Made by a program: the position numbers and the translations under genes
Origin: Clostridia bacterium
GTDB lineage: Bacteria > Bacillota > Clostridia > Oscillospirales > Acutalibacteraceae
Direction of reading: 5' to 3'
Length of the DNA: 64,000 bases
NCBI GenBank assembly: GCA_017442225.1
Contig: JAFSAR010000010.1
Coordinates: forward strand, 30,306-94,305
In this document: positions 1 to 64,000 of the stretch, in pieces
Layout: each line of letters starts with the position of its first letter
Numbering within the stretch: the first letter of the stretch is position 1
The notes under the pieces: generated by a model
Databases searched by the model: none
What the model was told of the DNA's origin: nothing
Seen by the model: the letters and a program-made list of their open reading frames with translations, nothing else

Positions 1-311
1 AACGTTGCATAATCGCTTTTATGTATCGAGGACTTGTCCAAAAGGCCTGTATTTTCGAGATTTTGCTTTATAGCCTTTAAAGATGCGTCGTTGCAGTCAA
101 CAAAAACGCAGTTTTTCGCGCCGCGGCTTAAAGCCTCGATACCAAGCTGACCACTGCCCGCAAATAAATCGAGCACACATCTGCCCTCAATATCAAACTG
201 TATTGAACTGAAAAGCGCTTCTTTAACCTTTTCGCCGGTAGGGCGGACAATATCATTACCAGAAACGGTAACCAACCGTTTGCCCCGGGCGATACCTGTA
301 ATTACACGCAT
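1..311 (-). CDS. rsmD: 16S rRNA (guanine966-N2)-methyltransferase RsmD, N-terminal part (gene runs off the left edge)
   Basis: Reverse-strand translation from ATG at 309-311 reads MRVITGIARGKRL..VRPTGEKVKEALFSSIQ..VLDLFAGSGQLGIEALSRGA, the RsmD N-terminus and SAM-binding motif. It is not in the ORF track because it is truncated by the window edge. Confidence 0.8.
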   Translation of the reverse strand, partial: MRVITGIARGKRLVTVSGNDIVRPTGEKVKEALFSSIQFDIEGRCVLDLFAGSGQLGIEALSRGAKNCVFVDCNDASLKAIKQNLENTGLLDKSSIHKSDYAT

Positions 312-534
312 TAAAGAACCCTCACAGTCAGATACATATAAAATATGTACATAAAATACCAAGCATATTATCGCACTAAATGGGGTGTTTTGTCAACACC
401 TAATTTTATTTTTTTATATAATAAATATCTGTTGAGATAAAAAATATATATGATATAATTTTAGAAAGGCAATTAACCGGATTTAAAAAATATATACTAT
501 ATTATCGAAACGTTTCAAAAGGTGCGGTGAAATA

Positions 535-2115
535 ATGAATAGGGAAGTAGCGGCAGACTTGTTGCAGAATAATTTAAAAGAAATTTTTGCTTTTTCTGTA
601 TCACGCTTGTACGACAAGCAGGATGCTGAAGATTTAACAAATGATATAATTATAGAGGTTTTGTCATCTGTTGACAGGCTCCAGAACGATGAGGCTTTTT
701 ATGGCTATATGTGGAAAATTGCAGAAAATACTTTTAAGCGATTTATACGCAATAAATCTATGCAGAAAATAGAGTTTAATGAAAAGTTTTTAGGCGCTTA
801 TTGGGAAACTCCCGAAGATAAGTACATAGAAAACGAAGAGCTTTTATATTTGCGTCGCGAGCTTTCACTGTTATCAAAGCAATACCGTGAGGTAACAGTT
901 AGGTATTATATTCATAATAAAACCGTTACCGAAATTTCAAAAGAGATGAAAATAAGCGAAGAGATGGTAAAATACTACCTTTTCAAAACGAGAAAAATTT
1001 TGAAAGAAGGCGTTAATATGGATAGAAAATACGGAGAAAAAAGTTATAATCCGAGTAATTTTGGAATTGATTTTTGGGGCGGTGGTGGCGACAACAGTTA
1101 TGTGTGGCAGACTTTTGAACGCAAATTACCGGGAAACATTGTTCTTGCGGCTTATGATAAGCCTTTGAGCCTTAAAGAGCTGTCTTTAGAGCTCGGTGTA
1201 TCGGCACCGTATCTTGAAGATGAACTCGAAATATTATTGCGAAATAAATTTATAAAACAGATTGGCAATAAATATCAAACCGATTTTCTGATATTCAGAA
1301 CACCATATGAATTAGAATTCGGGCAAAAGGTACCGACTGCCGAAATCTGTAATGAAACTTCCAATCGTATTTGCGATATAGTCGAAAAAATATTGCCCAA
1401 ATTCAAACAAAAAGATTTTGGGATAGAGCTTGATGATAATCGCTTACGTTGGTTTATTGTAAATTTTGCGCTTGTAAATGCGTTAGGTGATTTTGAAGAA
1501 GAAAATAAAAACAGATTTGGTAAATATCCAATTCTTAAGGGAACAACACATGGCTTTGTTTTCGGACACGACAATGATTATAAATACGGTTATTTTGAGG
1601 GAATTTACGGTTATTGCAATAACAAAGAAAATACGGCGCATTTTACAGCAGTGAATTACAATGCAATAACTAAATGTCAGTGTTGGCGAGGTGGAAATCA
1701 AAACCGAGTTAATATTATGTGCGATGCTATACTTGGCAAAGAGGTAAAAAAAGACGATACTACAATTGCTCAACTTGTAAGTGAGGGTATGATAAGTGTT
1801 GAAGACGGAAAACTTAAAGCGAATTTTCCAATCTTTACAAGCAGGGATAATTATTTAATGTGTCAAGCCTTAAAGCCAATAATTGATGATATTGTGTTGT
1901 GTATGGATAAAATTTGCTCAATGGCGGCAGAAATCTTTAAGAGATATACGCCGCAATATTTTCACGATAGATGTGAGCGTTTGTGTTATATAAGGCATCA
2001 GGCGGATGCTATTGGAATTATAATTGAAAAACTTGTAAGCGGCGGCTATCTTATGGTTCCTGACGAGAGAACAAATCTCACTGTATTTGGCGTAAAGCAT
2101 TTATCAGATAAATAA
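535..2115 (+). CDS. Sigma-70/ECF-type RNA polymerase sigma factor with a ~360 aa C-terminal extension
   Basis: The N-terminal ~165 aa show a region 2-like stretch (DAEDLTNDIIIEVL) and a region 4 HTH (REVTVRYYIHNKTVTEISKEMKISEEMVKYYLFKTRKIL). The remaining ~360 aa have no obvious TM segment and contain a second HTH-like stretch (LSLKELSLELGVSAPYLEDELEIL). Confidence 0.75.
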   Translation: MNREVAADLLQNNLKEIFAFSVSRLYDKQDAEDLTNDIIIEVLSSVDRLQNDEAFYGYMWKIAENTFKRFIRNKSMQKIEFNEKFLGAYWETPEDKYIENEELLYLRRELSLLSKQYREVTVRYYIHNKTVTEISKEMKISEEMVKYYLFKTRKILKEGVNMDRKYGEKSYNPSNFGIDFWGGGGDNSYVWQTFERKLPGNIVLAAYDKPLSLKELSLELGVSAPYLEDELEILLRNKFIKQIGNKYQTDFLIFRTPYELEFGQKVPTAEICNETSNRICDIVEKILPKFKQKDFGIELDDNRLRWFIVNFALVNALGDFEEENKNRFGKYPILKGTTHGFVFGHDNDYKYGYFEGIYGYCNNKENTAHFTAVNYNAITKCQCWRGGNQNRVNIMCDAILGKEVKKDDTTIAQLVSEGMISVEDGKLKANFPIFTSRDNYLMCQALKPIIDDIVLCMDKICSMAAEIFKRYTPQYFHDRCERLCYIRHQADAIGIIIEKLVSGGYLMVPDERTNLTVFGVKHLSDK

Positions 2116-2138
2116 TAGTAATATACCATATCCTGGTG

Positions 2139-2167
2139 TTGAAACTGAAATCAGGGTATGGTATAAT
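2139..2167 (+). promoter_or_regulatory. Sigma-A-type promoter for the lipoprotein gene (TTGAAA-17-TATAAT with a TGn extension), overlapping an imperfect hairpin at 2123-2164
   Basis: TTGAAA at 2139-2144, a 17-nt spacer and TATAAT at 2162-2167 preceded by TGG. The hairpin arms ATACCATATCCTG and CAGGGTATGGTAT may also terminate the sigma gene. Confidence 0.45.
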
Positions 2168-2234
2168 TTTAGCATAAATAATGCAACCTTTTCTCTTTGT
2201 TGAAAGTATTAGTAATGAAAGGGGAGATTAATTC

Positions 2235-2639
2235 ATGAAAAAAATAATATGTTTACTTTTATCAATTGCTGTAATAGTTTCGCTTTGCGGTTGCGGTAGT
2301 GAAAATACCGAGAGTATAAACTTTAGTCAAGAGGTAACCATTGTTAAAATGCCCTCGCCGCCAAAGTGCAAAACAACCGATGATGTTTCTGTAGTAAACG
2401 AGGTTATTGCCGTTTTGGGCAAAATTGAAAAGTCGCCCATCGAGGACGAAAATATAAACGGTGGTTGGAGCATTATGATAAAACTTAACATTGACGGTCA
2501 GAGCTTTAACTACACAATAGGCGGTGTTTTTACCGACTCTGACGGTAAACAGTATTATGTGACTAACGGTGATGAAATTGAGAAAAAAATTACCGAAATA
2601 TATAATAAAATCGACGCTCCCGAGGTCGATTACCCATAA
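2235..2639 (+). CDS. Putative lipoprotein, function unknown
   Basis: Signal peptide with a lipobox (MKKIICLLLSIAVIVSLCGC). GGGGAG RBS upstream. Confidence 0.7.
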   Translation: MKKIICLLLSIAVIVSLCGCGSENTESINFSQEVTIVKMPSPPKCKTTDDVSVVNEVIAVLGKIEKSPIEDENINGGWSIMIKLNIDGQSFNYTIGGVFTDSDGKQYYVTNGDEIEKKITEIYNKIDAPEVDYP

Positions 2640-2663
2640 ATTTATAAAATATTAAAAAAATGC

Positions 2664-2692
2664 TTGATTTTTAGGAAGACTTGTGGTAATAT
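2664..2692 (+). promoter_or_regulatory. Sigma-A-type promoter for rplS (TTGATT-17-TAATAT, extended -10)
   Basis: TTGATT at 2664-2669, a 17-nt spacer, TGG then TAATAT at 2687-2692. Confidence 0.5.
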
Positions 2693-2699
2693 ATTTGAG

Positions 2700-2817
2700 C
2701 ATTTGATTTCACCTTGCCTTAAAAGGTGGGTTTGATGCCGAAAAATCGACATTGAAGCGGATGGTCCTCTGACAGAAAATTGTTTACGAACGTCTGAAAA
2801 AATTTAAGGAGGAAAAT
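2700..2817 (+). promoter_or_regulatory. Structured 5' leader of rplS (possible L19 autoregulatory leader)
   Basis: About 125 nt lie between the predicted promoter and the rplS start. There is a hairpin CACCTT-gccttaa-AAGGTG near 2706-2725 and further pairing (CAGA..GTT..AAC..TCTG) near 2770-2795. Ribosomal-protein L19 leaders are known upstream of rplS in Firmicutes. I could not align this one to the covariance model. Confidence 0.3.
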
Positions 2818-3165
2818 TTGATGGATGCTGTTAAAGAATTAGTTGCTTCTCAGCTCAAAGCGGACGCTCCCGAGATTTTAATCGGTAGCACTGTTAAGGT
2901 TCATGTAAGAATCAAAGAAGGCGAGAAGGAAAGAATCCAGATCTTTGAAGGTACTGTTATCGCTAAAAATAACAGCGGTATTTCAGAAACCTTTACAGTT
3001 CGCCGCGTATCATACGGTGTTGGCGTTGAGCGTGTATTCCCCGTTCATTCACCAATCGTAGCTAAGGTTGAGCTTGTAAGAAAAGGTAAGATTCGTCGTG
3101 CAAAACTTTACTATCTGCGTGACAGAGTTGGTAAGGCAGCAAAAGTTAAGGAACTTATCGGTTAA
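2818..3165 (+). CDS. rplS: 50S ribosomal protein L19
   Basis: 115 aa with the typical L19 sequence ([49 protein letters not shown]). GGAGG RBS. Confidence 0.97.
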
Positions 3166-3182
3166 TCTGACTTTAATGAGTG

Positions 3183-3208
3183 GGGGACGGGGCGTAGGCC
3201 TTGTCCCC
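3183..3208 (+). terminator. Weak hairpin after rplS (possible partial terminator or attenuator)
   Basis: GGGGAC..GTCCCC stem followed by TTTGCTGTATTTT. It overlaps the earliest possible start of the next ORF. Confidence 0.35.
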
Positions 3209-3866
3209 TTTGCTGTATTTTATATTTGAAACGGTGGTGTTTACGGTGAGCGATATAAATAATGAGAATGGTATCCTAGCGAAAGAAGAAGGGGACGAAA
3301 ATAAATCGTCTTTAAAATCCTTTATTTTCGACTGGCTTGAGGTTCTGGTGCACGCAATTATTGCGGTTGTAATCTGTTTTAGCTTTCTGTTCCGCATTGC
3401 TACCATTGACGGTCCTTCTATGGAGAACACTCTTCACAACGGCGAGCGCGTTATTATTTCAAATCTGTTTTATACCCCAAAGGTTGGGGATATTGTCGTT
3501 ATCTCACGCAATAAAGAAAACAGTGTTTATACTATGAACGAAAGTAATACGCCAATCATAAAACGCATTATAGCTACCGAAGGACAGACGGTTGATATTG
3601 ACTTTGAAGAGGGTATAGTTTACGTGGACGGTATTGCTCTTGACGAACCGTATACAAAAACACCTACAAACAAAAAATGGGATATTGACTTTCCCGTAAC
3701 TGTAGATGAGGGTTGTATTTTTGTGTTGGGCGATAACCGCAACGATTCACTTGACAGCCGTGATGCTCGTATAGGTGAATACGGTATGATTGATACACGC
3801 TATATTTTAGGACACGCGGTCTACAGGGTGTTCCCGTTTGATAAGATAGGTAAAATTGATGAGTAA
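3201..3866 (+). CDS. lepB: Signal peptidase I (S26 family)
   Basis: GPSMENTL catalytic Ser box, IKRIIA Lys box and GDNRNDSLDSR box. The start is uncertain: the ORF opens at 3201 (TTG) inside the upstream hairpin, and in-frame GTG at 3246 is an alternative. Confidence 0.9.
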   Translation: MSPLLYFIFETVVFTVSDINNENGILAKEEGDENKSSLKSFIFDWLEVLVHAIIAVVICFSFLFRIATIDGPSMENTLHNGERVIISNLFYTPKVGDIVVISRNKENSVYTMNESNTPIIKRIIATEGQTVDIDFEEGIVYVDGIALDEPYTKTPTNKKWDIDFPVTVDEGCIFVLGDNRNDSLDSRDARIGEYGMIDTRYILGHAVYRVFPFDKIGKIDE

Positions 3867-4719
3867 TAATACACAAACTATCCAGTGGTTTCCAGGGCAT
3901 ATGGCAAAAACTCGTCGCAAAATTGCTGAGCAATTAAAGCTTATTGATGCAGTTGCCGAGATTGTTGACGCGCGAATACCTGTAAGTAGCCGTAACCCCG
4001 ATTTAAAAGAAATTATTGGTGACAAGCCGCATCTGATATTGCTTAATAAATGCGATATGGCGGACGAAACAGCCACTAAAGATTGGATAAAATTTTATAA
4101 ATCACAAGGCATTTACGCGATACCCATTGACTGTAAAAACGGCAAGGGTATATCTGCATTTAAGGATACGGTTAAAACAGTGCTTGCCGATCGCCTTGTC
4201 TCATACCGAGAAAAAGGAATGGTTGGCAAACCGCTTCGTGTAATGGTTGTTGGTATTCCCAACGTGGGTAAATCGTCGTTTATCAACCGTATTGCAGGCG
4301 GCGGTCGCGCCAAGGTAGAAAACCGTCCAGGTGTTACGCGAGGTAATCAGTGGTTTTCGGTAGATAAAGAACTTGAACTGCTTGATACACCCGGTGTTTT
4401 GTGGCCTAAATTTGACGATAACACGGTGGGTGAGCATCTGGCATTTACGGGCGCCGTTACCGATCGCATTATAGATACCGAGTTGCTCGCTATGAGATTG
4501 CTTGAAATACTTATACCAAGCTATCCTAAGTTGCTCGAAGCAAGATATAAAATATCAGAATTTCCCGAAGACTCTTACGATGCGCTTTGCCTTTTGGGTA
4601 AAAAGCGCGGTATGATGATAAGAGGCGGCGAGACAGATACCGAGAGAGCCGCAAATATGCTGCTTGAAGAATACCGAAACTGCAAAATCGGTAATATCAC
4701 ACTTGAAAGGGTTGAATAA
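3856..4719 (+). CDS. rbgA: Ribosome biogenesis GTPase A (YlqF/RbgA)
   Basis: [13 protein letters not shown] hallmark, circularly permuted GTPase motifs (LLNKCD.., [17 protein letters not shown]). The likely start is ATG at 3859. Synteny rplS-lepB-rbgA-rnhB. Confidence 0.93.
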
Positions 4720-4720
4720 A

Positions 4721-5323
4721 GTGCCTGACTTTTCTTATGAAAACGAGGCTTATGAAAACGGATATAAATTTGTTTGCGGCGTTGATGAGGCAGGTCGCGG
4801 ACCGCTTGCGGGTCCTGTTTGCGCGGCGGCGGTTATTTTGCCTGAAAACTGTGAAATTGAAGGTCTTAACGACTCTAAAAAGTTAAGCGAAAAAAAGCGC
4901 GAAATGCTTTTTGATATTATAAAGGAAAAGGCCGTAGCATATAGCATAGCATACGGCACTTTAGAGGAAATTGAGCATTATAATATTCTTGAAGCGACGT
5001 ATATTGCTATGAATCGCGCAATTGACGGACTTTCACAAAAAGCGGATTTTGCGCTTATTGACGGCAACCGTGTACCAAAGGGGATAAAAATTCCGAGTGC
5101 TACGGTGATAAAAGGCGATTCTAAATCATGCTCGATAGCCGCGGCATCAATACTTGCCAAAGTAACCCGTGACAGATTGATGTTAGAATACGACAAAAAA
5201 TACCCCGAATATCTTTTCGCACAGCATAAGGGATACGGTACAAAAGCGCATTACGAGGCAATCGCTCGGCACGGTGTGTGTGAAATTCACCGTCTGTCTT
5301 TTTTGAAAAATGTACTCGGGTAA
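4721..5323 (+). CDS. rnhB: Ribonuclease HII
   Basis: [16 protein letters not shown] and DSKKLS motifs. I prefer GTG at 4721 (RBS GAAAGG upstream) over the ORF-track start at 4664, which lies inside rbgA. Confidence 0.93.
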
Positions 5324-5690
5324 CGAACGCTCGGCTGCTGTAGGCAAAGCAGGAGAGGACTTTGTTGCGCAGTATCTTAAATCAAAGGGTTACATAATAA
5401 TAAAACGTAACTGGCGTGACAGCCGTTATGGTGAGATTGATATTGTTGCCGAGTGTCGCGAGTGTATCGCTTTTGTGGAGGTTAAAACCCGACAAAAAGA
5501 TTCGCTTGTCAGTGGCCTTGAGGCAGTAGATTTCGGCAAACAGGAACGAACGAGAAATGCCTCGCAGACGTTTATGCGCAGACTACGTACAAATTTACCG
5601 CCAAGGCTTGACGTTGCTGAGGTAACCGTAATAGGTGAAAAGGACGGAAAATTTCAATTTAGTCTTAATTATATTGAAAACGCATTTTAG
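5310..5690 (+). CDS. yraN: YraN family (UPF0102) endonuclease-like protein
   Basis: [38 protein letters not shown] pattern. Overlaps the rnhB end. Confidence 0.85.
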
Positions 5691-5698
5691 GTGATTTT

Positions 5699-6559
5699 GT
5701 GAAGTTTTTTGATTTGCATTGTGATACGGCGTATAAATGTTATCACGATAATCTGCTTTTTACCGACAGTTCTCTTGCAGTTACACCAAAAAAAGCAGAA
5801 TGCTTTGATAAGTGGCATCAGTGCTTTGCTATCTTTATAAAAGACGGTATAAAAAATCCGTTTGAATATTACAAAAATACTCTTGACAACTTTAAACGAA
5901 AGTTAAAAAATAAGCCGTATAATCTCACACCTATATTTACGGTTGAGGGTGGACTTTTAATTGAAAATGATTTAACCCGCATCCAAGAAATGCATAATGA
6001 TAATATTCGCGCGTTGACACTTACCTGGAACGGTGAAAACCAAATAGCTGGCGGTGCCGATACTGATGCATCGCTTAAGGATTTTGGATGTGAGGTAATA
6101 ACAGAACTCAACCGTTTTGGTATTGCAACCGATCTATCCCATCTTAATAAAAAATCGTTTTACGGCGCGATTGAAATTGCCGAAAAACCAATTGTTACAC
6201 ATGCGTGCTGTGAGTATGTATATAAACATAGACGTAATATTGACGATAATCAATTAAAAGAATTGGTACAAAGGGGCGGTATTTTCGGTCTTTGCTTGTA
6301 TCCCGTATTTTTGGGTGAGGACGACGTTTTTGAAAACGTGTATAAAAATATTTTTCATATTCTTGATATGGGATATGAAGATTCTTTGAGCATAGGCTCG
6401 GATTTTGACGGCGCAGATATGAGCAAAAAGCTTTATGATATATCATCGGTGCCTAAGCTTTATGAATATTTAAAATTACGAAAAATTAACGAGAATATTT
6501 TAAATAAAATATTCTTTGATAATGCATATAACTTTTTTTACAAGGGGAAAACAAAATGA
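5699..6559 (+). CDS. Membrane dipeptidase family (peptidase M19) protein
   Basis: N-terminal FDLHCDT, LTWNGENQ, DLSHLN and GSDFDG motifs. GTG start with AGGTGA RBS. Confidence 0.8.
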   Translation: MKFFDLHCDTAYKCYHDNLLFTDSSLAVTPKKAECFDKWHQCFAIFIKDGIKNPFEYYKNTLDNFKRKLKNKPYNLTPIFTVEGGLLIENDLTRIQEMHNDNIRALTLTWNGENQIAGGADTDASLKDFGCEVITELNRFGIATDLSHLNKKSFYGAIEIAEKPIVTHACCEYVYKHRRNIDDNQLKELVQRGGIFGLCLYPVFLGEDDVFENVYKNIFHILDMGYEDSLSIGSDFDGADMSKKLYDISSVPKLYEYLKLRKINENILNKIFFDNAYNFFYKGKTK

Positions 6560-8043
6560 ACTACGTAAGCACAAGAAATAATTCCATAAAAGTTTCTTCG
6601 GCATTTGCGATAGCGCACGGCATATCCGCTGAGGGTGGACTTTACGTGCCCGAAAGCATACCGAAGCTGAGTTGTGAGGATTTTTCGAAAATTTCTGAGC
6701 TTGATTATAAAGGCAAGGCAGAGTATATTCTAAAAAAATATCTTAGCGATTTTTCTGATGAGGAGATTGCTTATTGCGTAAACGGCGCATACACAGGTTC
6801 TTTTGATGACGAAAAGCCTGCCGCTATTGCTCAACTTGGTAATAATATAAATATACTTGAGCTTTGGCACGGACCTACCTGCGCATTTAAAGATTTGGCT
6901 TTACAACTGCTTCCTTATCTTCTTACCACCTCTACAAAGAAAATTTCCGACGGCAAAAAAACCGTTATATTGGTTGCAACCTCGGGTGATACAGGCAAGG
7001 CAGCACTTGAAGGCTTTAAGGACGTAGAAAATACAGAGATAATTGTATTTTATCCGAGCGAGGGTGTAAGTCCTATGCAAAAGCTGCAGATGGACTCGCA
7101 AAAGGGTAACAACGTTCACGTTTGCGCAATAAAGGGTAACTTTGACGATGCGCAGACGGGTGTTAAAAAGATTTTTACCGACAATGAAATAAAGGCAACA
7201 CTTGCCGAAAACGGTATGGAGTTTTCCTCGGCAAACTCTATTAACTGGGGCAGACTTGTTCCGCAGATTATTTACTATATTTCGGCTTACTGTGATATGC
7301 TCTCTAAAGGCGATGATATATCAGACGGCTTTAACGTTGTAGTGCCTACGGGCAACTTTGGTAATATATTAGCGGCTTACTATGCAAAAGAAATGGGCGT
7401 GCCCGTAAACCGACTTATCTGCGCGTCTAACGCAAATCGCGTGCTTACCGACTTTATCAATACGGGTGTTTATGATCGTAATCGCGACTTTTACACAACA
7501 ATGTCACCGTCAATGGATATACTTATCTCAAGCAATCTTGAGCGTATGCTGTATATTCTTTCGGGCGGCGATGATAAGTATATTACCGAGCTGCAGAATG
7601 TCCTTTCTAAAAACGGTAAATTCACTGTAAACGACACCGTTCTTTCAAAATTACAGAAGCTTTTCTACGGCGCTTGCTGTGATGACGAGGGTACTCTTGC
7701 GACAATTAAAAAGACTTTCGATGAATACGGTTATCTTTGCGATACGCATACAGCCGTTGCGGTAAACGCTTACGAGCAGTATCTTGAGGCTACGGGTGAC
7801 AGTCGTCCTGTGCTTATAGCATCCACCGCGTCACCGTATAAATTTGCAAAGAGCGTTATTTCGGCGCTTCGTGATAACGTAAACGGCAGTGAATTTGAAA
7901 TTGTTGATGCGTTATCAAGTCTTACCAACACTAACGTTCCAACGCCTATTGCCGAGCTAAAAACAGCTACTGCTCGCTTTAAGGATATTTATGAAAAACA
8001 GGATATGTACAAAGCTGTTTGCAAATGTCTTAAAATTGATTAA
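6556..8043 (+). CDS. thrC: Threonine synthase (long form)
   Basis: 495 aa with the HGPTCAFKDLALQ PLP-lysine motif and SGDTGKAA. There is an ATGA overlap with the upstream gene. Confidence 0.93.
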   Translation: MNYVSTRNNSIKVSSAFAIAHGISAEGGLYVPESIPKLSCEDFSKISELDYKGKAEYILKKYLSDFSDEEIAYCVNGAYTGSFDDEKPAAIAQLGNNINILELWHGPTCAFKDLALQLLPYLLTTSTKKISDGKKTVILVATSGDTGKAALEGFKDVENTEIIVFYPSEGVSPMQKLQMDSQKGNNVHVCAIKGNFDDAQTGVKKIFTDNEIKATLAENGMEFSSANSINWGRLVPQIIYYISAYCDMLSKGDDISDGFNVVVPTGNFGNILAAYYAKEMGVPVNRLICASNANRVLTDFINTGVYDRNRDFYTTMSPSMDILISSNLERMLYILSGGDDKYITELQNVLSKNGKFTVNDTVLSKLQKLFYGACCDDEGTLATIKKTFDEYGYLCDTHTAVAVNAYEQYLEATGDSRPVLIASTASPYKFAKSVISALRDNVNGSEFEIVDALSSLTNTNVPTPIAELKTATARFKDIYEKQDMYKAVCKCLKID

Positions 8044-8049
8044 AAACAA

Positions 8050-8075
8050 ATATCCGACTCGTACGAGTCGGATAT
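8050..8075. terminator. Bidirectional rho-independent terminator between convergent thrC and the DUF1540 gene
   Basis: Perfect palindrome ATATCCGACTCG-TA-CGAGTCGGATAT flanked by A/T runs. Confidence 0.7.
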
Positions 8076-8087
8076 TGTTGCAAAAAC

Positions 8088-8264
8088 TTACTGTCTTGCC
8101 TTAAAGGTATCACAGCAGGTTTCGCTGCAGGTGCAAGCGGTGCGATTACCAACCTGAATACTACCCGCCGAGCAGGAATCGTTTTCAGTGTGGTGCACGC
8201 AATTTTTTACTGAGCAGCTGATACAGCTTTCGGTTTTACAGCTTGACATTTTATCCATAATCAT
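8088..8264 (-). CDS. Small Cys-rich DUF1540-like protein
   Basis: MIMDKMSSCKTESCISCSVKNCVHH..SCSAGSIQVG...CTCSETCCDTF. GGAAAGGAAG RBS just upstream of the ATG at 8264; the longer ORF-track start at 8339 lacks one. Confidence 0.6.
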   Translation of the reverse strand: MIMDKMSSCKTESCISCSVKNCVHHTENDSCSAGSIQVGNRTACTCSETCCDTFKARQ

Positions 8265-8341
8265 TCTTCCTTTCCGGCTTTTAGCCAAAATTATTATTTG
8301 TAATTTTTTTAACAATATACGAGGCAGGTGAAACACCAAAA

Positions 8342-9049
8342 ATGAATTTATTTACAATTTCAGACTTGCATTTGCCACTTGGAGCCGACAAACCGATGGA
8401 TATTTTCGGCGGTTGGGACAACTATGTCGAAAGACTAGAAAAAAATTGGAAAAAATTAGTAAACGACGATGATACCGTTGTCATTGGCGGTGATATTTCT
8501 TGGGGCATTTCACTCGAGCAGTCAAAACCCGATTTTGAATTTATAAACCGTCTTCCAGGTCGAAAAATAATTTTAAAGGGTAATCACGATTTTTGGTGGG
8601 GTACTGCTAATAAGATAAACGAATTTTTGCGTGATAACAATTTTGATACTATCAAAATTTTACACAACAATTGCTATACAGACGGCAATATTGCTATATG
8701 CGGCACTCGCGGTTGGATTTATGACGGCACGGGTGAGCGCGACCAAAAGGTTATTTCTCGCGAGGCGGGCAGACTTGAAGCCTCTATAAAATTGGCGACA
8801 GAGTCAGGTGCAACACCTATAGTTTTTCTTCATTATCCGCCTGTATACGCCGAATTTGTTTGCGAAGAGATAATCGACGTATTGCAAAAACATAAAATAA
8901 AGCAGCTCTTTTACGGTCATATACACGGAAAAGGAATTTATAATACCGTCAGCGAATTCGGCGGTATAAAACTAAAGCTTGTAGCCTGTGACAGTGTTGA
9001 TTTTACACCTGTCTATATTTGTGACTGCGGTGAATTTAAAAAATTATAA
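8342..9049 (+). CDS. Metallophosphoesterase (calcineurin-like phosphoesterase family)
   Basis: Motifs SDLHL, GGDISW, GNHDFWW, HYPP and GHIHG. Confidence 0.8.
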   Translation: MNLFTISDLHLPLGADKPMDIFGGWDNYVERLEKNWKKLVNDDDTVVIGGDISWGISLEQSKPDFEFINRLPGRKIILKGNHDFWWGTANKINEFLRDNNFDTIKILHNNCYTDGNIAICGTRGWIYDGTGERDQKVISREAGRLEASIKLATESGATPIVFLHYPPVYAEFVCEEIIDVLQKHKIKQLFYGHIHGKGIYNTVSEFGGIKLKLVACDSVDFTPVYICDCGEFKKL

Positions 9050-9090
9050 AAAAATTAAAACTTACAACACAAAATGTCAGTAAAAAAGCC

Positions 9091-9118
9091 TTGCAATTTT
9101 TGCAAATTATGGTATAAT
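9091..9118 (+). promoter_or_regulatory. Sigma-A-type promoter for tig (TTGCAA-16-TATAAT, extended -10)
   Basis: TTGCAA at 9091-9096 and TGG-TATAAT at 9110-9118. Confidence 0.5.
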
Positions 9119-9170
9119 CATCTTAATTTAATATGGAGTCCTATGGACTTTGTGCGGAGGTAAAATTAAA

Positions 9171-10511
9171 ATGACTTTAAAAGAAACAAAACAGCTTGAA
9201 ACAAATCGTTATCAACTTGAAATTGCTATCGACGGCGAGCAGTTCCGCGAGGCAATCAAGCAGGCTTATCGTAAAGAAGGCAAAAAAATCAATGTTCCAG
9301 GTTTCAGAAAGGGTAAAGCGCCACTTCACATTATCGAAACCTACTACGGCAGCGAAGTGTTTTTTGAGGATGCTTTAAACCTTCTTTACGCTGATGCGGT
9401 TGAGGCTGCAATTAATGAATCAGGTCTTAAGGTTATTGATGATAAAATGGACTTTGACCTTGTTTCAATTTCCAAAGAAGACGGCGTAGATTTCAAGGTA
9501 AGCGTTACTACATACCCTGAAATTGAACTTACTGAGTACAAGGGTCTTAAGGCAGAGCGTCCACTCGTTAAGGTTGAGGCTGCTGAGGTTAATGCCGAGA
9601 TTAAATCAATGCAAGAGCGTAACGCCCGTATGGTATCTGTTGAAGATAGAGCCGCTAAAAAAGGCGATACGGTTGTTATCGACTTTGAAGGCTTCCAAGA
9701 CGGCGTTGCATTTGACGGCGGCAAGGCAGAGGGTCACTCACTTGAGCTCGGTTCAGGTCAGTTTATCCCTGGCTTTGAGGATCAGATTATCGGCAAAAAC
9801 ATTGGCGATGAGTTTGATGTTAATGTTACATTTCCCGAAGAGTACGGCGCAGAAAACCTTGCAGGCAAGCCCGCTGTATTTAAGGTAAAGCTTCACGAAA
9901 TCAAGCTTCGCGAGCTTCCCGTAGCAGATGATGAATTTGCTAAGGACGTAAGCGAGTTTGACACACTTAAAGAGCTTAAGGCAGACATTAAGAAAAAGGC
10001 GCTTGAACGCAAGAAAAAGGCTGCTGAAGAGGCTGTTGAAAATATTCTCGTTCAGCAGATAGTTGACGGTATTAAGGGCGAAATCCCCGAGGCTATGTTC
10101 ACAAACCGTCTTAATCAGTCTGTAGAAGAGTTTGGTTACCGTTTGCAGTCACAGGGTATGAGCCTTGATTTATATCTGCAGTACACAGGAAGCACCATCG
10201 AGCAGTTCCGCGACACCTTCCGTCCGCAAGCAGAGATGCAGGTTAAATACCGCTTAGCACTCGAAAAGATTGTCGAGCTTGAGGGCATCAAAGCAGACGA
10301 AGAAGCAATCAATGCAGAGTATGCTAAGATTGCAGAGGGTTACGGCGTTGACGTAGAACAGGTTAAGGCTGTTATCCCTGCAAGCGAGGTTGAAAAGGAC
10401 GTAGCAGTTGGCAAGGCAATTGACTTTATAAAGGCTAACGCTGTAATCACCGACGCTGTGGATGAAAAGAAAGAGGCAAAAAAAGCCGCTGCTAAGAAAA
10501 CAGAGGAATAA
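9171..10511 (+). CDS. tig: Trigger factor
   Basis: GFRKGKAP ribosome-binding signature and an FKBP-type PPIase region (GDTVVIDFEGF.DG..F.GG). ATG at 9171 follows a GGAGG RBS. tig-clpP-clpX synteny. Confidence 0.95.
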   Translation: MTLKETKQLETNRYQLEIAIDGEQFREAIKQAYRKEGKKINVPGFRKGKAPLHIIETYYGSEVFFEDALNLLYADAVEAAINESGLKVIDDKMDFDLVSISKEDGVDFKVSVTTYPEIELTEYKGLKAERPLVKVEAAEVNAEIKSMQERNARMVSVEDRAAKKGDTVVIDFEGFQDGVAFDGGKAEGHSLELGSGQFIPGFEDQIIGKNIGDEFDVNVTFPEEYGAENLAGKPAVFKVKLHEIKLRELPVADDEFAKDVSEFDTLKELKADIKKKALERKKKAAEEAVENILVQQIVDGIKGEIPEAMFTNRLNQSVEEFGYRLQSQGMSLDLYLQYTGSTIEQFRDTFRPQAEMQVKYRLALEKIVELEGIKADEEAINAEYAKIAEGYGVDVEQVKAVIPASEVEKDVAVGKAIDFIKANAVITDAVDEKKEAKKAAAKKTEE

Positions 10512-10567
10512 TTTGTTTATAATCTGAGTTTTTTGTTCATACTATAGAGCATTGGAGGTATTTTGCT

Positions 10568-11155
10568 ATGGATATGACTTTAATTCCTTACGTACTTGAA
10601 CAAACGAGTCGTGGCGAGCGTTCTTATGATATATTTTCACGCTTGCTCAACGATAGAATAATTATGCTTAACGGTCAGGTTGACGATGCATCAGCCAGTG
10701 TGATCATTGCGCAGCTTTTATATCTTGAAGGTCAGGACCCCGATAAAGACATCAGTTTTTATATCAATAGCCCCGGTGGCTCTGTATCGGCAGGTCTTGC
10801 TATTTACGACACAATGCAGTACATTAAGTGTGATGTCAGCACCATTTGTATGGGTATGGCAGCATCTATGGGCGCATTTTTGTTGTCCTCGGGTGCTAAG
10901 GGTAAGCGTTATGCGCTTCCTAACAGCGAGATTATGATTCATCAGCCTTTAGGCGGCGCGCAGGGTCAGGCAAGTGATATTATTATTCACGCTAACCACA
11001 TAAAGCGCACACGCAGTAACTTGAATAAAATCTTGTCAGAAAACACAGGCAAGCCGATTGAGATTATCGAGCAGGATACCGAGCGCGATAATTTTATGAC
11101 CGCGGCAGAGGCTGCCGAGTACGGTCTTATTGATAAGGTTATTACTAAGAGATAA
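10568..11155 (+). CDS. clpP: ATP-dependent Clp protease proteolytic subunit
   Basis: Typical ClpP sequence ([42 protein letters not shown]). Confidence 0.97.
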
Positions 11156-11167
11156 GAGGTACGCTGA

Positions 11168-12406
11168 ATGTCTAAAGACATTGATATGGAGATACGCTGT
11201 TCCTTTTGCGGTAAAACACAGGATGAGGTTATGCGTCTTGTCGAAGGACCGGGCGTATATATCTGCGACAGTTGTATAAACTTTTGCAGTTCGCTTCTCT
11301 TTGATGATGAAAACGCATACAAAGAAAAAAAGAAGGATAAAAAACAACTTGAAAAGGTTTTACCAAAGCCCCAAGAAATCAAAGCATTGCTTGATGAATA
11401 TGTAATTGGGCAGGACGAGGCAAAGAAGACCCTTTCGGTTGCGGTTTATAATCACTATAAACGTGTTTACAAAAATCAGAATTTGGACGTAGAACTTGCA
11501 AAAAGCAATGTGCTTATGTTGGGACCTACGGGTGTGGGTAAAACCTTGCTTGCGCAGACGCTTGCAAAAATACTTGACGTGCCGATTGCCATAACCGACG
11601 CTACCACGCTTACCGAAGCGGGTTACGTGGGCGAGGACGTAGAGAATATTCTTTTGCGTCTTATTCAAGCAGCTGATTACGATATCGAAAAGGCAGAACA
11701 CGGCATAATTTATGTTGACGAAATTGATAAGATTTCACGCAAAAGCGAGAACGCGTCAATTACACGCGACGTAAGCGGTGAAGGTGTACAGCAAGCGCTT
11801 TTAAAAATTCTTGAGGGTACTGTTTCTAACGTGCCACCTCAGGGCGGCAGAAAGCATCCTCAGCAAGAATTTATACAGATTGACACCACAAATATACTGT
11901 TTATATGCGCGGGCGCATTTGACGGTATTGATAAGGTAATTGAGCGACGTATGGGCGGCAGCAGTTTAGGCTTTGGCGCCGACGTAAAATCACCCAAAAG
12001 CCTTGAAGCGCAACAGCTTTCAAAATTTGCTACCCATCAGGATTTGGTAAAGTTTGGTCTTATACCCGAGTTGGTTGGTCGATTGCCCATAATAACAAGT
12101 CTTGACGCTATGGATAAGGACACGCTTATCCGTATTATGACTGAGCCCAAAAACTCAATAGTTAAGCAGTATCAAGCATTATTTGCACTTGATAATATTA
12201 AGCTTGATTTTGAAAAAGAAGCGCTCGAAAAGATTGCCGAGCGTACTATCAGAAACAAAACAGGTGCGCGCGGTCTGCGTTCTGTAATAGAAAGCACTCT
12301 GCAGGACCTTATGTTTGAAATGCCGTCTAAAGACGATGTTGCCGAGATTATTATAACGGCAGATACCGTTGATGGCGGAAAACCAAAACTGATTAACAAA
12401 CAATAA
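11168..12406 (+). CDS. clpX: ATP-dependent Clp protease ATP-binding subunit ClpX
   Basis: N-terminal zinc finger (CSFCGK..CDSC), Walker [25 protein letters not shown] and the GARGLRS sensor motif. Confidence 0.97.
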
Positions 12407-12412
12407 AGATAG

Positions 12413-12442
12413 AGAGCGATTGAGAAATAATTCAATCGCTCT
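12413..12442 (+). terminator. Rho-independent terminator of clpX
   Basis: AGAGCGATTGA..TCAATCGCTCT hairpin followed by TTAGTTTTT. Confidence 0.7.
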
Positions 12443-12506
12443 TTAGTTTTTAAATATTCGATTATTCATTGCGAAAATCTGCTTGAATGATAAATAGTGA
12501 AATTAA

Positions 12507-12533
12507 CCGCCGCAAGAACAAACTTGCGGCGGG
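12507..12533 (-). terminator. Rho-independent terminator of the PqqD-like/ABC operon
   Basis: CCCGCCGCAAG-tttgtt-CTTGCGGCGG on the minus strand, directly after the ABC gene stop. Confidence 0.7.
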
Positions 12534-12545
12534 ATAATTATATAA

Positions 12546-14183
12546 TTATTTTGTTTCAAATGTACCACCAGACAAATGTAATACTTTATCACACACATCA
12601 AGCGAGGTATTGCGGTGGGTGATAAACAGAATTGTTTTGTCTGTGAGGGTTTTAAGATTACTGAGCAATTGTGTTTCGGTCTGTTCATCTAATGCTGACG
12701 TTGCTTCGTCAAGCAAGATAATCGGCGCGTCAAACAGCAGTGCGCGCGCTATGGCAATTCGCTGTATCTGTCCTTCTGACAGACCTTGTCCGCGCTCGGA
12801 AATCATGGTATCAAATCCGTCTGGTAGAGTTTTGATAAAATCATAAACAGATGCCGCCTTAGCGGCTTTTATGATATCGTCCTCGTTTACCGTGTCATCA
12901 CACAGAGTAATATTGTCGCGTATGGTGCCCGATATTAACATATTGCCTTGCGGTACGTAAGAAAACATATGCCTTGTGGTTTCGTTAATCGGTGTTGCGC
13001 CGTCAAAACTTAAACCACCTGCGGTAGCAGGGAAAAGGCCGAGCAATAATTTGAACAACGTACTTTTACCGCTGCCAGAACGACCTGTAATTGCCGTTAT
13101 GGTATCGCGCTTTATGGAAAAATTATTATCTCTCAAAACAATCTCATTTGTGTAAGCAAAGGTGAGATTATTGGCGGTAATAGTATTAAAATCAAATATC
13201 TTTTGCTCATTATTTTGCGGCTCATCCTCTAACTGTTCAAGCTCGATAAGACGTTCAGCCGAAGCAAGGGTCGAATAATATTTAGGAATAACACCCGAAA
13301 TGTTCTGCAATGGCGCGCGTAATACCGAGATAAGCTGCAAAAAGTAAACGAGTGTGCCAATGGTCATAGCGCCTGCCGCGATCTGCGCGGCGCCCCAAAC
13401 CAATATGCCGTAATATCCAAAACTGAAAAACAAGTAAAGTGACGCTGAAATTATTACCGAAAAAACACTTTTCTTAATACGTAGTTTGCGATTGGCATCT
13501 AAAAAATCTTTAAGCTTTAACAAAAAGGGCTTTTCGCCGCCAAAGGTTTTGACAACTACGATATTTGCAAAGCTTTCTTGCATAAAAGAGCGCGTAGCGC
13601 CTTCGGTTTGCTGAACCTGTTTGTGCAAATTTTTGTATTTTTTACTAAGCATTCTTCCGCAAAGCGGGAAGAGAAAACCAATTGCCAGCACGGCAAATGC
13701 AAAGTAATAATTCTGGATACAAAGCGCCGCAAAGCCCGCGATAATTTTGGTCAGCATTGAAACGACAGACGGGATAAGGCGGACACTGCCGTTTACTACC
13801 ACGTCAACGTCTGACGAAAATCGGTTAAGCAAATCACCCGAGTGATATTCGGCAATGCGCACGTATTTCTTTTTCATAATACGTGTAAACATATAGTTTT
13901 TAAGGCTTATGTCCATTTTTGTCGCCACATGGGTAGACATTACCGAGACGGCAGCTTCGATAACAGTATGTAATATTATCAATCCAAAAAGCAAAATACT
14001 GCCAATCATAAAGGTATGAGTGTAGTTTTCGTCCGCGGTGTCAATAATATTTTGGGATATCTTTGCCAGAAATATATAAGCAAGGGATGTCACAATATTT
14101 AAGACAGATATAAATATTATTTGTGGTATAAATGGTTTTACGTGCTTATATATCCATTTATTTGTTGTTTTACCTTGTTTCAT
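12546..14183 (-). CDS. ABC exporter, fused permease and ATP-binding protein (ABCB-type half transporter)
   Basis: N-terminal multi-TM domain. Walker A GRSGSGKST, signature LSEGQIQRIAIARA, Walker B ILLDEATSALD. Confidence 0.9.
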   Translation of the reverse strand: MKQGKTTNKWIYKHVKPFIPQIIFISVLNIVTSLAYIFLAKISQNIIDTADENYTHTFMIGSILLFGLIILHTVIEAAVSVMSTHVATKMDISLKNYMFTRIMKKKYVRIAEYHSGDLLNRFSSDVDVVVNGSVRLIPSVVSMLTKIIAGFAALCIQNYYFAFAVLAIGFLFPLCGRMLSKKYKNLHKQVQQTEGATRSFMQESFANIVVVKTFGGEKPFLLKLKDFLDANRKLRIKKSVFSVIISASLYLFFSFGYYGILVWGAAQIAAGAMTIGTLVYFLQLISVLRAPLQNISGVIPKYYSTLASAERLIELEQLEDEPQNNEQKIFDFNTITANNLTFAYTNEIVLRDNNFSIKRDTITAITGRSGSGKSTLFKLLLGLFPATAGGLSFDGATPINETTRHMFSYVPQGNMLISGTIRDNITLCDDTVNEDDIIKAAKAASVYDFIKTLPDGFDTMISERGQGLSEGQIQRIAIARALLFDAPIILLDEATSALDEQTETQLLSNLKTLTDKTILFITHRNTSLDVCDKVLHLSGGTFETK

Positions 14184-14449
14184 TCTTCTAAAATTCCGTT
14201 TTCTTTTAAAGTTTTTATAAATACGTCGATATTGTTAAGCGCAAGCACGGTAGATATGTCAAAATTATCAAGCAGAGCGTTAAGCATTTTTTCTTTGGAG
14301 GTGTTTTCATTCTGAATCATATTCCAAAGAAATGCAGATGTTTCGGTGAGAACAATTGCGCTGTTAAAATCACGGTTAATGTTTTTATCACAAGCAACAA
14401 CAGTCTGACCGTTTTCTTTTTTTAAATTAAATCCTTGTTTGATTTTCAT
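14180..14449 (-). CDS. PqqD-family (RiPP recognition element-like) small protein
   Basis: 89 aa. The pattern LTETSAFLWNMI....S.EKMLNALLDNFDIS...ALNNIDVFIKTLKENGILEE matches the PqqD/RRE layout as I remember it. AAGGTGA RBS. ATGA overlap with the ABC exporter. Confidence 0.6.
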   Translation of the reverse strand: MKIKQGFNLKKENGQTVVACDKNINRDFNSAIVLTETSAFLWNMIQNENTSKEKMLNALLDNFDISTVLALNNIDVFIKTLKENGILEE

Positions 14450-14525
14450 TATTTCACCTTAATTCATATATTGTTTAAAAACCTACACTTGCATTTTTGT
14501 TAATTATATACTAAAATAATTTATA

Positions 14526-15053
14526 ATGCAAGTATGGTCTTTGGAGGGCTTATTTATGGACGTATTTTTTGAACAGTTAGTTACTATTAAAAAAACCGCT
14601 AAAACCTATTTAGCGTACGTTTTGATTGCTCTTGCCGCAATTATAATTATGGCAGCGGCTCTTTGGCTTTTTGGCAATCTTGCCGTCATTGTAGTGTTTT
14701 TGGTTCTTTATGGCGCTTATAAACTATATTCAATGTTGAGCCTTGAATATGAATATATTATCACCAATTCTACAATGGATATTGATAAAATTGTTGCAAA
14801 AAGTTCACGTAAGCGTATTTTAAGCTTTGAACTGACCGCGGTTGAACGAATTGAAAAATACCGCAAAGAGTTGCCCGAGGACATTATAAAAAATGCGTTA
14901 TTTGCTTGCAACGGTAATGAAGATAATGCGATTGTTTTGGTTATTCATCCCGAGGGCAAGGGAAAGCAAAGCGTGGTTGTCGCGCCCGATGAAAGAATGC
15001 TTGATACAATGAAAAAGTTTTTGCCCAAGTATGTTGCTGAAAATTTAAAATAA
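14526..15053 (+). CDS. Hypothetical membrane protein (two predicted TM helices)
   Basis: Hydrophobic stretch YLAYVLIALAAIIIMAAALWLFGNLAVIVVFLVLYGA. The likely start is ATG at 14556 (MDVFFEQ). A TTGCAT-17-TAAAAT promoter lies upstream. Confidence 0.5.
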   Translation: MQVWSLEGLFMDVFFEQLVTIKKTAKTYLAYVLIALAAIIIMAAALWLFGNLAVIVVFLVLYGAYKLYSMLSLEYEYIITNSTMDIDKIVAKSSRKRILSFELTAVERIEKYRKELPEDIIKNALFACNGNEDNAIVLVIHPEGKGKQSVVVAPDERMLDTMKKFLPKYVAENLK

Positions 15054-15062
15054 GGTGATTTT

Positions 15063-16523
15063 ATGAAGGTTTTAAATGCATCTCAAATTAAAACCGCCGA
15101 GGATAATGCCGTCTTGCGCGGCATTTTTTCTTATGCGAAATTGATGAAAATTGCGGGAGATACCGCCGCACGAGAAATTTTAAACCGATATAACGTTATT
15201 GGGAAAAAGATCTGTGTTATGTGCGGTATGGGTAATAACGGCGGCGACGGTCTTGTTATTGCCGCAAATTTGAAAAACTGCGGCGCAGACGTTGCGTTGC
15301 TTTTGCCGATGGGATTTCCTGTGACTGATACCGCTGTGGAATTTAAAAGCGGGGTAGAGGGCGTAAAGATTATAGAAGATTTTTACGGTGAATACGATAT
15401 CGTTATCGACGCGCTTTTCGGTATTGGACTCAACCGCCTTTTATCCGAAAAAATTTCCAACCTTTTTGATAAAATCAACGCATACGATTGCGTTAAAATT
15501 GCAATCGACGTTCCAAGCGGTGTGTTTTGCGACGGCGGAGTGGTTTCTAACGCTTTTCGCGCTGATTTAACACTCACATTTACGGCATACAAGCCTTGTC
15601 AGCTTTTACCCGAAACAAGCGATTATTGCGGTGAAACGGTGGTGCTTGACATTGGTTTGCCGATAGACGATTACGCCTATCTTACAATAGATAAACCCGA
15701 AATGGTAAAAAGACCTAAAAATTCTCATAAAGGCACCTTCGGTACGGCATTGCTTTTTTGCGGAAGCTACGGTATGGCAGGCGCAGAGATTCTGGCTGCG
15801 CGCGCGGCTCTTCGCAGTGGTGTCGGAATAGTTAAAGCAATTGTGTGTGATAAAAATTACACGGCGTTTACAAGCAGCGTGCCTGAAGCCGTAACTATAC
15901 CCGTAGGTACAACGCAAGGTGGTGCGCCTGAGGTTTACGACCGCAAAATTTTATCTGCTCTCTCAAACAGTAGCGCGTTGCTTATTGGCTGCGGTCTCGG
16001 TCGCAGTGACGAGGCTCGGAAATTGGTTATCAGAACACTTGAAAAAACACAAATACCCACAGTTATTGACGCTGACGGCATAAATGCATTGCAGGGTGGC
16101 ATAAATATAATCAGAAAGATAGATGCCCCCATAATACTCACACCGCATCCGACTGAGATGGCTCGGCTGTGCGATACCACAACCGACGTTATAGAGGTAA
16201 ACCGCGTAAAGTTTGCCAAAAAGTTTGCCGTGGAAAACAATTGCATTTTAGTACTTAAGGGCACAAAAACAATTGTTGCAACACCAAACGGAAGAATCTT
16301 CTTTAACACAACGGGAAACGACGGTCTTGCTACAGGCGGAAGCGGTGACGTACTGTCGGGTATGATCGTATCGCGACTCGCGCAGGGCTATGACCCGCTG
16401 ACTGCTTCGCTTAACTCTGTGTGGCTGCACGGCGCAGTTGCCGATAAACTTGCCGAAAGTATACCAACGCGCGCGATACTGCCAAGCGATATTATTGAGG
16501 GGCTTAAAACAATTTCAGATTAG
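15063..16523 (+). CDS. nnr: Bifunctional NAD(P)H-hydrate repair enzyme (epimerase plus ADP-dependent dehydratase)
   Basis: YjeF N-terminal motif GMGNNGGDGLV and C-terminal carbohydrate-kinase motifs HKGTFG and GGSGDVLSG. Confidence 0.92.
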   Translation: MKVLNASQIKTAEDNAVLRGIFSYAKLMKIAGDTAAREILNRYNVIGKKICVMCGMGNNGGDGLVIAANLKNCGADVALLLPMGFPVTDTAVEFKSGVEGVKIIEDFYGEYDIVIDALFGIGLNRLLSEKISNLFDKINAYDCVKIAIDVPSGVFCDGGVVSNAFRADLTLTFTAYKPCQLLPETSDYCGETVVLDIGLPIDDYAYLTIDKPEMVKRPKNSHKGTFGTALLFCGSYGMAGAEILAARAALRSGVGIVKAIVCDKNYTAFTSSVPEAVTIPVGTTQGGAPEVYDRKILSALSNSSALLIGCGLGRSDEARKLVIRTLEKTQIPTVIDADGINALQGGINIIRKIDAPIILTPHPTEMARLCDTTTDVIEVNRVKFAKKFAVENNCILVLKGTKTIVATPNGRIFFNTTGNDGLATGGSGDVLSGMIVSRLAQGYDPLTASLNSVWLHGAVADKLAESIPTRAILPSDIIEGLKTISD

Positions 16524-16531
16524 GTGATTTT

Positions 16532-17023
16532 GTGTTTAAGAAATTATTGGCTTTTCCTCTTGTATTTGTGTTGCTATGCGGTTGCTCCGAGCAAAAGGCG
16601 GTAATGCCCGCGCTTGATAACATCTCATTTATCGCCGAAATTGATTACGGCGATACTGAATTTGCGGCAAATGCGTCGATTGCTGAAGACACGTTAAATT
16701 TGGTTATAACTAAGCCTCAGGAAATCAAGGACTTAACCCTAAATATCACAAAAAACGGCGCAACGGCTGAATTTAAGGGCGTGACGTACACGCCGAATAT
16801 AAACTCGATACCCGGTGGCGCTATAGCGCAGGTTTTGTACGATATACTAAGCGATATTGCGGATAATAAAACGGCAAATTGCGATGAAGAAAACTGTGAA
16901 ATTGAAGGCAGTATAAACGGATACCAATATGAATTTACTTTCTCACCGTCAGGACTGCCGATTTCATTACAAATAGATGACCTTGATTTAGAAATTGAGT
17001 TTAAAAACGTAACCGTTAATTAA
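16532..17023 (+). CDS. Putative lipoprotein, function unknown
   Basis: Signal peptide with lipobox (FPLVFVLLCGCS). GTG start with AGGTGA RBS. Confidence 0.6.
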   Translation: MFKKLLAFPLVFVLLCGCSEQKAVMPALDNISFIAEIDYGDTEFAANASIAEDTLNLVITKPQEIKDLTLNITKNGATAEFKGVTYTPNINSIPGGAIAQVLYDILSDIADNKTANCDEENCEIEGSINGYQYEFTFSPSGLPISLQIDDLDLEIEFKNVTVN

Positions 17024-17030
17024 AAATATA

Positions 17031-17117
17031 GTCATTGCGATCCGATTTTTTCGGCGTGGTAATCCGTCTCTTTTTTGAAAATTACGGATTGCCGCGGGCT
17101 GACGCCCTCGCAATGAC
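17031..17117. other. 87-nt multi-helix inverted-repeat element between convergent genes (elaborate bidirectional terminator or small structured RNA)
   Basis: A 10-bp closing stem GTCATTGCGA/TCGCAATGAC encloses three inner hairpins: CCGA/TCGG, GGTAATCCGT/ACGGATTGCC and GGGC/GCCC. Confidence 0.35.
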
Positions 17118-17124
17118 ATTTGTT

Positions 17125-17706
17125 TTATATATTGACAATTTTTGCGTTTAATAATTCAGCATCTTCTTTTACGTGGGTTATTAATAACACAGGTTTATTC
17201 TGCTCAAGAAAATCACGTTTGATAATATTTGCCGCGATTTTTTTGTTATCATGGTCAAGTCCGTTAAAAGGTTCGTCCAAAACAAGCGCATCGCCACCGT
17301 AGGCAATAGCGCGCACAAGTGCTACGCGTCGTTTCATACCGCCGCTAAGTTGCGATACACGCTTTTTTCTTACGGAATACAAATCGAATTCTTTAAGTAA
17401 GCCGTTAGCATATTCATATTTATCCTTTGGTATTGCAAGCCGAACGTTTTTTAAAACATCAAGATTATCAAGCAATCTGTCCTCTTGAAATACGACAGAT
17501 ATTTTTTTCGGCGCAATAACATTGCCGCTATTGGCAGTTTCAAGTCCTGAAATCAGTCTTGATACGGTAGTTTTACCAGAGCCTGATACACCGTAAAGCT
17601 GTATACATTCACCATCGTTTACCGTCAGATTAAAATCCTTTAAAACCTGAAGTTCGCCGTAAGAAAAGGAAACTTTTTCAAGTTTAATCATTTTTACTGC
17701 CTCCAT
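17125..17706 (-). CDS. ABC transporter ATP-binding protein (NitT/TauT-type importer)
   Basis: Walker A GVSGSGKTT, signature LSGGMKRRVALVRA, Walker B LVLDEPFNGLD. Confidence 0.9.
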   Translation of the reverse strand: MEAVKMIKLEKVSFSYGELQVLKDFNLTVNDGECIQLYGVSGSGKTTVSRLISGLETANSGNVIAPKKISVVFQEDRLLDNLDVLKNVRLAIPKDKYEYANGLLKEFDLYSVRKKRVSQLSGGMKRRVALVRAIAYGGDALVLDEPFNGLDHDNKKIAANIIKRDFLEQNKPVLLITHVKEDAELLNAKIVNI

Positions 17707-18490
17707 TTCTTAAAAGATATTTATTTGTAAGAAATTTAAGCAGGAATTCAATTATTATGCTCAAAACAACTACTGTCAGTGTTACGGCGTAAACCTCGTC
17801 AAAGTTTACACTGCCTTTACCTTGCCAAAGCATTGTACCAAGCGAGGATTTCGGTAGACAGATAACCTCTGCCGCGACACCTGATTTCCACGCAAGACCC
17901 AAAGCATTTACACATGCAGTAATCAAACTTGGTACAATCAAGGGTAGTTTAATTGTAAAAATTGTTTTATTATAGGAAATTTGAAAAACTTGCGCCATTT
18001 CTAAAAGTTGTTTGTCGGTGTTTTCAAGTCCATCGTGTACGGTTTGCCAAATCAGTGGCATTACCATAAGACAGACTATAAATATCGGCAGGGTAGCGCT
18101 GCTAAAGAATAGATACATCAATATTATAATAGCTACAACAGGTACCGCGCGGATAATTTTTAAGATAGGCGAGAGCAGTGAATACAATGTTTTTGAAACG
18201 TGGGTGAGTATTCCGAGAATAAAACCGCTGACCGTACCGCATAAAAAACCAATAAAAATTCGAGCTAAGGTCAAAAGCTCTGCCTTGATAAACGCAGAGG
18301 TAAAAGCTATTTCGCACCATTTTTTAAAAACAGTAACAGGGCTTGGCAGTATAAGCAACAGCAGTTCGTTATTGCGACTGACAACACGGGAAGCGGCCTC
18401 CCAAATAAGTATCCAGAAGGTCGCTATTAGTATCGCTTTTAATATCTTTTTGAAAGTGTTTGTTTTAGTCTGCTTTGTAGTAGAGATCAT
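17684..18490 (-). CDS. ABC transporter permease (NitT/TauT-type)
   Basis: Multi-TM protein with a binding-protein-dependent transport signature region. I prefer the ATG at 18490 (MISTTKQ). Overlaps the ATPase gene start. Confidence 0.85.
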   Translation of the reverse strand: MISTTKQTKTNTFKKILKAILIATFWILIWEAASRVVSRNNELLLLILPSPVTVFKKWCEIAFTSAFIKAELLTLARIFIGFLCGTVSGFILGILTHVSKTLYSLLSPILKIIRAVPVVAIIILMYLFFSSATLPIFIVCLMVMPLIWQTVHDGLENTDKQLLEMAQVFQISYNKTIFTIKLPLIVPSLITACVNALGLAWKSGVAAEVICLPKSSLGTMLWQGKGSVNFDEVYAVTLTVVVLSIIIEFLLKFLTNKYLLRNGGSKND

Positions 18491-19472
18491 CGGCGGGTAA
18501 TTTACCTCCAATAGATGTTGGATCTGCATCAAAAAGTACATTAAAGTAACCGTCTACATTTGTTTTCATATCACTGCCTGTAACGTAGCAAAGATTGCAG
18601 ATGGGGATGGATTTTTTAGCGATGGCAGCTTTAGGCGCAATGCCGTAGGTCTCACAGTATGCCGCAACCTCGTCGATATTTTCGGTAGCGAATTTAATTG
18701 ATGCTTCATATTCCTCAAGGAACTTTTCAACTGCCTTGGGATTAGCCTTAACAAAGCTATCAAGCGCGATAACACAACCCATCATAAGTGTGGTGTCTGA
18801 TACCTTTGACCATTCGTCGTTGATGCTCAGTACTCGGTTAAGCTCTTGATTCTGAACCATTACTGCAGTTGCCAATGGTTCGGGTGCCATTGCGATTTGG
18901 GCCTCGCCGCTTATAAGCTTTGCCTTTAAATCGTCGCTGGATACAAAGTTAATAGTAATGTCGGTTGCAGGATTAATATCATTTTTATTGAGAATATAAT
19001 TTAGGATATATTCAGGGTTTTGACCTTTACCAGTCGAGTAGATAGTCTTGCCCTTTAGGTCGGCAATAGATTTAATAGTATCGCCCTTTTCAAGAATAGA
19101 GAGAACACCGTTTGTGTTAACGGCAAGCATACGAACCTTGCCTTCTGACTTGTTGTAAAGAGTAGCCGCAACGTTTGTGGGAACAGAGGCAATATTAATT
19201 TCACCCTTTAGGAATTTACCCGTTATATCGGTAGCGGCGGATGCTACAGTAAATGTGTAATTGTTTGCGGTAAGCTTAGCATCGCTGTCAGCGTTAAGCT
19301 TTGCCATACCAATACCCGTAGGACCTGTCATATATGCCACCGACATATCAACAGGTGCGTATGCTTCTTCACTTGAAACATCGGGAGCAGAAGAGATTGT
19401 ATCGGTATTGCCGCAAGCAGCAAGCGAGAGCAGGAGAGCGAATGAGATTAAGAGGGCTAGTAGTTTTTTCAT
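18465..19472 (-). CDS. ABC transporter substrate-binding lipoprotein (NMT1/THI5-like, NitT/TauT family)
   Basis: Lipoprotein signal MKKLLALLISFALLLSLAACGN from the ATG at 19472, preceded by an AAGGTGA RBS. Periplasmic-binding-like body. Confidence 0.85.
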   Translation of the reverse strand: MKKLLALLISFALLLSLAACGNTDTISSAPDVSSEEAYAPVDMSVAYMTGPTGIGMAKLNADSDAKLTANNYTFTVASAATDITGKFLKGEINIASVPTNVAATLYNKSEGKVRMLAVNTNGVLSILEKGDTIKSIADLKGKTIYSTGKGQNPEYILNYILNKNDINPATDITINFVSSDDLKAKLISGEAQIAMAPEPLATAVMVQNQELNRVLSINDEWSKVSDTTLMMGCVIALDSFVKANPKAVEKFLEEYEASIKFATENIDEVAAYCETYGIAPKAAIAKKSIPICNLCYVTGSDMKTNVDGYFNVLFDADPTSIGGKLPADDLYYKAD

Positions 19473-19482
19473 TTGTATCACC

Positions 19483-20076
19483 TTATTTATTAATTTTAAA
19501 GCTGTGACCGTCACGGTTAATTAGTCCTTTTGACTGTAAAGATTCGATATCACGGTAGATACTTGTACGTCCTACGTTTAGCCGTCTGGCAAGCTCTGCC
19601 ATACCAAACCCCAGTGTTACGACGCCGTTACCGTCAGACTGGGATAGCAAGAATTCATAAAGTCGTTCTTCGGTAGATTTTGCAGTAAATGCATCAAGCT
19701 TGCGATTTAAAAAACGTATTCTGTCACTAAGATATTCGATATAGTTAAGTGATATTTGCGGATATTGTTTTATAAGAGAAGCAAAGGTCTGCTCGTTTAT
19801 ATACAAAACGCAGCAATCTTCTTTTGCAATAATACTGCTCATACCTTCTTTCCAGTTACCGAATACACTTGCCGCGCCAAAAAGCTCGCCGCCTGACATT
19901 GTACGTATAGTAATACTGTCGCCAATGTCATTAAGGCGTTTTACAGTAGCCGTACCGCTTATGATAATGCCAATCATACCGTTACGGTAAAGCTGATCGC
20001 CTTTTGATATTTTTTGCGCATCGCCAAGCAATAAAGCGATAGAGTTGATATCTTTCTCGCATAGTCCTTCAAACAA
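19483..20076 (-). CDS. Crp/Fnr family transcriptional regulator
   Basis: cNMP-binding-like beta-roll (GELFGAASVFG) plus a C-terminal HTH (MAELARRLNVGRTSIYRDIESLQSKGLI). TTG start, position uncertain. Confidence 0.85.
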   Translation of the reverse strand: MFEGLCEKDINSIALLLGDAQKISKGDQLYRNGMIGIIISGTATVKRLNDIGDSITIRTMSGGELFGAASVFGNWKEGMSSIIAKEDCCVLYINEQTFASLIKQYPQISLNYIEYLSDRIRFLNRKLDAFTAKSTEERLYEFLLSQSDGNGVVTLGFGMAELARRLNVGRTSIYRDIESLQSKGLINRDGHSFKINK

Positions 20077-20113
20077 AAAACAGTTAATTGGTCACACCTC
20101 CAATTTACGAATT

Positions 20114-20131
20114 GTGTTCCAAATAGAACAC
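20114..20131. promoter_or_regulatory. Inverted repeat GTGTTC-N6-GAACAC just downstream of the predicted Crp/Fnr-gene -10 (candidate operator)
   Basis: Perfect 6-6-6 palindrome. On the minus strand it follows a TTGCTT-16-TATAAT promoter (20141-20168). Confidence 0.3.
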
Positions 20132-20162
20132 TTTAATTATATTATACACAAAACAATTAAAA

Positions 20163-20188
20163 AAGCAAGATGAAATTTCATCTTGCTT
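20163..20188 (-). terminator. Rho-independent terminator after the fumarate hydratase beta-type gene
   Basis: Perfect palindrome AAGCAAGATGAAA/TTTCATCTTGCTT followed on the minus strand by TTTTTT. Confidence 0.75.
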
Positions 20189-20198
20189 TAAAAAATTT

Positions 20199-20729
20199 TT
20201 ATCTTTCAAAAATATTTCCGCCCTTGCAGTCAATACCGACAATAAGCGGGAAATCTTGAAATTCGAGTTCTTTTACCGATTCACAGCCCAAATCTTCAAA
20301 GGCAATAACTCGGCTTGATTTTATATGATCGACCGCCAACGCGCCCGCGCCACCAATGGCGCAAAGATAAACTGCTTTGTTTTTTATAATCGAGTCAATT
20401 ACTTTCTGATTTCGTTCGCCCTTACCAATTGTGGCGGTAAGGCCCATTTCGTGAAGACGTGGTGTATATGTGTCCATACGTGATGATGTTGTCGGTCCAC
20501 AGCTTCCTAATGATAGACCCTGTGGTGTGGGGGTGGGCCCTGCAAAGTATATAACCGAGTTGTTAATCGGGTAGGGTAGTTGTTTGCCTTGGTCTAATAA
20601 TTCAAATATACGCTTATGCGCGGCATCTCGGCTGGTGTAAACGATACCGCTTAAATACACTCTATCGCCAACACGAAGCTTTTCACAGTAGGCTTTAAGC
20701 TCGTTGGTATTTATGTAATATTCGTTCAT
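20199..20729 (-). CDS. Fe-S type hydro-lyase beta subunit (class I fumarate hydratase / L(+)-tartrate dehydratase C-terminal domain family)
   Basis: SRDAAHKR, GSCGPTTSSRMD and IGKGER motifs. 176 aa. Confidence 0.85.
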   Translation of the reverse strand: MNEYYINTNELKAYCEKLRVGDRVYLSGIVYTSRDAAHKRIFELLDQGKQLPYPINNSVIYFAGPTPTPQGLSLGSCGPTTSSRMDTYTPRLHEMGLTATIGKGERNQKVIDSIIKNKAVYLCAIGGAGALAVDHIKSSRVIAFEDLGCESVKELEFQDFPLIVGIDCKGGNIFER

Positions 20730-21283
20730 TTGTTTATATCAGCAAAAAGATTTTCAAACTGCTCTGTAAGCTCGCGGTTGTCGGTGTTTTTGGCACTTAT
20801 CTGTTCGCGCGCGGTGGTAAGCGATGTAACGAGGGTATCAACCTTGTTTACAAAATCATTTGAAGTCTGCATAATTTCTGCTTTAAGCGCGGCAAGTTGT
20901 TCGTGCGCATTGTCGATAGAGCTAAGATTTTTTTCTACCTCGCGGTTTGCAATATCGCGGTTTTCAGCAGAGTTTTGCATAACGGATTTTGCATTTGCCT
21001 GCGCCACAAGATAAAGCTTGCCAATGTTTTGTGAGAGGCGCTCAATCTCGTCATATTTGTCGGTATATTCCTTAAGTTGCGCTTCAACAGCCGCTTTTGC
21101 ATTTTTTACATCTTCAAGTTGGGTGTTTACATTTGCGAGAGTTTGATCAAGCGAATCAATTTTTTGATTTAGTTCGTTTTCTTTCTCAGAGAATTTTTTA
21201 TGCGATTCTTCGATATAACCAATAACATCATCACAGTTAAAACCAAACAGACTTTTTCTGAAACCAACAGACATTTTATTCAT
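20726..21283 (-). CDS. DivIVA-domain coiled-coil protein
   Basis: The N-terminal FRKSLFGFNCDDVIGYIEE resembles the DivIVA N-terminal motif. The rest is heptad-rich coiled coil. ATGA overlap with the downstream gene. Confidence 0.6.
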   Translation of the reverse strand: MNKMSVGFRKSLFGFNCDDVIGYIEESHKKFSEKENELNQKIDSLDQTLANVNTQLEDVKNAKAAVEAQLKEYTDKYDEIERLSQNIGKLYLVAQANAKSVMQNSAENRDIANREVEKNLSSIDNAHEQLAALKAEIMQTSNDFVNKVDTLVTSLTTAREQISAKNTDNRELTEQFENLFADINK

Positions 21284-21377
21284 CCCTTTATTTTAAATTT
21301 CCATACACAGAATATTATAGCAGATATTATCTCATTTTACAAGAAAAATATCTGCTATATGTATCTTTATGTGTTTT

Positions 21378-22625
21378 TTAGTCGAATTCAGGGTCGATAT
21401 CTAGCGTTGAAAAATAATCTTGCATGGTTTGTGCGCGGCGTATAAGTTGCACATTACCGTCGGGTTTTAACATAAGTTCGGCGCAACGCAATTTACCGTT
21501 GTAGTTATATCCCATTGAATGACCGTGCGCACCTGCATCGTGAATTGTCAAATAATCGCCAATATCTATCTGCGGCAATTCGCGTTCTACAGCAAATTTA
21601 TCATTATTTTCACAAAGTGAGCCTACAACATCAAATTTGCCGACTGCTTTTTCGTTTTCTTTACCCATAACGGTTATATGGTGATACGCGCCGTACATTG
21701 CAGGACGCATAAGATCACAACAGCTTGCATCTACACCGATATACTCTTTGTAAATATGTTTATAGTGAAGAGCCTTAGTCACAAGATAGCCATAAGGACC
21801 CGTTATGTAGCGGCCCATCTCGGTAAAGAGGGCTATTTCAAGTCCTGATGGGGTTATATATTCTTCATAAACTTGACGAACACCCTCACCGATAGCAAAA
21901 ATATCGACAGGCTCTTCGGTAGGTTTATAGGGTATACCGATACCGCCCGAAAGGTCAATAAATTCAACGTTTATATCAAGCTTTTCCTTAATTTCCAAGG
22001 CAAATTTAAATAGTTTTTTAGCAAGGCGAGGGTAATATTCCTCAACCAGTGAGCAGCTTGCGAGCATTGAATGAATACCAAAGTGCTTAATGCCCTTTTG
22101 TTTCAAAATTGAAAACGCTTCAAGTATCTGCTCGTGTGTCATACCGAATTTGGTGTCGTGTAAGTGACCCATAATATCATTGGTAATATTAAACTTACCG
22201 GGATTATATCGACAGCAAATTGTATCAGGTAGCGGGGCGATCTTTTCTAAAAATTCGATATGTGTAATGTCGTCAAGATTTATAATCGCGCCACAAGATA
22301 GAGCTGCTTTGTATTCTTCAACAGTAGTTTCGTTTGATGTGAAAATAATGTTTTTGCCGCTAATACCGCTTTTTTGTGAGAGCACAAGCTCGGGCACGGA
22401 GGCACAGTCGGTGCCGCAACCAAGCTCGTTTAAAAGGCGTAAAATTGCGGGGGTTGGAGTTGCTTTTACTGCAAAATATTCTTTAAATCCTTTGTTCCAA
22501 GAAAACGCTTTGTACAAATCGGTAACACAACGGCGAATACCCGCTTCATCATACACATAAAAAGGAGTAGGGTAGTTTTGTGACCAATTTTGGATATTTT
22601 CTTTAGTAAATGGAACTGATTTCAT
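21378..22625 (-). CDS. PLP-dependent decarboxylase, Orn/DAP/Arg decarboxylase family 2 (probable diaminopimelate decarboxylase)
   Basis: TPFYVYDE, the FAVKA PLP-lysine region, a GGGIGIPY-like glycine loop and the C-terminal CENNDKF..HDAGAHGHSMGYNYN. ATG at 22625 preferred (MKSVPF). Confidence 0.8.
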   Translation of the reverse strand: MKSVPFTKENIQNWSQNYPTPFYVYDEAGIRRCVTDLYKAFSWNKGFKEYFAVKATPTPAILRLLNELGCGTDCASVPELVLSQKSGISGKNIIFTSNETTVEEYKAALSCGAIINLDDITHIEFLEKIAPLPDTICCRYNPGKFNITNDIMGHLHDTKFGMTHEQILEAFSILKQKGIKHFGIHSMLASCSLVEEYYPRLAKKLFKFALEIKEKLDINVEFIDLSGGIGIPYKPTEEPVDIFAIGEGVRQVYEEYITPSGLEIALFTEMGRYITGPYGYLVTKALHYKHIYKEYIGVDASCCDLMRPAMYGAYHHITVMGKENEKAVGKFDVVGSLCENNDKFAVERELPQIDIGDYLTIHDAGAHGHSMGYNYNGKLRCAELMLKPDGNVQLIRRAQTMQDYFSTLDIDPEFD

Positions 22626-22727
22626 AAATATAACCACTTTTCTATAACAATAAGTATTACGATTTTACACAAAAAAGTGTAATGTGTCAAGTATTATGAA
22701 TTATTTTTAAATTTTTAAATATTTATA

Positions 22728-22756
22728 TTGATTTTTGAAAATAATACCAGTATAAT
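22728..22756 (+). promoter_or_regulatory. Sigma-A-type promoter for the PEP carboxykinase gene (TTGATT-17-TATAAT)
   Basis: TTGATT at 22728-22733 and TATAAT at 22751-22756. Confidence 0.5.
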
Positions 22757-22798
22757 ATAAACGGCAAAAATTTGTATTATTTTGTAAGGAGAATAACA

Positions 22799-24583
22799 AT
22801 GACCACTAATAAAACAGTATTAAAATGGCTTGATGAGATGAAAGAGCTTCTCACGCCTGACCAAGTTGTTTGGGTTGACGGTAGCCAAGAGCAGATTGAG
22901 GCTTTCCGCGCAGAAGCTTGTGAAATCGGTGAATTGCATAAACTTAATCAGGAAAAGCTTCCCGGTTGCTATTTGCATCGCACCAATCCTAATGACGTTG
23001 CTCGCGTAGAGGACAGAACCTTTATCTGCACAACCACTAAGGAAGAAGCAGGTCCTACAAACAACTGGTGTGACCCTGCCGAAATGTATAAAAAGCTATA
23101 TGATATTGCTCGTGGTAGCTACAAGGGTAAGACAATGTATGTTATCCCTTATTCAATGGGACCAATCGGTTCACCAATTGCTAAGATTGGTATTGAGGTA
23201 ACTGACTCTATCTACGTTGTTCTTAATATGGTAATTATGACCCGCGTTAGCCCCAAGGTTCTTGAGGTTTTAGGCGACAGTAATGACTGGGTACGCGGTT
23301 TGCACTCACGTTGTGACGTTGATCCTGAAAAGAGATATATCTGCCACTTCCCACAGGATAACACAATTATCTCTGTAAACTCTGGTTACGGCGGTAATGT
23401 TCTTCTTGGTAAAAAATGCTTTGCGCTTCGTATTGCTTCTTACCAAGGCTGGAAAGAGGGCTGGATGGCTGAGCATATGCTTATCCTCGGTCTTGAAAAC
23501 CCACAGGGCGAAGTTCGCTATATCGCTGCTGCATTCCCGTCTGCTTGCGGTAAGACCAACCTTGCAATGCTTATTCCACCCGAATATTTACGCGAAAAGG
23601 GCTACAAGATTTGGACAGTTGGTGACGACATCGCTTGGATGAAGATAGGTCCCGACGGAAGACTTTACGCTATCAACCCTGAAAACGGTTTCTTTGGCGT
23701 TGCTCCCGGTACCAACGTTCACTCTAACTTCAACGCACTCGAGTCTACTAAGAAGAACACCATCTTCACAAATGTTGCTCTTAACCTTGACGATAATACT
23801 GTTTGGTGGGAAGGTCTTGATAAGAATCCACCCGAAAACGCTCTTGAGTGGAAGGGTAATGCTTGGAATCCTTCGATGTTTGTAAAGGCAGACAAGTCAA
23901 CATACGCTGCTCATCCAAACTCACGTTTCACAGCTCCTGCTGAAAACTGCCCCTGTATCTCTGATGAGTTCAACAAGGGCGCAGGTGTTCCGATTTCGGC
24001 AATCGTATTTGGCGGTCGTCGTGCTAAGTGCGCTCCACTTGTATATCAATCAAAGGATTGGGTTAACGGTGTATTCGTAGGTTCTGCAATGGCTTCTGAA
24101 ACAACAGCAGCTGCCGCAGGCGCAGTAGGCGTTGTGCGTCGCGACCCAATGGCGATGCTTCCGTTCTGTGGTTACCACATGGGCGATTACTTTGCACACT
24201 GGCTTGAAATGGGCGAAAAGCTTGGTGACAAGGCTCCTAAGATTTTCAATGTTAACTGGTTCCGTACCGATGACGAAGGCAACTTTGTATGGCCAGGTTT
24301 TGGCGACAATATGCGCGTTCTCAACTGGATTATAGACCGTTGCGAAGGCAAGGCAACTGCAACCGAGACTGCTATCGGTTATATTCCACAGCCCGAAGAT
24401 ATCGACCTTACCGATCTTGATATGGATATTGAAACTCTTAAATCAATCCTTAAGGTTGATAAAGATGTTTGGACTAAGGAAGCCGAAGAGATTGAAGAGC
24501 ACTACAAGAAGTTTGGCGACAAGTTACCAACAGCACTTCGCGAACAGCTTGACAACCTCAAGGCAAACCTTGCTAAAATGTAA
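22799..24583 (+). CDS. pckG: Phosphoenolpyruvate carboxykinase (GTP)
   Basis: About 595 aa from the ATG at 22799 (AAGGAG RBS). GTP-PEPCK motifs FPSACGKTN, WMAEHMLI, GDDIAWM and NWFR. Confidence 0.93.
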   Translation: MTTNKTVLKWLDEMKELLTPDQVVWVDGSQEQIEAFRAEACEIGELHKLNQEKLPGCYLHRTNPNDVARVEDRTFICTTTKEEAGPTNNWCDPAEMYKKLYDIARGSYKGKTMYVIPYSMGPIGSPIAKIGIEVTDSIYVVLNMVIMTRVSPKVLEVLGDSNDWVRGLHSRCDVDPEKRYICHFPQDNTIISVNSGYGGNVLLGKKCFALRIASYQGWKEGWMAEHMLILGLENPQGEVRYIAAAFPSACGKTNLAMLIPPEYLREKGYKIWTVGDDIAWMKIGPDGRLYAINPENGFFGVAPGTNVHSNFNALESTKKNTIFTNVALNLDDNTVWWEGLDKNPPENALEWKGNAWNPSMFVKADKSTYAAHPNSRFTAPAENCPCISDEFNKGAGVPISAIVFGGRRAKCAPLVYQSKDWVNGVFVGSAMASETTAAAAGAVGVVRRDPMAMLPFCGYHMGDYFAHWLEMGEKLGDKAPKIFNVNWFRTDDEGNFVWPGFGDNMRVLNWIIDRCEGKATATETAIGYIPQPEDIDLTDLDMDIETLKSILKVDKDVWTKEAEEIEEHYKKFGDKLPTALREQLDNLKANLAKM

Positions 24584-24625
24584 TTTAATGCACAATGCTC
24601 AATGCATAATGCACAATTAAAAGAT

Positions 24626-24657
24626 AAGCACTCATCATAGAGATATGGTGAGTGCTT
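24626..24657. terminator. Hairpin between convergent pckG and the oxidoreductase gene
   Basis: AAGCACTCA..TGAGTGCTT stem with weak T-runs on both sides. Confidence 0.55.
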
Positions 24658-24681
24658 AGTTTATGTTTGCTTTTGAATAAA

Positions 24682-25986
24682 CTAATTGTGCATTGGTTTG
24701 TCGTCTGTCGCAGGTCCGTCGATAAGCTTGCCGTCTTTGGTGAACCGTGAGCCGTGGCAGGGGCAGTCCCATGTGTGTTCATATTTGTTATATTTAAGCG
24801 CACAGCCAAGATGGGGACAACGTGGAGTAGTTGGTGTAATGATGTTTAAAAACGATTCTAAGCCGTTTATGGCGAGCTGTGGGTGTAATATGCTACGCGA
24901 GGGTGAAAATACACTTGCATAACTATTTGACTTTTCTTGCACCAAATCACAAAGTATTTCTGCAGCTACCATAGCAGTAGTAAAGCCCCATTTGTTATAG
25001 CCTGTGGCGACAAAGAGATTTGGTGTGTTTTTTGAATAATTGCCTATATAGGCAATATCGTCGAGTGTCATACAGTCTTGTGTTGCCCATTTATACATAA
25101 TTTCAGCATTTGGGTAATGCCTTTTAGCAAATGCTTCAAGTTCTGCCCATGCACCGCCCGATCTACCTGTGCGGTGGCTACCGCCACCTATAAGTAGCAA
25201 ATCACCGTAATTTCTAAATGATAAGCCTTTTAAATCATGGTCAACATACATACCGCGGGTATCTTGCGCGTTTTTAAGCGCGATTACATAAGAGCGATGC
25301 TGATACATTTTTAGGAAATATGAGCCGTGCTTATTAAGAATAGGAAAATGCGTTGCAATAATTGCCTTTTTGAATTTGATTTTGCCACCGTTCGTTTCAG
25401 CATAATTAGGTGTCATATTTATAAGTTTTGTATTTTCTTTGATGTTAAGATTTTTTGACAGCTTATATAAAAAATCAAGAGGATGAATCTGCCCTTGATT
25501 TGTAAGTTTGAGAGCACCTAAAACACTGAACGGTAGGAGTGTTTTATTAACAAATTCCGCTTTTACATTTATTTTTTTATACGCGTTTAATTCACTTATT
25601 ATTTTTGTGACATCATTTGTTGAATAAATGTAAGCATCCTTTGTTTCAAAATTACAATTTAATTCATCGCATAAATTTTTGTAGTGTTGTATGGCGTTAC
25701 TATTGGCTTTATAATATAACTTTGCTGTATCAACGCCATATTTTTTAATGGTTTTATTATATATAAGACCGTGTTGTGCGGTTATTTTTGCGGTGGTGTT
25801 TTTTGTGATACCGCTGCAAATTTCTTTTGCTTCAATTAGTGTATAATCTACACCCGCTTTTTGTAACATATAGGCGCATAAAATGCCTGTTAAGCCGCCG
25901 CCGACAATCAATATGTCGGTATTTATATCGCCGTTTAAATTATTGAATTTTGGTTTTTTCGCTGTTTCAATCCACAATGATTGCAT
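24682..25986 (-). CDS. FAD-dependent oxidoreductase with a C-terminal Rieske [2Fe-2S] domain
   Basis: N-terminal dinucleotide fold ILIVGGGLTGILCA and C-terminal CPHLGC..(17)..CPCHGSRF. Confidence 0.85.
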   Translation of the reverse strand: MQSLWIETAKKPKFNNLNGDINTDILIVGGGLTGILCAYMLQKAGVDYTLIEAKEICSGITKNTTAKITAQHGLIYNKTIKKYGVDTAKLYYKANSNAIQHYKNLCDELNCNFETKDAYIYSTNDVTKIISELNAYKKINVKAEFVNKTLLPFSVLGALKLTNQGQIHPLDFLYKLSKNLNIKENTKLINMTPNYAETNGGKIKFKKAIIATHFPILNKHGSYFLKMYQHRSYVIALKNAQDTRGMYVDHDLKGLSFRNYGDLLLIGGGSHRTGRSGGAWAELEAFAKRHYPNAEIMYKWATQDCMTLDDIAYIGNYSKNTPNLFVATGYNKWGFTTAMVAAEILCDLVQEKSNSYASVFSPSRSILHPQLAINGLESFLNIITPTTPRCPHLGCALKYNKYEHTWDCPCHGSRFTKDGKLIDGPATDDKPMHN

Positions 25987-26063
25987 ACTATCACATCCTT
26001 GTGATTAGTATGTGCAAAAAAACCGCCAAACAAAAATGCTTGACGGTTTTACGTTTTAAATTT

Positions 26064-26495
26064 TTATAGCTTTGCTACATCAGCATCGGTAATAAGATGG
26101 AAACCTGCAGCTTCAAGCGCTGTTTCAGCAGATGAATTATCAGCAACACGAAGAACTACATAAGCGTGTTTTTCGGTACGTGACATAAATGCGTAAAGAT
26201 ATTCCATATTAATACCTTTTTCGTCAAGCACATTAAGCGCTTTTGAAAGCTTACCGGGTTCGTCGCCGATCTTTACACCGACAACATCGGTTGTCTTAAT
26301 TAGATAGCCTTCGTCTGCAAGAGTTTTAAGTGCTGTGTCATTATCGTTTACAATAAGACGAAGAATACCAAAATCTTGCGTATCGGCGATTGAAAGCGCC
26401 CGAATATTTACATTGTGCTTTGCAAGTGTATCGGTAATGTCAACCAAAGTACCTTGCTTGTTTTCTACAAAAACGGTTAATTGCTTAAGTGACAT
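26064..26495 (-). CDS. ACT domain-containing protein (tandem ACT)
   Basis: 143 aa with an ACT-like repeat pattern. Last gene of the ior/paaK operon, an arrangement common in anaerobes. Confidence 0.8.
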   Translation of the reverse strand: MSLKQLTVFVENKQGTLVDITDTLAKHNVNIRALSIADTQDFGILRLIVNDNDTALKTLADEGYLIKTTDVVGVKIGDEPGKLSKALNVLDEKGINMEYLYAFMSRTEKHAYVVLRVADNSSAETALEAAGFHLITDADVAKL

Positions 26496-26509
26496 AATCT
26501 CATCTCCTA

Positions 26510-27823
26510 TTAATCGTGTAGTTTGCGTTTATCAATAACGCGTACTGCTTTACCTTCACTTCTGGTAATGCTCTTTGGTGCTACAAGGTGAACGGCAGGG
26601 TTAATACCAAGCATTGTCTTCATAGCGTTTGCAAGTGATTTCTCAAGTGCTGTAATGCCGCCAACGGTATCGGTAAACTGGTCAGGATTCATTTCTACAT
26701 TAACCTCAAAGGTATCGGTATTGTTAACGCGATCAAGCACAATTTGATAGTTTGGCTGATAACCCTCATTAAGCAAAACAGTTTCAATTTGACTTGGGAA
26801 TACGTTAACACCACGAATAATCATCATATCGTCGCTTCTACCCATTGGCTTGCACATTTTTATAAATGTACGTCCGCATGAACACTCTTTACGTGTAAGC
26901 ACACAAATATCACGCGTGCGATAACGGAGTAGGGGGAATGCCTCTTTGTCGAGAGAGGTAAATACAAGCTCACCCTTGCTGCCTTCGGGTAAAACCTCAC
27001 CGGTATCGGGGTCGATTATTTCGGCTAAGAAATGGTCTTCGTTAATGTGCATACCGGTTTGTTCTTCACATTCAAAAGATACTCCGGGACCACTTGTTTC
27101 GGTAAGACCGTAAATATCGTAAGCCTTAATACCTAAAGTGTTTTGAATGTTTTGACGCATTTCTTCGGTCCATGGCTCCGCGCCAAAGATACCTGCTTTT
27201 AGCGGAATGGTATCCGGTGTATATCCCTTTTCAGTAAGAGATTCGCCAAGGTATGCCGCATAAGACGGTGTGCAACAAAGAATTGTTGCATTAAGGTCGG
27301 TCATAAATTGAATTTGGCGCTCGGTATTACCCGATGACATAGGAAGAGTCAAACAACCAACCTTATGTGAACCACCGTTGAGGCCCGGACCACCTGTAAA
27401 GAGTCCGTATCCGTAAGCTACTTGACAAACATCTTCGTTTGTTCCGCCTGCTGCTACAATGGCGCGTGCGCAACAATCTTCCCACAAATCAATGTCGTGC
27501 TGGGTATAAAAAGCAACAACGCGTCTGCCCGTGGTTCCTGATGTTGATTGAATTCGAACACATTCATTAAGCGGCTTTGCAAGCAGTCCGTAAGGATACG
27601 CATCACGTAAATCTGCCTTTGTTAAGAAGGGTAGCAGATGTAAATCCTCAATTCCGTGGATATCTTCGGGTTTTACACCCTTTTTATCCATCAAATCGCG
27701 GTAGTAAGGCACATTTTCATAAACGTGTTTTACCTGCTTTACCAATTTTTCTGATTGAAGCTTTTTGATGTCCTCGACGGGCATAGTTTCAATATCTTTT
27801 TGGTAGTAACGTTTTTCTTCCAT
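26510..27823 (-). CDS. paaK: Phenylacetate--CoA ligase family protein
   Basis: SSGTTG AMP-binding motif, YGLTE and the length and organisation typical of PaaK. ATG at 27823 preferred (MEEKRYY). Confidence 0.9.
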   Translation of the reverse strand: MEEKRYYQKDIETMPVEDIKKLQSEKLVKQVKHVYENVPYYRDLMDKKGVKPEDIHGIEDLHLLPFLTKADLRDAYPYGLLAKPLNECVRIQSTSGTTGRRVVAFYTQHDIDLWEDCCARAIVAAGGTNEDVCQVAYGYGLFTGGPGLNGGSHKVGCLTLPMSSGNTERQIQFMTDLNATILCCTPSYAAYLGESLTEKGYTPDTIPLKAGIFGAEPWTEEMRQNIQNTLGIKAYDIYGLTETSGPGVSFECEEQTGMHINEDHFLAEIIDPDTGEVLPEGSKGELVFTSLDKEAFPLLRYRTRDICVLTRKECSCGRTFIKMCKPMGRSDDMMIIRGVNVFPSQIETVLLNEGYQPNYQIVLDRVNNTDTFEVNVEMNPDQFTDTVGGITALEKSLANAMKTMLGINPAVHLVAPKSITRSEGKAVRVIDKRKLHD

Positions 27824-27843
27824 TTGAAACAACACCTTTCAGT

Positions 27844-28416
27844 TTAAGAATTAAATCCAAGGTCAAATGCCTTTTTATTCATTTCGACAAATTTTGGTGC
27901 AACGGTATTTTCAATAGCGGTAATCCATTTATCATAAGAAATACCAAACTGCTTTGCAACCTTACCCATAAGTACAATATTAACGGCTTTTGATGACCCA
28001 GCCTGTTCTGCAAGGCTTAAGGCGTCAAGTGCTTCTACCTTTAAACCTTTTGCCGTAAGTTCGTCAAGAACTTCGGTTGGATATTCTGCCGCGCCAATAA
28101 TTACAGGCATAGGATCAATCTGCTGTGTATTTACAACGATTAGACCGTCTTTGTTTAAATATTTAGCGTAGCGAGCAGCCTCTAATTTTTCAAAAGAGAT
28201 TATATAGTCGGCTTCACCCTCGGTGATAATAGGTGAGTAAACATTGTCACCAAAACGAACGTAGGTTACAACACTGCCACCGCGTTGACTCATACCGTGA
28301 ACCTCGCTTACCTTTACGTCATAACCTTCGTCAATAAGTAATCGTCCAAGTAATTTAGAGGCAAGCAAACTGCCTTGTCCGCCAACACCGACAATCATAA
28401 CATTTGTAGTTTTCAT
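27844..28416 (-). CDS. iorB: Indolepyruvate ferredoxin oxidoreductase, beta subunit
   Basis: VGVGGQGSLLASK motif, 190 aa, directly downstream of iorA. Confidence 0.9.
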   Translation of the reverse strand: MKTTNVMIVGVGGQGSLLASKLLGRLLIDEGYDVKVSEVHGMSQRGGSVVTYVRFGDNVYSPIITEGEADYIISFEKLEAARYAKYLNKDGLIVVNTQQIDPMPVIIGAAEYPTEVLDELTAKGLKVEALDALSLAEQAGSSKAVNIVLMGKVAKQFGISYDKWITAIENTVAPKFVEMNKKAFDLGFNS

Positions 28417-28431
28417 AATCTGCTTTCCTCC

Positions 28432-30159
28432 TTAGTTTATTGCATCAAATGCGCAAAGCTGTTTACACACACCACAACCAACGCATAAAGTATTATCAAT
28501 GACTGCCTTTTTGTCTTTCATACTTATAGCAGGACAGCCAAGTCCCATACAGCGCTTACAGGACTTACATTTATCAACGTCTACATTAAGTGACGGTAAT
28601 GCTTTGACCGATTTTAAGAGTACGCAAGGACGACGAGAAATAATAACCGATGGTTCTTCTGCTGCAAGCTCTTCTTTTATTGCAGTGTCACACTCTTTAA
28701 GGTTATACGGGTCAACCACACGAACACGATTTATACCGAGTGCCTTACAAAGAGCTTCAAGATTAACCTTAGCCGCAACCTCGCCCTTAATGTTATAGCC
28801 TGTTGTTGGGTTTTGTTGGTGTCCTGTCATACCAGTTATTGAGTTATCAAGTATGATTACAGTTGAGTTTGTTGCGTTATATGCCACATTAACAAGGCCT
28901 GTCATACCCGAGTGCATAAAGGTTGAGTCGCCAATAACAGCAACACTTTTGCCTTCGGTAGATTCGCCACGTGCTGCGTTAAAGCCATGAAGACCTGAAA
29001 TTGAAGCGCCCATACAGAGCGTAGTGTCAAGAGCATTAAGCGGTGGAACCGCACCAAGTGTGTAGCAGCCTATATCACCATGAACGGTAATTTTGTTTTT
29101 AGCAAGTGTATAGAACATACCGCGGTGTGGGCAACCTGCACACATCATAGGCGGTCTGTTGGGAACAGGGGAATCAGCGCTAACGCTTTGTTTAGCTTTA
29201 ACACCAAATGCATCGGCAATAGTCTTTTGAGAAAATTCACCAAGGATAGAGAACATCTCTTTGCCAATTACCTCAATACCGAGTGACTTAACGTGATTTT
29301 CAATGATTGGATCAAGTTCTTCAATAACATAAAGCTTTTTAACCTTGCTTGCAAAATCTTTAATTGTGTTAACGGGGAGAGGATGTGGCATACCGATTTT
29401 TAAAATGCTGACGCTATCTCCAAACACCTCTTTAACATATTGGTAAGAACAACCGGAAGTGATGATGCCGATTTCATTATCCGAAGCGTATTCAACCGTA
29501 TTATAAATGCAGTTCTCGGCAAACTCTTGTAATTTAAGAGTGCGTTCTTCAACAAACGGATGACGCTTTATTGCATTGCCGGGCATCATTATGTATTTTG
29601 CAGGATTTTTTTCATAATCTTTAAGAACTGCGGGGATAACCTCTGCAGTTTCAACAACCGATTGGCTATGCGCAATGCGAGTGCACATACGAAGAATAAC
29701 CGGTGTATCAAACTGTTCCGAAAGCTCAAATGCAGTTCTTGCAAAGGTGTAAGCCTCTTGTGAATCAGCGGGTTCAAGCATAGGTACTTTTGATGCTATT
29801 GCATAATGGCGAGAATCTTGTTCGTTTTGTGAAGAGTGCATTGCAGGGTCATCAGCAACACAAATAACCATACCGCCATTAACACCCGTATATGAAAGTG
29901 TAAAAAGCGGGTCGGCCGCAACATTGAGACCAACGTGCTTCATTGCGCAAGCGCTTCGTGCACCTGCAAGAGAGGCGCCAAATGCAACCTCACAGGCAAC
30001 CTTTTCGTTAGGCGCCCATTCGCTGTGTAAATCGTCATATTTAGATAAGAATTCAGTGATTTCGGTAGAAGGTGTGCCAGGATAGCTTGAAACCACTCCA
30101 AGTCCGCCATCGTGAAGACCGGTAGCAACCGCCTGATTACCAATAAGTAACTTTTTCAT
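28432..30159 (-). CDS. iorA: Indolepyruvate ferredoxin oxidoreductase, alpha subunit
   Basis: TPP-binding region (GDSTFMHSG) and a C-terminal 2x[4Fe-4S] ferredoxin motif (CKSCKRC..CP, CVGCGVC..C). Confidence 0.92.
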   Translation of the reverse strand: MKKLLIGNQAVATGLHDGGLGVVSSYPGTPSTEITEFLSKYDDLHSEWAPNEKVACEVAFGASLAGARSACAMKHVGLNVAADPLFTLSYTGVNGGMVICVADDPAMHSSQNEQDSRHYAIASKVPMLEPADSQEAYTFARTAFELSEQFDTPVILRMCTRIAHSQSVVETAEVIPAVLKDYEKNPAKYIMMPGNAIKRHPFVEERTLKLQEFAENCIYNTVEYASDNEIGIITSGCSYQYVKEVFGDSVSILKIGMPHPLPVNTIKDFASKVKKLYVIEELDPIIENHVKSLGIEVIGKEMFSILGEFSQKTIADAFGVKAKQSVSADSPVPNRPPMMCAGCPHRGMFYTLAKNKITVHGDIGCYTLGAVPPLNALDTTLCMGASISGLHGFNAARGESTEGKSVAVIGDSTFMHSGMTGLVNVAYNATNSTVIILDNSITGMTGHQQNPTTGYNIKGEVAAKVNLEALCKALGINRVRVVDPYNLKECDTAIKEELAAEEPSVIISRRPCVLLKSVKALPSLNVDVDKCKSCKRCMGLGCPAISMKDKKAVIDNTLCVGCGVCKQLCAFDAIN

Positions 30160-30187
30160 ATTTTAAAAACCTTTCGATTAATAATTG

Positions 30188-31825
30188 TTAAGATTTGTTT
30201 TGTGAATCAACAAGTGCTTCCGCGCCGTACATTTTACGAAGCTTGGGCTTTTCTATTTTACCTGTTGGATTACGCGGTACATCAGCAAAAATTATTTTAC
30301 GGGGACGCTTATAACGAGGTAATTGCAAACAAAATTCATTAATTTCTTCCTCGGTACAGGTCATACCATCTTTTACTTGAATAATTGCTGTTGCAATTTC
30401 ACCTAAACGGCTGTCGGGTAGACCGATTACAGCGACATCCATAATTTTTTGGTGTGATGATAAAAAGTTTTCAATCTGAACAGGGTAGAGGTTCTCGCCA
30501 CCCGAGATAATAACATCTTTTTTACGGTCAACAAGATATATAAAGCCGTCCTCGTCAGTCATTGCCATATCACCCGTATACAGCCAACCGTCTTTTAATG
30601 TATCGGCTGTAGCTTTTTCATCACGATAATAACAGGTCATAACACCAGGTCCTTTAAGACAAAGCTCACCAACATCACCCTGATTTACGGTATTACCCTC
30701 GGTATCGACGATTTTTACCTGCCAGCCGTAGCCTGCAACGCCGATAGCGCCAACCTTGTGTATGTTTTCTACACCCAGATGTACAGCACCGGGTCCTATT
30801 GACTCTGAAAGCCCGTAGTTTGTATCATATTGGTGATTTGGAAAATACTGAAGCCATCGCTTTATTAGACTTTGAGGAACAGGCTGAGCACCTATGTGCA
30901 TAAGACGCCAATTTGTGAAATCAAATTCATCAAGACGGATTTCACCTTTATCAAGTGCGTTTAAAATATCCTGTGCCCACGGAACCAAAAGCCATACAAT
31001 AGAGCATTTTTCCTGTGAAGCAGCACTTAAAATATTACGCGCCTGTGTGCCTTTAAGTATTACCGCCTTTGAGCCTGTTATAAGACTGCCAAACCAATGC
31101 ATTTTTGCACCTGTATGATAAAGCGGTGGAATACATAAAAAACAGTCGTCTTTTGTTTGACCGTGGTGCGCCTGCTCAACACGGCAGGAATGAATAAGGC
31201 TTTGATGTTTATGTAAAATTGCCTTTGGAAAGCCCGTGGTACCTGATGAAAAATAGATTGCCGCATAGTCATCCTCGCTAAGTGTGCATTCGGGGAAGGA
31301 GGACGAACATTCAGATATTAAATCGTTATAGTCATCAGCAAAAGCAGGGCAGGCAGAGCCAAAATATATAAGCGTACATTTTTTTGATATTTTATCAGCA
31401 ACCGCCTCGACACGACCAATAAATTCTGTTCCAAAGATAAGAACATCAGCTTGGGCAAGCTGCAGACAATAGTCAATCTCGTCAGAAGAATATCTGAAAT
31501 TAAGGGGTACTGCCAAAGCACCTGTTTTAAGTATACCAAAATAGATTGGCAACCAATCTATACAATTCATTAAAAGTATTGCAACCTTTTTTCCTTTACC
31601 AATACCGTTTGATGTCAGCATATTAGCAAGGCGATTTGCTTTTTCATTAAATACTGACCACGATATTTCTCGGCGGTAATATTCAACGCGTGGCGTAGGC
31701 TCAACCAGCTCAAACTCGTGCCATGTACGACGACGTGTTTCGGGTTGGTCTGGGTTAATTTCTACAAGCGCGGTGTCAAATGCATATTTACGCGCATTTT
31801 CCTCAAGCAAGTGTATAATTGTCAT
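30188..31825 (-). CDS. AMP-forming acyl-CoA synthetase (class I adenylate-forming family)
   Basis: AMP-binding motifs YFSSGTTGFPKA, YGLSE, TGD and GKI. Confidence 0.88.
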   Translation of the reverse strand: MTIIHLLEENARKYAFDTALVEINPDQPETRRRTWHEFELVEPTPRVEYYRREISWSVFNEKANRLANMLTSNGIGKGKKVAILLMNCIDWLPIYFGILKTGALAVPLNFRYSSDEIDYCLQLAQADVLIFGTEFIGRVEAVADKISKKCTLIYFGSACPAFADDYNDLISECSSSFPECTLSEDDYAAIYFSSGTTGFPKAILHKHQSLIHSCRVEQAHHGQTKDDCFLCIPPLYHTGAKMHWFGSLITGSKAVILKGTQARNILSAASQEKCSIVWLLVPWAQDILNALDKGEIRLDEFDFTNWRLMHIGAQPVPQSLIKRWLQYFPNHQYDTNYGLSESIGPGAVHLGVENIHKVGAIGVAGYGWQVKIVDTEGNTVNQGDVGELCLKGPGVMTCYYRDEKATADTLKDGWLYTGDMAMTDEDGFIYLVDRKKDVIISGGENLYPVQIENFLSSHQKIMDVAVIGLPDSRLGEIATAIIQVKDGMTCTEEEINEFCLQLPRYKRPRKIIFADVPRNPTGKIEKPKLRKMYGAEALVDSQNKS

Positions 31826-31863
31826 AAAATACAGTCCTTAAAATTTTTAAAATACTTGTTGAT

Positions 31864-31892
31864 ATTTTACCACTTTAAAGTGCCAATGTCAA
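31864..31892 (-). promoter_or_regulatory. Promoter of the acyl-CoA synthetase/ior operon (TTGACA-17-TAAAAT) with the palindrome CACTTTAAAGTG in the spacer
   Basis: The minus strand reads TTGACA ttgg CACTTTAAAGTG g TAAAAT. The palindrome is at 31871-31882. Confidence 0.45.
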
Positions 31893-31933
31893 CCGTATAC
31901 AACGAGAAAAACAGCGAAAAATGAAAATTATTA

Positions 31934-31962
31934 TTGACAAACACGCTTTAAAGTGTTAAAGT
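31934..31962 (+). promoter_or_regulatory. Promoter of the Na+/solute symporter gene (TTGACA-17-TAAAGT, TGn) with CGCTTTAAAGTG in the spacer
   Basis: The plus strand reads TTGACA aaca CGCTTTAAAGTG t TAAAGT. The geometry is identical to the divergent promoter. Confidence 0.45.
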
Positions 31963-31995
31963 TTTAAAGTAATAAAGTTTTTTGAAGGAAAGTGA

Positions 31996-33558
31996 GTGTT
32001 TTTTATGACAACAACAGCACTGATTACAATACCAATTCTAATACTGTTTTTTGCAGTTATGATTTCTGTAGGTCTTTACTGCAGAAAGCATTCAGCAAGT
32101 GTTGACGGTTTTATTTTAGGTGGCAGAGCGGTGGGACCGTGGCTTACGGCATTTGCATTTGGCACATCGTATTTTTCTGCGGTGATATTTGTTGGATACG
32201 CAGGTCAGTTTGGCTGGAACTTTGGACTTGCATCGACGTGGATAGGTCTTGGTAACGCATTTATCGGATCATTGCTTGCATGGATTGTACTCGGTAAACG
32301 TACTCGAATTATGACACAGGCGTTAGGCTCAAAAACAATGCCTGATTTCTTTGAAAAGCGTTTTGACTCGGGCAAACTTAAAATATTTGCTTCGATTATA
32401 ATATTTGTGTTTTTGATACCATATACTGCATCGTTGTATAACGGTCTGTCATCATTATTTAATAATGTCTTCTCTATACCGTATTGGGCGGTAGTGCTCA
32501 TAATGGCAGTGCTTACGGGCATTTATGTTATATTCGGCGGTTATATGGCTACTGCGATTAATGACTTTATACAGGGAATTATAATGCTTGTAGGTATTGT
32601 TGCAGTAATTCTTGCTGTGCTTAATGATAACGGTGGACTGTTACAAGCGGTAAAATCATTGGGCGAATCGGCAGGTAAAGAGTTTGTTTCTACCTTTGGT
32701 CCTAATCCTGTATTTTTGTTTTTTGTTGTTATTCTTACCTCACTTGGCACTTGGGGACTACCGCAAATGGTTGGTAAATTTTATTCAATAAAAGACCAGA
32801 GCGCTGTTAAAAAGGGTACAATTATATCAACAATCTTTGCAATAATTGTTGCAGGCGGATGCTATTTTCTTGGAGGATTTGGTAAGCTTTATCAAAATGA
32901 AATGATAAACGGCGGATATATAACCGATAATGGTGTTATGTACGATAAAGTGGTGCCGACAATGCTTTCTAATTTAGCGCCAATGATCGTTGCAATTGTT
33001 ATTGTTTTAGTTTTATCGGCTTCAATGTCAACTTTGTCTTCGCTTGTGCTTACATCATCATCTACACTAACACTTGATGTTATTAAACCTGCAATAGCAA
33101 AAAAGAAAGATTTCAGCGACAAAAAAAGTGTATTTATAATGCGCTTATTTATTGTGTTCTTTATTGCTGTATCGGCAGTGATAGCTATACTTAAAGACAC
33201 ATTGTGGAAGGATTCGGTATTTATTGCGCAAATGATGGGTGTATCGTGGGGTGCGCTTGCAGGTGCATTTTTAGCGCCGTTTTTATACGGACTTTTTTGG
33301 AAAAGGGGAACACGCGCCGCAGTTGCCGTATGCTTTATATTTGGTACAGGGCTTGAAATCGTTCAACTATGCATCAGTGTAGGCTTATTGAAGTTTACAG
33401 ATAAAATATTAAGCTTTGTGTTTACAAATTCACTCTATTCGGGTGTGTTTGCTATGGTAGGCGGACTGATTTTATTCCCTATAGTAAGTTTACTGACACA
33501 AAAAACAAAACCGCAAAACTGTGATGAAAAATTTAATTGTCTTAAAGAAAAGGTATAA
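31996..33558 (+). CDS. Sodium:solute symporter family (SSF) transporter
   Basis: About 13 predicted TM helices with SSF-like N-terminal organisation (GGRAVGPWLTAFAFGTSYFSA). The start may be the ATG at 32005 (MTTTALI). Confidence 0.88.
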   Translation: MFFMTTTALITIPILILFFAVMISVGLYCRKHSASVDGFILGGRAVGPWLTAFAFGTSYFSAVIFVGYAGQFGWNFGLASTWIGLGNAFIGSLLAWIVLGKRTRIMTQALGSKTMPDFFEKRFDSGKLKIFASIIIFVFLIPYTASLYNGLSSLFNNVFSIPYWAVVLIMAVLTGIYVIFGGYMATAINDFIQGIIMLVGIVAVILAVLNDNGGLLQAVKSLGESAGKEFVSTFGPNPVFLFFVVILTSLGTWGLPQMVGKFYSIKDQSAVKKGTIISTIFAIIVAGGCYFLGGFGKLYQNEMINGGYITDNGVMYDKVVPTMLSNLAPMIVAIVIVLVLSASMSTLSSLVLTSSSTLTLDVIKPAIAKKKDFSDKKSVFIMRLFIVFFIAVSAVIAILKDTLWKDSVFIAQMMGVSWGALAGAFLAPFLYGLFWKRGTRAAVAVCFIFGTGLEIVQLCISVGLLKFTDKILSFVFTNSLYSGVFAMVGGLILFPIVSLLTQKTKPQNCDEKFNCLKEKV

Positions 33559-33635
33559 AACACAAAAGGTAATTTATTACGATTGAAAGAATATCATTAT
33601 GAAGCAGTATCACTCACTGTAAGGTGAATGTAACT

Positions 33636-33673
33636 AAAAAAAGACAAGTTTCGGAAGAAACTTGTCTTTTTTT
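33636..33673. terminator. Bidirectional rho-independent terminator
   Basis: A-run, AAGACAAGTTTC-ggaa-GAAACTTGTCTT, then T-run. Confidence 0.75.
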
Positions 33674-33792
33674 CTGAAAGGATTGTATAAATTTACTGCT
33701 TGCCATACGGTAAACCGCCCTGTTCGAATCCCTTATGCACATACGAAAATTAAAAAAGGAACCAACCCTTACGGACCGATTCCTTTTTTAAT

Positions 33793-33884
33793 TGGCGCAG
33801 ATGGAGGGATTCGAACCCTCGAACTACTTTTAATAGTTACACGATTTCCAATCGTGCGCGCTCGACCAGCTACGCGACATCTGC
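33793..33884 (-). tRNA. tRNA-Ser (anticodon GGA), CCA encoded
   Basis: The reverse complement folds as a type II tRNA. Acceptor GCAGATG/CATCTGC, anticodon stem CACGA/TCGTG with loop TTGGAAA (GGA), long variable arm, T-arm GAGGG-TTCGAAT-CCCTC, discriminator G and CCA. Confidence 0.9.
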
Positions 33885-33988
33885 ATATGACTTTGTAATT
33901 ATATATTATAGTATTCAAAAAATCAAGTATCAATTTATTTTTATTAATTCAAGATAGAAACAACATTTATATACATTAAACTTTGCTT

Positions 33989-34017
33989 GTCATAAATAAA
34001 ATATTATCCTCATATTA
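33989..34017 (+). promoter_or_regulatory. Candidate sigma-E-type promoter upstream of spoIVA
   Basis: TCATAAA-14 nt-CATATTAT resembles the Bacillus sigma-E consensus (TCATATT..CATACA-T). spoIVA is sigma-E dependent in B. subtilis. Confidence 0.35.
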
Positions 34018-34062
34018 TTAATCAGTAAAAAATTTAAATGTAAAAGTTTCGGAGGAATATTT

Positions 34063-35538
34063 ATGGCAAATAAAAGTATATATGAGGATATTGCTTTAAG
34101 AACGGGCGGAGACATTTATTTGGGTATTGTAGGACCTGTCAGAACGGGTAAATCAACCTTTATAAAGCAGTTTATGGATAAGCTCGTTATGCCGAATATA
34201 TCTGAGGAATACGAAAAGGAACGCGCAAAGGACGAATTGCCGCAAGCCTCGTCGGGCAGAACAATTATGACCACCGAACCTAAATTCATACCCGAAAAGG
34301 CAGTTAATATAAATATTGACAATACCGCCAATATGAACGTGCGCCTTATCGACTGCGTGGGATATATTGTGCCAAGCGCTTTGGGTTATATTGAAAACGA
34401 CCAGCCACGAATGGTGAATACACCTTGGTATGCAGAGCCCATACCCTTTAATATGGCAGCAGAAATTGGTACACAAAAGGTTATTAACGAGCATTCGACA
34501 ATAGGTCTTGTTATCACTACCGACGGCAGCATCAGCGACATACCGCGAGAAGAATATATGGAAGCAGAGGATAGGGTAATAGATGAACTGATGCAGATAA
34601 ACAAACCGTTTATTGTGCTGCTTAACTGCTTAGACCCAACAAGTGAGAGCGCAGTTGATACGGCAGAACAAATTTCAAAAAAGCATCACATACCCGTAAT
34701 ACCGATAAACTGTCTTGATTTGACGCAAAGCGATATAAAGCAGATACTGTCGCGAATTCTATATGAATTCCCCGTAAAAGAGATAAACGTTAATTTTCCA
34801 AAATGGATAAACAGTTTGCCTATAAATCATTGGTTGCGCGCCGACCTTATCACATCATTAAAATCGGCTGAAGGTATACGGCACATAAGAGATTTGAATT
34901 TGTTTGGCGATTGTCTTGAAAAAAGCGAAAACACAACCGACTGCAAGGTTAATAACATTGATTTGGGTTACGGTCGGGCGGATATTACAGTTAACGTGAA
35001 CCCCGATTTATTTTATAAAGTGCTTGCGGAAAATACGGGTCTTGTAATAAATGATGAAATGGAGCTTATGAATTCAATTACCGAGCTTTCAGCGATAAAG
35101 AAAGAATATATGCGTGTTAAAGATGCGCTCGATGAGGTAGAGGCGACGGGCTACGGTATTGTAATGCCGTCTATCGAAGAACTATCGCTCGAAGAGCCTG
35201 AAATCGTAAAGCAAGGCGGAAGGTACGGCGTGCGACTTCGCGCATCGGCGCCATCAATTCATCTGATGAAAGCTAATATAACAACCGAGGTAAGTCCGAT
35301 TGTAGGCAGCGAAAAGCAGTCGGAAGACCTGATTATGTATCTGCTTAATGAATTCGAGGAAGACCCTGTTAAAATATGGGATTCCAACATTTTCGGCAAA
35401 TCCTTGCACGAGCTTGTAAATGAGGGCTTGCATACAAAGCTTGCGCGTATGCCCGTTGATGCGCGTATGAGAGTACAGGAAACTATTGAGCGTGTTATAA
35501 ACGACGGCTGCAACGGACTTGTGTGCATTATCCTTTAA
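34063..35538 (+). CDS. spoIVA: Stage IV sporulation protein A (spore coat morphogenetic ATPase)
   Basis: 491 aa. The N-terminus IYEDIALRTGGDIYLGIVGPVRTGKSTFIK (Walker A) and overall length are typical of SpoIVA. Confidence 0.95.
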   Translation: MANKSIYEDIALRTGGDIYLGIVGPVRTGKSTFIKQFMDKLVMPNISEEYEKERAKDELPQASSGRTIMTTEPKFIPEKAVNINIDNTANMNVRLIDCVGYIVPSALGYIENDQPRMVNTPWYAEPIPFNMAAEIGTQKVINEHSTIGLVITTDGSISDIPREEYMEAEDRVIDELMQINKPFIVLLNCLDPTSESAVDTAEQISKKHHIPVIPINCLDLTQSDIKQILSRILYEFPVKEINVNFPKWINSLPINHWLRADLITSLKSAEGIRHIRDLNLFGDCLEKSENTTDCKVNNIDLGYGRADITVNVNPDLFYKVLAENTGLVINDEMELMNSITELSAIKKEYMRVKDALDEVEATGYGIVMPSIEELSLEEPEIVKQGGRYGVRLRASAPSIHLMKANITTEVSPIVGSEKQSEDLIMYLLNEFEEDPVKIWDSNIFGKSLHELVNEGLHTKLARMPVDARMRVQETIERVINDGCNGLVCIIL

Positions 35539-35609
35539 AAATATTTTTCTTGCAAAAGCAGACAATATGTGCTATCATTAAAAAAATGTTTGTTTTTGTG
35601 AGGGGTATT

Positions 35610-36095
35610 ATGAAATCAAATTTGCCTGCAAAACTTTTAATAGCGGTTTGCTTGTGCTTAGTTACGGCACTTACATTTGTTGCTTGTAAAGATAAAGAGA
35701 TATACGCCGAATCATCTGATTTTGAATCATATCCTGATTATTGGAATGATTTTAATGACGATAACGGTGATATCTATGTGTCAAAAGAAGATCAAACCAA
35801 TACAACGACAACACCATCTGACGATGACGCTTCAACTACATCTGACGGTGATGAGCTTACTTCTTCAGAAAAAGAATTTGTCTCAAACTTTAAGGAAAAT
35901 ATCGGCGGTGAAGATGATAATAATACCTCAAGCACTGTAGATACCGATAATGACGGCACACCTGATGACACTGACACCGATGATGACAACGACGGTGTTA
36001 CAGACGATAAGGACGACGATGATGACGGTGACGGTATTCTTGACAAGAATGAGGCTGATTACGGCCATCAGGGACCATTTGTACCTAACAATTAA
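35610..36095 (+). CDS. Acidic lipoprotein with thrombospondin type 3-like Ca-binding repeats
   Basis: Lipobox LTFVAC from the ATG at 35610 (GAGGGG RBS). C-terminal DTDNDGTPDDTDTDDDNDGVTDDKDDDDDGDGILD repeats (DxDxDG). Confidence 0.65.
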   Translation: MKSNLPAKLLIAVCLCLVTALTFVACKDKEIYAESSDFESYPDYWNDFNDDNGDIYVSKEDQTNTTTTPSDDDASTTSDGDELTSSEKEFVSNFKENIGGEDDNNTSSTVDTDNDGTPDDTDTDDDNDGVTDDKDDDDDGDGILDKNEADYGHQGPFVPNN

Positions 36096-36128
36096 ACAGT
36101 AAAAATTTAGAAGTCATAACCAAATTGG

Positions 36129-37112
36129 TTATGACTTCTTTTTTACATTTGAAAGTGGGTTAGAATCAATAGCATTTTTAATTTGTGTGTTAGAAATATG
36201 TGTGTAAATCTGTGTAGTACCAAGATTTGAGTGACCCAATATATCCTTTAGCACGCGGATATCAACGTCGCCATGTTGATACATAAGTGTTGCGGCAGTA
36301 TGACGCAATTTGTGGGTTGAATAACCTTGACCGCCAAGTCCTGCTTTTTCAAGATAGCTCTTTACTATATGCTGAACGGTTTTATTGCTAAGCCGTCTTT
36401 TGTTTCGGCTGATAAACAGCGCGTTTCGGTCGTTAAAATTAATTGCGTCATTAGGGCGTACCGCAAGATACGACTTTATTGCCGCATCACAGGCTTCGTT
36501 TATATAGACAATGCGTTCTTTGTTGCCCTTACCAAGCAGTCTCAATGTGCCGTCAGAGCGTATATCGCTGAGATTGAGTCCGCATAGTTCTGACAAACGC
36601 ATACCGCAGTTTAAAAACAGGGTAAGTATGCAATAATCGCGTTCTTTGTTTGGACCGTCAACAACCGACAGCAATTCAAGTGAGTCCTCAAGGCTCAAAT
36701 GCTTGGGCAGCGCATTTTTTACCTTTGGAGCCTCAAGCATTTCGGCAGGATTGGTCTCAAGCAGGTGTATCTGCGACGTAAGATATTTAAAAAAAATACG
36801 TAAGGTAGAGGTTTTTCGAGCTCTGGTTGCCGCGTTGTTACCGCGTTCATCCTTGCAAAACACTATAAACGCATAAAGGTCGGATATCGTTACCGTGCTT
36901 ATAAGCTCTGCATCAACACTAGATATATCGATTTCTTCAAAATTAGTGTTTTTATCAACCATGCCGCGCATAAGCAACAAATATCTGAAAAAGGTCTGTA
37001 AATCAAGATAGTATTCGTCGACCGAGCGGGACGACTTGCCCTTAATAGTTTCGTTATAGGTCAAAAAGTCGCGGATTATAGGAGGGCATGACATTAAAAC
37101 TTCGTGTTTCAT
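36129..37112 (-). CDS. Tyrosine recombinase (XerC/XerD-like site-specific recombinase)
   Basis: The C-terminal catalytic region HKLRHTAAT..GH..LGTTQIYTH with conserved R..HxxR..Y residues. SAM-like N-terminal domain. Confidence 0.88.
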   Translation of the reverse strand: MKHEVLMSCPPIIRDFLTYNETIKGKSSRSVDEYYLDLQTFFRYLLLMRGMVDKNTNFEEIDISSVDAELISTVTISDLYAFIVFCKDERGNNAATRARKTSTLRIFFKYLTSQIHLLETNPAEMLEAPKVKNALPKHLSLEDSLELLSVVDGPNKERDYCILTLFLNCGMRLSELCGLNLSDIRSDGTLRLLGKGNKERIVYINEACDAAIKSYLAVRPNDAINFNDRNALFISRNKRRLSNKTVQHIVKSYLEKAGLGGQGYSTHKLRHTAATLMYQHGDVDIRVLKDILGHSNLGTTQIYTHISNTQIKNAIDSNPLSNVKKKS

Positions 37113-37251
37113 ATTGTAACTCCTCCTTTAAAATAGTATAATATATTTTAACAGTTTATCTGCAAAAATGCAACATTAAAGATTTCTTAATAATTTAAAG
37201 ACTTTTTTCTTAAAAAAATTATTGGTAAAATATGCTCGGAGGGTGAGGAAA

Positions 37252-37944
37252 ATGTATAATATTCTGGTTTGCGATGATGAAAGAGATATCGTTTCTGCTT
37301 TGAGGATATATTTGGAATCTGATGGTTATAAAGTATTTACGGCATCTAACGGCAAAGAGGCAATTGACATTGTAAACGGCAATGAAATTCATCTGATACT
37401 TATGGATATTATGATGCCTGTAATGGACGGTATAACCGCTATGGTAAAGTTGAGGGAAAGCAGTAACGTTCCCGTTATATTGCTTACCGCAAAGAGTGAG
37501 GATACCGACAAAATACTCGGTCTTAACGTTGGAGCAGATGATTATATAACAAAACCGTTTAATCCTGTTGAAATGCTTGCGCGCGTGCGTTCGCAGATAC
37601 GCCGTTATACCAAGCTTGGCGGCAGTATGGCACAGTCAGATGACGATATATTAACCGTAGGCGGCATATCGCTTAATGACGCGTCAAAGATTGTAACGGT
37701 TGACGGTGACGCCGTAAATCTGACGCCTACTGAATACGAGATACTTAAATTGCTTATGCAAAATAAGGGTAGGGTAATGTCGCAAAAAGAGATTTATGAA
37801 AGCGTGCGAAAAGAACTTGCTTTCGGCGCCGAAAATACCATAGCCGTACATATTCGTCATCTGCGTGAAAAGATAGAAATTAACCCGTCGGAGCCACGCT
37901 ACATTAAAGTTGTATGGGCACACGGATATAAATTTGAGGGATAA
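37252..37944 (+). CDS. OmpR-family response regulator
   Basis: Receiver domain (ILVCDDE..DLILMDIMMP..LTAK) and a winged-helix output (LTPTEYEILKLL). ATG at 37252 follows GGAGGGTGAGG. Confidence 0.92.
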   Translation: MYNILVCDDERDIVSALRIYLESDGYKVFTASNGKEAIDIVNGNEIHLILMDIMMPVMDGITAMVKLRESSNVPVILLTAKSEDTDKILGLNVGADDYITKPFNPVEMLARVRSQIRRYTKLGGSMAQSDDDILTVGGISLNDASKIVTVDGDAVNLTPTEYEILKLLMQNKGRVMSQKEIYESVRKELAFGAENTIAVHIRHLREKIEINPSEPRYIKVVWAHGYKFEG

Positions 37945-37948
37945 GTTT

Positions 37949-39892
37949 ATGAAAAAATTCATTGGCAACACAGCTATTAAAATTTTGGCTGTTACATTAT
38001 CTTTTATAGTGTTTTTTACAATGCTTGTATCGGTCGCGGGCAGTGTTATTATGTTGTTTTCTGATTTTTACACCCGTGACTTTGCAACATTAGAAGAAAA
38101 TATAATGGAAGATTTGGCGCGTGACGAATTTCATAAATTAGTTTCGATATACGATCAAAGCGCAAACTATGTTGAATCATATTATGAAGATAAAAACATT
38201 TTATACAATATTAAAAATACACATACCGGCGAAACCACTTCTAATTTTAACGGTCAGGATTATATTGCCACATATTCAACAAGCGAATTTGTTACACGTT
38301 TCATTAACAGCTTAGACGGTAGTTTTTATGATAATGATGCTGTAAATTATGATTATGATAATGAAAATTATTATCATTATGCAACAAATATATTAGTATA
38401 TGAAACTTCGCAAAAAATTGAATTTACAATATATATCCCTCGCGATATGCAGTTTACCGACCGTTTCTTTTTGGTGGATAAGTTAATAAACATTGGATAT
38501 AACAACCGCTATACTTTTGTATTTTTAGCAGTGTTATCTCTTGCTATATGCATTGTAATTTACAGCTATCTGTTTATATCGGTTGGTCACCGTAGTGATA
38601 CGAAAGATGTTAAGGTTGCGGGTATTAACAATATTCCTGCGGATATTTTAAGTGTCATTGTGTTCTTTATTTATTTTTACGGTATATGGTTATTAACTGA
38701 ACTTTACGGTCTTGTAAGCACTATAGCTTTTGGTTCGCTGATACTCGTAGCGCTTTATTTTATTGCACTTTGGTACCTGCTTAGTATTGCTGTGCAAGTC
38801 AAAGCCAAAAAGATTATAACACACACATTTTTGCATTGGGTATTTAAAAAGATTGCAAAAATCGGCAAAGTTATCAAGCATATTTATAAAAACTTTGCCA
38901 CCGTATATAAGGTTGCAATGGTAATTGGCGTATTTCTGGCATTTGAACTTATCTTTATGGGGCTTAACGCTTACGAAAACGATAATTTGATTATCGGTTG
39001 GATCATTATAAGTATGATTGCCGCAATTATACTGCTGCTAGCGGCTATCGCTTTTCAACGCGTGAAGCAAGGTGGCGAAAAGATTGTAAATGGCGACCTT
39101 GACAACAAGATTGATACAACGTATATGTTTGGCGATATCAAGGATTTTGCCGAAAGTCTTAATAATATAAATCAAGGCTTGCAGACCGCAATTGATGACA
39201 AAATGAAAAGCGAGCGCTTTAAAACCGAGCTTATTACCAACGTTTCGCACGATATCAAAACACCGCTCACTTCAATTGTAAACTATGTTGACCTTATTAA
39301 AAAAGAGGACTGTGACAACGTAAAAATAAATGAATATATCGAGGTTTTGGACCGTCAATCAATCCGTCTTAAAAAACTTATTGAGGATTTAGTGGAGGCA
39401 TCAAAGGCATCAACAGGTAATTTGTCGGTAGAACTTACAAAATGCAATCTATCGGTGCTTATAAATCAGGCAGTAGGCGAATTCAGCGAAAAGCTTGAGA
39501 CAAAAAAATTACAGATTGTGCAGTCGCTTCCCGCAGAAGAGGCTTATATAATGGCGGACGGCAGACGTCTTTGGCGTGTGTTTGACAATCTGCTTAACAA
39601 CATTTGTAAATATGCGCTAAGCGGCACGCGAGTATATATTGACCTTGTTTGTGAAAACAGCAAAGCTGTTATAACATTCAGAAATATTTCCGAATTGCCA
39701 ATCAACGCCGCAGCGGAGGAATTAACCGAGCGTTTTGTGCGCGGTGACCGCTCGCGTAACAGCAACACCGAGGGCAGCGGCTTGGGACTTTCTATTGCAA
39801 AGAGCCTTACCGAGCTTCAGAACGGTAATTTTGAGATAAGCACAGACGGCGACCTTTTTAAAGCAAAAATTACATTTGACATTATAAGTTAA
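37949..39892 (+). CDS. Sensor histidine kinase (multi-TM, HAMP, HisKA, HATPase)
   Basis: H-box SHDIKTPLTSI, N-box NLLNNICKYA and G-boxes GSGLGLSI. ATG at 37949 preferred. Confidence 0.9.
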   Translation: MKKFIGNTAIKILAVTLSFIVFFTMLVSVAGSVIMLFSDFYTRDFATLEENIMEDLARDEFHKLVSIYDQSANYVESYYEDKNILYNIKNTHTGETTSNFNGQDYIATYSTSEFVTRFINSLDGSFYDNDAVNYDYDNENYYHYATNILVYETSQKIEFTIYIPRDMQFTDRFFLVDKLINIGYNNRYTFVFLAVLSLAICIVIYSYLFISVGHRSDTKDVKVAGINNIPADILSVIVFFIYFYGIWLLTELYGLVSTIAFGSLILVALYFIALWYLLSIAVQVKAKKIITHTFLHWVFKKIAKIGKVIKHIYKNFATVYKVAMVIGVFLAFELIFMGLNAYENDNLIIGWIIISMIAAIILLLAAIAFQRVKQGGEKIVNGDLDNKIDTTYMFGDIKDFAESLNNINQGLQTAIDDKMKSERFKTELITNVSHDIKTPLTSIVNYVDLIKKEDCDNVKINEYIEVLDRQSIRLKKLIEDLVEASKASTGNLSVELTKCNLSVLINQAVGEFSEKLETKKLQIVQSLPAEEAYIMADGRRLWRVFDNLLNNICKYALSGTRVYIDLVCENSKAVITFRNISELPINAAAEELTERFVRGDRSRNSNTEGSGLGLSIAKSLTELQNGNFEISTDGDLFKAKITFDIIS

Positions 39893-39904
39893 GGATATAA
39901 AACA

Positions 39905-40582
39905 ATGCAACAGTTTGAACTTTCCAATCTTGAAAAACTAATGCTAAAGCGTAAAATAATGCGCAAAAAAAGAATACGCGAAATGGTTATTATTTTAATT
40001 GTGGTTGTTCTCGCGCTATGCGGTGTGTTGGGATTTACGCTTTATAAAAACGGCGGTAAATTACCAGCAAAGCAGCTGAACGTAAAAACTTTGATAACAC
40101 CCGACTATGTTGACGAACAGCTTATAAACGTAGGATTTGCAAGAACAGGTGTCAAGCTTGTTGAAATTAATAATATCGTTATTCATTATGTCGGTAATCC
40201 CGATACCTCAGCGCAAAACAACCGCGATTATTTTAACAAGGCGGATACTACCGTGTGTTCGCATTTTGTGATCGGTCTTGACGGCGAGGTTATCCAGTGT
40301 ATACCTTTGGACGAAAAATCAAATGCCAGCAACAACCGCAATCTTGATACAATTTCAATTGAGGTGTGCCACCCCGACGAGAGCGGTAAATTTAATGACG
40401 CTACGTACAGTTCGCTCGTAAAGCTTACTGCGTGGCTGTGCGATAATTCGGGACTAAAAGCCAAAGATGTTATAAGACACTACGATATAACGGGCAAGGA
40501 ATGCCCAAAATATTTTGTGGATAACGAGTCCGAATGGAAAAACTTTTTAGAAGACGTAAAAGAAGAACTTAAAAATTATTAG
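39905..40582 (+). CDS. N-acetylmuramoyl-L-alanine amidase (Amidase_2/PGRP fold), membrane-anchored
   Basis: N-terminal TM helix. IVIHYVGNP, SHFVIGLDG, SIEVCH and RHYDITGKECP motifs. Confidence 0.85.
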   Translation: MQQFELSNLEKLMLKRKIMRKKRIREMVIILIVVVLALCGVLGFTLYKNGGKLPAKQLNVKTLITPDYVDEQLINVGFARTGVKLVEINNIVIHYVGNPDTSAQNNRDYFNKADTTVCSHFVIGLDGEVIQCIPLDEKSNASNNRNLDTISIEVCHPDESGKFNDATYSSLVKLTAWLCDNSGLKAKDVIRHYDITGKECPKYFVDNESEWKNFLEDVKEELKNY

Positions 40583-40588
40583 CCGCAA

Positions 40589-40617
40589 AAGCGCCCGCTA
40601 TTGAACAGCGGGCGCTT
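40589..40617. terminator. Bidirectional rho-independent terminator
   Basis: AAGCGCCCGCT-attgaac-AGCGGGCGCTT. Confidence 0.75.
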
Positions 40618-40623
40618 ATAAGT

Positions 40624-42063
40624 TTATTCTTTTTTCTGTGAGAACAGCCATTCCCATGTTTCTGCATCAAGATATGCTTGACGCCAAACATCGTGCTCGG
40701 CACCTTCATAAAGTGAAAGCACTACCTTTTGTCCACCTGCATCTTTAATAGCATTGTACATTAATTTAGATCTTTCTACTGAAACAGTAGAGTCTGCAGT
40801 ACCGTGAATAATACGAATTGGCATATCCACAAGCCGAGTCGCATCGCTCGGTGTCCACCATCCGCACATTGGCATTGCAGCGGCGAAAACATCCTTGTAT
40901 TTTACTGCAACCTGCCAAGTAGCATATCCACCCATTGAGCCGCCTGTTACATAATAACGGCTACTATCGCAGGAATATTCAGATGTCACTTTTTCAAAAA
41001 TACGCATTGCGGCATCGAGTGATCCGTTTGAGTTTTGACCAAAATCCCACCAATCATTTTTTGAAATTTGCGGAGCGATTATAATAGCCTTGTTCAGCCA
41101 TTCATAATTGAATATAAAAGATGATGCAAGGGTTGAAACCTGTAGTTTGTTAAAATCAACGTCGTCAGAAGTATTGAAACGGTATCCTGCGCCGTGCAAA
41201 AATAAAATTACGGGATATTTTTGATTCGGGTCATAATTATATGGCTCAATAACGCGATAAGGTATATGAATATTTGAAACATCATCATAATGATCATCAA
41301 AATTGTGCATTGTCTGGTCCCAGAACAACGGAACGAAAACATCATCTTCCTGTGATGTTGTTGAGCTTGTTTCTACACTTGTGCTGTTGTCGGGAACAGA
41401 GCTTTGTGATTGAATGCTTTCGGTGTTGCTTGACGTCGGTGCATTTGAAGTAGTGGTTTCTTGACTTGAGCTTTCTACCTGTACTTCCAAACCGGTGTTA
41501 TCATCAGTGGGTGAGTTGTTTATAATTGTTTCGTTAGTTTTTGCAGCTACAAGTTTAATGCTGTAAATGCGACCAAGCAAACTGGGATATGACTCTAAAA
41601 CCATTCCGTCACAACTTATTTTTAGCAATGTATTTTCTTTAATGTCATTAGTTGTAATATCTTTACCGTATTTTTCGATATCGTTAAAATCAATTACAAC
41701 ATTATTTATTGCGTTTTTATCATTTGTTAGTTCTTTAATCCAAATACGGTTGTTTTCAATCTTTTCAACCGAAACGACTATAGAAATTGCACCGTAACCC
41801 TGCTTACGCAGATCGTTTTCTTTTTCTTCCCAGATTAACTGTGTGTTTGTAAAGTTGTTTGGCAAAAGAAAAAATTCGGTTTTGTTATACGGTTTCTGGC
41901 TGCCGTTAAACGTATCCCAGACAACAACCTTGTATGTAAGTGAATTAAGCGTCAGGGCGGAACCTTCGCTCAAGGTTTCGGTTTTAGGTATTGGTGTAAA
42001 CAAAATTAAAAATAAAGCTGCTATTGGTAATACAATTAACAAAATCTTTTTTCTTTTCGTCAT
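40624..42063 (-). CDS. Membrane-anchored protein with a Ser/Thr-rich linker and a C-terminal alpha/beta hydrolase (esterase/peptidase-like) domain
   Basis: N-terminal TM helix, low-complexity S/T linker, then YPVILFLHGAG, nucleophile elbow GGSMGG and HGTADSTV. Confidence 0.7.
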   Translation of the reverse strand: MTKRKKILLIVLPIAALFLILFTPIPKTETLSEGSALTLNSLTYKVVVWDTFNGSQKPYNKTEFFLLPNNFTNTQLIWEEKENDLRKQGYGAISIVVSVEKIENNRIWIKELTNDKNAINNVVIDFNDIEKYGKDITTNDIKENTLLKISCDGMVLESYPSLLGRIYSIKLVAAKTNETIINNSPTDDNTGLEVQVESSSQETTTSNAPTSSNTESIQSQSSVPDNSTSVETSSTTSQEDDVFVPLFWDQTMHNFDDHYDDVSNIHIPYRVIEPYNYDPNQKYPVILFLHGAGYRFNTSDDVDFNKLQVSTLASSFIFNYEWLNKAIIIAPQISKNDWWDFGQNSNGSLDAAMRIFEKVTSEYSCDSSRYYVTGGSMGGYATWQVAVKYKDVFAAAMPMCGWWTPSDATRLVDMPIRIIHGTADSTVSVERSKLMYNAIKDAGGQKVVLSLYEGAEHDVWRQAYLDAETWEWLFSQKKE

Positions 42064-42125
42064 AAAAACACCATCCTTGTATTTTAATTATACGATAAAT
42101 ATTGATTTAATTCAATAATATTTTT

Positions 42126-42140
42126 ACGCTTTAAAGTGTT
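42126..42140. promoter_or_regulatory. Third copy of the ACGCTTTAAAGTGTT motif, abutting the putP -35
   Basis: A 15/15 identical match to 31943-31957. It overlaps the TTGATT -35 at 42139-42144. Confidence 0.35.
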
Positions 42141-42167
42141 GATTTTTAAAACATGTTATGGTATAAT
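42139..42167 (+). promoter_or_regulatory. Sigma-A-type promoter for putP (TTGATT-17-TATAAT, extended -10)
   Basis: TTGATT at 42139-42144 and TGG-TATAAT at 42159-42167. Confidence 0.5.
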
Positions 42168-42199
42168 CAATAATTATATGTTAAACAGGGGGTTTACAA

Positions 42200-43798
42200 A
42201 TGGATAATCGGACATTGCAAATTTTAATTGCTATGGTTATTTATATGGCAGTTGTAATTGTAATCGGCGTTTTGTTTGCAAAGCGCGCAAACAAAAGCTC
42301 TGAAAACTACTTTTTAGGCGGTCGTTCCTTGGGACCTTGGGTTACCGCTATGAGCGCCGAGGCGTCGGATATGAGTGGATGGCTGCTTATGGGATTACCC
42401 GGCGTTGCGTATTGGTGCGGACTTGCTGATGCGGCTTGGACTGCAATAGGTCTTGCTATAGGTACGTATCTTAATTGGCTTATTGTTTCAAAACGACTTC
42501 GCCGTTACAGTATACGGGCGAACAATTCAATCACTTTGCCCGAATTTTTCTCAAACCGCTTCCGTGAGAAGAATAAGGTTATACTCACACTGGCGGCGTT
42601 GTTTATACTTATATTCTTTACGGTTTATGCCGCAAGCTGCTTTGTGACCTGCGGTAAGTTATTTTCTACACTCTTTGGTACACCGTATATTGCAATGCTG
42701 ATTGTAGGCGCAATATTTGTACTGCTTTATACAATACTTGGCGGCTTCCTTGCGGAAAGCGCATCCGACTTTATGCAGGCTATCGTTATGATAGTAGCGC
42801 TTGCGGTAATCGTTATTATCGGCGTTGCAAATGCCGGTGGACTTGGCGCAGTTGTTGATAACGCGCGCGAAATCCCAGGATTTTTAGAGTTCTTTGGTAT
42901 CGCGTCTCCGTCACTTAATGAAGCAGGTGAGCAGATAGTTACAAACGGAAAACCTGTTTTTGATGCGGCAGGCGAGTACAGTATTTTAAGCGTATGCTCC
43001 TGTCTTGCTTGGGGACTCGGTTACTTTGGTATGCCGCAGGTACTGTTGCGCTTTATGGCTATTCGCCGTGAGGACGAGCTTAAGCGTTCAAGAAGAATCG
43101 CTATGATCTGGGTTGTAATTTCTCTTGCGGTTGCGGTATTTATAGGTATAATTGGCAGAGTTATTTCAATCAATAATCCCACCGCATTAAACGATATTCT
43201 TCTTACCAAATCAACTTCGGAAAATATTTTTATTGTTCTTTCGAAAAGCTTCTTACCACCGATATTGGCAGGATTTGTAATGGCGGGTATTCTGGCTGCT
43301 ACCATCAGCTCGTCTGACTCATATCTGCTTATTGCTGCTTCGTCGGTTTCTAAAAATATCTTCCAAGGTATTATAAAAAAGGATGCAAACGACAAGCAGG
43401 TTATGTGGGTTACGAGAATAACATTGTTAGTTATTGCGATAATCGCTATTATTATGGCGCTCGATGAAAAAAGTATTATTTTTGAAATAGTATCATTTGC
43501 TTGGTCGGGCTTTGGCGCAACCTTTGGTCCGCTTATGTTGTTCTCGCTTTTCTGGAAGCGCATTAACCGCGCGGGCGCTATTGCTGGTATGGTAAGCGGC
43601 GCTGCAAGCGTGTTTATCTGGAAACTTGTAATTGCTAAACTTGGCGGTGTGTTTGCGATTTACGAATTGCTTCCGGCATTTATTATTTCATCACTGTTTA
43701 TTGTTGCGGTATCTTTGATTACCGCACCGCCATCAAAGGAACTGCAAGAGGATTTTGATGCCGTAAAAAACGGAATGATAACCGAGCAGCAAAATTGA
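42200..43798 (+). CDS. putP: Sodium/proline symporter (SSF family)
   Basis: 532 aa. YFLGGRSLGPWVTAMSAEASDMSGWLLMGLPG is typical of PutP. Confidence 0.85.
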   Translation: MDNRTLQILIAMVIYMAVVIVIGVLFAKRANKSSENYFLGGRSLGPWVTAMSAEASDMSGWLLMGLPGVAYWCGLADAAWTAIGLAIGTYLNWLIVSKRLRRYSIRANNSITLPEFFSNRFREKNKVILTLAALFILIFFTVYAASCFVTCGKLFSTLFGTPYIAMLIVGAIFVLLYTILGGFLAESASDFMQAIVMIVALAVIVIIGVANAGGLGAVVDNAREIPGFLEFFGIASPSLNEAGEQIVTNGKPVFDAAGEYSILSVCSCLAWGLGYFGMPQVLLRFMAIRREDELKRSRRIAMIWVVISLAVAVFIGIIGRVISINNPTALNDILLTKSTSENIFIVLSKSFLPPILAGFVMAGILAATISSSDSYLLIAASSVSKNIFQGIIKKDANDKQVMWVTRITLLVIAIIAIIMALDEKSIIFEIVSFAWSGFGATFGPLMLFSLFWKRINRAGAIAGMVSGAASVFIWKLVIAKLGGVFAIYELLPAFIISSLFIVAVSLITAPPSKELQEDFDAVKNGMITEQQN

Positions 43799-43842
43799 TA
43801 TAAACATTTTTTAATTGATTTCGACCAATTTAATCTTAAACT

Positions 43843-43877
43843 AAAACAGCGTTCTATTATGAGCGCTGTTTTTTTGC
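43843..43877 (+). terminator. Rho-independent terminator of putP
   Basis: AACAGCG..CGCTGTT hairpin followed by TTTTTTT. Confidence 0.7.
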
Positions 43878-43897
43878 AAGTATTTGCTATAAAACCA

Positions 43898-43926
43898 TTG
43901 CAATTTTGATTTTAAAGGTGTATAAT
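43898..43926 (+). promoter_or_regulatory. Candidate promoter of the glycan operon (TTGCAA-17-TATAAT)
   Basis: TTGCAA at 43898-43903 and TATAAT at 43921-43926, 47 nt upstream of the first gene. Confidence 0.45.
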
Positions 43927-43973
43927 ATACACTGTATGATTGGGCATATTGTGTCTGTGCGAAAGGATTTTTT

Positions 43974-44588
43974 ATGTATCGTAATTTTTTTAAAAGATTG
44001 ATTGATATTTTTCTTTCCTTATTGGTTTTAACGATTTTATCTCCAATTTTATTAGTAAGTGCGTTAGCAATTAAGGTTGATTCAAAAGGTCCCGTGATTT
44101 TTAAACAAAAGCGTTTGGGACTTGGTGGAAAAGAGTTTTACATATACAAATTCCGTTCAATGTGTGTTGGCGCTGAAAAGAGTGGAGTTTATTCCGATAA
44201 TAACGATAAGCGTGTTACAAGGGTTGGCAATATTTTGCGTAAAACCAGTATTGATGAATTACCACAAGCCATTAACATACTTAAAGGTGATATGAGCTTT
44301 GTTGGTCCTCGTCCACCACTTACATATCATCCGTGGCCTATTGATGAGTATACAGCTGAGCAGCGTAGAATGTTTAATGTTCGACCAGGTATTACAGGTT
44401 GGGCGCAAGTAAATGGTCGAAAGGCTGTTGAATGGAACAGACGTATTGAGCTTAATAATTGGTATGTTGACAATATTTCGTTTTTGTTAGATATAAAAAT
44501 TTGTTTTATGACAATTTTTAAGGTTTTTACTAACGCAGATAATGAAAATGTTGGTGAAACAGTTGTAAAAGAAACTGTTAATAAGTAG
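43974..44588 (+). CDS. Small monotopic phosphoglycosyl transferase (PglC/WbaP-C-terminal type initiating sugar transferase)
   Basis: 204 aa. KRLIDIFLSLL re-entrant helix, KFRSM, DELPQ and FVGPRP motifs. Confidence 0.9.
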   Translation: MYRNFFKRLIDIFLSLLVLTILSPILLVSALAIKVDSKGPVIFKQKRLGLGGKEFYIYKFRSMCVGAEKSGVYSDNNDKRVTRVGNILRKTSIDELPQAINILKGDMSFVGPRPPLTYHPWPIDEYTAEQRRMFNVRPGITGWAQVNGRKAVEWNRRIELNNWYVDNISFLLDIKICFMTIFKVFTNADNENVGETVVKETVNK

Positions 44589-44596
44589 GTTTGCAT

Positions 44597-45427
44597 ATGG
44601 CACTAAAGTTAATGTATATAACAAATCGCACTGATATTGCAAAAATTGCCGAAGCGGCAGGTGTTGATCGCATTTTTGTTGATTTAGAATACATAGGTAA
44701 AAATATACGTCAAGGCGGTATGGATACAGTCCAAAATCGTCATACGCCAAGTGATGCTGCAGAAATTAAAAAAGTATTAAATAATGCACAGTTGTTGGTG
44801 AGAGTAAATCCTATACATAACTCAACTCAAGAATATTGTTCTACCGAAGAAGAAATTGATGCAGTAATAAATGCAGGTGCTGATATAATAATGCTCCCAT
44901 ATTTCAAAACGGCTGATGACGTAAAAAGATTTATCACAGCTGTAGATGGCAGAGCTAAAACAATGCTATTATTTGAAAGCGCCAAGTCGATTGAAAATAT
45001 CGATAGCATTTTGAAATTAGAGGGAATTGATGAAGTCTATATAGGACTTAATGATTTAAGTTTAGATTACGGTCGTAAATTTTTATTTTCGATTCTTGCG
45101 GATGGAACTGTCGAAAAAATAGCTAAAAAGTTTAAAGAAAAGAAATTACCTTTTGGGTTTGGTGGCATGGCAACACTCGACGGTGGCGCACTACCCGGTA
45201 AAAAAGTTTTACCCGAACACTATGCCTTGGGTTCTACTTGCGTTATTCTTTCACGTGCGTTTTGCAACACTAATGTTATTCAAGACTTGGATGAAATTAA
45301 AATTACTTTTGAAAATGGCGTAAAAAAAATACGTGAATATGAAGAATTTTGTTCAAAGCAAAACGAAGAATTTTTCTATAAAAATCATAGCGAACTTCAA
45401 AATATTGTAGATGAAATTTGTAAGTAA
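44597..45427 (+). CDS. HpcH/HpaI aldolase / citrate lyase beta-like TIM-barrel protein
   Basis: VDLEY, IMLPYFKT and ESAKSIENIDSIL..GIDEVYIGLNDLSLD resemble the HpcH/CitE/PEP-utilising barrel motifs. ATG at 44597. Confidence 0.65.
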   Translation: MALKLMYITNRTDIAKIAEAAGVDRIFVDLEYIGKNIRQGGMDTVQNRHTPSDAAEIKKVLNNAQLLVRVNPIHNSTQEYCSTEEEIDAVINAGADIIMLPYFKTADDVKRFITAVDGRAKTMLLFESAKSIENIDSILKLEGIDEVYIGLNDLSLDYGRKFLFSILADGTVEKIAKKFKEKKLPFGFGGMATLDGGALPGKKVLPEHYALGSTCVILSRAFCNTNVIQDLDEIKITFENGVKKIREYEEFCSKQNEEFFYKNHSELQNIVDEICK

Positions 45428-45438
45428 GAGGAATTTCT

Positions 45439-46344
45439 ATGAATCTATTAGTCACAGGTGCGTATAATTGCACACAAGAACAACTTAATAGAATTACTGA
45501 AATCGGCAATAATATAGTTTTTCACAAAATGGAAAAAGATGACTTACCTTGTTCTTATGATTGGGTAGAGGGTGTCATTTGTAACGGTTTGTTCCTGCAT
45601 CATCCCATTGAAAAATTTACTAATTTGAGGTTTATACAACTTACGAGTGCTGGCTATGATCGAGTTGATATGAATTATGTAAACGAGCATGATATTCAAA
45701 TATTTAATGCACGTGGTGTTTATAGTATACCAATGGCAGAATTCGCGGTGTGCGGTGTGCTTGATCTTTATAAACAAAGCAGATTTTTTTACGATAATCA
45801 AAAGCAACATCGTTGGGACAAGCACCGTGGACTTTTTGAACTTTTTGGTAAAACAGTGTGTATTGTAGGCAGTGGAAATGTTGGTACTGAGTGCGCAAAA
45901 CGCTTTAAAGCATTTGATACAACAGTTTACGCAGTAGATATTTGTAAGCCGCAAAGCGAAATATACGATAAATATTTTTCGCTTGAAAAAATAACCGATG
46001 CAATAAGTCAATCTGATGTTATAGTTTTAACACTTCCGCTTACTGAACAAACAAAATATATGTTTGATAAAAAAATGTTTTTATATTTTAAGTCAAATGC
46101 AATTTTAGTAAATATTGCTCGTGGAGCAATTGTAAATCAAGATGATTTAATTAATGCTTTGAATAATAAGCAACTTTATGGCGCGGTTTTAGATGTTTTT
46201 GAAACCGAACCACTCCAAGCCGACAGTCCGCTTTGGGATATGCCAAATGTAATTATTACTCCACACAATAGTTTTGTTGGGGAGGGTAATATGCAAAGAT
46301 TAACAAATATAATTTTATATAATCTGGAGATGTATAACAGATGA
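45439..46344 (+). CDS. D-isomer-specific 2-hydroxyacid dehydrogenase, NAD-binding
   Basis: GSGNVGTECAKR Rossmann motif and catalytic R (NIARG), E (FETEP) and H (TPH). Confidence 0.88.
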   Translation: MNLLVTGAYNCTQEQLNRITEIGNNIVFHKMEKDDLPCSYDWVEGVICNGLFLHHPIEKFTNLRFIQLTSAGYDRVDMNYVNEHDIQIFNARGVYSIPMAEFAVCGVLDLYKQSRFFYDNQKQHRWDKHRGLFELFGKTVCIVGSGNVGTECAKRFKAFDTTVYAVDICKPQSEIYDKYFSLEKITDAISQSDVIVLTLPLTEQTKYMFDKKMFLYFKSNAILVNIARGAIVNQDDLINALNNKQLYGAVLDVFETEPLQADSPLWDMPNVIITPHNSFVGEGNMQRLTNIILYNLEMYNR

Positions 46345-47942
46345 GTTTACGAATGTTTAAAGATGAAATTAAGGCGACTCTTGATGTTTCACCTAAATAC
46401 CGCGATCTGCTTTTTAGAAGAGGATATATTTTTACCGATAAGCCTTTAGCGGATACGGCTAATTATCCGTTTTATGGATTGTGGAATCAAAAAAACATAG
46501 GCAGTTACTATTTGTATGTCCAGCAAAGTCAAACGGTTTGCAGTGCAACACAAAATGGTATTAGTGCTGTAATAATTGGACATGCATATAATCCGTTTGA
46601 TATGAAGTATGATGAAAATGAGATTTGTCTTGATTTAATTTCTGCATATTCTCAAAACATAGAAACATATTTTGATAAAGTTTCTGAACTTACTGGACTC
46701 CATATTATAATTTTAATTGATGGTCAAAATGTTATTGCTTGCCAAGACGCTTGCTCACTTACAGGTTGTTATTTTGGTAAAGTAAATGATACTATGTATA
46801 TTACCGAGCATCCGCAACTTGTAGCAGACATATGTGATCTTAAAATAAACAAAAAGGTTGAAAAACTTGTCCAATCAAAGTGTTACAATATTGGTAATAG
46901 AAATTTACCAGGCAATATAACACCATATGACGAATTAAAGCGTTTGGGTGCTAATACTTATTTGAATTATGATGGTAAGTTTGATATTAAACGTTTTTAT
47001 CCAACATTGCCACATCCGGAATTTGTTACAGAAGAAGAAAAAACTGAAAATATTAAAAAAATTGGCGACCTTATAAATCGAGGTATTGAGTGTTGCTCTA
47101 AAAAGTGGAACAGATGTACCATTTCTCTATCTGGTGGTACTGACAGCAAAACAACCCTTGCGTGCGCAAACGGTTTATATGATAAGTTTTCATATTTTAG
47201 TTTTCATTCTAAACCACAGGAGTTGGTTGATGCTAAAGGTGCGGCAAAAATTTGTGAAAATTTAGGTCTTGAACACACTCTTTATAATATTCCTCAAGAA
47301 AATAGTGAAATAAAAGATTTTGATTTTATAAAAAAGATATTACAACATAATACTAATTATTTTGTAAATCTTGCTGACAACGAAATAAGAAAATACATAT
47401 ATCTTAATCGCCTCGATGCTTATGATATTGAACTTAAATCTTGGGCGTCTGAAGTGGCACGAGTTTTCTTTGAAAGAAAATATAAAATCAAAATGCCAAA
47501 ACGGCTAAATGAAAGGCATTTAAGTATTTTTCAAACAAGGTTTTTTGGTCATCCGATTTTGCTTCGTTGGACTGATAAAGAATATTATAAGTTTTTACGT
47601 GAAATAGGTTTGGAAAAGCCTATACATAATTTTGAACATACAGATTTAATATATTGGGAAGTACGTATGGCTTCGTGGGGTGTATCTGTTGTTTCTTCAC
47701 AGCAACTATATCACCGAACAACCATGCCTATAAATAATCGTAAAATTTTAGAATTGTTTTTATCTTTCCCACATGAAGAAAGAAAGTCTGATTCAGTACA
47801 TAAACGAATTATGGAATATAAAAATAAGGCTATCGTTGAAGCTGATGTTGAAATTGCAAATTTATACTTTCATAGTTATCGAATATTAATGGAGAAAGCC
47901 TATTACTATTTAAGAACTTTATTTTATCATCCCAAAAAATAA
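46341..47942 (+). CDS. Divergent asparagine-synthetase-fold protein: PP-loop adenylating domain with an N-terminal domain lacking the Cys nucleophile
   Basis: PP-loop ISLSGGTDSK near residue 265. The N-terminal LTGLHIIILIDGQNVIACQDACSLTGCYF resembles the AsnB L.G.FAF.L.D....L.RD..G..PLY block. The protein starts MSLRMF with no Cys2. Confidence 0.55.
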   Translation: MSLRMFKDEIKATLDVSPKYRDLLFRRGYIFTDKPLADTANYPFYGLWNQKNIGSYYLYVQQSQTVCSATQNGISAVIIGHAYNPFDMKYDENEICLDLISAYSQNIETYFDKVSELTGLHIIILIDGQNVIACQDACSLTGCYFGKVNDTMYITEHPQLVADICDLKINKKVEKLVQSKCYNIGNRNLPGNITPYDELKRLGANTYLNYDGKFDIKRFYPTLPHPEFVTEEEKTENIKKIGDLINRGIECCSKKWNRCTISLSGGTDSKTTLACANGLYDKFSYFSFHSKPQELVDAKGAAKICENLGLEHTLYNIPQENSEIKDFDFIKKILQHNTNYFVNLADNEIRKYIYLNRLDAYDIELKSWASEVARVFFERKYKIKMPKRLNERHLSIFQTRFFGHPILLRWTDKEYYKFLREIGLEKPIHNFEHTDLIYWEVRMASWGVSVVSSQQLYHRTTMPINNRKILELFLSFPHEERKSDSVHKRIMEYKNKAIVEADVEIANLYFHSYRILMEKAYYYLRTLFYHPKK

Positions 47943-47959
47943 ATTATTGAGGTGTTATT

Positions 47960-49066
47960 TTGAAATTCGTTTTAATTTCTCCCAAAAACCGAACTGTTTA
48001 TAATTTCCGTGGTGATCTTATAAAAGAGATTATTAGTAGAGGATATGAGGTAATTGTAACCGGTCCTGACAGTATTGATGTGGATAAAATAACTGCTTTG
48101 GGTGCAAGATTTGTTGAAATACCCATGAACAAAAATGGTACAAGTATTTTAGGAGACATCAAATATTGCAAAAATTTATATAAATTGTTTAAAAATGAAA
48201 AACCAGATATTACATTGGGCTATACCGTAAAACCTGTTGTGTATGGTGCAATTGCGGCAAAATTTGCAGGTGTAAAAAATATAAACAGTATGGTTACTGG
48301 TGGTGGTTATACCTTTACTGCCAAAACATTTAAGGCAAAGATTTTAGGCCTTATTGTTAGATGTTTATACAAAATTGGTTTTTCAAAAGCCAATAACGTA
48401 ATTTTTCAAAATTCAGATGATCTTAATGAGTTTTGCGACAGGAAGTTGGTTAAGCGCGACAAGTGCAATGTAGTAAATGGTTCGGGTGTTAATACTTCGC
48501 ACTTTTTACCGACTGATTATCCACAAACAACTACGTTTTTTATGCTTTCAAGATTGCTTAAAAGTAAGGGTGTTGTCGAGTATCTTGAAGCGGCAAAAAT
48601 TGTAAAAACAAGATATCCAGAAGTGCGCTTTTGTCTGCTTGGTAAATATGAAACAAATATGCAGGACGCTTTGTCAAAAGAATATGTTGAGACGTTTATT
48701 GCAGATGGTGTTATAGAACGATTCGAAGAAACAAACGATGTAAGGCCATATTATGCTGATTGTAGCGTGTATGTTTTGCCATCTTATCGAGAGGGTACAC
48801 CGCGCACGGTGCTTGAAGCAATGGCGATGGGCAGACCAATCATTACTACCGATACAAACGGCTGTAGAGATACTGTTATTGATGGAAAAAATGGTTTTTT
48901 AGTGACGATTGGTAATAGTAGTCAGCTTGCAGATGCAATGATTAAATTTGTTGAAAATGCTGAATTGATTAAAACAATGGGTGAAGAAAGTGTTATTTAC
49001 TGCCACCAGAAATTTAATGTTAATAAAGTTAATTGTGATATGATTAATATTTTGGGGGTGTCGTAA
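47960..49066 (+). CDS. Glycosyltransferase family 4 (GT-B)
   Basis: EGTPRTVLEAMAMGRPIITTD..G E(x7)E-type motif. TTG start with GAGGTG RBS. Confidence 0.85.
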   Translation: MKFVLISPKNRTVYNFRGDLIKEIISRGYEVIVTGPDSIDVDKITALGARFVEIPMNKNGTSILGDIKYCKNLYKLFKNEKPDITLGYTVKPVVYGAIAAKFAGVKNINSMVTGGGYTFTAKTFKAKILGLIVRCLYKIGFSKANNVIFQNSDDLNEFCDRKLVKRDKCNVVNGSGVNTSHFLPTDYPQTTTFFMLSRLLKSKGVVEYLEAAKIVKTRYPEVRFCLLGKYETNMQDALSKEYVETFIADGVIERFEETNDVRPYYADCSVYVLPSYREGTPRTVLEAMAMGRPIITTDTNGCRDTVIDGKNGFLVTIGNSSQLADAMIKFVENAELIKTMGEESVIYCHQKFNVNKVNCDMINILGVS

Positions 49067-49067
49067 T

Positions 49068-50144
49068 TTGCAAAAACCACTACAACGAAATAATAACATT
49101 GAAATTTTAAGAATAATAGCAATGTTTATGATTATTGCCGGTCACGCTATAACGCATACAGATATTTATGACAATGTTGGTGAAATTAATTTTTATTTTG
49201 TAAAATTTTTTGATATTGTTTTTAATGTTGCTACAAACGTTTATGTAGTTATTTCAGGCTATTTGTTATGTGAAAAAACTTTTAAGATCAAAAAGGTTTT
49301 TAATTTGTGGTTTCAGATTTTATTTTATTCTGTAATCATTTATCTTGTTTTAGTTGCAACTAAACAAATAGAATTTAGTTTAACAAGCATCGTTAAAGTT
49401 TTGATGCCTGTTTCCGGAAATCAGTATTGGTTTGCTCGGGTATATTTAGGATTATATATTTTATCTCCATTTTTAAATCTTCTTATAAAAAGTTTAAATC
49501 AAAAACAATTTCAATGCCTTTTGGTTGTTTTGACAATACTTTTTTCTTTGTGGGGAAGTTTTATACCATTTGCAACGACGCTTAATGCCGAGGGCGGAAA
49601 CAGTATAATTTGGTTTTGTGTTTTATATATGTTTGCTGCATATATAAGAATTTATGGAGTACCACTAAAGTCAAACAAGGCTTTAATTGGTTTGACAATG
49701 TCGTTTTTTGTATTTGCTTTTTTATCAAGCGTTGTGCTCGAAAAGCTATCATTAATGATTGGACTTGGCGGTAAGGGTGCCAGTCAGTTTACAACCTTTA
49801 ATTCATTTACTATGTTGTTTGGTGCTGTTGGCCTTTTATGCATAGCTGTGAAGCTACCACACATAAATAAATTCAGCAAAGTAATACAATGGTTTTCATT
49901 AAGTACATTTAGTGTATATTTAATTCACGATAACAAATATTTAAGACATATTTTATGGGAATTTTTGAGAATCGATGATCTTGCGGATGAATTTTATATA
50001 GTTCCATATATTTTGTTAACTTCTGTAGCAATATTTGTTGTATGCGCATGTTTGGATAAAGTTATTTATATACCATTAAATAAATTTGTTTCAAAAATTA
50101 GTTTCAAAAAATTACAATCAAAAATAGATTCTTATATAATATAA
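49068..50144 (+). CDS. Acyltransferase family 3 membrane protein (probable O-acetyltransferase)
   Basis: NNNIEILRIIAMFMIIAGH N-terminus and about 10 TM helices. Confidence 0.8.
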   Translation: MQKPLQRNNNIEILRIIAMFMIIAGHAITHTDIYDNVGEINFYFVKFFDIVFNVATNVYVVISGYLLCEKTFKIKKVFNLWFQILFYSVIIYLVLVATKQIEFSLTSIVKVLMPVSGNQYWFARVYLGLYILSPFLNLLIKSLNQKQFQCLLVVLTILFSLWGSFIPFATTLNAEGGNSIIWFCVLYMFAAYIRIYGVPLKSNKALIGLTMSFFVFAFLSSVVLEKLSLMIGLGGKGASQFTTFNSFTMLFGAVGLLCIAVKLPHINKFSKVIQWFSLSTFSVYLIHDNKYLRHILWEFLRIDDLADEFYIVPYILLTSVAIFVVCACLDKVIYIPLNKFVSKISFKKLQSKIDSYII

Positions 50145-50165
50145 AGAAAAAAGGAGTAATTTATT

Positions 50166-51485
50166 ATGTCACTTTATGAGAAAATTGTTAATGGGGAAGA
50201 AAAAATTTCGCTTGTAGGTCTTGGTTACGTTGGTATGCCTATAGCCGTATCTTTTGCAAAAAAGGTTAAGGTTGTCGGCTTTGACCTTAACGCCAAAAAG
50301 ATTGAGCTTTACAAGTCGGGCATTGACCCTACAAACGAAGTAGGCGATGAAGTTATTAAAAACACTACCGTTGAGTTTACTGCTGATGAATCAAAGCTTC
50401 GTGAAGCAAAATTCCATATTGTTGCTGTACCTACCCCTGTAAATGACGACCATACGCCCGATTTAACACCTGTTGAGGGCGCTTCAACAATAGTTGGTCG
50501 CAACATTACCAAAGGCTCAATTGTAGTTTATGAGTCTACTGTTTACCCCGGTGTTACCGAGGATATTTGTATTCCGATTTTGGAACGCGAATCGGGTCTT
50601 AAATGCGGTGTGGACTTTAAGGTTGGTTATAGCCCTGAGCGTATTAACCCGGGCGACAAGGTTCACCGCCTTGAAACAATTGTTAAAATTGTAAGCGGTA
50701 TGGACGAAGAATCACTCGAGGAAATTGCTAACGTTTACGAGCTTGTTGTTGAGGCAGGCGTTCATCGCGCCGAAAGCATCAAGGTTGCTGAGGCTGCAAA
50801 GGTAATCGAAAATAGCCAACGTGATATTAACATTGCCTTTATGAACGAGCTTTCTATTATCTTTAATAAAATGGGTATTGATACACAGTCGGTACTTAAG
50901 GCTGCAGGCACAAAATGGAATTTCTTAAAGTTTTATCCGGGTCTTGTTGGCGGTCACTGTATAGGTGTTGACCCATATTACCTTACATACAAGGCAGAAC
51001 AGCTTGGTTATCACAGCCAAATTATTCTCTCAGGTCGTCGTATAAATGATGATATGGGCAAGTACGTTGCTGAAAGTGTTGTTAAAAATCTTATAAAAGC
51101 TGATTTGCCAATTAAGAATGCAAAGGTTGCGATTTTGGGCTTTACTTTCAAAGAAAATTGCCCCGATACCCGCAACACAAAGATTATTGATATTTATAAC
51201 GAGCTTAAAGAGTATGGTATAACTGCAACTGTTGCTGACCCCGCGGCAGATGCCGATGAAGCCGAGCACCTTTACGGTATGAAATTTGTAGATATTTCTA
51301 CCATTAAAGATTGTGATGTGGTTATACTTGCCGTTGCTCATGAACAGTTTAAGTCGCTTACACAAGCTGATTTTGACAAAATGTTCAAATCAGTTGAGAA
51401 TAACAAAAAGGTTCTTGCAGACATTAAAGGTTTGCTTAACCGTAAAGAATATGAAACTGCTGGCTATAATTATTGGAGATTATAA
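50166..51485 (+). CDS. UDP-N-acetylhexosamine 6-dehydrogenase (TviB/WbpO-like nucleotide sugar dehydrogenase)
   Basis: Collinear with my recollection of Salmonella TviB: GLGYVGMP, VPTPV..PDLTP, VVYESTVYPG, GYSPERINPGDK, ESIKVAEAAKVIEN.QRD and GLVGGHCIGVDPYYL. Confidence 0.88.
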   Translation: MSLYEKIVNGEEKISLVGLGYVGMPIAVSFAKKVKVVGFDLNAKKIELYKSGIDPTNEVGDEVIKNTTVEFTADESKLREAKFHIVAVPTPVNDDHTPDLTPVEGASTIVGRNITKGSIVVYESTVYPGVTEDICIPILERESGLKCGVDFKVGYSPERINPGDKVHRLETIVKIVSGMDEESLEEIANVYELVVEAGVHRAESIKVAEAAKVIENSQRDINIAFMNELSIIFNKMGIDTQSVLKAAGTKWNFLKFYPGLVGGHCIGVDPYYLTYKAEQLGYHSQIILSGRRINDDMGKYVAESVVKNLIKADLPIKNAKVAILGFTFKENCPDTRNTKIIDIYNELKEYGITATVADPAADADEAEHLYGMKFVDISTIKDCDVVILAVAHEQFKSLTQADFDKMFKSVENNKKVLADIKGLLNRKEYETAGYNYWRL

Positions 51486-51502
51486 TTTTTTAGAGGAATT
51501 TT

Positions 51503-53029
51503 ATGTCAAAGAGTAGAAATTTATTAAAATCAATAACACATTCACTTGGGAATGGTGCATACAAGAAAAAATTAAGAAAAAAACCAGAACTGTTCTTTAC
51601 GTTAAGACAGATTTGTGAGAATGTCGGCTTAAATTTAGAAAATCTTGATGATGTTGTTAGAATAAATTTGGACAAAACAGTTTCATATGTATGTCGTTAT
51701 GGTGACCGCTTTACAAAAGATTGTATTTGTGTTCAATTATATGATGATAGCGATAACATAATGAAAAAAGCTATAAGTGAAGGCGCCCTGGTTTGTGTGA
51801 CCGACCACAAAATAGAGGGCTTGCCATGTATAATTGTTGATAATCCATATGCCACTTATGCTGATATGTGTAGTATTATACGCGATACAGCACAGATAAA
51901 ATCAACTGTTATTGTTGGAAGTATCGGTAAAACAACAACAAAAAAAATGGTTGCATCGGTTTATAAACAAGCATTTAACACCCATTGTGATTCTGGAAAT
52001 GATAACATACTTGACAGTATAGGATCTATTTGTCAGCATATTCCTGCAAAATCAGAACAATTAGTTGCTGAGATTAGTGAGGATACGCCTGGACTTATTG
52101 AACAAATGTCAAAAATCGTTAAACCAGAAATTGCTATTATAACGACTATTGATAAATCTCATATTGAATTTTACGGAAGTGAAGAAAACATTTTTAATGA
52201 ATTTCGTTCTGTAACAAAACATATGCGCGAAGATGGTATATGCATTATGAGTATGGATGAAGAAAATGCTAGGAGCCTTATAGAAAATAGAAAGGTTGTA
52301 TTCGTTTCTGTTAATGACGAAAATGCTGATTTTTTTGCTGCTAATATTAATGTTGATACCGAAGGATTAAATTTTGATATTATTGAAAAGGCAACTCAAA
52401 AAACATATGCTATTAAGCTTTATAATTCTTATGCAATACATAATGTTACAGCGGCATTAATAGCTTTTGCAGCCGGTGTTGTAAATGGTATTGACTATAA
52501 TAAAATCGTTAACGGTCTTGCATCTTACAGAGCTACCGGAATTCGCCAAAATATATATAATGCTGGTAGTAAAATCGTTTACGCTGATTGTTATAATGCA
52601 GTAGCAAAGTCGGTTCGTTCTGCAGTAAATGCAGCATGTGATATTCCTATTAAAGGTAAAAGGATAGCAGTTTTAGGCGATATTGCCGAAGCAGGAGATT
52701 ATACAGAATCAACGCATATGGAAATAGCAGAAATTGTTAATAATTCTGATTTTGATATTCTATTAACCTTTGGTGAAGAGTTAAAAAAGGCTATTTCAAA
52801 TACCACGATGAGAAACGATCTCACCATTATGATGTTTGAAACACAAAAAGATATGAATAAAGCATTAAAAAAGATGTTAAAAAAAGGCGATCTTGTTTTG
52901 TTTAAAGCAAGTCACAGGGCAAATCTTGAAGCTTCTATTGCAAGTGTATTTACGCTTTCATATTTATATCAATCAATAAAATATTATACTCCGCGAATTT
53001 TATGGCATTTTAAAGTTATATTAAATTAA
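51503..53029 (+). CDS. Mur ligase family protein, MurF-like (divergent N-terminal domain)
   Basis: P-loop VGSIGKTTTKKM, AEISEDTPGLIEQMSKIVKPEIAIITTIDKSHIEFYGS (MurF GEI..L..PD..VITNI..AHLE.FGS block), DCYNA, VLGDIAEAGDY...H and the C-terminal GDLVLFKASHR. The MurF N-terminal DSR and DGH motifs are not recognisable. Confidence 0.75.
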   Translation: MSKSRNLLKSITHSLGNGAYKKKLRKKPELFFTLRQICENVGLNLENLDDVVRINLDKTVSYVCRYGDRFTKDCICVQLYDDSDNIMKKAISEGALVCVTDHKIEGLPCIIVDNPYATYADMCSIIRDTAQIKSTVIVGSIGKTTTKKMVASVYKQAFNTHCDSGNDNILDSIGSICQHIPAKSEQLVAEISEDTPGLIEQMSKIVKPEIAIITTIDKSHIEFYGSEENIFNEFRSVTKHMREDGICIMSMDEENARSLIENRKVVFVSVNDENADFFAANINVDTEGLNFDIIEKATQKTYAIKLYNSYAIHNVTAALIAFAAGVVNGIDYNKIVNGLASYRATGIRQNIYNAGSKIVYADCYNAVAKSVRSAVNAACDIPIKGKRIAVLGDIAEAGDYTESTHMEIAEIVNNSDFDILLTFGEELKKAISNTTMRNDLTIMMFETQKDMNKALKKMLKKGDLVLFKASHRANLEASIASVFTLSYLYQSIKYYTPRILWHFKVILN

Positions 53030-53043
53030 GAGAGGTTATAATT

Positions 53044-54018
53044 ATGGGTTATAAACATCTAAAGTTTCCTGAAAATACTTTGTTTTTGGTAACAGGTGCT
53101 GCCGGTTTTATTGGTAGCAACCTATGCGAAGCAATACTTGATTTAGGTTATAAGGTTCGTGCCTTAGATGACTTTTCAACAGGTAAGCAAGCAAATGTCG
53201 ATTTGTTTCTTGATAATCCAAACTATGAGTTTATCAAAGGTGATATCAAAGATTTAGATACTTGTATGAAAGCATGCGAAGATGTAGATTTTGTGCTTAA
53301 TCAAGCAGCTTGGGGCAGTGTACCTCGTAGCCTTGAAATGCCTATTTTCTACTGTCGCAACAATATTGAAGGCACCCTTAATATGTTAGAGGCTGCTCGT
53401 CAATGTGGTGTTAAAAAGTTTGTTTATGCTTCAAGTTCTTCCGTTTATGGTGATGAGCCTAATCTTCCTAAAACCGAGGGAAGAGAGGGTAACCTTTTGT
53501 CACCATATGCTCTTACAAAACGCTGTGATGAAGAGTGGGCAAAGCTTTATACAATGCATTATGGACTTGATACCTACGGTATGCGTTATTTTAACGTGTT
53601 TGGTCGTCGTCAGGATCCTGATGGTGCATACGCGGCTGTTATTCCTAAATTCTTAAAGATGCTACTTCACGGCGAAAAACCAACTATAAATGGTGATGGC
53701 AAACAAAGTCGTGACTTTACATACATTGATAACGTTATCGAGGCTAACTTAAAAGCTTGTCTTGCGCCACACGAGGCGGCAGGCGAGGCATATAACATAG
53801 CCTATGGTGGTCGTGAGTATCTTATTGATATTTACTACGGTCTTACCAAGGCTTTGGGTGTTGATATCGAGCCAAACTTTGGCCCTGATCGTAAGGGTGA
53901 TATTAAACACTCTAACGCAGACATTAGCAAAGCAAAACGTCTCCTCGGCTACGACCCTGATTACAGCTTTACTGACGGTATAAAACTTGCTATAGAGTGG
54001 TATAAGGAGAACTTATAA
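53044..54018 (+). CDS. UDP-N-acetylhexosamine(uronic acid) 4-epimerase (TviC/WbpP-like SDR)
   Basis: VTGAAGFIGSN, AAWGSVPRS, SSSSVYGD, SPYALTK, RYFNVFGRRQDP.GAYAAVIP and GDGKQSRDF are collinear with TviC/WbpP as I recall them. Confidence 0.88.
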   Translation: MGYKHLKFPENTLFLVTGAAGFIGSNLCEAILDLGYKVRALDDFSTGKQANVDLFLDNPNYEFIKGDIKDLDTCMKACEDVDFVLNQAAWGSVPRSLEMPIFYCRNNIEGTLNMLEAARQCGVKKFVYASSSSVYGDEPNLPKTEGREGNLLSPYALTKRCDEEWAKLYTMHYGLDTYGMRYFNVFGRRQDPDGAYAAVIPKFLKMLLHGEKPTINGDGKQSRDFTYIDNVIEANLKACLAPHEAAGEAYNIAYGGREYLIDIYYGLTKALGVDIEPNFGPDRKGDIKHSNADISKAKRLLGYDPDYSFTDGIKLAIEWYKENL

Positions 54019-55838
54019 TGAGTGGTATTTGCGGATTTATTGACATCAGCAAAAAATTTAATAAAGAAGATATGCTGAATGCGATTACCGCAATGAATTC
54101 GGCATTATATGCTTCTAATGACGGTTATATATATCAGGATGATGATTGTATAATTGGTAAAAGTGATAATTACGCTGACAACGATTCATTCATTGTCTTT
54201 TTTTACGGCGAACTCTATAATAAGCAATCTTTATGTAAAATTTACGATTTTACTGCAAATAATGAGGCACAACTTGTCTTGGCAGGTTATGAAAAATTCG
54301 GTGACGATTTTTTTAAGCAGTTAAGCGGCAAGTTTGTATTTGTAATTTACGACAAAAAAACAAAAAAACTTACTGTTATTCGCGACAAGGTCGGCTCAAA
54401 GCAAATGTATTATTATAAAAATGAAGATTGCTTTGTTTTTTGTACTGAACTTGCCGGATTGCTTGCAACAAATATTGTACCAAAAAAAATCGACAAAGTA
54501 TCTCTATCACAGTTTTTGCAACTTACCTATATACCGGCTCCTCAGTGTATTATAGAAAATGTAAAAAAGGTTAAGCCGGCTGTTGTTTTCTGCTTGGATT
54601 CATACGCCAATATTTTTGAAAATGATTATTGGACACTTACACATTCTATTGATGAAAAGTACACTGATTTTGAAGTATGTAAAGCCGAACTTAATGATTT
54701 GCTTTATGCATCGGTAAAAGAAAAAATGGCATTGTATCCTGATTCAGGTGCATTTTTAAGTGGTGGTTTTGATTCGTCGATTGTTGTTAGTGTAATGTCG
54801 GATATTTCTGACACACCTATAAGAACCTTTACAATCGGTTATGATGAAAAGCAATTTGATGAAAGCGAGCTTGCAGGGTTGGTTGCCAAAAAAAACAATA
54901 CCAATCACACAGTTCTTAATTTAGATTGGGATGCTGTTGTTGACAATATAGATACCGTTTTAAATGGTGTTGACGAGCCATATGGCGATTCTTCACTTAT
55001 TGCTACGTATGCCGTATGTAAGCTTGCTAAAGAGCATACAGACGTTGCTTTTATGGGTGATGCGGGTGATGAGCTTTTTGCCGGATACAACAAATATTTA
55101 ATTTCTTATTATGGTGGTAAGTATAAAAAAATACCCAAATTTTTACGCAAGGGTATAATCGAACCTATTTCAAAACTTCTTCCACGCAAAAGTAGTCTAT
55201 ACCGTAAGGTTAACAAGGTTATTTCTTCTGCAGATATGCCAATATTTGAACAAAGAAAACGACTTATGAGTCTTGGATTTAAAGCAGAAGAATTAAAAAA
55301 GCTTATGCTTGACGGTTATGTTGACTCGATGAATTTTATTAAGGAAAACTATGAGTTTTTAGAGAATTCTGATGAGCAAACCCGCGCGCAGTATGTTGAT
55401 TTTAAGACAGTTTTAGAGGGTGATATGCTACCAAAGGTAGAGCTTGCAAGTCGTCTATCAGGTCTTAAGACGTGTGCTCCAATTTTAGATGATAAAATTA
55501 TTGATTTTGCATATAGCATACCAACTGATTTTAAAATTAACAAAACCAACAGGAAGATTATTTTAAAAGAAACGTTCAGACATCTTTTGCCCGAAGAATT
55601 GTTTACAGCACCCAAGCATGGTTTTGCAGTGCCGATAGGCAATTGGCTTGAAACAAATTTAAAAGATAAGCTTTTGAAATTTGCGAGTAAAGATTTTCTC
55701 GAAAAACAAGGCCTGTTCAACTATGACTATATAAATATGATAATCGATGAACATTTTAATCATAAAAAGAACAGATATAGTGAGTTGTGGGCGTTTTTTG
55801 TTTTTCAGAATTGGTATAAAAAATATATTGAACAATAA
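54018..55838 (+). CDS. Asparagine synthetase B-family amidoligase with atypical N-terminus and a degenerate glutaminase domain
   Basis: PP-loop AFLSGGFDSS, GDAGDELFAGY and L.GKFVFVIYD..L.VIRDKVG..MYY blocks. The N-terminus is MSGICGF rather than MCG. The start ATG shares one nt with the upstream stop (TAATG). Confidence 0.85.
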   Translation: MSGICGFIDISKKFNKEDMLNAITAMNSALYASNDGYIYQDDDCIIGKSDNYADNDSFIVFFYGELYNKQSLCKIYDFTANNEAQLVLAGYEKFGDDFFKQLSGKFVFVIYDKKTKKLTVIRDKVGSKQMYYYKNEDCFVFCTELAGLLATNIVPKKIDKVSLSQFLQLTYIPAPQCIIENVKKVKPAVVFCLDSYANIFENDYWTLTHSIDEKYTDFEVCKAELNDLLYASVKEKMALYPDSGAFLSGGFDSSIVVSVMSDISDTPIRTFTIGYDEKQFDESELAGLVAKKNNTNHTVLNLDWDAVVDNIDTVLNGVDEPYGDSSLIATYAVCKLAKEHTDVAFMGDAGDELFAGYNKYLISYYGGKYKKIPKFLRKGIIEPISKLLPRKSSLYRKVNKVISSADMPIFEQRKRLMSLGFKAEELKKLMLDGYVDSMNFIKENYEFLENSDEQTRAQYVDFKTVLEGDMLPKVELASRLSGLKTCAPILDDKIIDFAYSIPTDFKINKTNRKIILKETFRHLLPEELFTAPKHGFAVPIGNWLETNLKDKLLKFASKDFLEKQGLFNYDYINMIIDEHFNHKKNRYSELWAFFVFQNWYKKYIEQ

Positions 55839-55840
55839 GG

Positions 55841-56662
55841 ATGGATATGATGAAACAAGGACATATTTCAGTCATTATGGCAACCTATAATTGTGCCGAT
55901 ACTTTACGTCAAAGTGTTGATTCGGTTTTGGCACAAACGTACACGGATTATAAATTTATAATTTGTGATGATTGCTCTACTGATGATACATACTCAATAT
56001 TAAAACAGTATGAGGCTGATTATCCCGATAAGTTTTTGATAATTAAAAATGAAAAAAATTCAAAGTTGCCATTTTCGCTTAATCATTGCTTAAAATATGC
56101 TGATGGTGAATATTGTGCGCGTATGGACGGTGACGATTATATCGCGCCTGACCGTTTTGAAAAGCAGGTAGAGTTTTTAAAAAATAATCCCGACATACAG
56201 CTTGTTGGTTGTGCGTTGCAGACATTTGATGACAAAAAGGGTATGGGTAGGATAATATATTGTCGTGAATACCCCGAAAAACTCCATCTTTTAGATGCTC
56301 CTTGTTTTCCGCATGCAGCAATTATGACCTATACAAGTGTGTATAATGCTCTTGGCGGATACACTGTATCGAAGCGAACTGTGCGTTCACAGGATTATGA
56401 TCTTTGGTTTAGGTTTTTTGCCAAAGGCTTTAAAGGTGCAAATTTGCAAGAACCTCTTTACTTTATGCGTGAAGATGAATTTTCCTTCCTTAGAAGGAAA
56501 CCTCGACTCTACTTATGGCTTATGGTAACTAAATGGAAAGGTTATCGTTTGCTAAAATTTCCGCTTAAATATTATTGGCACATTTTATTACCGCTTGTTG
56601 CTCTTTTTAGAAATGAAACAAGAAAACTGAAGGCAAAAACGTCTCTAAAAAGTAAAAAATAA
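55841..56662 (+). CDS. Glycosyltransferase family 2
   Basis: ISVIMATYNCADTLRQSVDSVLAQTY..FIICDDCSTDDT and DGDD (DxD). The start could be the ATG at 55847 or 55850. Confidence 0.88.
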   Translation: MDMMKQGHISVIMATYNCADTLRQSVDSVLAQTYTDYKFIICDDCSTDDTYSILKQYEADYPDKFLIIKNEKNSKLPFSLNHCLKYADGEYCARMDGDDYIAPDRFEKQVEFLKNNPDIQLVGCALQTFDDKKGMGRIIYCREYPEKLHLLDAPCFPHAAIMTYTSVYNALGGYTVSKRTVRSQDYDLWFRFFAKGFKGANLQEPLYFMREDEFSFLRRKPRLYLWLMVTKWKGYRLLKFPLKYYWHILLPLVALFRNETRKLKAKTSLKSKK

Positions 56663-56691
56663 AATTTAAAGTTTTTTGGTGATTTGATTTT

Positions 56692-57783
56692 ATGATTTCT
56701 TATATTATTGTTTTTTTTATTGTTGGTGTGTTTGCCTGGCTTGCAGAAAAAAGTCACAAAGAAGTTACCGATCTTACAGGCGATGTTCTACATAAAAAAA
56801 CAACAAGTACAATTATATTTTTAATTATTGCCGGCGGACTGCTTACTGCTATGGCAGGTCTGCGTTATCACGTTGGTACAGACTATAAAAACTATATTTA
56901 TTTATATGAAACTTTTTATTCAAAACAAAGTTTAAAAGAGCTTTTGGTTATTGATAATGAACCAATGTTACCGATTATTGGCCATTTTTCACATAAGTTT
57001 TTTGATTCATATTATGCTATGTTCTTTTTTGCTTCCGTCATCTCGGTCGGTATAGTTATTTATAGCACTTACACAGAAACTACAGATTTTCTTTATACAA
57101 CAATGCTTTACATTTTTGCCGGCGGTTTTGTTGGTTCGTTCAATGGCATTAGGCAATTTATGGCGGTTGCAATTGTGTTTTTAGGTAGGCGTTTTATTGT
57201 AGAACGTAAGTTTTGGAAATATCTTTTGGTTTGCTTTATTGCTTTTTTGGCGCATAAATCTGCACTGTTTTGTATTTTGTTCTATTTTGTTTATACTAAA
57301 AAATTCTCTACAAAGCGACTCTTAATAATACTTATAATTACAATATTCTTCTCTATTAATTATGAAACTATATTTGATTTTATTGGATGGATGAATGATG
57401 CTGAATTTGTTGCAGATGCATACGCATCAACAAGTGTTAATGTGTTCAGAACATTAGTTGGTTGTTGTCCTGCTATAATGGGTCTTTATTTTGCATATAA
57501 CAAAAAGGATTTAGATGACCAACAAGTATTTTATATTTATATATTAGTTATTAATGCTGCAACGCGTATAGTAACATCTGATAGTGCATATCTCGCACGT
57601 CTTGCGTGTTATCCTACGGTTTTTGTACCGCTGGGTCTTGGCTATCTAACTGACCTTTGCAGTCAAAAGTATTATAAGGTATTTAGAGCGGGAATTTTGA
57701 TTTTGTATATGGCTTTTTGGTTATATGAAGTATTAAATACAAAAACATTACGCGAATTTGAATGGATTTTTGGAAATATGTAA
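56692..57783 (+). CDS. EpsG-family membrane protein (Wzy-like polymerase candidate)
   Basis: About 10 TM helices and the GLRYHVGTDYKNY motif typical of the EpsG family. Confidence 0.75.
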   Translation: MISYIIVFFIVGVFAWLAEKSHKEVTDLTGDVLHKKTTSTIIFLIIAGGLLTAMAGLRYHVGTDYKNYIYLYETFYSKQSLKELLVIDNEPMLPIIGHFSHKFFDSYYAMFFFASVISVGIVIYSTYTETTDFLYTTMLYIFAGGFVGSFNGIRQFMAVAIVFLGRRFIVERKFWKYLLVCFIAFLAHKSALFCILFYFVYTKKFSTKRLLIILIITIFFSINYETIFDFIGWMNDAEFVADAYASTSVNVFRTLVGCCPAIMGLYFAYNKKDLDDQQVFYIYILVINAATRIVTSDSAYLARLACYPTVFVPLGLGYLTDLCSQKYYKVFRAGILILYMAFWLYEVLNTKTLREFEWIFGNM

Positions 57784-57806
57784 TTTGTATTTGGGGTGAA
57801 ATGATT

Positions 57807-58733
57807 ATGAATAATTTAAAAATTTTGGTTGTTATGGGTGGTACCTCTTCAGAACGCGAAGTTTCACTTCGTAGCGGACAAGCGGTATATGATGCACTAG
57901 TGCGAGTAGGCTATAATGTTGAAAAATTTATTCTTAATGAAAATAATGTTTGTGGAATCATAGATATTAAGCCTGATTTATGCGTATTAGCATTGCATGG
58001 TAAGGGCGGTGAAGATGGTACGATTCAGGGTATGCTTGAGCTCGCCGGTATTAAATACACAGGTTCTGGAATAGCAAGTAGCGCTAATTGTATGAATAAA
58101 ATTCTTACTAAAAAATTATTGCAAATTAATGGAATACCTACACCACAATACGCTGTTATTAATAAAGGTGAAAATGTTATTGACTTTGTTGATTATATAC
58201 TTACAAAATTTGATTTTCCCCTTGTGGTTAAAGCACCGTGTCAAGGCTCTAGTGTAGGTGTTGAAATAGCTCACAATAAAGAACTACTTATAAAATCAAT
58301 TGAAAATAACATTGATTATGATGGTGAAATTCTTATAGAAGAGTTTATAAATGGTACTGAACTTACTGTTCCTGTTATGCGTGAAAATAACAATGTTATT
58401 TCGCTACCAATAGTTGAAATTGTTTCTGAAAATTCTTTTTATGATTTCGAATCAAAATATACAACCGGAATGAGTCGTCACATCATACCGGCAAGAATTT
58501 CTAATGATGCAAGTGATAAAATAAATAAATATGCTATAGATGCATATAAAGCCTTATCTTGCAAGGGTGTTGCACGTATTGATTTTTTTATTGACAAAGA
58601 CGATAATCCTTATGTAATAGAAATTAATACTCTTCCAGGAATGACAGCAACAAGCCTTGTTCCAGATTCGGCAAAAGCAGCCGGAATATCTTTTGATGAA
58701 CTTGTTAATATGATCGTTATGCAAGCATTATAG
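57807..58733 (+). CDS. ddl: D-alanine--D-alanine ligase (DdlB-type ATP-grasp)
   Basis: KILVVMGGTSSEREVSLRSG, LHGKGGEDGTIQG, the FYDFESKYT omega-loop region with Tyr retained and EINTLPGMT. ATG at 57807 preferred. Confidence 0.9.
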   Translation: MNNLKILVVMGGTSSEREVSLRSGQAVYDALVRVGYNVEKFILNENNVCGIIDIKPDLCVLALHGKGGEDGTIQGMLELAGIKYTGSGIASSANCMNKILTKKLLQINGIPTPQYAVINKGENVIDFVDYILTKFDFPLVVKAPCQGSSVGVEIAHNKELLIKSIENNIDYDGEILIEEFINGTELTVPVMRENNNVISLPIVEIVSENSFYDFESKYTTGMSRHIIPARISNDASDKINKYAIDAYKALSCKGVARIDFFIDKDDNPYVIEINTLPGMTATSLVPDSAKAAGISFDELVNMIVMQAL

Positions 58734-58764
58734 ATTATTTCATTGTTGACATAAGGAGATTTAT

Positions 58765-59715
58765 ATGAGTATAAAAAATTTTTTACGAAATGTATTATAT
58801 AAAAATGGTATTGGTAAATCAATATGGTATACTTTGCATACAATTAATATTAATGTTCTTCGCGTGTTACCGAATGAAACTTATTTTAAACGTGCTTACA
58901 AAAAAACGCATGGCGTAGATCCTAATTTTAAAGATCCACAAACATTTGACGAAAAGCAATTGTGGCTTAAGATGAACTATCGCAACCCGCTTTGTACAAA
59001 ATGCTCAGATAAATATCTTGTCAGAGAATACATAAAAGAGTGCGGATTAGAGCATATTCTTAATCCAATATACGGTGTGTATGATTCTGTAGATGACATA
59101 AAGTGGGAAGAACTTCCAGATAGATTTTATATTAAAGCAAATCATATGAGTGCTTGTAACGTGCGTTGTAATAATCTTGCAACATTTGAAAAAAAAACGG
59201 CTGTAAAAAAACTTGCTCGTGGTATGAAGCATGATTACTCACTTGACTCAAGAGAATGGAATTATCACGATATCGACCGTAAAATTATTGCAGAAGCAAT
59301 AATTGAAAATCAGGATGGATCTGGACTTATAGATTATCGATTTTTGTGTAGTTATGGAAATTGCGACTATCTGTTTGTTGACATTGATACTGCTGATGAA
59401 AACGGAACCCACAGAACGGATGCAAGAAGAAACGTTTACGATAAAGATTTTAATTTGATGGATGTTAAGGTTTCTAGACCTAATTTTGAACCGTCTTTTA
59501 TTTCAAAACCTAGTAACTTTGATGAAATGCTTAAATATGCTCAAATTTTAAGTAAGCCATTTCCATTTTGCAGAGTTGATTTTTATAATGTCGATGGCAA
59601 AATCATTTTTGGTGAAATAACATTTTTCCATGCAGGCGGACTCAGTAAGGTAACGCCAAAAGAATGGGAAATTAAACTTGGCGATATCATTAATCTTAAA
59701 GAGCTTTTAAAATAA
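58765..59715 (+). CDS. TupA-like ATP-grasp fold amidoligase family protein
   Basis: About 316 aa. DPQTFDEKQLWLKM, DKYLVREYI, FYIKANHMS, DYRF and CRVDFY..DGKIIFGEITF match the TupA-like ATP-grasp family layout as I remember it. Confidence 0.7.
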   Translation: MSIKNFLRNVLYKNGIGKSIWYTLHTININVLRVLPNETYFKRAYKKTHGVDPNFKDPQTFDEKQLWLKMNYRNPLCTKCSDKYLVREYIKECGLEHILNPIYGVYDSVDDIKWEELPDRFYIKANHMSACNVRCNNLATFEKKTAVKKLARGMKHDYSLDSREWNYHDIDRKIIAEAIIENQDGSGLIDYRFLCSYGNCDYLFVDIDTADENGTHRTDARRNVYDKDFNLMDVKVSRPNFEPSFISKPSNFDEMLKYAQILSKPFPFCRVDFYNVDGKIIFGEITFFHAGGLSKVTPKEWEIKLGDIINLKELLK

Positions 59716-59729
59716 AATCGGAGTTAATT

Positions 59730-60839
59730 ATGGTTAGAATTTTACATGTGGTTGGCACTATGGATTTGGGTGGTGCCGAGACCTTTATTATGAACTTGTA
59801 TAGAAAAATTGATCGCGAGAAGGTTCAATTTGATTTTTTATGTCATAATCGTATTGAAGCCAAATATACAGATGAGATTTTGTCTATGGGTGGCAAAATG
59901 TATATGGTAGAGGGTATATCTCACGTAGGTTTTTTAAAATATGAAAAGAGTTTATACAACTTTTTTAAATCGCACCCCGAATACCAGGTTGTTCACTCGC
60001 ATCAAAACGATTTAAACGGTCTTATTTTAAAGCAGGCGGCACGTGCAGGCGTAAAGGTGCGTGTTTCACATTCTCATACTGAATATCATTACAAAAGTTT
60101 TCAAAGAAAGGCTTTGTTTGCCTTTTTTAAGTATAATGTTAATCGCTATACTACCGATGCATTTGCGTGTTCAAAGCCTTCGGGTAATATGCTATATACC
60201 GGTAAACTGAAAAAAAACTTTGACGTGATCTATAACGGTATTGATACGAATAGATTTGCTTATAGTGCTGAAAAAGGTCAAACGATAAAAGATGAGTTTA
60301 ACCTCAGCAATGGGCCGATAATTGGACATGTTGGTAGATTTGCACCCGTTAAAAATCATACGTTTATAATTGATATTTTTAATGAGTTTTTAAAGCTTTA
60401 TCCTAATGCAAAACTTGTGTTAGTGGGTACAGGAGACACACTTGTTCAAACAAAAGATAAGGTAAAGACTCTGGGTATTGAGAAAAGTATTTTGTTTTTA
60501 GGCTTAAGGACAGATGTTGACAGTATTTTAAGTGCTATAAATATATTTTTATTTCCTTCTATCCACGAGGGATTGCCGTTGTCTGTTGTCGAGGCACAGT
60601 GTTCGGGGCTAAAGGTTATTACTTCTGATACAATATCAGAGGATACAGTTATTACCGATTTAATAACACGTATGCCTTTAAGCTGTTCTGCAAAGCAATG
60701 GGCAGAAAAGCTAGACGAACTTTACGTTAATTCAAAATCTGTAGATAGAAGTATATATGCAAATGTAGTTAACAATGCAGGTTTTGGCTCAAAGCAAATT
60801 GCAAAAACTTTGGTTGATAGATATTTAAAAAAGTTATAA
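59730..60839 (+). CDS. Glycosyltransferase family 4 (EpsF-like, GT-B)
   Basis: RILHVVGTMDLGGAETFIMNLYR N-terminus and EGLPLSVVEAQCSGLKVITSD. Confidence 0.88.
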   Translation: MVRILHVVGTMDLGGAETFIMNLYRKIDREKVQFDFLCHNRIEAKYTDEILSMGGKMYMVEGISHVGFLKYEKSLYNFFKSHPEYQVVHSHQNDLNGLILKQAARAGVKVRVSHSHTEYHYKSFQRKALFAFFKYNVNRYTTDAFACSKPSGNMLYTGKLKKNFDVIYNGIDTNRFAYSAEKGQTIKDEFNLSNGPIIGHVGRFAPVKNHTFIIDIFNEFLKLYPNAKLVLVGTGDTLVQTKDKVKTLGIEKSILFLGLRTDVDSILSAINIFLFPSIHEGLPLSVVEAQCSGLKVITSDTISEDTVITDLITRMPLSCSAKQWAEKLDELYVNSKSVDRSIYANVVNNAGFGSKQIAKTLVDRYLKKL

Positions 60840-60854
60840 GGAGCGAAATTAATA

Positions 60855-61721
60855 ATGCGACTTGGGCAAATAGTTTGGCAACTTGCTATTAGAAAGTTGC
60901 CTCAAGGCGCCATTTTGACAGATAAAAAGACACCATTTATAGCAGTACCAAATCCAATTGGAATGTGGGCTGCAGATCCATTTATTTTAGAAAAAGATAA
61001 TAAGGTCTATATTTTTGCTGAGTTGTTTTCTTTGTCACAATGGCGCGGAAAGTTAGGCTATTGTGTTTATGAAAACAATAAATTCTCAAAATGGAATATA
61101 ATTTTTGATGATGAACACCACTATTCGTATCCTAATGTGTTCGAAAAAAACGGTGAAATTTTTATGATGCCCGAAACAGGTTCTATAAACGAGATTGCTA
61201 TTTACAAAGCCGTTGATTTTCCGTCAAAATGGGAAAAACAGTCAGTGATTTTAAGCGGTGAAAAAATGGTTGATTCAGTTTTTATATCTGATGATACTAT
61301 TTTAAGTTATAAAATGTTTGGCAATTTTAAAAATCATCTTGTTTTACTTAAAAAAGAAAATAATGATTGGTATCAGGTTGCAAACATTGTTGATAGTCAG
61401 GAGATTAAGCGTCCGGCAGGTAAGATTTTTTCATGCGGAGCAGGCTTTGTCAGACCTGCGCAAGATGGTCGTAGTTTATATGGCGGAGCAATTAAGTTTT
61501 TTGATTGCGGTGACATAGCAAATGATATTAATAGCGAAAAAGAAATTCTTGATTTGCAACCTTGTGAAATTGTTGTTAAAAATTTAAATAAAGAATTTGT
61601 TGGTACACATACATACAATTCCATTTCTAACTTTGAAATTGTTGATGTCCAATATTACAAGTTTTCGTTTATTGGCTTGTTCAAAAGAATTTTTATAAAA
61701 TTATCAAAACGCAGGAGATAA
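60855..61721 (+). CDS. Hypothetical protein, possibly a beta-propeller (GH43/GINT1 N-terminal-like) fold
   Basis: WAADPFIL..K.YIFAE and YPNVFEKNGEIFMMPE resemble glycoside hydrolase-like propeller blades. The assignment is weak. Confidence 0.4.
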   Translation: MRLGQIVWQLAIRKLPQGAILTDKKTPFIAVPNPIGMWAADPFILEKDNKVYIFAELFSLSQWRGKLGYCVYENNKFSKWNIIFDDEHHYSYPNVFEKNGEIFMMPETGSINEIAIYKAVDFPSKWEKQSVILSGEKMVDSVFISDDTILSYKMFGNFKNHLVLLKKENNDWYQVANIVDSQEIKRPAGKIFSCGAGFVRPAQDGRSLYGGAIKFFDCGDIANDINSEKEILDLQPCEIVVKNLNKEFVGTHTYNSISNFEIVDVQYYKFSFIGLFKRIFIKLSKRRR

Positions 61722-61724
61722 TTT

Positions 61725-62810
61725 ATGAATATATGCTTTTTTACCGGAAATATGGGCAACGGTGGTGGTACTGAAAAAATGACTCAGCTACTATCGTCTG
61801 AATTTTGTGAAAACCAAAATGACAACATTTTTGTTCTTACAAAATCGAACATAAAAATAGAACCGTATTTTACACTCGACGAAGATGTAAAATACAGTAT
61901 TTTAGATAACGGTAAATATGTTAAGATTTTTTCTTTGATTAAAGATGTTTTTTTGCTTGCAAAATATATTAAAAATAATAATATTGATGTTTTAATCAAC
62001 GTTGATGTTTCTTTAGGCGTTTTTTCTTTACCGCTAAAAATTCTTTGTCCCAAACTTAAGCAAATTTATTGGGAGCACTTTAGTGTTTTATATAACATAA
62101 ACAATAAACGAACAAACAAGCTTAGAAAAAAAGCGTTAAAATATGGTGATGCATACGTTGTATTAACACCACAAGATGCAAATGAGCTTAAACACACGTA
62201 TAAAAAAATTAATGCTAAATTATTAGACATACCTAACATTTCTACATATCAAATATCTGATACAAAATATAATTTGGCATCCAAAACAATTTTGTCTGTT
62301 GGAAATTTAATTAAAGTAAAAGGTTTTGATTTGGCAATAGAAGCTGCTTCAAAAATTTTTGAAAAACATCCTGATTGGTGTTGGCATATCTATGGTGATG
62401 GTAGTGATGGCGATGAATTTAAACAGATGGTAAAAAATTTATCACTTGACGATAATATTAAATTCATGGGCAGAACAAACAATTTAACAAAGGCTTATTC
62501 TGAATCAGCAATTTTTGTCTTGCCATCACGAAGTGAAGGTTTTGGACTTGTGCTTATAGAAGCACAGTCGTATCACATACCAACAGTTGCTTTTGATGTA
62601 CCTTTTGGTCCAAGAAACGTTATAACCAATGGTGTTAACGGATTTCTTGTTGAACCTTTTGATACCGATAGTTTAGCAGAAAATGTTTGTAAACTGATAG
62701 AAGATGATAATTTTAGAACAACCTTTTCTGATAATGCTTCAAAGGATCTATATAAATATCAAGCTGATGTTGTTTCAAAGCAGTGGCAAAATTTATTACA
62801 ACAAATATAA
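61725..62810 (+). CDS. Glycosyltransferase family 4 (GT-B)
   Basis: PSRSEGFGLVLIEAQSYHIPTVAFD..GP E(x7)E motif. Confidence 0.88.
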   Translation: MNICFFTGNMGNGGGTEKMTQLLSSEFCENQNDNIFVLTKSNIKIEPYFTLDEDVKYSILDNGKYVKIFSLIKDVFLLAKYIKNNNIDVLINVDVSLGVFSLPLKILCPKLKQIYWEHFSVLYNINNKRTNKLRKKALKYGDAYVVLTPQDANELKHTYKKINAKLLDIPNISTYQISDTKYNLASKTILSVGNLIKVKGFDLAIEAASKIFEKHPDWCWHIYGDGSDGDEFKQMVKNLSLDDNIKFMGRTNNLTKAYSESAIFVLPSRSEGFGLVLIEAQSYHIPTVAFDVPFGPRNVITNGVNGFLVEPFDTDSLAENVCKLIEDDNFRTTFSDNASKDLYKYQADVVSKQWQNLLQQI

Positions 62811-62851
62811 ACAATTTATTCACAATTGCAATTTTAGAAGGTTAATTTAGT

Positions 62852-63868
62852 ATGAATGCACCCTTGGTATCGATAATAATACCGATGTATAACTCACAAG
62901 ATAAAATTAATAAATGTATTAATAGTGTTGTTAAACAAACGTATAAAAAAATAGAAATATTATTGGTTAATGATGGTTCGACCGATAATTCTTTATCAAT
63001 ATGCAATGATATTGCGAAAGCTGATAATCGTATAAAAATTATTGATATTGAAAATCAAGGCGTAAGTGTTGCAAGAAACATAGGAATTCAACAGGCCAAA
63101 GGTGACTATATAATGTTTGTTGACAGCGATGATTATGTTGAAAATACTATTGTCGAAAAGCTGTTAAATAATTTAATTGAAAATGATGCTGATATCAGTC
63201 AATGTGGTTGCAATGTTGCAAATAATAACGGTAAAATTTTAAAAACTTATAATGTTCCTTATTATAATATATTAAATAGGGAAGAAATAATTAAAAAAAT
63301 AGTACTACCATTATTTGGGAAAATTAAGGTTGATTCTGTCGCTATACAAGGCTTTTGTGTCTGTAAATTATTTAAAAAAGATATAATCAATAATATTAGA
63401 TTTAATGTTGAGCAAAGAATATATCAAGATCGTTGCTTTAATATTGATGCATATTTAAATGCACAAAAAACAAGCTTTATTGACGAGCAGTTGTATTATT
63501 ATGTTGTAAATTCCACATCATCTACTCAACGTAAACGTGACGATATTTGGAAACAGTGTACAATTTTGATTGATGCCTTAAACAGTAGAATCGGCTTGCT
63601 TTCAGGTGATTTTAACAGTGAGTTAAAATCACGTATTCATAAAACTGCTTCCACAAGGTTAGTATATGTTACAAGGCATATTTTTAAATATCAATCGGAA
63701 AAAGGCATATTAAATGCGGTTCGGTTTGTTAAACAAATGCGACAAAATTTCATGTTCGATAAAGGAGTATTAAATCCTGATTTGGGATTTGTTTTTAGTG
63801 TATTATCAAAATTATTACATTATAGGCTTTATTTTTTAGCTGTTTTAGTTTCAAAAATTGCAGGTTGA
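62852..63868 (+). CDS. Glycosyltransferase family 2
   Basis: VSIIIPMYNSQDKINKCINSVVKQTY..ILLVNDGSTDNS and DSDD. Confidence 0.88.
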   Translation: MNAPLVSIIIPMYNSQDKINKCINSVVKQTYKKIEILLVNDGSTDNSLSICNDIAKADNRIKIIDIENQGVSVARNIGIQQAKGDYIMFVDSDDYVENTIVEKLLNNLIENDADISQCGCNVANNNGKILKTYNVPYYNILNREEIIKKIVLPLFGKIKVDSVAIQGFCVCKLFKKDIINNIRFNVEQRIYQDRCFNIDAYLNAQKTSFIDEQLYYYVVNSTSSTQRKRDDIWKQCTILIDALNSRIGLLSGDFNSELKSRIHKTASTRLVYVTRHIFKYQSEKGILNAVRFVKQMRQNFMFDKGVLNPDLGFVFSVLSKLLHYRLYFLAVLVSKIAG

Positions 63869-63888
63869 TTAATTAAAGGAGCGTTTTT

Positions 63889-64000
63889 ATGAATCAAACG
63901 ATTCGTCTTGAAGGTGAGTTGTTAAAAAGTGTGCAGCAGACTGAACTTTCTATATTAAAAGATGTTGCTGATTTTTGCGAAGAAAAGGGTATTAATTATT
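63889..64000 (+). CDS. LicD-family phosphotransferase, N-terminal fragment (runs off the right edge)
   Basis: LKSVQQTELSILKDVADFCEEKGINY matches the LicD N-terminal block (LQ..EL.IL..F...C.K..I.Y). AAAGGAG RBS. Confidence 0.6.
   Translation, partial: MNQTIRLEGELLKSVQQTELSILKDVADFCEEKGINY

Follow-up and report, generated by a model that had tools for sequence, protein, structure and literature searches.

We analyzed a 64,000-nucleotide stretch of DNA, referred to here as the window, from an uncultured gut, Acutalibacteraceae-like, spore-forming Clostridia bacterium. After putP, this window contains a single-operon island of lower G+C content carrying genes for glycan assembly (Table 1). From position 43974 to the end of the window, 18 complete open reading frames (ORFs), the last ending at 63868, and the first 37 codons of a LicD gene follow one another on the plus strand, with intergenic distances between -22 and +41 nt. 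The -22 overlap is probably an artifact of a Ddl ORF called too long, the likely start being M14 or M16 (57801 or 57807). The hairpin after putP had been missed by the automatic scan because its loop exceeds 8 nt.

Table 1. Features of the glycan locus and its upstream boundary (window positions).
Feature	Position	Strand	Evidence
putP terminator-like hairpin, then T-run	43846..43878 (approximate)	+	read in intergenic sequence AACAGCG...CGCTGTTTTTTT
Best sigma-70-like promoter match ahead of operon, TTGCAA-17-TATAAT	43898..43926	+	10/12 matches, consensus match only
Small PglC-type polyprenyl-phosphate phosphoglycosyl transferase (initiating), 204 aa	43974..44588	+	PF02397 231.9 bits
HpcH/HpaI-fold (class II pyruvate aldolase-like) protein, conserved head module	44591..45427	+	PF03328 47.5 bits
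D-isomer-specific 2-hydroxyacid dehydrogenase	45439..46344	+	PF02826 184 bits
Glutaminase-less AsnB-fold PP-loop adenylating ligase, 533 aa (PPloop533)	46341..47942	+	weak Asn_synthase match, SGGTDS PP-loop
GT4 glycosyltransferase (a)	47960..49066	+	PF00534, PF13477
Acyltransferase-3 membrane O-acyltransferase	49068..50144	+	PF01757 83.7 bits
TviB-like UDP-GlcNAc 6-dehydrogenase (uronic acid-making)	50166..51485	+	NF011729 TviB 485 bits (cut-off 592)
MurF-like Mur ligase paralogue, 508 aa	51503..53029	+	TIGR01143 225.5 bits (cut-off 288.6)
TviC-like UDP-GlcNAcA 4-epimerase (to UDP-GalNAcA)	53044..54018	+	NF011728 302 bits (cut-off 760); PF01370 207 bits
Full-length AsnB-type amidotransferase (GATase_7 + Asn_synthase), 606 aa	54018..55838	+	PF00733 248 bits, PF13537 66 bits
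GT2 glycosyltransferase (a), EpsE-like	55841..56662	+	PF00535 118.8 bits; NF053739 281 bits
EpsG-family membrane protein (Wzy-like polymerase)	56692..57783	+	PF14897 154 bits
D-alanine--D-alanine ligase (Ddl), short DdlB type	57762..58733	+	NF002378 359.9 bits (cut-off 243)
TupA-like ATP-grasp amidoligase	58765..59715	+	PF14305 148.9 bits
GT4 glycosyltransferase (b)	59730..60839	+	PF00534, PF13439
GINT1_N-like protein	60855..61721	+	PF24793 85 bits
GT4 glycosyltransferase (c)	61725..62810	+	PF00534 140 bits
GT2 glycosyltransferase (b)	62852..63868	+	PF00535 127 bits
LicD-family phosphotransferase, start; cut by window end	63889..64000	+	PF04991 145 bits (from L006)

The sequence past the window end comes from locus L006, which is identical to the window across an overlap of 1149 nt. 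There the locus continues for about 4 kb, through LicD, a 521-aa MOP-like membrane protein and a 590-aa protein with VanZ and NTP_transf_5 domains, and stops before spo0A at a window-equivalent position of about 68007. A preliminary description of this DNA had reported at least 20 genes on the plus strand; the same-strand run stands, with the count becoming 19 within the window and 21, over about 24 kb, in the whole locus. It had also reported no Wzx flippase, Wzz/tyrosine kinase or LytR-type gene in the window. Genes for LCP, Wzz and tyrosine kinase proteins are indeed absent among window ORFs of at least 200 aa, but a candidate flippase sits just past the window end, the MOP-like protein having multiple hydrophobic segments and a MatE match at E=0.005.

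Profile matches to Pfam and NCBIfam bear out the families named earlier (PglC-type, three GT4, two GT2, EpsG, acyltransferase-3, TviB/TviC-like and LicD). The initiating transferase (Bac_transf) aligns only to the catalytic, C-terminal portion of models of the WcaJ/WbaP type. The TviB-like protein passes TIGR03026 (388 versus 190 bits) and is 82-91% identical in L012, L014 and L104; paired with the TviC-like protein, it supports a UDP-GlcNAcA/GalNAcA branch in a glycan locus. Three genes not previously mentioned encode the HpcH/HpaI-like protein, the D-2-hydroxyacid dehydrogenase and the GINT1_N-like protein. The first matches solved HpcH/hydroxyketoacid aldolases weakly, and its gene adjoins those of the transferase and dehydrogenase in L101, L102, L104 and L244; the GINT1_N-like protein has no counterpart in the related loci compared. 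The position of GT4 (a) after the head module is conserved in relatives.

Base composition sets the locus apart. A sliding-window calculation confirmed a drop in G+C from 0.3985 (positions 1-43898) to 0.3296 (43899-64000), with 2-kb windows at 0.35-0.45 outside the locus versus 0.28-0.36 inside, and G+C is back to 0.40-0.45 beyond spo0A. GC3 is 0.377 +/- 0.04 in 27 core ORFs versus 0.185-0.343 (about 0.25) in locus genes; the MurF-like gene (0.196) and ddl (0.185) both lie more than 4 SD under core genes. The shift is real but moderate. The contrast of 15-33% with 43-52% G+C drawn earlier came from four 60-nt spots, whose values are exact (0.15, 0.333, 0.433 and 0.517) but represent extremes and overstate its size.

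All five carboxylate-amine ligases proposed for the locus proved genuine: a MurF-fold enzyme, Ddl, a full-length AsnB, a glutaminase-less AsnB-fold protein and a TupA-like ATP-grasp. The predicted model of the MurF-like ligase (pLDDT 92.4) shows a complete three-domain MurF fold with family-specific extra N- and C-terminal helices. Its ten best PDB fold matches are all MurF (TM 0.75-0.82), which is the nearest solved relative in both fold and sequence, before MurC, MurD and MurE; pMur models match weakly (about 1e-11). The canonical Oscillospiraceae MurF, of 457 aa and 347 bits, is encoded in the dcw cluster (rsmH-spoVD-murE-murF-mraY-ftsW-murG-murA) and is 34% identical to the MurF-like ligase, in which the MurF signature DDSYNANP reads ADCYNAVA. 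The dcw context was found for 6 of 6 canonical murF loci fetched versus 0 of about 37 MurF-like loci. Profile-search scores grade continuously into canonical MurF with no clean gap. Judged by sequence, the ligase represents a distinct clade of about 510 aa, not standard MurF. At least about ten family members occur among the matches listed, which are species representatives, and more remote relatives carry a fused D-Ala-D-Ala carboxypeptidase domain. The score below cut-off, the 34% identity, the extra helices and the glycan rather than dcw context together suggest that the acceptor is probably not UDP-MurNAc-tripeptide.

The operon's Ddl is predicted to be of the ordinary, canonical D-Ala-D-Ala type, as it retains the Glu, Ser and Lys-Tyr equivalents when aligned to solved Ddl and falls far under the D-Ala-D-Lac and D-Ala-D-Ser model cut-offs. 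L247 and L250 each have a close relative (66-71%) as a standalone gene, which in L250 has core-type neighbors; this Ddl clade may therefore be housekeeping, and it probably includes housekeeping copies. The AsnB-type protein exceeds the TIGR01536 cut-off (290 against 267 bits), begins MSGIC, with Cys at residue 5 rather than 2, and probably forms a uronamide; none of the related loci scanned has an equivalent. The model of PPloop533 (pLDDT 88.8) most resembles carbapenam synthetase, beta-lactam synthetase, TsnB9 and AsnB in fold, with both domains covered. The first three are AsnB-fold enzymes not using glutamine-derived ammonia, and PPloop533 has no N-terminal catalytic Cys. Identity to these three is only 11-14%, however, and those enzymes act on small secondary metabolites, whereas PPloop533 is a fixed part of a glycan-locus head module. 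It has 719 homologues, and the 120 listed are all unnamed or "hypothetical."

Across glycan loci, the MurF-like clade recurs next to Ddl, alanine racemase, TupA-like and AsnB-fold ligases. Counted as lower bounds in the stretches fetched for about 37 MurF-like loci, Ddl is present in at least 15, TupA-like proteins and PPloop533 in at least 9 each, PGA_cap in at least 7 and alanine racemase in at least 5 (L100, L180, L182, L183 and L246). Gene order in L102 almost matches that of the window, and modules are shared with L104, L101, L012 and L014. In three genera, MurF-like genes lie with tviB on one side and tviC on the other, and MurF-like and Ddl identities covary across loci, with between-locus identities of 63-71%. 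The enzymes had been said not to be described together; our full-text literature search likewise found no description of the combination or of peptide-bearing glycan chemistry of this kind, but the combination is not unique to the window, being rearranged in at least 10 related Clostridia loci. This partner set fits a short peptide built on a glycan.

The interpretation we favor, and hold to be modestly probable, is that the locus specifies a Wzx/Wzy-type, GalNAcA-containing surface glycan with amidated carboxylates, including D-Ala-D-Ala extension by the MurF-like ligase and Ddl. As the operon carries its own copies of the enzymes for a D-Ala-D-Ala tail, the polymer probably bears short cell-wall-like peptides. 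We infer all substrates and the order of steps in the following route, set on the observed gene content, protein folds, MurF-like clade and recurrent partners. The PglC-type transferase would begin the repeat unit on undecaprenyl phosphate, five glycosyltransferases would lengthen it, and LicD and the acyltransferase would decorate it, with UDP-GlcNAcA and UDP-GalNAcA supplied by the TviB-like and TviC-like enzymes. In the cytoplasm, before flipping, four ATP-dependent ligases may amidate carboxylates of the uronic acid or its substituents: AsnB would form a primary amide; an amine, amino acid or hydroxy-acid-derived group would be attached by the TupA-like ATP-grasp and by PPloop533; and the MurF-like ligase would then add D-Ala-D-Ala, made by the operon's Ddl, to a free carboxylate. 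The MOP-like protein would flip the unit and EpsG would polymerize it. Several observations count against this interpretation. Some MurF-like loci have no Ddl (L098 and L101) or no uronic-acid genes (L098-L100); a uronate may thus not be the acceptor, nor D-Ala-D-Ala the incoming group, in every case. A MurF-like-Ddl pair in L013 has no glycan genes around it, the Ddl clade may be housekeeping, the profile-search scores show no clean gap to canonical MurF, and the AsnB Cys is at residue 5.

A different, rather unlikely possibility keeps the amide-decorated uronic-acid glycan but has the MurF-like ligase adding a single amino acid or other amine instead of D-Ala-D-Ala, with Ddl being the cell's ordinary enzyme encoded here by chance. 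In its favor, Ddl is missing from some MurF-like loci (L098 and L101). Tandem MurF-like pairs in L187, L195 and L196 suggest stepwise addition of different residues, and the changed MurF signature and the standalone copies in the Ddl clade also agree with this. The recurrence of Ddl and alanine racemase, the covarying identities, the closeness to MurF before other Mur ligases and the carboxypeptidase fusions all point instead to D-Ala-D-Ala.

It is improbable that the MurF-like ligase and Ddl are the organism's sole, ordinary peptidoglycan enzymes displaced to a polysaccharide operon whose glycan has no peptide. No other murF or ddl lies within the 64-kb window, some Firmicutes normally have ddl next to murF, and in L013 the isolated pair is flanked by the rnf operon on one side and spoIVB on the other, a core-gene setting lacking glycan genes; Ddl scores above its model cut-off, and the between-locus identities would fit vertical descent. 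Against displacement stand the sub-cut-off score and divergence of the MurF-like ligase from the same-order dcw MurF, the lack of dcw context in any of its loci, placement between tviB and tviC, the low GC3, the rather few family members among the matches listed (at least about ten) and the tandem copies, as well as two frameshifts in the L015 copy, which make the gene look dispensable there. Most improbable of all is a van-type glycopeptide-resistance or cell-wall-remodeling cassette beside the glycan locus by chance. One operon does combine a VanZ-domain protein with a Ddl-family ligase, a MurF variant and a D-2-hydroxyacid dehydrogenase. That dehydrogenase, however, is under all NCBIfam equivalog cut-offs, including VanH (104 versus 540 bits), and accompanies the initiating transferase and PPloop533 even without MurF-like or Ddl genes. 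The ligase belongs to the D-Ala-D-Ala type, VanX, VanY, VanR and VanS are absent from the operon, and glycosyltransferase genes are scattered among the would-be cassette members.

The amidated, D-Ala-D-Ala-bearing glycan that we favor can be set beside known systems. The D-Ala branch of peptidoglycan synthesis uses the same three enzyme families (alanine racemase, Ddl and MurF) and probably the same logic, in which D-Ala-D-Ala is made and then ATP-joined to a free carboxylate; unlike peptidoglycan MurF, the ligase here occurs in Wzx/Wzy glycan operons beside TupA-like and AsnB-fold ligases and never in dcw. The teichuronopeptide of Bacillus halodurans is a uronic-acid polymer joined to amino acids, and it lends its name to the ATP-grasp family present here (TupA). 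The label "teichuronopeptide-like," applied earlier to the product, is nevertheless loose, as the window has no poly-gamma-glutamate synthase and PGA_cap genes occur in relatives only. WbpS of Pseudomonas aeruginosa O6 and WbtH of Francisella tularensis are uronamide-forming AsnB-like amidotransferases of O-antigen loci. Those loci likewise combine UDP-GalNAcA synthesis with an AsnB-type enzyme of full length, but with one amidotransferase as opposed to five amide-forming ligases, and the AsnB here has the unusual MSGIC N terminus. GalNAcAN is a known Francisella O-antigen residue (PMC10924466).

In the Campylobacter jejuni HS:2 capsule, the TupA-like ATP-grasp Cj1438C has been experimentally shown to amidate the GlcA C6 carboxylate (PMC11800379). 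It belongs to the same Pfam family as the window protein and also lies in a polysaccharide locus, but it forms one domain of a large glycosyltransferase and uses ethanolamine phosphate or serinol phosphate as the amine, and neither a Mur ligase nor Ddl is involved. In archaeal pseudomurein, a glycan with an N-acetylated aminouronic acid, homologues of Mur ligases build the peptide stem (PMC10117817). Of the systems compared, it comes closest to showing Mur-type ligases at work on a glycan other than murein, although it is archaeal and contains L-amino acids only, with no D-Ala-D-Ala.

Our literature search found no description of cell-wall-type D-Ala-D-Ala enzymes set within a glycan operon beside TupA-like and AsnB-fold ligases. 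If the favored interpretation is true, the surface polysaccharide would carry short cell-wall-like peptides.

This locus and its relatives show that a D-Ala-D-Ala branch, apparently a private one, has been built repeatedly into the polysaccharide operons of gut Clostridia: a MurF paralogue with a Ddl, and in some cases an alanine racemase, beside TupA-like and AsnB-fold ligases. In the present genome it lies within a locus of 21 genes and ~24 kb between putP and spo0A. The window belongs to a 147-kb metagenome contig, and sequence past the window end was read from a contig (L006) that is identical to the window over the 1149-nt overlap. Within the window are 18 complete plus-strand ORFs and, as the 19th, LicD, of which 37 codons fall inside the window, rather than the 20 or more genes of the preliminary description; its families are borne out by Pfam and NCBIfam, and three genes had gone unmentioned. 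Intergenic spacing is -22 to +41 nt. EpsG and Ddl overlap by 22 nt, probably because the Ddl ORF was called too long; its true start is probably 57801 or 57807, as solved Ddl structures align from residue 17 on and the homologue in related locus L013 has 308 aa. A hairpin with a T-run directly follows putP, and TTGCAA-17-TATAAT is the best promoter-like match of the region. Downstream of the window come LicD, a 521-aa polytopic protein and a 590-aa VanZ-NTP_transf_5 protein, and then spo0A and other core genes, where G+C is back to 0.40-0.45.

Features of the glycan locus, its surroundings and related loci (L handles denote fetched related loci; genes 1 to 18 assigned with Pfam/NCBIfam)
Sequence	Feature	Position	Strand
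Window	Tyrosine recombinase gene	36129-37112	
Window	Amidase_2 protein, 225 aa	39905-40582	
Window	Esterase/alpha-beta hydrolase, 479 aa	40624-42063	minus
Window	TTGCAA-17-TATAAT	43898-43926	
Window	18 complete ORFs	43974-63868	plus
Window	Gene 1, PglC-type phosphoglycosyl transferase, 204 aa		plus
Window	Gene 2, HpcH/HpaI-fold protein		plus
Window	Gene 3, D-2-hydroxyacid dehydrogenase		plus
Window	Gene 4, PP-loop protein, 533 aa (weak Asn_synthase match only)		plus
Window	Gene 5, GT4		plus
Window	Gene 6, acyltransferase-3		plus
Window	Gene 7, TviB-like UDP-GlcNAc 6-dehydrogenase		plus
Window	Gene 8, Mur ligase, best match MurF, 508 aa	51503-53029	plus
Window	Gene 9, TviC-like 4-epimerase		plus
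Window	Gene 10, full-length AsnB	54018-54035 (start)	plus
Window	Gene 11, GT2		plus
Window	Gene 12, EpsG		plus
Window	Gene 13, Ddl		plus
Window	Gene 14, TupA-like ATP-grasp		plus
Window	Gene 15, GT4		plus
Window	Gene 16, GINT1_N-like protein, 288 aa	60855-61721	plus
Window	Gene 17, GT4		plus
Window	Gene 18, GT2		plus
Window	LicD (19th ORF)	from 63889	plus
L013	MurF-like-Ddl pair	9986-12457	
L015	Frameshifted MurF-like gene	10001-11510	
L187	Tandem MurF-like pair	6395-9334	
L195	Tandem MurF-like pair	4564-7537	
L196	Tandem MurF-like pair	1690-4631	
L099	TupA-like, octopine-dehydrogenase-family and PGA_cap genes	14980-18167	
L012	TupA-like, octopine-dehydrogenase-family and PGA_cap genes	12545-14591	
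L098	Large serine recombinase gene	285-1952	
L244	Large serine recombinase gene	3900-5573	
L245	Large serine recombinase gene	4213-5886	
L102	MurD-like ligase and VanY-like D,D-carboxypeptidase	214-2491	minus

The compositional shift had been described as sharp from four spot G+C values, which are exact yet extremes; the measured shift is real and moderate, from 0.3985 upstream to 0.3296 in the locus. Upstream ORFs (27) have a GC3 of 0.377 +/- 0.04 and locus genes 0.185-0.343; the lowest values include those of the MurF-like gene (0.196) and Ddl (0.185), and the highest are those of tviB (0.343) and tviC (0.314). The remaining window encodes core functions, including signal peptidase, RNase HII, trigger factor, ClpX, PEP carboxykinase, SpoIVA and a two-component system. 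A tyrosine recombinase gene is also present. Immediately upstream of putP are the genes for an esterase that has a hydrophobic segment at its N-terminus and a linker rich in Ser/Thr, and for a protein of the N-acetylmuramoyl-L-alanine amidase family (Amidase_2). Exact-protein look-ups recover the same locus in several metagenome samples, among which there is no variant arrangement. The closest putP relatives (up to 82% identity) come from animal-gut MAGs labeled Acutalibacteraceae, Oscillospiraceae or Clostridia. The locus is absent downstream of putP in 80 relatives at 58-82% identity, a comparison uninformative on strain or species variation because the window's own species is not among the representatives.

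The machinery encoded is probably of the Wzx/Wzy type. An initiating polyprenyl-phosphate phosphoglycosyl transferase is present (PF02397, 231.9 bits), and EpsG (PF14897, 154 bits) is by family the predicted Wzy-type polymerase. The 521-aa polytopic protein, with many hydrophobic segments and a weak MatE match (E=0.005), is at most a candidate flippase, and it gave no significant match when compared by pairwise BLASTP with two Polysacc_synt flippases. The earlier statement that the window lacks a flippase thus gains a weak candidate just past the window end, and its counterpart for Wzz, tyrosine kinase and LytR-type genes stands for ORFs of at least 200 aa: no chain-length regulator, tyrosine kinase or LCP-type wall ligase is found among these or in the next 10 kb, and such proteins may be encoded elsewhere in the genome. 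The GINT1_N-like protein (PF24793) has neither an NCBIfam match nor a counterpart in related loci. A Vi-antigen locus was considered and rejected, as TviB (485 against 592) and TviC (302 against 760) score below equivalog cut-offs, the TviE model gives generic GT4 matches only and the ABC exporter is absent.

The MurF-like ligase is the most distinctive component. AlphaFold (pLDDT 92.4) predicts all three domains of the MurF fold, and the ten best PDB matches in Foldseek are all MurF (TM 0.75-0.82), with MurE and MurC behind. The P-loop GSIGKTTTK is kept, with G139-T144 and K147 invariant and T145 nearly so across 84 sequences. Added to this fold are a basic helix at the N-terminus and a conserved one at the C-terminus. 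Their amphipathicities, 0.43 and 0.37 where the 95th percentile is 0.49, are unremarkable and give no support for a membrane-binding role beyond their basic charge. On TIGR01143 the protein scores 225.5 bits and the L013 homologue 209, where the cut-off is 288.6 and the ordinary 457-aa MurF of an Oscillospiraceae locus (L110, rsmH-spoVD-murE-murF-mraY-ftsW-murG-murA) scores 347.5; it is 34% identical to that MurF. A sequence search returned 644 relatives at E<=1e-30. The best 120 of these reach down to 41% identity and originate in metagenomes or MAGs; most have ~510-520 aa, and some are truncated. In four of them a source name is given, either MurF or "hypothetical protein". In a profile search of 1.8 billion representatives, ~24 clusters span the whole profile (415-783 bits), after which scores slope down to canonical MurFs of ~455 aa (<=290 bits), a continuum and not a gap. 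A marker-protein panel found genes of the peptidoglycan/division (dcw) cluster in none of ~37 MurF-like loci and the cluster in all six fetched canonical-MurF loci. On these grounds of sequence and context, the MurF-like ligases appear to be a separate clade devoted to glycan loci.

The neighbors of these ligases recur. Many contigs are short, and counts within the fetched stretches are therefore minima. Ddl accompanies the MurF-like gene in at least 15 loci, the TupA-like ATP-grasp and the 533-aa PP-loop protein in at least nine each, PGA_cap in at least seven and alanine racemase in at least five (L100, L180, L182, L183 and L246); flippases, polymerases, LicD and glycosyltransferases are further neighbors. 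The locus of an Acutalibacteraceae MAG (L102) is nearly colinear with ours, and four others (L104, L101, L012 and L014) carry its modules in other orders; across these loci tviB and tviC are 82-94% identical, versus 55-71% for the MurF-like proteins. A few kb upstream of the L102 operon, by lepA, we read by eye a standalone MurD-like ligase, matching a MurE panel weakly and nothing else in support, and a VanY-like D,D-carboxypeptidase. Three rumen-metagenome loci carry tandem MurF-like pairs, which suggests stepwise peptide building like that of MurC-F. Distant relatives of 650-1470 aa from the profile search (P0256, P0262, P0273, P0276, P0279, P0280, P0289 and P0314) fuse the MurF-like domain to PGA_cap, BspA-type LRR (LRR_5) and ATPgrasp_ST domains, and in two cases to a Peptidase_S11 D-Ala-D-Ala carboxypeptidase domain. 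Some MurF-like loci have no Ddl or no uronic-acid genes. The MurF-like gene of a Ructibacterium MAG (L015), which has no glycan genes as neighbors, is interrupted by two frameshifts; barring assembly errors, it is probably a pseudogene. Large serine recombinase genes just upstream of three glycan loci could serve mobility or promoter inversion. In two loci TupA-like genes adjoin an octopine-dehydrogenase-family gene and PGA_cap genes, which hints at opine-type (N-carboxyalkyl) amino-acid decorations.

The operon Ddl is predicted from its sequence to make D-Ala-D-Ala. It passes NF002378 (359.9 bits, cut-off 243), scores far under the D-Ala-D-Ser and D-Ala-D-Lac models (VanG, 238 against 495; D_ala_D_lac, 185 against 550) and, aligned to a solved Ddl, keeps the active-site Glu, Ser and omega-loop Lys-Tyr (SSERE, GSSVG and SKY), the residues numbered E15, S150 and K215-Y216 in E. 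coli DdlB. The enzyme may be, or derive from, a housekeeping one, because relatives at 66-71% identity stand alone in two loci (L247 and L250), with core-type flanks in L250, where ABC transporter, 3-dehydroquinase and EF-P genes were recognized by eye. In one locus, L013, a MurF-like-Ddl pair 66% and 70% identical to ours stands by itself in a core-gene setting, between the rnfCDGEAB operon and spoIVB. No second murF or ddl occurs elsewhere in the 64-kb window. A van-type glycopeptide resistance cluster (VanH, D-Ala-D-Lac or D-Ala-D-Ser ligase, VanX) is rejected, with all van models far below cut-offs and no VanX-type match in family scans of the locus proteins.

Three further amide-forming ligases accompany this pair. 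The 533-aa PP-loop protein had no match in a sequence search of the PDB; in a fold search, both domains of its model (pLDDT 88.8) were matched by carbapenam synthetase, beta-lactam synthetase, TsnB9 and AsnB. This fold, the SGGTDS PP-loop and the absence of an N-terminal Cys point to an adenylating amide-forming enzyme that would not use glutamine. It belongs to a head module (transferase-HpcH-2-hydroxyacid dehydrogenase-PP-loop protein-GT4) that recurs in L101, L102 and L104, and in L244 and L245, where MurF-like, tviB, tviC and TupA-like genes are all absent nearby. Its gene is directly beside the MurF-like gene in L012, L014, L101 and L246, just upstream of the tandem pairs in L195 and L196, and separated from it by tviC alone in L104. 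The PP-loop protein may provide a site for extension by attaching an amino-acid or hydroxy-acid-derived group. Supply of a glycerate-type hydroxy acid by the HpcH-like protein and the 2-hydroxyacid dehydrogenase, for which no specific model match was found, is only a lead; such an acid occurs in Clostridioides difficile lipoteichoic acid (PMC13558421). The 606-aa AsnB has class II glutaminase and Asn_synthase domains (PF13537 and PF00733; TIGR01536, 290 bits against 267). A good ribosome-binding site lies 8 nt ahead of its ATG and the protein begins MSGICGF, which makes the Ntn-type catalytic Cys residue 5 instead of 2; activity would need N-terminal processing. No counterpart was found in the related loci scanned. 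The TupA-like protein (PF14305, 148.9 bits against a gathering score of 25), whose operon also holds TviB-like and TviC-like genes, had no match in a sequence search of solved structures. In its family, Cj1438C amidates the C6 carboxylate of glucuronate and is the sole member so shown (PMC11800379).

Taking together the families, folds, operon structure, clade separation and recurrent neighbors observed directly, we infer a pathway in which the TviB-like and TviC-like enzymes would provide UDP-GlcNAcA and UDP-GalNAcA and the repeat unit would be assembled on undecaprenyl phosphate. As all five ligases are predicted to be soluble and ATP-dependent, amide formation would be cytoplasmic, with nucleotide sugars or lipid-linked intermediates as acceptors. 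AsnB would yield a primary uronamide, the TupA-like and PP-loop enzymes would attach an amine, amino acid or hydroxy acid, and the MurF-like ligase would extend a free carboxylate with D-Ala-D-Ala supplied by Ddl; after flipping, EpsG would polymerize the unit. That this is a glycan locus is close to certain. The D-Ala-D-Ala step has about an even chance, or slightly better, and we lean a little toward accepting the entire statement, an amide-decorated Wzx/Wzy-type glycan with MurF-like D-Ala-D-Ala extension. It is weakened by the lone L013 pair, the standalone Ddl relatives, the loci lacking Ddl or uronic-acid genes and the score continuum.

Amino-acid amides of uronic acids occur in capsules and O-antigens, and to our knowledge few enzymes making them have been described. 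The parts of this locus are of known kinds: the peptidoglycan Alr/Ddl/MurF branch, TupA-like amidoligases, AsnB-like uronamide formers and AsnB-fold lactam synthetases. In full-text literature searches, no publication placed a MurF paralogue and Ddl together in polysaccharide loci, and nothing relevant turned up on alanyl-alanine on glycans or a Mur ligase in such loci. The preliminary description called the proposed polymer teichuronopeptide-like, a likeness to that system in name only. GalNAcAN is found in Francisella O-antigen (PMC10924466), and the nearest precedent is pseudomurein, in which Mur-type ligases serve an aminouronic-acid-containing glycan (PMC10117817).

D-Ala-D-Ala is the vancomycin target and a substrate of penicillin-binding proteins. 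It is conceivable, if unlikely, that the polymer bears acyl-D-Ala-D-Ala stems resembling those of peptidoglycan, products of an Alr/Ddl/MurF-like branch dedicated to it, through which penicillin-binding proteins cross-link the glycan covalently to itself or to peptidoglycan. Cross-linking of this kind would anchor a wall polysaccharide independently of LCP proteins or form a second layer similar to murein, and the polymer would act as a decoy by binding glycopeptide antibiotics.

If the amide-decorated, D-Ala-D-Ala-extended glycan is real, several hundred "MurF" annotations in gut metagenomes would be misassigned, and the MurF-like ligase would be a concrete enzyme to test. Abundant uncultured gut bacteria would carry a new class of peptide-bearing surface glycans, with D-Ala-D-Ala displayed on a nonpeptidoglycan molecule, which would bear on wall anchoring, antibiotic binding and the interpretation of D-amino-acid dipeptide probes.

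Follow-up and report, generated by a model that had tools for sequence, protein, structure and literature searches.

The window, the whole 64,000-nucleotide stretch analysed here, contains a surface-sugar locus of gut Clostridia in which three tightly packed genes encode a TIM barrel protein (the barrel), a dehydrogenase, and a 533-residue protein (PPL533), with the gene of a small phosphoglycosyl transferase (PGT) directly upstream. The features of this region are as follows:

43898..43926, + strand: promoter-like site TTGCAA-17-TATAAT, 5' of the PGT gene (consensus scan, 10/12 matches)
43974..44588, + strand: small monotopic PGT, 204 aa (PF02397 Bac_transf, E 5e-69)
44597..45427, + strand: divergent HpcH/HpaI-like (PEP/pyruvate-binding) TIM barrel, 276 aa (PF03328, E 1.7e-12)
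45439..46344, + strand: NAD-type D-isomer-specific 2-hydroxyacid dehydrogenase, 301 aa (PF02826, E 2e-54; PF00389)
46341..47942, + strand: PPL533, Cys-less AsnB-fold enzyme with an ATP-pyrophosphatase (PP-loop) domain, 533 aa (Foldseek, hhalign)
47124..47150, + strand: PP-loop SLSGGTDSK, PPL533 residues 262-270 (read directly from the sequence)
47960..49066, + strand: GT4 glycosyltransferase with a Glyco_trans_4_2 N-domain (Pfam)
50166-51485, + strand: TviB-like UDP-GlcNAc 6-dehydrogenase (context; NCBIfam, Pfam)
51503-53029, + strand: MurF-like ligase (context; NCBIfam, Pfam)
53044-54018, + strand: TviC-like 4-epimerase (context; NCBIfam, Pfam)
54018..55838, + strand: full-length AsnB-type amidotransferase with a glutaminase domain (context; PF00733, E 2e-73; GATase_7)

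The PGT gene ends with TAG at 44586-44588, and the barrel gene runs from ATG 44597 to TAA at 45425-45427. An in-frame TTG at 44591 lies two codons 5' of this ATG, at which the barrel homologues begin. The initial annotation had described the tight packing of the three genes directly after the PGT, and both this position and the ATGA overlap between the dehydrogenase TGA (46342-46344) and the PPL533 ATG (46341-46343) were confirmed. The reported 12-nt gap, however, is an 11-nt spacer, which carries AAGAGGA before the dehydrogenase ATG at 45439. The PPL533 gene stops with TAA at 47940-47942. No terminator-like site was found on the + strand of the scanned region (43600-50300), and together with the short gap and the overlap this argues for an operon. 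The promoter-like site is a possible operon start but constitutes weak evidence, as the region holds no more such sites than its shuffles. Farther downstream, the start of the full-length AsnB overlaps the TviC stop. Besides the MurF-like ligase, Ddl and a TupA-type ATP-grasp protein are encoded in the locus, which in its entirety lacks a sugar aminotransferase and a 4,6-dehydratase.

PPL533 begins MSLRMF and has no Cys among its first 60 residues, and an in-frame stop two codons 5' of its ATG makes a longer N-terminus impossible. The earlier claim that it cannot have an N-terminal Cys nucleophile thus holds. PF00733 (Asn_synthase) matches residues 257-321 only (65 residues; 25.4 bits, cut-off 21), and the AlphaFold model (pLDDT 83, pTM 0.88) displays a complete two-domain AsnB fold, including the N-terminal domain that had been recognized as AsnB-like. 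Foldseek searches with this model retrieved carbapenam synthetase (1q15, E 1e-13), beta-lactam synthetase, TsnB9, and AsnB, with PurF and GlmS matching the N-domain alone. By hhalign, PPL533 is collinear with AsnB, and its DNE motif aligns to the AsnB GDE. The mid-chain PP-loop is where the initial annotation had placed it, and Ser262, Gly265, Gly266, Asp268, and Ser269 show at least 98% conservation among 44 family members (31-96% identical). At least 90% of family members share the N-domain motif GHAYNPF; this domain may have a function that our preferred reading, given below, ignores. PPL533 belongs to an unnamed family of 201 clusters (50% identity, E <= 1e-30), and "hypothetical protein" is the sole name among the best 120 of its 719 close relatives.

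The barrel matches PF03328 (HpcH_HpaI) with 47.5 bits (cut-off 25), and its profile aligns to YfaU in the PDB across the metal-ligand segment (E 1.4e-9). Ten residues are invariant across clades (D29, E31, K35, R38, R69, E127, N152, D153, H208, and R220), of which E127 and D153 correspond to the metal ligands of HpaI and R69 is the candidate catalytic Arg. Against the NCBIfam equivalogs the protein reaches ~31 bits where the cut-offs are ~370. The earlier assignment as an HpcH-type aldolase thus stands for the family, but a typical HpaI-type aldolase is ruled out by a Tyr in place of HpaI His45, an inserted, conserved basic lid of ~14 residues (GKxxRQGG...), and a Foldseek tie of its model (pLDDT 94) between HpaI/YfaU/HpcH and pyruvate kinase barrels. 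The motif GLNDLS and the many invariant basic residues resemble those of PEP-using enzymes. We propose the barrel as the candidate maker of a 2-oxo acid. The dehydrogenase matches PF02826 (E 2e-54) and PF00389 (E 2e-11) and contains the motifs GSGNVG, YAVD, FETEP, and TPHNS; no NCBIfam equivalog scored at or above its cut-off, and its top matches in the PDB are generic 2-hydroxyacid, phosphoglycerate, and glyoxylate reductases. All three initial fold assignments are borne out.

Recurrence was examined in 48 species-level genome loci with enough flank that were sampled through PPL533, in 23 metagenome loci sampled through the barrel, and by de novo clustering of 59 loci. PPL533 homologues co-occur with the dehydrogenase in 43/48 loci, the PGT in 41, the barrel in 38, and all three in 36, and the dehydrogenase is the immediate upstream neighbor in 23. 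The PGT (55-90% identity) lies beside the barrel gene in every barrel-sampled locus, 16 of which also hold the dehydrogenase and 8 a PPL533-like protein. Hosts include Clostridia, Enterococcus, Bacteroidota, Lentisphaerota, TA06, WOR-3, and one DPANN archaeon. Among the isolates that bear the cassette are Ruminococcus sp. JE7B6, Enterococcus eurekensis CCUG 61259, and Faecousia intestinalis CLA-AA-H192. The adjacency is thus beyond chance, recurring in dozens of unrelated genomes. Clustering of the 59 loci yielded no further near-universal partner except two GT4 clusters (34/59 and 19/59) that match in size and in position downstream of the module. The conserved unit is consequently larger than the three-gene module first proposed: it includes the PGT upstream, which is the initiating enzyme, and a Glyco_trans_4_2-type GT4 downstream. 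Within the cassette, the GT4 at 47960..49066 probably acts as the transferase for the second sugar.

Two kinds of variant bear on the chemistry. In some loci (L121, L150), a class IV aminotransferase and a DAP-decarboxylase-like PLP enzyme take the place of the dehydrogenase. Because all three enzymes work at C1/C2 of a 2-oxo acid, the replacement supports a shared 2-oxo-acid intermediate; these enzyme types also have a D-stereocenter logic in common. In Proteobacteria, a barrel 33-36% identical to the window type, with the same invariant residues, lies directly 3' of a dedicated AsnB starting MCGIFG, the start and stop mostly overlapping or a few bases apart. These AsnBs are 66-72% identical among themselves, and the full-length AsnB of the window (54018..55838) is only 26% identical to them. 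The pairs have no dehydrogenase and usually occur within nonulosonic-acid loci; in L175, the genes beside the barrel are those of a PGT, of a pair of GT4 enzymes, and of a PglF-like dehydratase. Translational coupling of the barrel to a cysteine-bearing AsnB supports a shared 2-oxo-acid intermediate and carboxylate amidation.

Our preferred reading, which we advance tentatively, is that the PGT, the three genes, and the GT4 form a mobile glycan-tailoring cassette whose enzymes act in sequence on one pyruvate- or PEP-derived acid unit. The product would probably be a pyruvate-derived hydroxy-acid amide decoration. In the first step, the metal-dependent barrel would generate a pyruvate enolate or use PEP and couple it to a carbonyl acceptor, giving a 3-deoxy-2-oxo acid. 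The dehydrogenase, judging from its family and context, would then reduce C2 with NADH to a D-2-hydroxy acid, whose carboxylate would be adenylated at the PP-loop site of PPL533 before acyl transfer to a nitrogen nucleophile; the fold and motifs for this last step are present, and the substrates are proposed. PPL533 lacks a glutaminase cysteine and the minimal cassette encodes no enzyme for making an amine, so free ammonia, plentiful in the gut and rumen, is the simplest nucleophile; it would yield a D-2-hydroxy-acid amide. As the cassette is accompanied by its own conserved PGT, the decoration is most likely carried by the first repeat-unit sugar.

The co-occurrence counts argue for a single pathway, and the AsnB fold, PP-loop, and DNE motif of PPL533, together with the Proteobacterial pair, for carboxylate amidation. 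A uronic-acid dehydrogenase (TviB) is encoded in 20/48 PPL533-sampled loci, so that in the others the dehydrogenase product is the sole locus-encoded carboxylate. Against this reading stand the distance of the barrel from characterized aldolases, the PPL533 homologues that lack a dehydrogenase (5/48) or have uronic-acid genes as neighbors, and the fact that the locus of the window supplies no amino or keto sugar for the link to the glycan. Sugar aminotransferases are absent from nearly all related loci, and 4,6-dehydratases from most. The initial interpretation, in which a hydroxy acid is made and ligated, is therefore partly supported: 2-oxo-acid formation and reduction gain indirect support from the aminotransferase and PLP-enzyme replacement, and the locus, without enzymes to make an amino sugar, gives no support to amide ligation onto such a sugar in the repeat unit.

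A specific version of the preferred reading, in itself unlikely, has the aldolase link the unit to the sugar. The barrel would add pyruvate to C4 of a nucleotide-linked 4-keto-6-deoxy-hexose, the dehydrogenase would reduce the side-chain 2'-oxo group, PPL533 would make the carboxamide, and the PGT would transfer the branched sugar. Such a product would resemble shewanellose, 2-acetamido-2,6-dideoxy-4-C-(3'-carboxamide-2',2'-dihydroxypropyl)-D-galactose, reported together with an 8-epilegionaminic acid derivative (PMC4052302) and formally equivalent to pyruvate on 4-keto-6-deoxy-HexNAc, then amidated. This route needs no separate attaching transferase and explains the conserved PGT as well as the basic lid and the many invariant basic residues of the barrel, features suited to an anionic nucleotide substrate. 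It also suits the dehydrogenase-free Proteobacterial pairs with their glutamine-dependent AsnB and the PglF-like neighbor in L175. In Firmicutes, a PglF-like dehydratase lies 5' of the PGT in 13/23 barrel-sampled loci, where a DegT aminotransferase probe found no complete enzyme to consume its product (its matches were confined to a 161-aa fragment in L084/L085 and a single site in L124). However, the required 4,6-dehydratase is missing from the complete locus of the window and lies within 10 kb in only 7/38 barrel-carrying PPL533-sampled loci (14/59 overall), and some loci combine PglF-like, PGT, dehydrogenase, ATP-grasp, and PPL533 genes without a barrel. As no shewanellose synthesis gene is known, the link is one of chemical logic only.

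We give rather little credence to PPL533 acting independently, as an amidoligase that draws on ammonia or an amine to amidate GlcNAcA or GalNAcA at the C6 carboxylate, with the barrel and dehydrogenase serving another step. A PPL533 homologue directly follows TviB in 10/48 loci, with TviC usually next, and one relative carries a fused GT28-type glycosyltransferase domain. A distant relative follows wecB and wecC (UDP-ManNAcA) in the capsule locus of E. coli plasmid pCE1537-B, a context suggesting that some members of the family, at least, act on uronic acids. Precedent comes from C. jejuni Cj1438, which amidates uronic acid in an ATP-dependent manner after incorporation into the chain (PMC11800397). 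Yet the link to the dehydrogenase is far stronger than that to TviB, the barrel was independently coupled to AsnB in Proteobacteria, and in the window it is the canonical AsnB that overlaps TviC, whereas PPL533 overlaps the dehydrogenase stop.

It is improbable that the barrel is instead a decarboxylase (oxaloacetate decarboxylation being a common side activity of its fold) or PEP-using enzyme that forms pyruvate or a similar simple 2-oxo acid, from which the VanH-like dehydrogenase would make D-lactate or another simple D-hydroxy acid for peptide or depsipeptide side chains that the Ddl, MurF-like, TupA-like, and PPL533 ligases would assemble: such ligases are present in the window, in related loci the dehydrogenase is found alongside PPL533 and a ligase of the Ddl-like or ATPgrasp_ST type, and L001 holds alanine racemase, Ddl, MurF-like, and PPL533 genes without barrel or dehydrogenase, but pyruvate needs no dedicated enzyme, Ddl (9/48) and MurF-like (6/48) proteins seldom accompany PPL533, and the barrel is the partner bound tightest to the PGT.

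No characterized pathway of this composition was found in the literature or in Pfam and NCBIfam scans, in line with the initial annotation, and the closest known systems each share a part of the proposed cassette. The best structural matches of PPL533, beta-lactam and carbapenam synthetase (1jgt, 1q15; E 1e-11 to 1e-13), have the same two-domain AsnB fold, with an Ntn-like N-domain devoid of the catalytic Cys, and adenylate a carboxylate at the PP-loop for attack by a nitrogen nucleophile, as PPL533 would. At 11-13% identity, they differ in closing a lactam within one small molecule and in residing in antibiotic gene clusters rather than surface-glycan loci; the PPL533 N-domain is, moreover, highly conserved and not vestigial. 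AsnB-type amidotransferases also occur in polysaccharide loci, Pseudomonas aeruginosa WbpS being a glutamine-dependent example. These enzymes (e.g., XrtA/PEP-CTERM amidotransferase, TIGR03108) share with PPL533 the fold, the PP-loop, and the presumed role of converting a glycan-borne carboxylate to an amide, and the Proteobacterial partner of the barrel is an AsnB of this kind. PPL533 differs in its missing N-terminal Cys, its short Pfam match, and a lack of BLAST-level similarity.

For the barrel, the nearest relatives are the class II pyruvate aldolases HpaI, YfaU (RhmA), and GarL, which have the TIM barrel, Glu/Asp metal ligands, and candidate catalytic Arg in common with it. In addition to the Tyr and the lid, the barrel departs from them in GLNDLS for GPxDLS, in extra invariant Arg, Lys, and His residues, in equivalog scores about one-tenth of the cut-offs, and in its constant place beside a PGT in glycan loci, as opposed to catabolic operons. 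The side chain of shewanellose (Shewanella putrefaciens A6) is the chemical outcome of pyruvate aldol addition and AsnB-type amidation, but it keeps a hydrated, unreduced keto group, unlike the dehydrogenase step of the cassette, and the locus of the window has no dehydratase to supply such an acceptor. The variant with aminotransferase and decarboxylase resembles the C. jejuni HS:2 glucuronamide pathway (Cj1436, Cj1437, Cj1438C, Cj1435), where an aminotransferase and PLP decarboxylase branch feeds an ATP-dependent capsule-sugar amide after incorporation (PMC11800397); that pathway uses other enzyme families and a uronic acid, with neither a barrel nor a 2-hydroxyacid dehydrogenase. Neisseria PglB2, a PGT fused to an ATP-grasp domain, makes a glyceramido-acetamido-trideoxyhexose (PMC11130364) and so matches the proposed scheme in placing an amide derived from a hydroxy acid on the first sugar, the one that the PGT transfers, with a ligase genetically tied to the PGT. 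In the window module this position lacks an ATP-grasp ligase, and the locus lacks the dehydratase and aminotransferase for the 4-amino sugar that PglB2 needs. In some related Firmicute loci, an ATPgrasp_ST protein (PF14397) is added between the dehydrogenase and PPL533; this ATP-grasp type is named for its association with sugar transfer.

At the start of a surface-polysaccharide locus of ~24 kb, in a host genome of ~35% G+C, three genes directly follow that of a small phosphoglycosyl transferase (PGT). They encode an HpcH/HpaI-like barrel, a D-2-hydroxyacid dehydrogenase, and PPL533, a 533-aa Cys-less protein of the AsnB fold. The locus is laid out in the window as follows.

43974-44588: small phosphoglycosyl transferase (PGT)
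44597-45427, + strand: HpcH/HpaI-like barrel
45439-46344, + strand: D-2-hydroxyacid dehydrogenase
46341-47942, + strand: PPL533 (533-aa protein)
47960-49066: GT4 glycosyltransferase
49068-50144: acyltransferase-3
50166-51485: TviB-like UDP-GlcNAc 6-dehydrogenase
51503-53029: MurF-like ligase
53044-54018: TviC-like epimerase
54018-55838: full-length AsnB
55841-56662: GT2
56692-57783: EpsG-type polymerase
57762-58733: D-Ala-D-Ala ligase
58765-59715: TupA-type ATP-grasp
59730-63868: further transferases

In an identical contig, the 3′ end of the locus encodes LicD, a probable flippase, and a VanZ-nucleotidyltransferase protein, and spo0A comes next. The probable flippase is a 521-aa protein with a weak MatE match; it was considered as a PPL533 paralogue and ruled out, as it shares no similarity. 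Within the module, the ATGA overlap first described for the second junction is present, whereas the first gap measures 11 nt rather than the 12 nt originally reported. An Rfam search found no riboswitch or other RNA near the module.

The initial annotation proposed that the three genes function as a unit, which was checked through their co-occurrence in other genomes. A scan using one genome per species returned 79 PPL533-sampled loci, of which 48 had enough flanking DNA to be counted. Of the 48, 36 hold all three partners; counted singly, the dehydrogenase occurs in 43, the PGT in 41, and the barrel in 38. Immediately upstream of the PPL533 homologue lies the dehydrogenase gene in 23 loci, that of TviB in 10, and the barrel gene in 5. 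A metagenome scan sampled on the barrel gave 80 loci, 23 with sufficient flank. Every one of the 23 had an adjacent PGT, 16 a dehydrogenase, 13 a PglF-like 4,6-dehydratase, 8 a PPL533 homologue, and 5-6 an aminotransferase or decarboxylase pair. De novo ORF clustering across 59 loci identified two GT4 clusters (34/59 and 19/59) as the sole additional near-universal partners. As the three samples agree, the module is real. The cassette, comprising PGT, barrel, dehydrogenase, PPL533, and GT4, is frequent among Clostridia of the gut and rumen and has spread across phyla. Hosts in the PPL533 scan included Oscillospiraceae, Acutalibacteraceae, Ruminococcus, Christensenella, Enterococcus, a Bacillales isolate, and Erysipelotrichaceae, together with Desulfobacteraceae, Bacteroidota, Lentisphaerota, TA06, WOR-3, and a Pacearchaeota MAG. 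Cultured carriers of the cassette include Ruminococcus sp. JE7B6, Enterococcus eurekensis CCUG 61259, Faecousia intestinalis CLA-AA-H192, and Chengkuizengella axinellae.

PPL533 had been described from sequence as a Cys-less AsnB-fold PP-loop enzyme, and remote-homology searches bear this out. The PF00733 profile scores 25.4 bits against a cut-off of 21 and covers residues 257-321 only (65/354 profile positions); no NCBIfam family matches, no PDB sequence gives an E-value below 0.02, and neither Pfam nor NCBIfam has a model dedicated to the family. An AlphaFold model built with 25 homologues (pLDDT 83, pTM 0.88) shows, by Foldseek comparison, a two-domain fold with an Ntn-type N-domain and an ATP-pyrophosphatase C-domain. 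The Foldseek matches of AsnB fold extend over the full length of the chain; carbapenam synthetase (CarA) and beta-lactam synthetase are at the top, and TsnB9, E. coli AsnB, and human ASNS are the others (E 1e-9 to 1e-13). For PurF and GlmS, the match is confined to the N-terminal Ntn-type domain. An hhalign comparison with AsnB (E 1e-3, probability 22%) is collinear over 389 columns, placing GHAYN on NGEIYN of AsnB, PP-loop on PP-loop, and DNE348 on GDE. The chain begins MSLRMF, an N-terminus common to its homologues, and its first 60 residues are Cys-free; an in-frame stop two codons upstream leaves no room for a longer N-terminus. The N-terminal catalytic Cys of class II Ntn amidotransferases (Cys1 after Met removal) is absent from PPL533.

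Across 44 diverse family members (31-96% identical), the PP-loop SLSGGTDS (residues 262-269), K255, W256, S287, D297, K351, E364, E371, R374, E440, N465-R467, R481, and R514 are kept in at least 98%, and the N-domain motif GHAYNPF in at least 90%. No cysteine is conserved among the 44. An Fe-S or sulfur-transfer PP-loop enzyme of the TtuA or LarE type was considered and rejected, since none of the six Cys that are invariant in close homologues is kept family-wide. The top Foldseek matches, beta-lactam and carbapenam synthetase, resemble PPL533 in pairing a Cys-less N-domain with the AsnB fold. For the cyclization-site Tyr-Glu dyad and Lys of beta-lactam synthetase, the PPL533 invariants K351, E364, E371, and R374 are candidates only. 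Beta-lactam synthetases belong to beta-lactam clusters, whereas the neighbors of PPL533 are all glycan-assembly genes.

A counterpart in a goat-rectum Clostridia MAG is 96% identical. PPL533 has 719 close relatives, with "hypothetical protein" the only name listed among the best 120, and clustering at 50% identity gave 201 clusters at E ≤ 1e-30 and 2674 at E ≤ 1e-3. A plasmid collection yielded two distant matches to PPL533 and two to the barrel (Rhodobacterales), and no more. Nine of ten long relatives carry an extra region without a Pfam domain; the other has a GT28 C-terminal domain. Some loci hold two PPL533-family paralogues (L001 206-1870, L009 6787-8283, L033, and L049 5941-7467) that are ~32-33% identical to the window protein, suggesting that two separate carboxylates are modified there. 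On E. coli plasmid pCE1537-B (L170, NZ_MT162140.1, 46652-48997), the C-terminal part of a 781-aa "asparagine synthase-related protein" resembles PPL533, behind ~350 N-terminal residues without assignment; its gene comes next after wecB and wecC in a capsule locus of the ABC-transporter type.

The barrel matches PF03328 (HpcH_HpaI) at 47.5 bits against a gathering score of 25 (E 1.7e-12); against equivalogs of characterized aldolases (HpaI, RhmA, GarL, CitE), its best score is 31 bits versus a cut-off of 369. In a profile search of the PDB, it aligned only across the segment containing both metal ligands. Foldseek on the barrel model (pLDDT 94) scored pyruvate kinase barrels equally with HpaI, YfaU, and HpcH aldolases (E ~1e-10, TM ~0.6). 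E127 and D153 (276-aa numbering) align with the divalent-metal Glu and Asp ligands of YfaU and HpaI and are invariant in the Firmicute and Proteobacterial clades. R69 (VRVNP), likewise invariant, falls at the expected strand-order place for HpaI Arg70, in a segment where the HMM alignment is weak. Where HpaI has His45 (D-x-E-H), the barrel reads DLEY and thus has Tyr, and in Proteobacterial barrels the residue varies among Y, W, V, and H. The first strand is followed by an inserted basic lid (GKxxRQGG...) that is conserved, and K35, R38, R119, H208, and R220 are further invariants; the partner substrate is probably anionic. We read the barrel as a divergent member of the PEP/pyruvate-binding superfamily that would still stabilize a pyruvate enolate on the metal. 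Two other assignments were rejected. PEP mutases carry the signature EDKxxxxxNS; despite a weak match to PF13714 (E 0.004), the barrel lacks it and has HpaI-type metal ligands. A pyruvate-kinase-like phosphotransferase is excluded by an invariant Leu at the catalytic-Lys position, two before the Glu ligand.

The dehydrogenase matches PF02826 (E 2e-54) and PF00389 (E 2e-11) and contains the motifs GSGNVG, YAVD, NIARG, FETEP, and TPHNS. The Asp of YAVD suggests an NAD-type enzyme, and the Arg, Glu, and His catalytic motifs were assigned by motif, presumably as in the rest of the family. Its sequence marks it as a typical D-2-hydroxyacid dehydrogenase with a predicted NAD-type site. No NCBIfam equivalog for a subfamily of known substrate reached its cut-off (best 198 bits versus 400), and family models yielded no substrate assignment for the barrel, the dehydrogenase, or PPL533. 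Pfam (barrel and dehydrogenase) and AlphaFold with Foldseek (PPL533) thus agree with the three folds initially assigned. The initial annotation also knew of no pathway of this composition, and our literature search found no description of the barrel, dehydrogenase, and PPL533 combination. That interpretation is right in outline as to the folds, the module, and the lack of a known pathway, while the chemistry that it proposes is putative. The cassette is conserved across phyla, assembled from known folds with an unnamed AsnB-fold family, and without prior characterization.

Variant loci indicate what the barrel's partners have in common. In L121 (9899-13706), a PglF-like dehydratase, barrel, DAP-decarboxylase-like PLP enzyme, PGT, and class IV aminotransferase occur in this order without a dehydrogenase. 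L150 also lacks the dehydrogenase and has, in the same order, a shorter SDR-family epimerase/dehydratase gene, barrel, DAP-decarboxylase-like PLP enzyme, and PGT (the last two at 9983-12754), followed by a 320-aa ORF at the position of a putative class IV aminotransferase; L032 (9989-13514) combines PPL533, a decarboxylase-like enzyme of the same type, and PGT. In this variant, the decarboxylase and class IV aminotransferase stand in for the 2-hydroxyacid dehydrogenase beside the barrel and PGT. Five barrel-less loci carry a PglF-like gene, PGT, dehydrogenase, Ddl-like ATP-grasp, GT4 (not in L011), and PPL533, with TviB and TviC in addition in L028 and L057, and in the L136 group an ATPgrasp_ST ligase and an NhaC-type transporter flank PPL533.

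The Proteobacterial barrel, 33-36% identical and with the same invariant residues, lies directly 3′ of a dedicated AsnB, their start and stop codons mostly overlapping or a few bases apart. This AsnB begins MCGIFG and is 66-72% identical within its group but only 26% identical to the window AsnB. The usual order is DegT-CBS, AsnB, barrel, NeuB, PglD-like acetyltransferase, and NeuC (L169, L173, L174, L176, L178, and L179), often with an adjoining, divergently oriented PGT, and the operon looks like a nonulosonic-acid pathway. The operon itself contains no SDR 4,6-dehydratase, although L178 has one called ~8 kb downstream; that part of the operon holds the AsnB-barrel pair. In L175, a PGT lies on one side of the pair and two GT4 genes on the other, and a PglF-like dehydratase is close by. 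The rule is therefore a barrel accompanied by an enzyme for the C2 carbonyl (reductase or aminotransferase) and one for the C1 carboxylate (AsnB-fold amidation or decarboxylation). If the barrel product is a 2-oxo acid, C2- and C1-acting partners are expected, as the variants show.

Ligation on the repeat unit was initially suggested; in the form of an amide to an amino sugar it is unlikely because it has no genetic basis: the whole locus, including its continuation, contains no sugar aminotransferase or 4,6-dehydratase, and a DegT probe across ~160 related loci found almost nothing. The PglB2-type pathway has a PGT-tied ATP-grasp ligase with a dehydratase and aminotransferase for a 4-amino sugar; the window module has no ATP-grasp gene and the whole locus neither of the other two, though an ATPgrasp_ST gene occurs in some related loci. 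The Neisseria papers found do not state the product of the ORF co-inserted with pglB2. We propose that attachment could proceed without an extra gene, through an ester formed by PPL533 or a C-C bond formed by the barrel on a keto sugar.

Of the alternative roles, uronamide formation is suggested for part of the PPL533 family. In the ten loci with TviB directly upstream of the homologue, TviC is usually next, and the distant E. coli plasmid relative beside wecB and wecC points the same way; in the window, however, TviC already has a canonical AsnB coupled to it, and it is the dehydrogenase to which PPL533 is coupled. A second reading makes the barrel a C-C bond-forming aldolase on nucleotide sugars that, with an AsnB-fold amidating enzyme, builds C-branched sugars of the shewanellose type. 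The shewanellose side chain is a 3'-carboxamide-2',2'-dihydroxypropyl group on C4 of a 6-deoxy-HexNAc (PMC4052302), formally pyruvate plus amidation. The Proteobacterial AsnB-barrel pair suits that chemistry well, as do Firmicute loci with a PglF-like dehydratase but no complete aminotransferase gene. The 4,6-dehydratase needed for the keto acceptor is nevertheless absent from the window and its continuation and was found in 14 of 59 related loci; because most PPL533 loci lack it, we keep this reading as a rival and consider it improbable. Were it true, the cassette family would reveal how shewanellose is made, and gut Firmicutes, marine Proteobacteria, and members of other phyla would be predicted to begin surface glycans with a series of reduced (dehydrogenase), aminated (aminotransferase), and decarboxylated analogues. 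Finally, a VanH-like dehydrogenase feeding the Ddl and MurF-like ligases is possible in the window locus but cannot be general, as Ddl occurs in 9/48 and MurF-like ligases in 6/48 loci.

The rule of barrel, C2-tailoring, and C1-tailoring enzymes provides an annotation guide for many orphan glycan loci. Solving the pathway would extend the bacterial glycan repertoire by a new building block, give a function to the PPL533 family (at least 200 clusters at 50% identity), and define a role for the glutaminase-less AsnB fold outside antibiotic and lasso-peptide pathways. The cassette might also explain the origin of C-branched sugars such as shewanellose.

Several features of the surrounding loci are of separate interest. 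The window locus encodes four or five amide-forming enzymes in all, including the MurF-like ligase, D-Ala-D-Ala ligase, TupA-type ATP-grasp, and full AsnB, beside the TviB- and TviC-like genes, which suggests a teichuronopeptide-like polymer of uronic acids that bears amino acids or a D-Ala-D-Ala dipeptide. MurF-like and Ddl pairs recur in L001, L041, L045, and L078. The window AsnB reads MSGICGF (54018-54035), which puts the catalytic Cys at position 5 instead of 2; this implies either initiation at the ATT codon that immediately precedes the Cys codon or removal of a four-residue propeptide. A sodium:solute symporter gene (42200-43798) shortly precedes the PGT gene in the same orientation, and NhaC-family transporter genes lie directly 3′ of the PPL533 homologue in several loci, including L083 (11392-12762) and L136 (14362-15735); these transporters may import a precursor or be unrelated to the module. 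The last gene of the locus, just before spo0A on the continued contig (L167, 13384-15156), encodes a 590-aa protein in which a VanZ-like domain is fused to an NTP_transf_5 nucleotidyltransferase domain. A 288-aa protein at 60855-61721 matches PF24793 (E 6e-24), the N-terminal domain of eukaryotic glucosamine inositolphosphorylceramide transferase 1.

Follow-up and report, generated by a model that had tools for sequence, protein, structure and literature searches.

A MurF-like Mur ligase of Wzy-type polysaccharide loci in Clostridia and its proposed role in attaching a peptide to a hexosaminuronic acid precursor

Among Mur ligases, MurC and Mpl take a carboxylate borne on a sugar, activating the lactyl carboxylate of UDP-MurNAc. 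The pseudomurein ligases pMurC, pMurD and pMurE of methanogens are Mur homologues as well, and their peptide ends on the carboxylate of N-acetyltalosaminuronic acid. MurT/GatD, which acts on lipid II, CapB/PgsB and cyanophycin synthetase are further precedents for the reuse of Mur ligase domains, although none of them is the closest relative of the family described here. Mpl adds a whole preformed peptide to its acceptor, and in MurC and Mpl a glutamate compensates for the carbamoylated lysine reported to be essential in MurD, MurE and MurF (PMC3060825). Domain 1 of MurF holds the uridine-ribose pocket (PMC11569785). A murF2 gene lies beside vanHAX in Actinoplanes teichomyceticus (PMC4790382), while in the Campylobacter jejuni capsule the TupA-like ATP-grasp enzyme Cj1438C acts on the capsule chain, forming an amide at the C6 carboxylate of GlcA (PMC11800379).

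Here we analyse a 64,000-nucleotide stretch of DNA (the window) from a Clostridia bacterium, a gut spore-former. An initial annotation of the window had described a MurF-like ligase within a polysaccharide operon and proposed that it appends an amino acid or dipeptide to a carboxylated sugar nucleotide, a route believed to be undescribed; our literature searches agree on novelty, having turned up no paper that describes such an enzyme or its family. The explanation we lean towards, as somewhat probable, is that an accessory MurF-derived ligase would take D-Ala-D-Ala supplied by the Ddl of the operon and join it to a carboxylate of a HexNAc-uronic acid precursor in a Wzy-type heteropolysaccharide pathway. 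With a similarly slight lean, the same explanation would place the enzyme outside peptidoglycan precursor synthesis.

Architecture and placement among the Mur ligases

The ligase gene encodes 508 residues and a stop codon, starting at the first ATG past an in-frame stop, with an AGAGGA ribosome-binding site 7–8 nt 5′ of the start. All of the MurF-type strings quoted from it earlier (GSIGKTTTK, PEIAIITTIDKSHIEFYGS, DCYNA, VLGDIAEAGDY and GDLVLFKASHR) are present in its translation. Pfam gathering scores place the protein in the Mur ligase superfamily through its central ATPase domain (Mur_ligase_M, residues 138–321, 102.8 bits, cut-off 24) and C-terminal domain (Mur_ligase_C, residues 356–470, 48.5 bits, cut-off 28.4), with no Pfam match over residues 1–137. 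An AF2 model has a pLDDT of 90.6. Judged by sequence and predicted fold, the protein is a three-domain Mur ligase whose nearest relatives are MurF, and it is probably complete and active. Its parts are as follows.

51503..53029, + strand: MurF-like Mur ligase coding sequence (Pfam, TIGR01143, AF2 and PDB fold matches)
51503..51667, + strand: N-terminal extension, residues 1–55, family-specific (25-sequence family alignment; gapped in canonical MurF)
51668..51886, + strand: domain 1, residues 56–128, MurF-type with altered motifs (phmmer to E. coli MurF, consensus comparison)
51887..52537, + strand: central ATPase domain, residues 129–345 (invariant columns, family HMM versus MurC)
52538..52948, + strand: C-terminal domain with MurF-specific motifs, residues 346–482 (family and canonical MurF alignment)
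52949..53026, + strand: C-terminal aromatic and basic helix, residues 483–508, family-specific (absent from canonical MurF)

All three domains of the predicted structure can be superposed on MurF, and the top ten Foldseek matches are MurF structures (1gg4 at a target-normalised TM-score of 0.80, 4cvk at 0.79). Domain 1 has a MurF/MurE-type fold, and phmmer aligns residues 57–432 to E. coli MurF (1gg4, E 1.5e-33). The earlier description of the N-terminal domain as non-canonical is therefore apt for its motif content and its extension of about 55 residues, but not for its fold, which is MurF-like and aligns with domain 1 of E. coli MurF.

Public annotations name the protein MurF, and its best NCBIfam model is indeed murF (TIGR01143). 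However, its score of 225.5 bits, aligned only from residue 86, falls below the membership cut-off of 288.6 bits, as do those of eight other family members (209–254 bits); dcw-located Oscillospiraceae MurF, from related Clostridia MAGs, scores 347.5 bits and is about 34% identical to the window protein. In a neighbour-joining tree (459 columns, 100 bootstraps) the family is monophyletic (100/100) and lies outside the canonical MurF clade (99/100), which includes Oscillospiraceae, other Clostridia and distant phyla. Together with LRR-fused relatives, the family is the sister of canonical MurF, with MurE and MurC falling outside this pair (99/100). The window protein stays below the cut-offs of murC (TIGR01082, 95.4 bits, cut-off 335.1) and mpl (42.2 bits, cut-off 388.7), reaches 29 bits with the cyanophycin synthetase model, and has neither MurT nor CapB among its NCBIfam hits. 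By analogy, the chemistry of the pseudomurein peptide ligases would be the closest known to that proposed here, but these enzymes are archaeal, build an all-L peptide without D-Ala-D-Ala, and their models give the window protein about 43 bits (pMurE 43.4, cut-off 600; pMurD1 43.3, cut-off 610). No second Mur ligase is found elsewhere in the 64-kb window. On one contig with a related ligase (L013) there is also a bona fide MurD (350 bits, cut-off 212), which means that its organism possesses one or more dedicated Mur-pathway ligases.

Catalytic residues, metal site and terminal helices

The P-loop residues G139, K143 and T144 (G139-SIGKTTTK in the window protein), E190, H220, H313/N314, R348 and D362/Y364/N365 do not vary across 25 family members, making up the Mur ligase catalytic set of GxxGK[TS], Mg-binding Glu, His, adenine-binding Asn, Arg and DxYN. 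All of these other than H313/N314 are also flagged as conserved in canonical MurF. The C-terminal domain keeps the MurF-specific motifs (LGDMxELG...H and KGSR), reading D362-C-Y-N-A, L391-G-D-I-A-E-A-G, H405 and F467-K-A-S-H. One alignment shows G392, E396, G398, H405, K468 and S470 to be conserved by the family and canonical MurF alike, and MurC and MurE lack them. After DxYN, 'NAVAK' replaces the canonical 'NA[NS]P'.

Domain 1 lacks the strings DSR and DGH, as had been remarked from the sequence. In the phmmer alignment and the comparison of family and canonical consensus, the DSR column aligns to Y66-G67-D68, with an invariant R69 one position later, and the DGH column aligns to D82-S-D84, of which D82 alone is kept. 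The domain-1 motifs of more distant subfamilies differ. The carbamoylated lysine of MurD, MurE and MurF ('AK.E') is also gone: the lysine is at least 90% conserved in canonical MurF, whereas the column is variable in the family and occupied by F234 in the window protein. The family has invariant E193 and E233, and E193 lies within E190-I-S-E193-D in the MurC/Mpl-type register, the second glutamate standing three residues past the Mg-binding one. This register is given by the family HMM, in which 'qEvSEDt' aligns to MurC 'AEADESD', and the MAFFT columns agree. The family thus shares with MurC and Mpl both a compensating glutamate (E-x-[SD]-E versus E-A-D-E-[SY]-D) and the absence of the carbamoylated lysine. 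It differs from them in that domain 1 is not Rossmann-type and the C-terminal domain is MurF-like, without the 'QPH' segment of MurC. By analogy with MurC and Mpl, the Glu-type metal site may hint at a sugar-borne carboxylate as acceptor.

Both terminal extensions, about 55 residues at the N terminus and a helix of about 25 at the C terminus, are conserved across the family in the 25-sequence alignment. The N-terminal one contains a long basic helix (residues 2–26), with a net charge of +8 over residues 1–30, and a helix at 34–41, both modelled at pLDDT 93–97. The C-terminal helix (484–507, pLDDT ~90) follows the consensus ..Y...yy.P.i.W[RH].KVI.N and has seven aromatic residues and a net charge of +3; no transmembrane segment was found in it. 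The hydrophobic moments of the terminal helices (0.43 and 0.37, against a body mean of 0.26, sd 0.13) are unremarkable, and the high confidence with which these helices are modelled suggests packing on the protein.

Overall, the protein resembles MurF in its three-domain architecture with a MurF-type domain 1, its best sequence and fold matches, the C-terminal motifs LGDxxExG...H and FK[AG]S[RH] and a functional link to Ddl. It differs in scoring below the curated cut-off, in its changed DSR/DGH and lost carbamoylated lysine, in its extra terminal helices, in its position outside the MurF clade and in a glycan-locus rather than dcw setting. The view that it is a diverged MurF paralogue and not a standard murF is upheld by these differences.

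The operon and the loci of related ligases

Clustering at 90% identity gives at least 120 clusters for the family, most of them apparently from Clostridia of the ruminant gut. Genomic context was counted in 41 family loci, of which 10 are well flanked (≥6 kb on both sides), and in 35 canonical murF loci for comparison. The ligase gene of the window sits between TviB-like and TviC-like genes, and its neighbourhood is as first described, with UDP-HexNAc uronic acid enzymes, glycosyltransferases and a Ddl gene 4.7 kb downstream on the same strand. The operon looks like one transcription unit and may extend beyond the window end: all genes lie on one strand with short gaps, the + strand site most like a promoter (43898-43926) precedes the first gene, and terminator-like sites show no enrichment. 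The genes around the ligase are as follows.

43974..44588, + strand: priming polyprenyl-phosphate sugar-phosphate transferase (Bac_transf), first operon gene (NCBIfam EPS_sugtrans, 279 bits)
44591..45427, + strand: distant HpcH/HpaI (pyruvate-aldolase-like) protein, in 5/10 well-flanked family loci
45439..46344, + strand: D-2-hydroxyacid dehydrogenase family protein (NCBIfam, 198 bits), in 7/10 well-flanked family loci
46341..47942, + strand: AsnB-like PP-loop (SGGTDS) protein, 533 aa, without the N-terminal glutaminase cysteine (Pfam Asn_synthase, residues 257–321 only)
47960..49066, + strand: GT4 glycosyltransferase, conserved core module (orthologues at 474–592 bits in L005, L008, L011, L013 and L015)
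49068..50144, + strand: Acyl_transf_3 O-acyltransferase
50166..51485, + strand: TviB-like UDP-GlcNAc 6-dehydrogenase, directly upstream of the ligase (NCBIfam TviB, 485 bits, equivalog cut-off 592)
53044..54018, + strand: TviC-like UDP-GlcNAcA 4-epimerase, directly downstream of the ligase (TviC, 302 bits, cut-off 760; Pfam Epimerase, 207 bits)
54018..55838, + strand: AsnB-type glutamine amidotransferase, GATase_7 and Asn_synthase (TIGR01536, 290 bits, cut-off 267)
55841-56662, + strand: GT2, EpsE-like
56692-57783, + strand: EpsG-family Wzy-type polymerase
57762..58733, + strand: D-Ala-D-Ala ligase (Ddl), overlapping the end of the EpsG gene by 22 nt (PRK01372, 359.9 bits, cut-off 243)
58765..59715, + strand: TupA-like ATP-grasp amide ligase (Pfam ATPgrasp_TupA, 148.9 bits)
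59730-60839, + strand: GT4
60855-61721, + strand: GINT1_N-domain protein
61725-62810, + strand: GT4
62852-63868, + strand: GT2

The TviB-like protein scores 388 bits on the NDP-sugar dehydrogenase subfamily model (cut-off 189.8) and, by homology, would make the uronic-acid carboxylate. The AsnB-type amidotransferase probably turns a uronic acid into a uronamide. The PP-loop protein is a candidate adenylating amide ligase; it aligns with the window AsnB over residues 99–279 versus 87–263 (hhalign probability 59.7%, E 8.8e-5) and is a recurrent partner that often adjoins the ligase in family loci. The D-2-hydroxyacid dehydrogenase was considered as a VanH and rejected, scoring 104.5 bits on vanH_gen against a cut-off of 540. 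A two-component pair (OmpR-type response regulator and histidine kinase) is encoded 4 kb upstream and is not conserved in related loci.

On every contig long enough to judge, the family occurs in a Wzy-type glycan locus, and none of its members lies beside murE or mraY. Among the well-flanked loci, a priming transferase and a GT4 are present in 10/10, Ddl, the PP-loop protein and TupA each in 7/10, and MraY in 0/10; canonical murF loci contain MurE in 32/35, MraY in 32/35 and Ddl in 6/35. The tie to polysaccharide genes and Ddl first seen in one operon thus holds family-wide. Recurrent neighbours include Ddl, alanine racemase, lysine 2,3-aminomutase, TupA-type ATP-grasp ligases and AsnB-like PP-loop ligases, and the block TviB/PP-loop/ligase/TviC recurs in L005, L008, L011 and L015. 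Some loci carry tandem ligase copies and some are flanked by recombinases. Among the matches listed for the best 80 loci from GTDB species genomes, about 7 are family members.

Donor, acceptor and competing explanations

The Ddl of the window is the only one in the 64 kb, and could be the housekeeping ddl of the genome. It keeps E15, S150, K215-Y216, R255, D257, E270, N272 and S281, and the Ddl of every locus keeps the D-Ala-D-Ala ligase catalytic set including Tyr216 (all in E. coli DdlB numbering). The window Ddl scores below every Van-type cut-off. Ddl directly adjoins the ligase 7 times among the 41 family loci. The TupA, Ddl and ligase genes are contiguous in L010 and L091 (TupA-Ddl-ligase) and in L015 (ligase-Ddl-TupA). 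The subfamily of the window protein is the one that repeatedly adjoins Ddl (L010, L014, L015, L017, L091 and L092), and in three related loci (L091, L093 and L106) alanine racemase shares one cassette with Ddl and the ligase. Ddl is absent within 10 kb in 3/10 well-flanked loci. Tandem-copy loci contain a single Ddl, and both ligase copies keep the MurF-type C-domain motifs, so these motifs are not strictly diagnostic of D-Ala-D-Ala. Gene association moderately favours D-Ala-D-Ala from the operon's Ddl as the putative donor.

By analogy with other Mur ligases, ATP would bind at the P-loop, with the Mg2+ site formed by E190, H220 and the MurC/Mpl-type E193 in place of the carbamoylated lysine. 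The acceptor carboxylate would be phosphorylated to an acyl phosphate, which the amino group of D-Ala-D-Ala would attack to give an amide. The acceptor would most likely be a carboxylate on a HexNAc-uronic acid supplied by the flanking TviB-like and TviC-like enzymes, either the C6 carboxylate of UDP-GlcNAcA/GalNAcA itself or that of an amino acid which the PP-loop protein or TupA-type ligase would already have joined to C6 by an amide bond. The peptide-bearing sugar would then enter a repeat unit on undecaprenyl phosphate and be polymerised by the EpsG-type polymerase. We infer the acceptor and its carrier, nucleotide sugar or lipid, only tentatively. With three other amide-forming enzymes encoded in the operon (AsnB-type amidotransferase, PP-loop protein and TupA-type ATP-grasp), the ligase may extend an amino acid already attached, and the division of labour is ambiguous. 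TviB and TviC are absent within 10 kb in L006, L010 and L091, so a HexNAc-uronic acid made in cis is not universal.

The same reaction might instead occur on an undecaprenyl-diphosphate-linked repeat unit or the growing glycan at the inner membrane face, which we consider unlikely but worth serious attention. The conserved basic and aromatic terminal helices, absent from soluble MurF, could mark an enzyme working on a membrane-bound substrate rather than a nucleotide sugar, and in L006, L010 and L091 the ligase occurs with no gene for a nucleotide-sugar dehydrogenase or epimerase. A characterised TupA-type relative, Cj1438C, likewise works on GlcA within a glycan (PMC11800379). Cj1438C and the proposed enzyme have in common an ATP-dependent amide at C6 of a uronic acid in a surface polysaccharide, and the window operon carries a TupA-like gene, but Cj1438C has an ATP-grasp fold unrelated to that of Mur ligases and adds ethanolamine phosphate and serinol phosphate, not peptides. 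A nucleotide-linked substrate is favoured by the retention of the MurF-type domain 1 with D82 and the nearby invariant Arg and by the interleaving of the ligase gene with nucleotide-sugar enzymes, and the helices themselves are confidently modelled with ordinary amphipathicity. It is also possible, if unlikely, that a single amino acid or another amine, rather than D-Ala-D-Ala, is joined to the uronic-acid-derived carboxylate while the Ddl product serves another enzyme or ordinary peptidoglycan synthesis. The loci without Ddl and the change to 'NAVAK' would fit such a nucleophile. The single Ddl shared by tandem copies and the lysine 2,3-aminomutase neighbours in L110, L112 and L114 suggest that some family members probably add another amino acid, such as beta-lysine. 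For the window protein, however, D-Ala-D-Ala is favoured by the repeated adjacency of its subfamily to Ddl, the kept MurF-specific C-domain insertions and the cassettes of alanine racemase, Ddl and ligase.

We regard it as very unlikely that the gene is the genome's only, housekeeping murF, a rapidly evolving copy that happens to lie in a polysaccharide operon alongside the housekeeping ddl. Linkage of ddl and murF is well established as common in Firmicutes, the closest characterised relative and the public annotations are MurF, and the window holds no second Mur ligase. Yet the protein lacks the lysine reported essential in MurD/E/F (PMC3060825), all nine members tested fall below the TIGR01143 cut-off, and the family stands outside a MurF clade that reaches from Oscillospiraceae to distant phyla. 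Its sparse occurrence among the GTDB matches and its variable glycan loci, some with recombinases or tandem copies, also argue against a housekeeping gene. A polymerising ligase of the CapB/PgsB or cyanophycin synthetase kind, building an oligo- or poly-amino-acid chain on the glycan as in a teichuronopeptide-like polymer, is highly improbable. Some Mur-ligase relatives are established polymerases of amino acids, the TupA family takes its name from teichuronopeptide synthesis, and in L010 and L117 a PGA_cap (CapA) gene or domain is found with relatives, but architecture and best matches point to MurF rather than CapB or CphA, and the association with Ddl and alanine racemase indicates a defined dipeptide donor. 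Least credible, and extremely unlikely, is a cassette resembling glycopeptide resistance, in which VanH-like, Ddl-like and MurF2 proteins would yield an altered precursor such as D-Ala-D-Lac. Its appeal lies in the 2-hydroxyacid dehydrogenase, directly followed by Ddl in L008 and L011, in the upstream two-component pair and in Actinoplanes teichomyceticus, where a specialised second MurF adjoins a Ddl-family ligase and a 2-hydroxyacid dehydrogenase (PMC4790382). The A. teichomyceticus system, however, remodels a peptidoglycan precursor alongside VanX and VanRS, whereas every Ddl here is of the Tyr216 type and far below all Van cut-offs, the dehydrogenase is no VanH by score, no VanX-like gene was seen among the genes tabulated for the window locus and L005-L010, and related loci do not share the two-component pair. 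Such a cassette would also not explain why the ligase is always found among glycosyltransferases.

If the favoured explanation, transfer of D-Ala-D-Ala to a HexNAc-uronic acid precursor, is correct, these bacteria would make a polysaccharide bearing peptidoglycan-like peptide stubs, a decoration that our literature searches did not find described. A broader proposal, which we hold to be doubtful, is that the loci build a second, non-murein glycan with stem peptides on hexosaminuronic acid that end in D-Ala-D-Ala, contain a beta-lysine-type diamino acid in some cases and may be open to cross-linking by penicillin-binding proteins. Assembly would fall to a parallel 'mini Mur pathway' made up of an AsnB-like PP-loop ligase, ATP-grasp ligases, Ddl, alanine racemase and one or two MurF-like ligases. 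Penicillin-binding proteins could then join the polymer to itself or to peptidoglycan by transpeptidation, which would give spore-forming gut Clostridia a peptide-cross-linked capsule or auxiliary wall layer.

The ligase gene and its operon

The ligase is encoded by an open reading frame of 508 residues that begins at the first ATG past an in-frame stop, with an AGAGGA ribosome-binding site on its 5′ side, and its translation contains all five sequence blocks quoted in the initial annotation. The gene lies 17 nt 3′ of a TviB-like UDP-GlcNAc 6-dehydrogenase gene and 14 nt 5′ of a TviC-like 4-epimerase gene, within a same-strand run of at least 18 genes. The reading frame, its Pfam and NCBIfam matches and the neighbouring genes confirm that a MurF-like ligase sits inside a polysaccharide operon. 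A scan for promoters and terminators did not rise above shuffled sequence, except for a good promoter site 5′ of the first gene.

Features of the locus and its 5′ flank
36129-40582: tyrosine recombinase (minus strand), OmpR-type response regulator and histidine kinase pair, Amidase_2 (N-acetylmuramoyl-L-alanine amidase)
43974 to window end (+): run of at least 18 genes
51503-53029 (+): the ligase
54018-55838: AsnB-type amidotransferase, open reading frame starting MSGICGF
57762-57783: 22-nt overlap of the Ddl gene with the end of the EpsG polymerase gene
60855-61721: GINT1_N protein (85 bits, without an NCBIfam match)

Gene order in the operon
Start: priming sugar-phosphate transferase, HpcH-like protein, D-2-hydroxyacid dehydrogenase, 533-aa AsnB-like PP-loop protein, GT4, O-acyltransferase
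Middle: TviB-like dehydrogenase, ligase, TviC-like epimerase, AsnB-type amidotransferase, GT2, EpsG polymerase, Ddl
End: TupA-like ATP-grasp, GT4, GINT1_N protein, GT4, GT2

Three other amide-forming enzymes accompany the ligase: the AsnB-type amidotransferase, the PP-loop protein and the TupA-like ATP-grasp. The nucleophilic cysteine of an AsnB-type amidotransferase is expected at the N-terminus, at position 2; here it stands at position 5, so translation may in fact start further on or at a non-canonical codon. The PP-loop protein, which has no N-terminal cysteine, aligns weakly with AsnB over the last part of the glutaminase domain plus the PP-loop (hhalign probability 59.7%, E 8.8e-5), and a PDB sequence search returned no relatives of either this protein or the TupA-like protein. 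A characterised TupA relative, Cj1438C, amidates the C6 carboxylate of GlcA (PMC11800379). The HpcH-like protein and the 2-hydroxyacid dehydrogenase give weak matches only, to pyruvate aldolases and generic dehydrogenases.

The overlap of Ddl with EpsG suggests translational coupling within the glycan operon. GINT1_N, found here in a bacterial polysaccharide operon, is named after a eukaryotic glucosamine inositolphosphorylceramide transferase. The genes at 36129-40582 are not conserved in related loci, some of which are flanked by other recombinases (for example L005 and L006; L-numbers denote collected loci carrying family members or relatives). Outside the locus the window carries ordinary chromosomal genes of a spore-forming Firmicute (37.7% G+C; trigger factor, ClpX, threonine synthase, diaminopimelate-decarboxylase-like protein, PEP carboxykinase, SpoIVA), and the 64 kb hold no further Mur ligase, Ddl or alanine racemase besides the locus.

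Fold and active-site residues of the family

Pfam assigns residues 138-321 of the ligase to the Mur ligase central domain and 356-470 to the C-terminal domain, with no match in residues 1-137. The best curated model, MurF TIGR01143, gives the ligase 225.5 bits where its cut-off asks for 288.6, and the alignment begins only at residue 86. All nine family members scanned score below this cut-off (209-254 bits), whereas a MurF encoded in the dcw cluster of an Oscillospiraceae MAG, with only about 34% identity to the query, reaches 347.5 bits. An AlphaFold2 model built from a 25-member family alignment (pLDDT 90.6, pTM 0.88) has MurF structures as its ten best PDB fold matches, followed by MurE and MurC, with target-normalised TM-scores of 0.80 for the E. 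coli enzyme (1gg4) and 0.79 for P. aeruginosa MurF with UDP-MurNAc-tripeptide (4cvk). In a sequence search, the match to E. coli MurF begins at query residue 57 (E 1.5e-33), which, together with the fold matches, indicates that domain 1 of the ligase is homologous to MurF domain 1. The N-terminal domain initially described as non-canonical is therefore so in its motifs but not in its fold. In MurF, domain 1 houses the uridine-ribose pocket (PMC11569785), and the family keeps this domain.

Conservation in the 25-member alignment runs end to end, including an N-terminal extension with a basic helix (residues 2-26) and a C-terminal aromatic and basic helix (484-507). These family-specific helices could bind a membrane or a partner; they are only moderately amphipathic, and no transmembrane segment was found in the ligase.

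We then set 85 family members against 31 canonical MurFs from murE-murF-mraY loci, both sets being non-redundant. The P-loop, E190, H220, R348 and D362-x-Y-N are common to both sets, and the family retains the MurF-specific C-domain features LGDxxExG...H405 and FK[AG]S[RH], which are absent in MurC and MurE. The reported lack of the DSR and DGH motifs holds: the aligned positions read Y66-G67-D68, with an invariant R69 one position on, and D82-x-D84. The family also lacks the lysine of the canonical MurF 'AK.E' motif (F234 in the ligase, in a column that varies across the family), a residue which in MurD, MurE and MurF is essential and becomes carbamoylated (PMC3060825). In MurC and Mpl, a glutamate compensates for the missing carbamate (PMC3060825), and the family HMM places the segment E190-x-S-E193-D, with its invariant E193, in register with E-A-D-E-S-D of MurC. 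The loss of the lysine and the register of E193 thus suggest that the ligase, with the scaffold and C-domain of a MurF, builds its second metal site in the manner of MurC and Mpl.

Phylogeny, distribution and genomic context

In a neighbour-joining tree (49 sequences, 459 columns, identity distances, 100 bootstraps), all family sequences, tandem copies and distant metagenomic members included, form a single clade in 100/100 replicates, and canonical MurFs of several phyla, among them Oscillospiraceae and other Clostridia, do so in 99/100. The family joins Mur-ligase/leucine-rich-repeat (LRR) fusion proteins in 92/100, and these three groups together split from MurE and MurC in 99/100.

More than 120 clusters at 90% identity were related to the ligase in a search of 5.8 billion proteins, nearly all about 505-530 aa long and 41-99% identical over full-length coverage; the few named sources are Clostridia MAGs. 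With one genome per GTDB species, about 7 of the best 80 loci listed carry family members, from Clostridia, Bacillota and Acutalibacteraceae MAGs of goat and other ruminant guts, and no genome appears twice among the matches listed. An HMM scan of 1.84 billion representatives placed about 40 clusters (50% identity), mostly of family-like length, above roughly 330 bits, with many longer multidomain MurF-like proteins below and canonical MurFs at about 275 bits or less. The few existing source annotations of family proteins read MurF or hypothetical.

We collected 41 loci with a family member, labelled their reading frames by phmmer against the window proteins, and compared the 10 that are well flanked (at least 6 kb on both sides) with 35 canonical MurF loci.

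Gene content of well-flanked family loci and of canonical MurF loci (gene: family; canonical)
Priming transferase: 10/10; 0/35
GT4: 10/10; 1/35
Ddl: 7/10; 6/35
AsnB-like PP-loop protein: 7/10; 0/35
TupA-like ATP-grasp: 7/10; 0/35
MurE label: 1/10 (really MurD); 32/35
MraY: 0/10; 32/35

These comparisons show a family of MurF-derived ligases dedicated to glycan loci with other amide ligases and D-Ala-D-Ala supply enzymes. Ddl immediately adjoins the ligase 7 times across the 41 loci; TupA, Ddl and ligase stand side by side in that order in L010 and L091 and in reverse in L015, and a block of TviB, PP-loop protein, ligase and TviC recurs in L005, L008, L011 and L015. Among more distant loci, L091, L093 and L106 carry an alanine racemase within the ligase cassette. 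A lysine 2,3-aminomutase adjoins the ligase in L112 (AblA equivalog, 596 bits, cut-off 525), and close homologues do so in L110 and L114. Five loci (L096, L098, L106, L112 and L113) hold two tandem family copies, which in L112 and L113 come from different old sub-clades.

The L112 cassette (1663-9981) encodes an AsnB-like PP-loop protein, lysine 2,3-aminomutase, two tandem ligases, a 425-aa protein and Ddl, then glycosyltransferases, and suggests a putative stem peptide with beta-lysine. That of L106 (22-10689) encodes an L-amino-acid-ligase-type ATP-grasp, a 608-aa protein with a weak B12-binding match and two MurF-like ligases, then Ddl, a 406-aa protein, alanine racemase and an octopine-dehydrogenase-like protein. 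The 406-aa protein (7010-8230) exemplifies a recurrent protein of about 400 aa that adjoins the MurF-like gene in six loci, the other five being L016, L091, L096, L108 and L111. Pfam, NCBIfam and PDB sequence searches gave no match for it, and no homologue turned up in the window. L013, an Acutalibacteraceae MAG contig carrying a family member, encodes a bona fide MurD (217-1617, minus strand; 350 bits, cut-off 212) about 5 kb from the glycan locus, with no murF or mraY beside it; the organism therefore has at least one ligase dedicated to the Mur pathway.

The sister clade of the family consists of MurF-like ligases of 660-1212 aa fused to BspA-type LRRs, one of these proteins having a PGA_cap/CapA domain as well. 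Ddl is no more than about 3 kb away from these fusions and adjoins several (seen in L024, L117, L122 and L124). The search of representatives contains many more multidomain MurF-like proteins, of 600-2200 aa.

LRR-fused MurF-like ligases
L024 9725-11710, Lentihominibacter hominis NSJ-24
L117 9839-11962 and 3065-6700
L041 4412-6502 and 9731-11734
L126 329-2437
L026 154-3558
Also L116, L122 and L124

Proposed reaction and its alternatives

A Mur ligase mechanism would be the most economical fit for the family: ATP would phosphorylate the acceptor carboxylate, and the amino group of D-Ala-D-Ala would attack the acyl phosphate. The linkage to Ddl and alanine racemase supports this donor, as does the C-domain, which has stayed of the MurF type. 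The catalytic residues of D-Ala-D-Ala ligases, Tyr216 among them (E. coli DdlB numbering; the landmark residues of the reference sequence checked out), are intact in every Ddl encoded at these loci, and the window Ddl scores 359.9 bits on the DdlB-type model (cut-off 243) and fails all Van-type models. From gene position only, we infer that the acceptor may be a carboxylate of the UDP-GlcNAcA/UDP-GalNAcA route, the ligase gene being sandwiched by the enzymes that make these nucleotides. MurC and Mpl are the Mur ligases that activate a sugar-borne carboxylate, and the Glu-type metal site that the family has in common with them hints weakly, as a correlation, at a sugar-borne acceptor. The three other amide-forming enzymes could act on C6 first, in which case the ligase could extend an already attached amino acid. 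The carrier of the substrate may be UDP or undecaprenyl diphosphate.

The ligase is unlikely to be a housekeeping MurF, given the loss of the carbamoylated lysine, its position outside the MurF clade that contains related Clostridia, the sporadic and variable glycan contexts, and the tandem copies in some loci. A cassette of the VanH/VanA/MurF2 type has a precedent in murF2 (PMC4790382), and in L008 and L011 a 2-hydroxyacid dehydrogenase is directly followed by Ddl; this reading is contradicted by the Tyr216 and full DdlB catalytic set of all locus Ddl enzymes and by scores far below the cut-offs of the Van models, and we rejected it. The nucleophile could well be something other than D-Ala-D-Ala, above all in tandem copies and in members with a linked lysine 2,3-aminomutase. 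Transfer of D-Ala-D-Ala to a HexNAc-uronic-acid carboxylate is the reading we favour for the ligase, with moderate confidence; its boldest extension, a glycan whose stems would resemble those of peptidoglycan, with a diamino acid and D-Ala-D-Ala, and could be cross-linked by transpeptidases, strikes us as improbable.

The initial annotation had supposed such a route to be undescribed, and our literature searches on Mur ligases and MurF-like enzymes in polysaccharide, capsule and uronic-amide contexts turned up nothing relevant, with no paper describing a Mur ligase that works in a polysaccharide pathway; the lipocone paper likewise contains no pertinent passage. We rate the family as a putative new subfamily of Mur ligases, placed in a pathway context that is likewise new. 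Penicillin-binding proteins use D-Ala-D-Ala as the handle on their substrate, and glycopeptide antibiotics target it; to our knowledge this dipeptide has been described only on peptidoglycan precursors. If the proposed reaction is correct, a systematic mis-annotation of genes now called murF would be corrected, and a Mur ligase joining the MurF scaffold to the MurC/Mpl second metal site would bear on how new acceptor specificities evolve. A dedicated MurF-derived family would then attach D-Ala-D-Ala, or amino acids related to it, to a sugar of a capsule or exopolysaccharide, giving gut and rumen Clostridia a new class of peptide-bearing polysaccharides, a way for transpeptidases to anchor or cross-link these polymers covalently, and possible decoy sites for vancomycin-type antibiotics.
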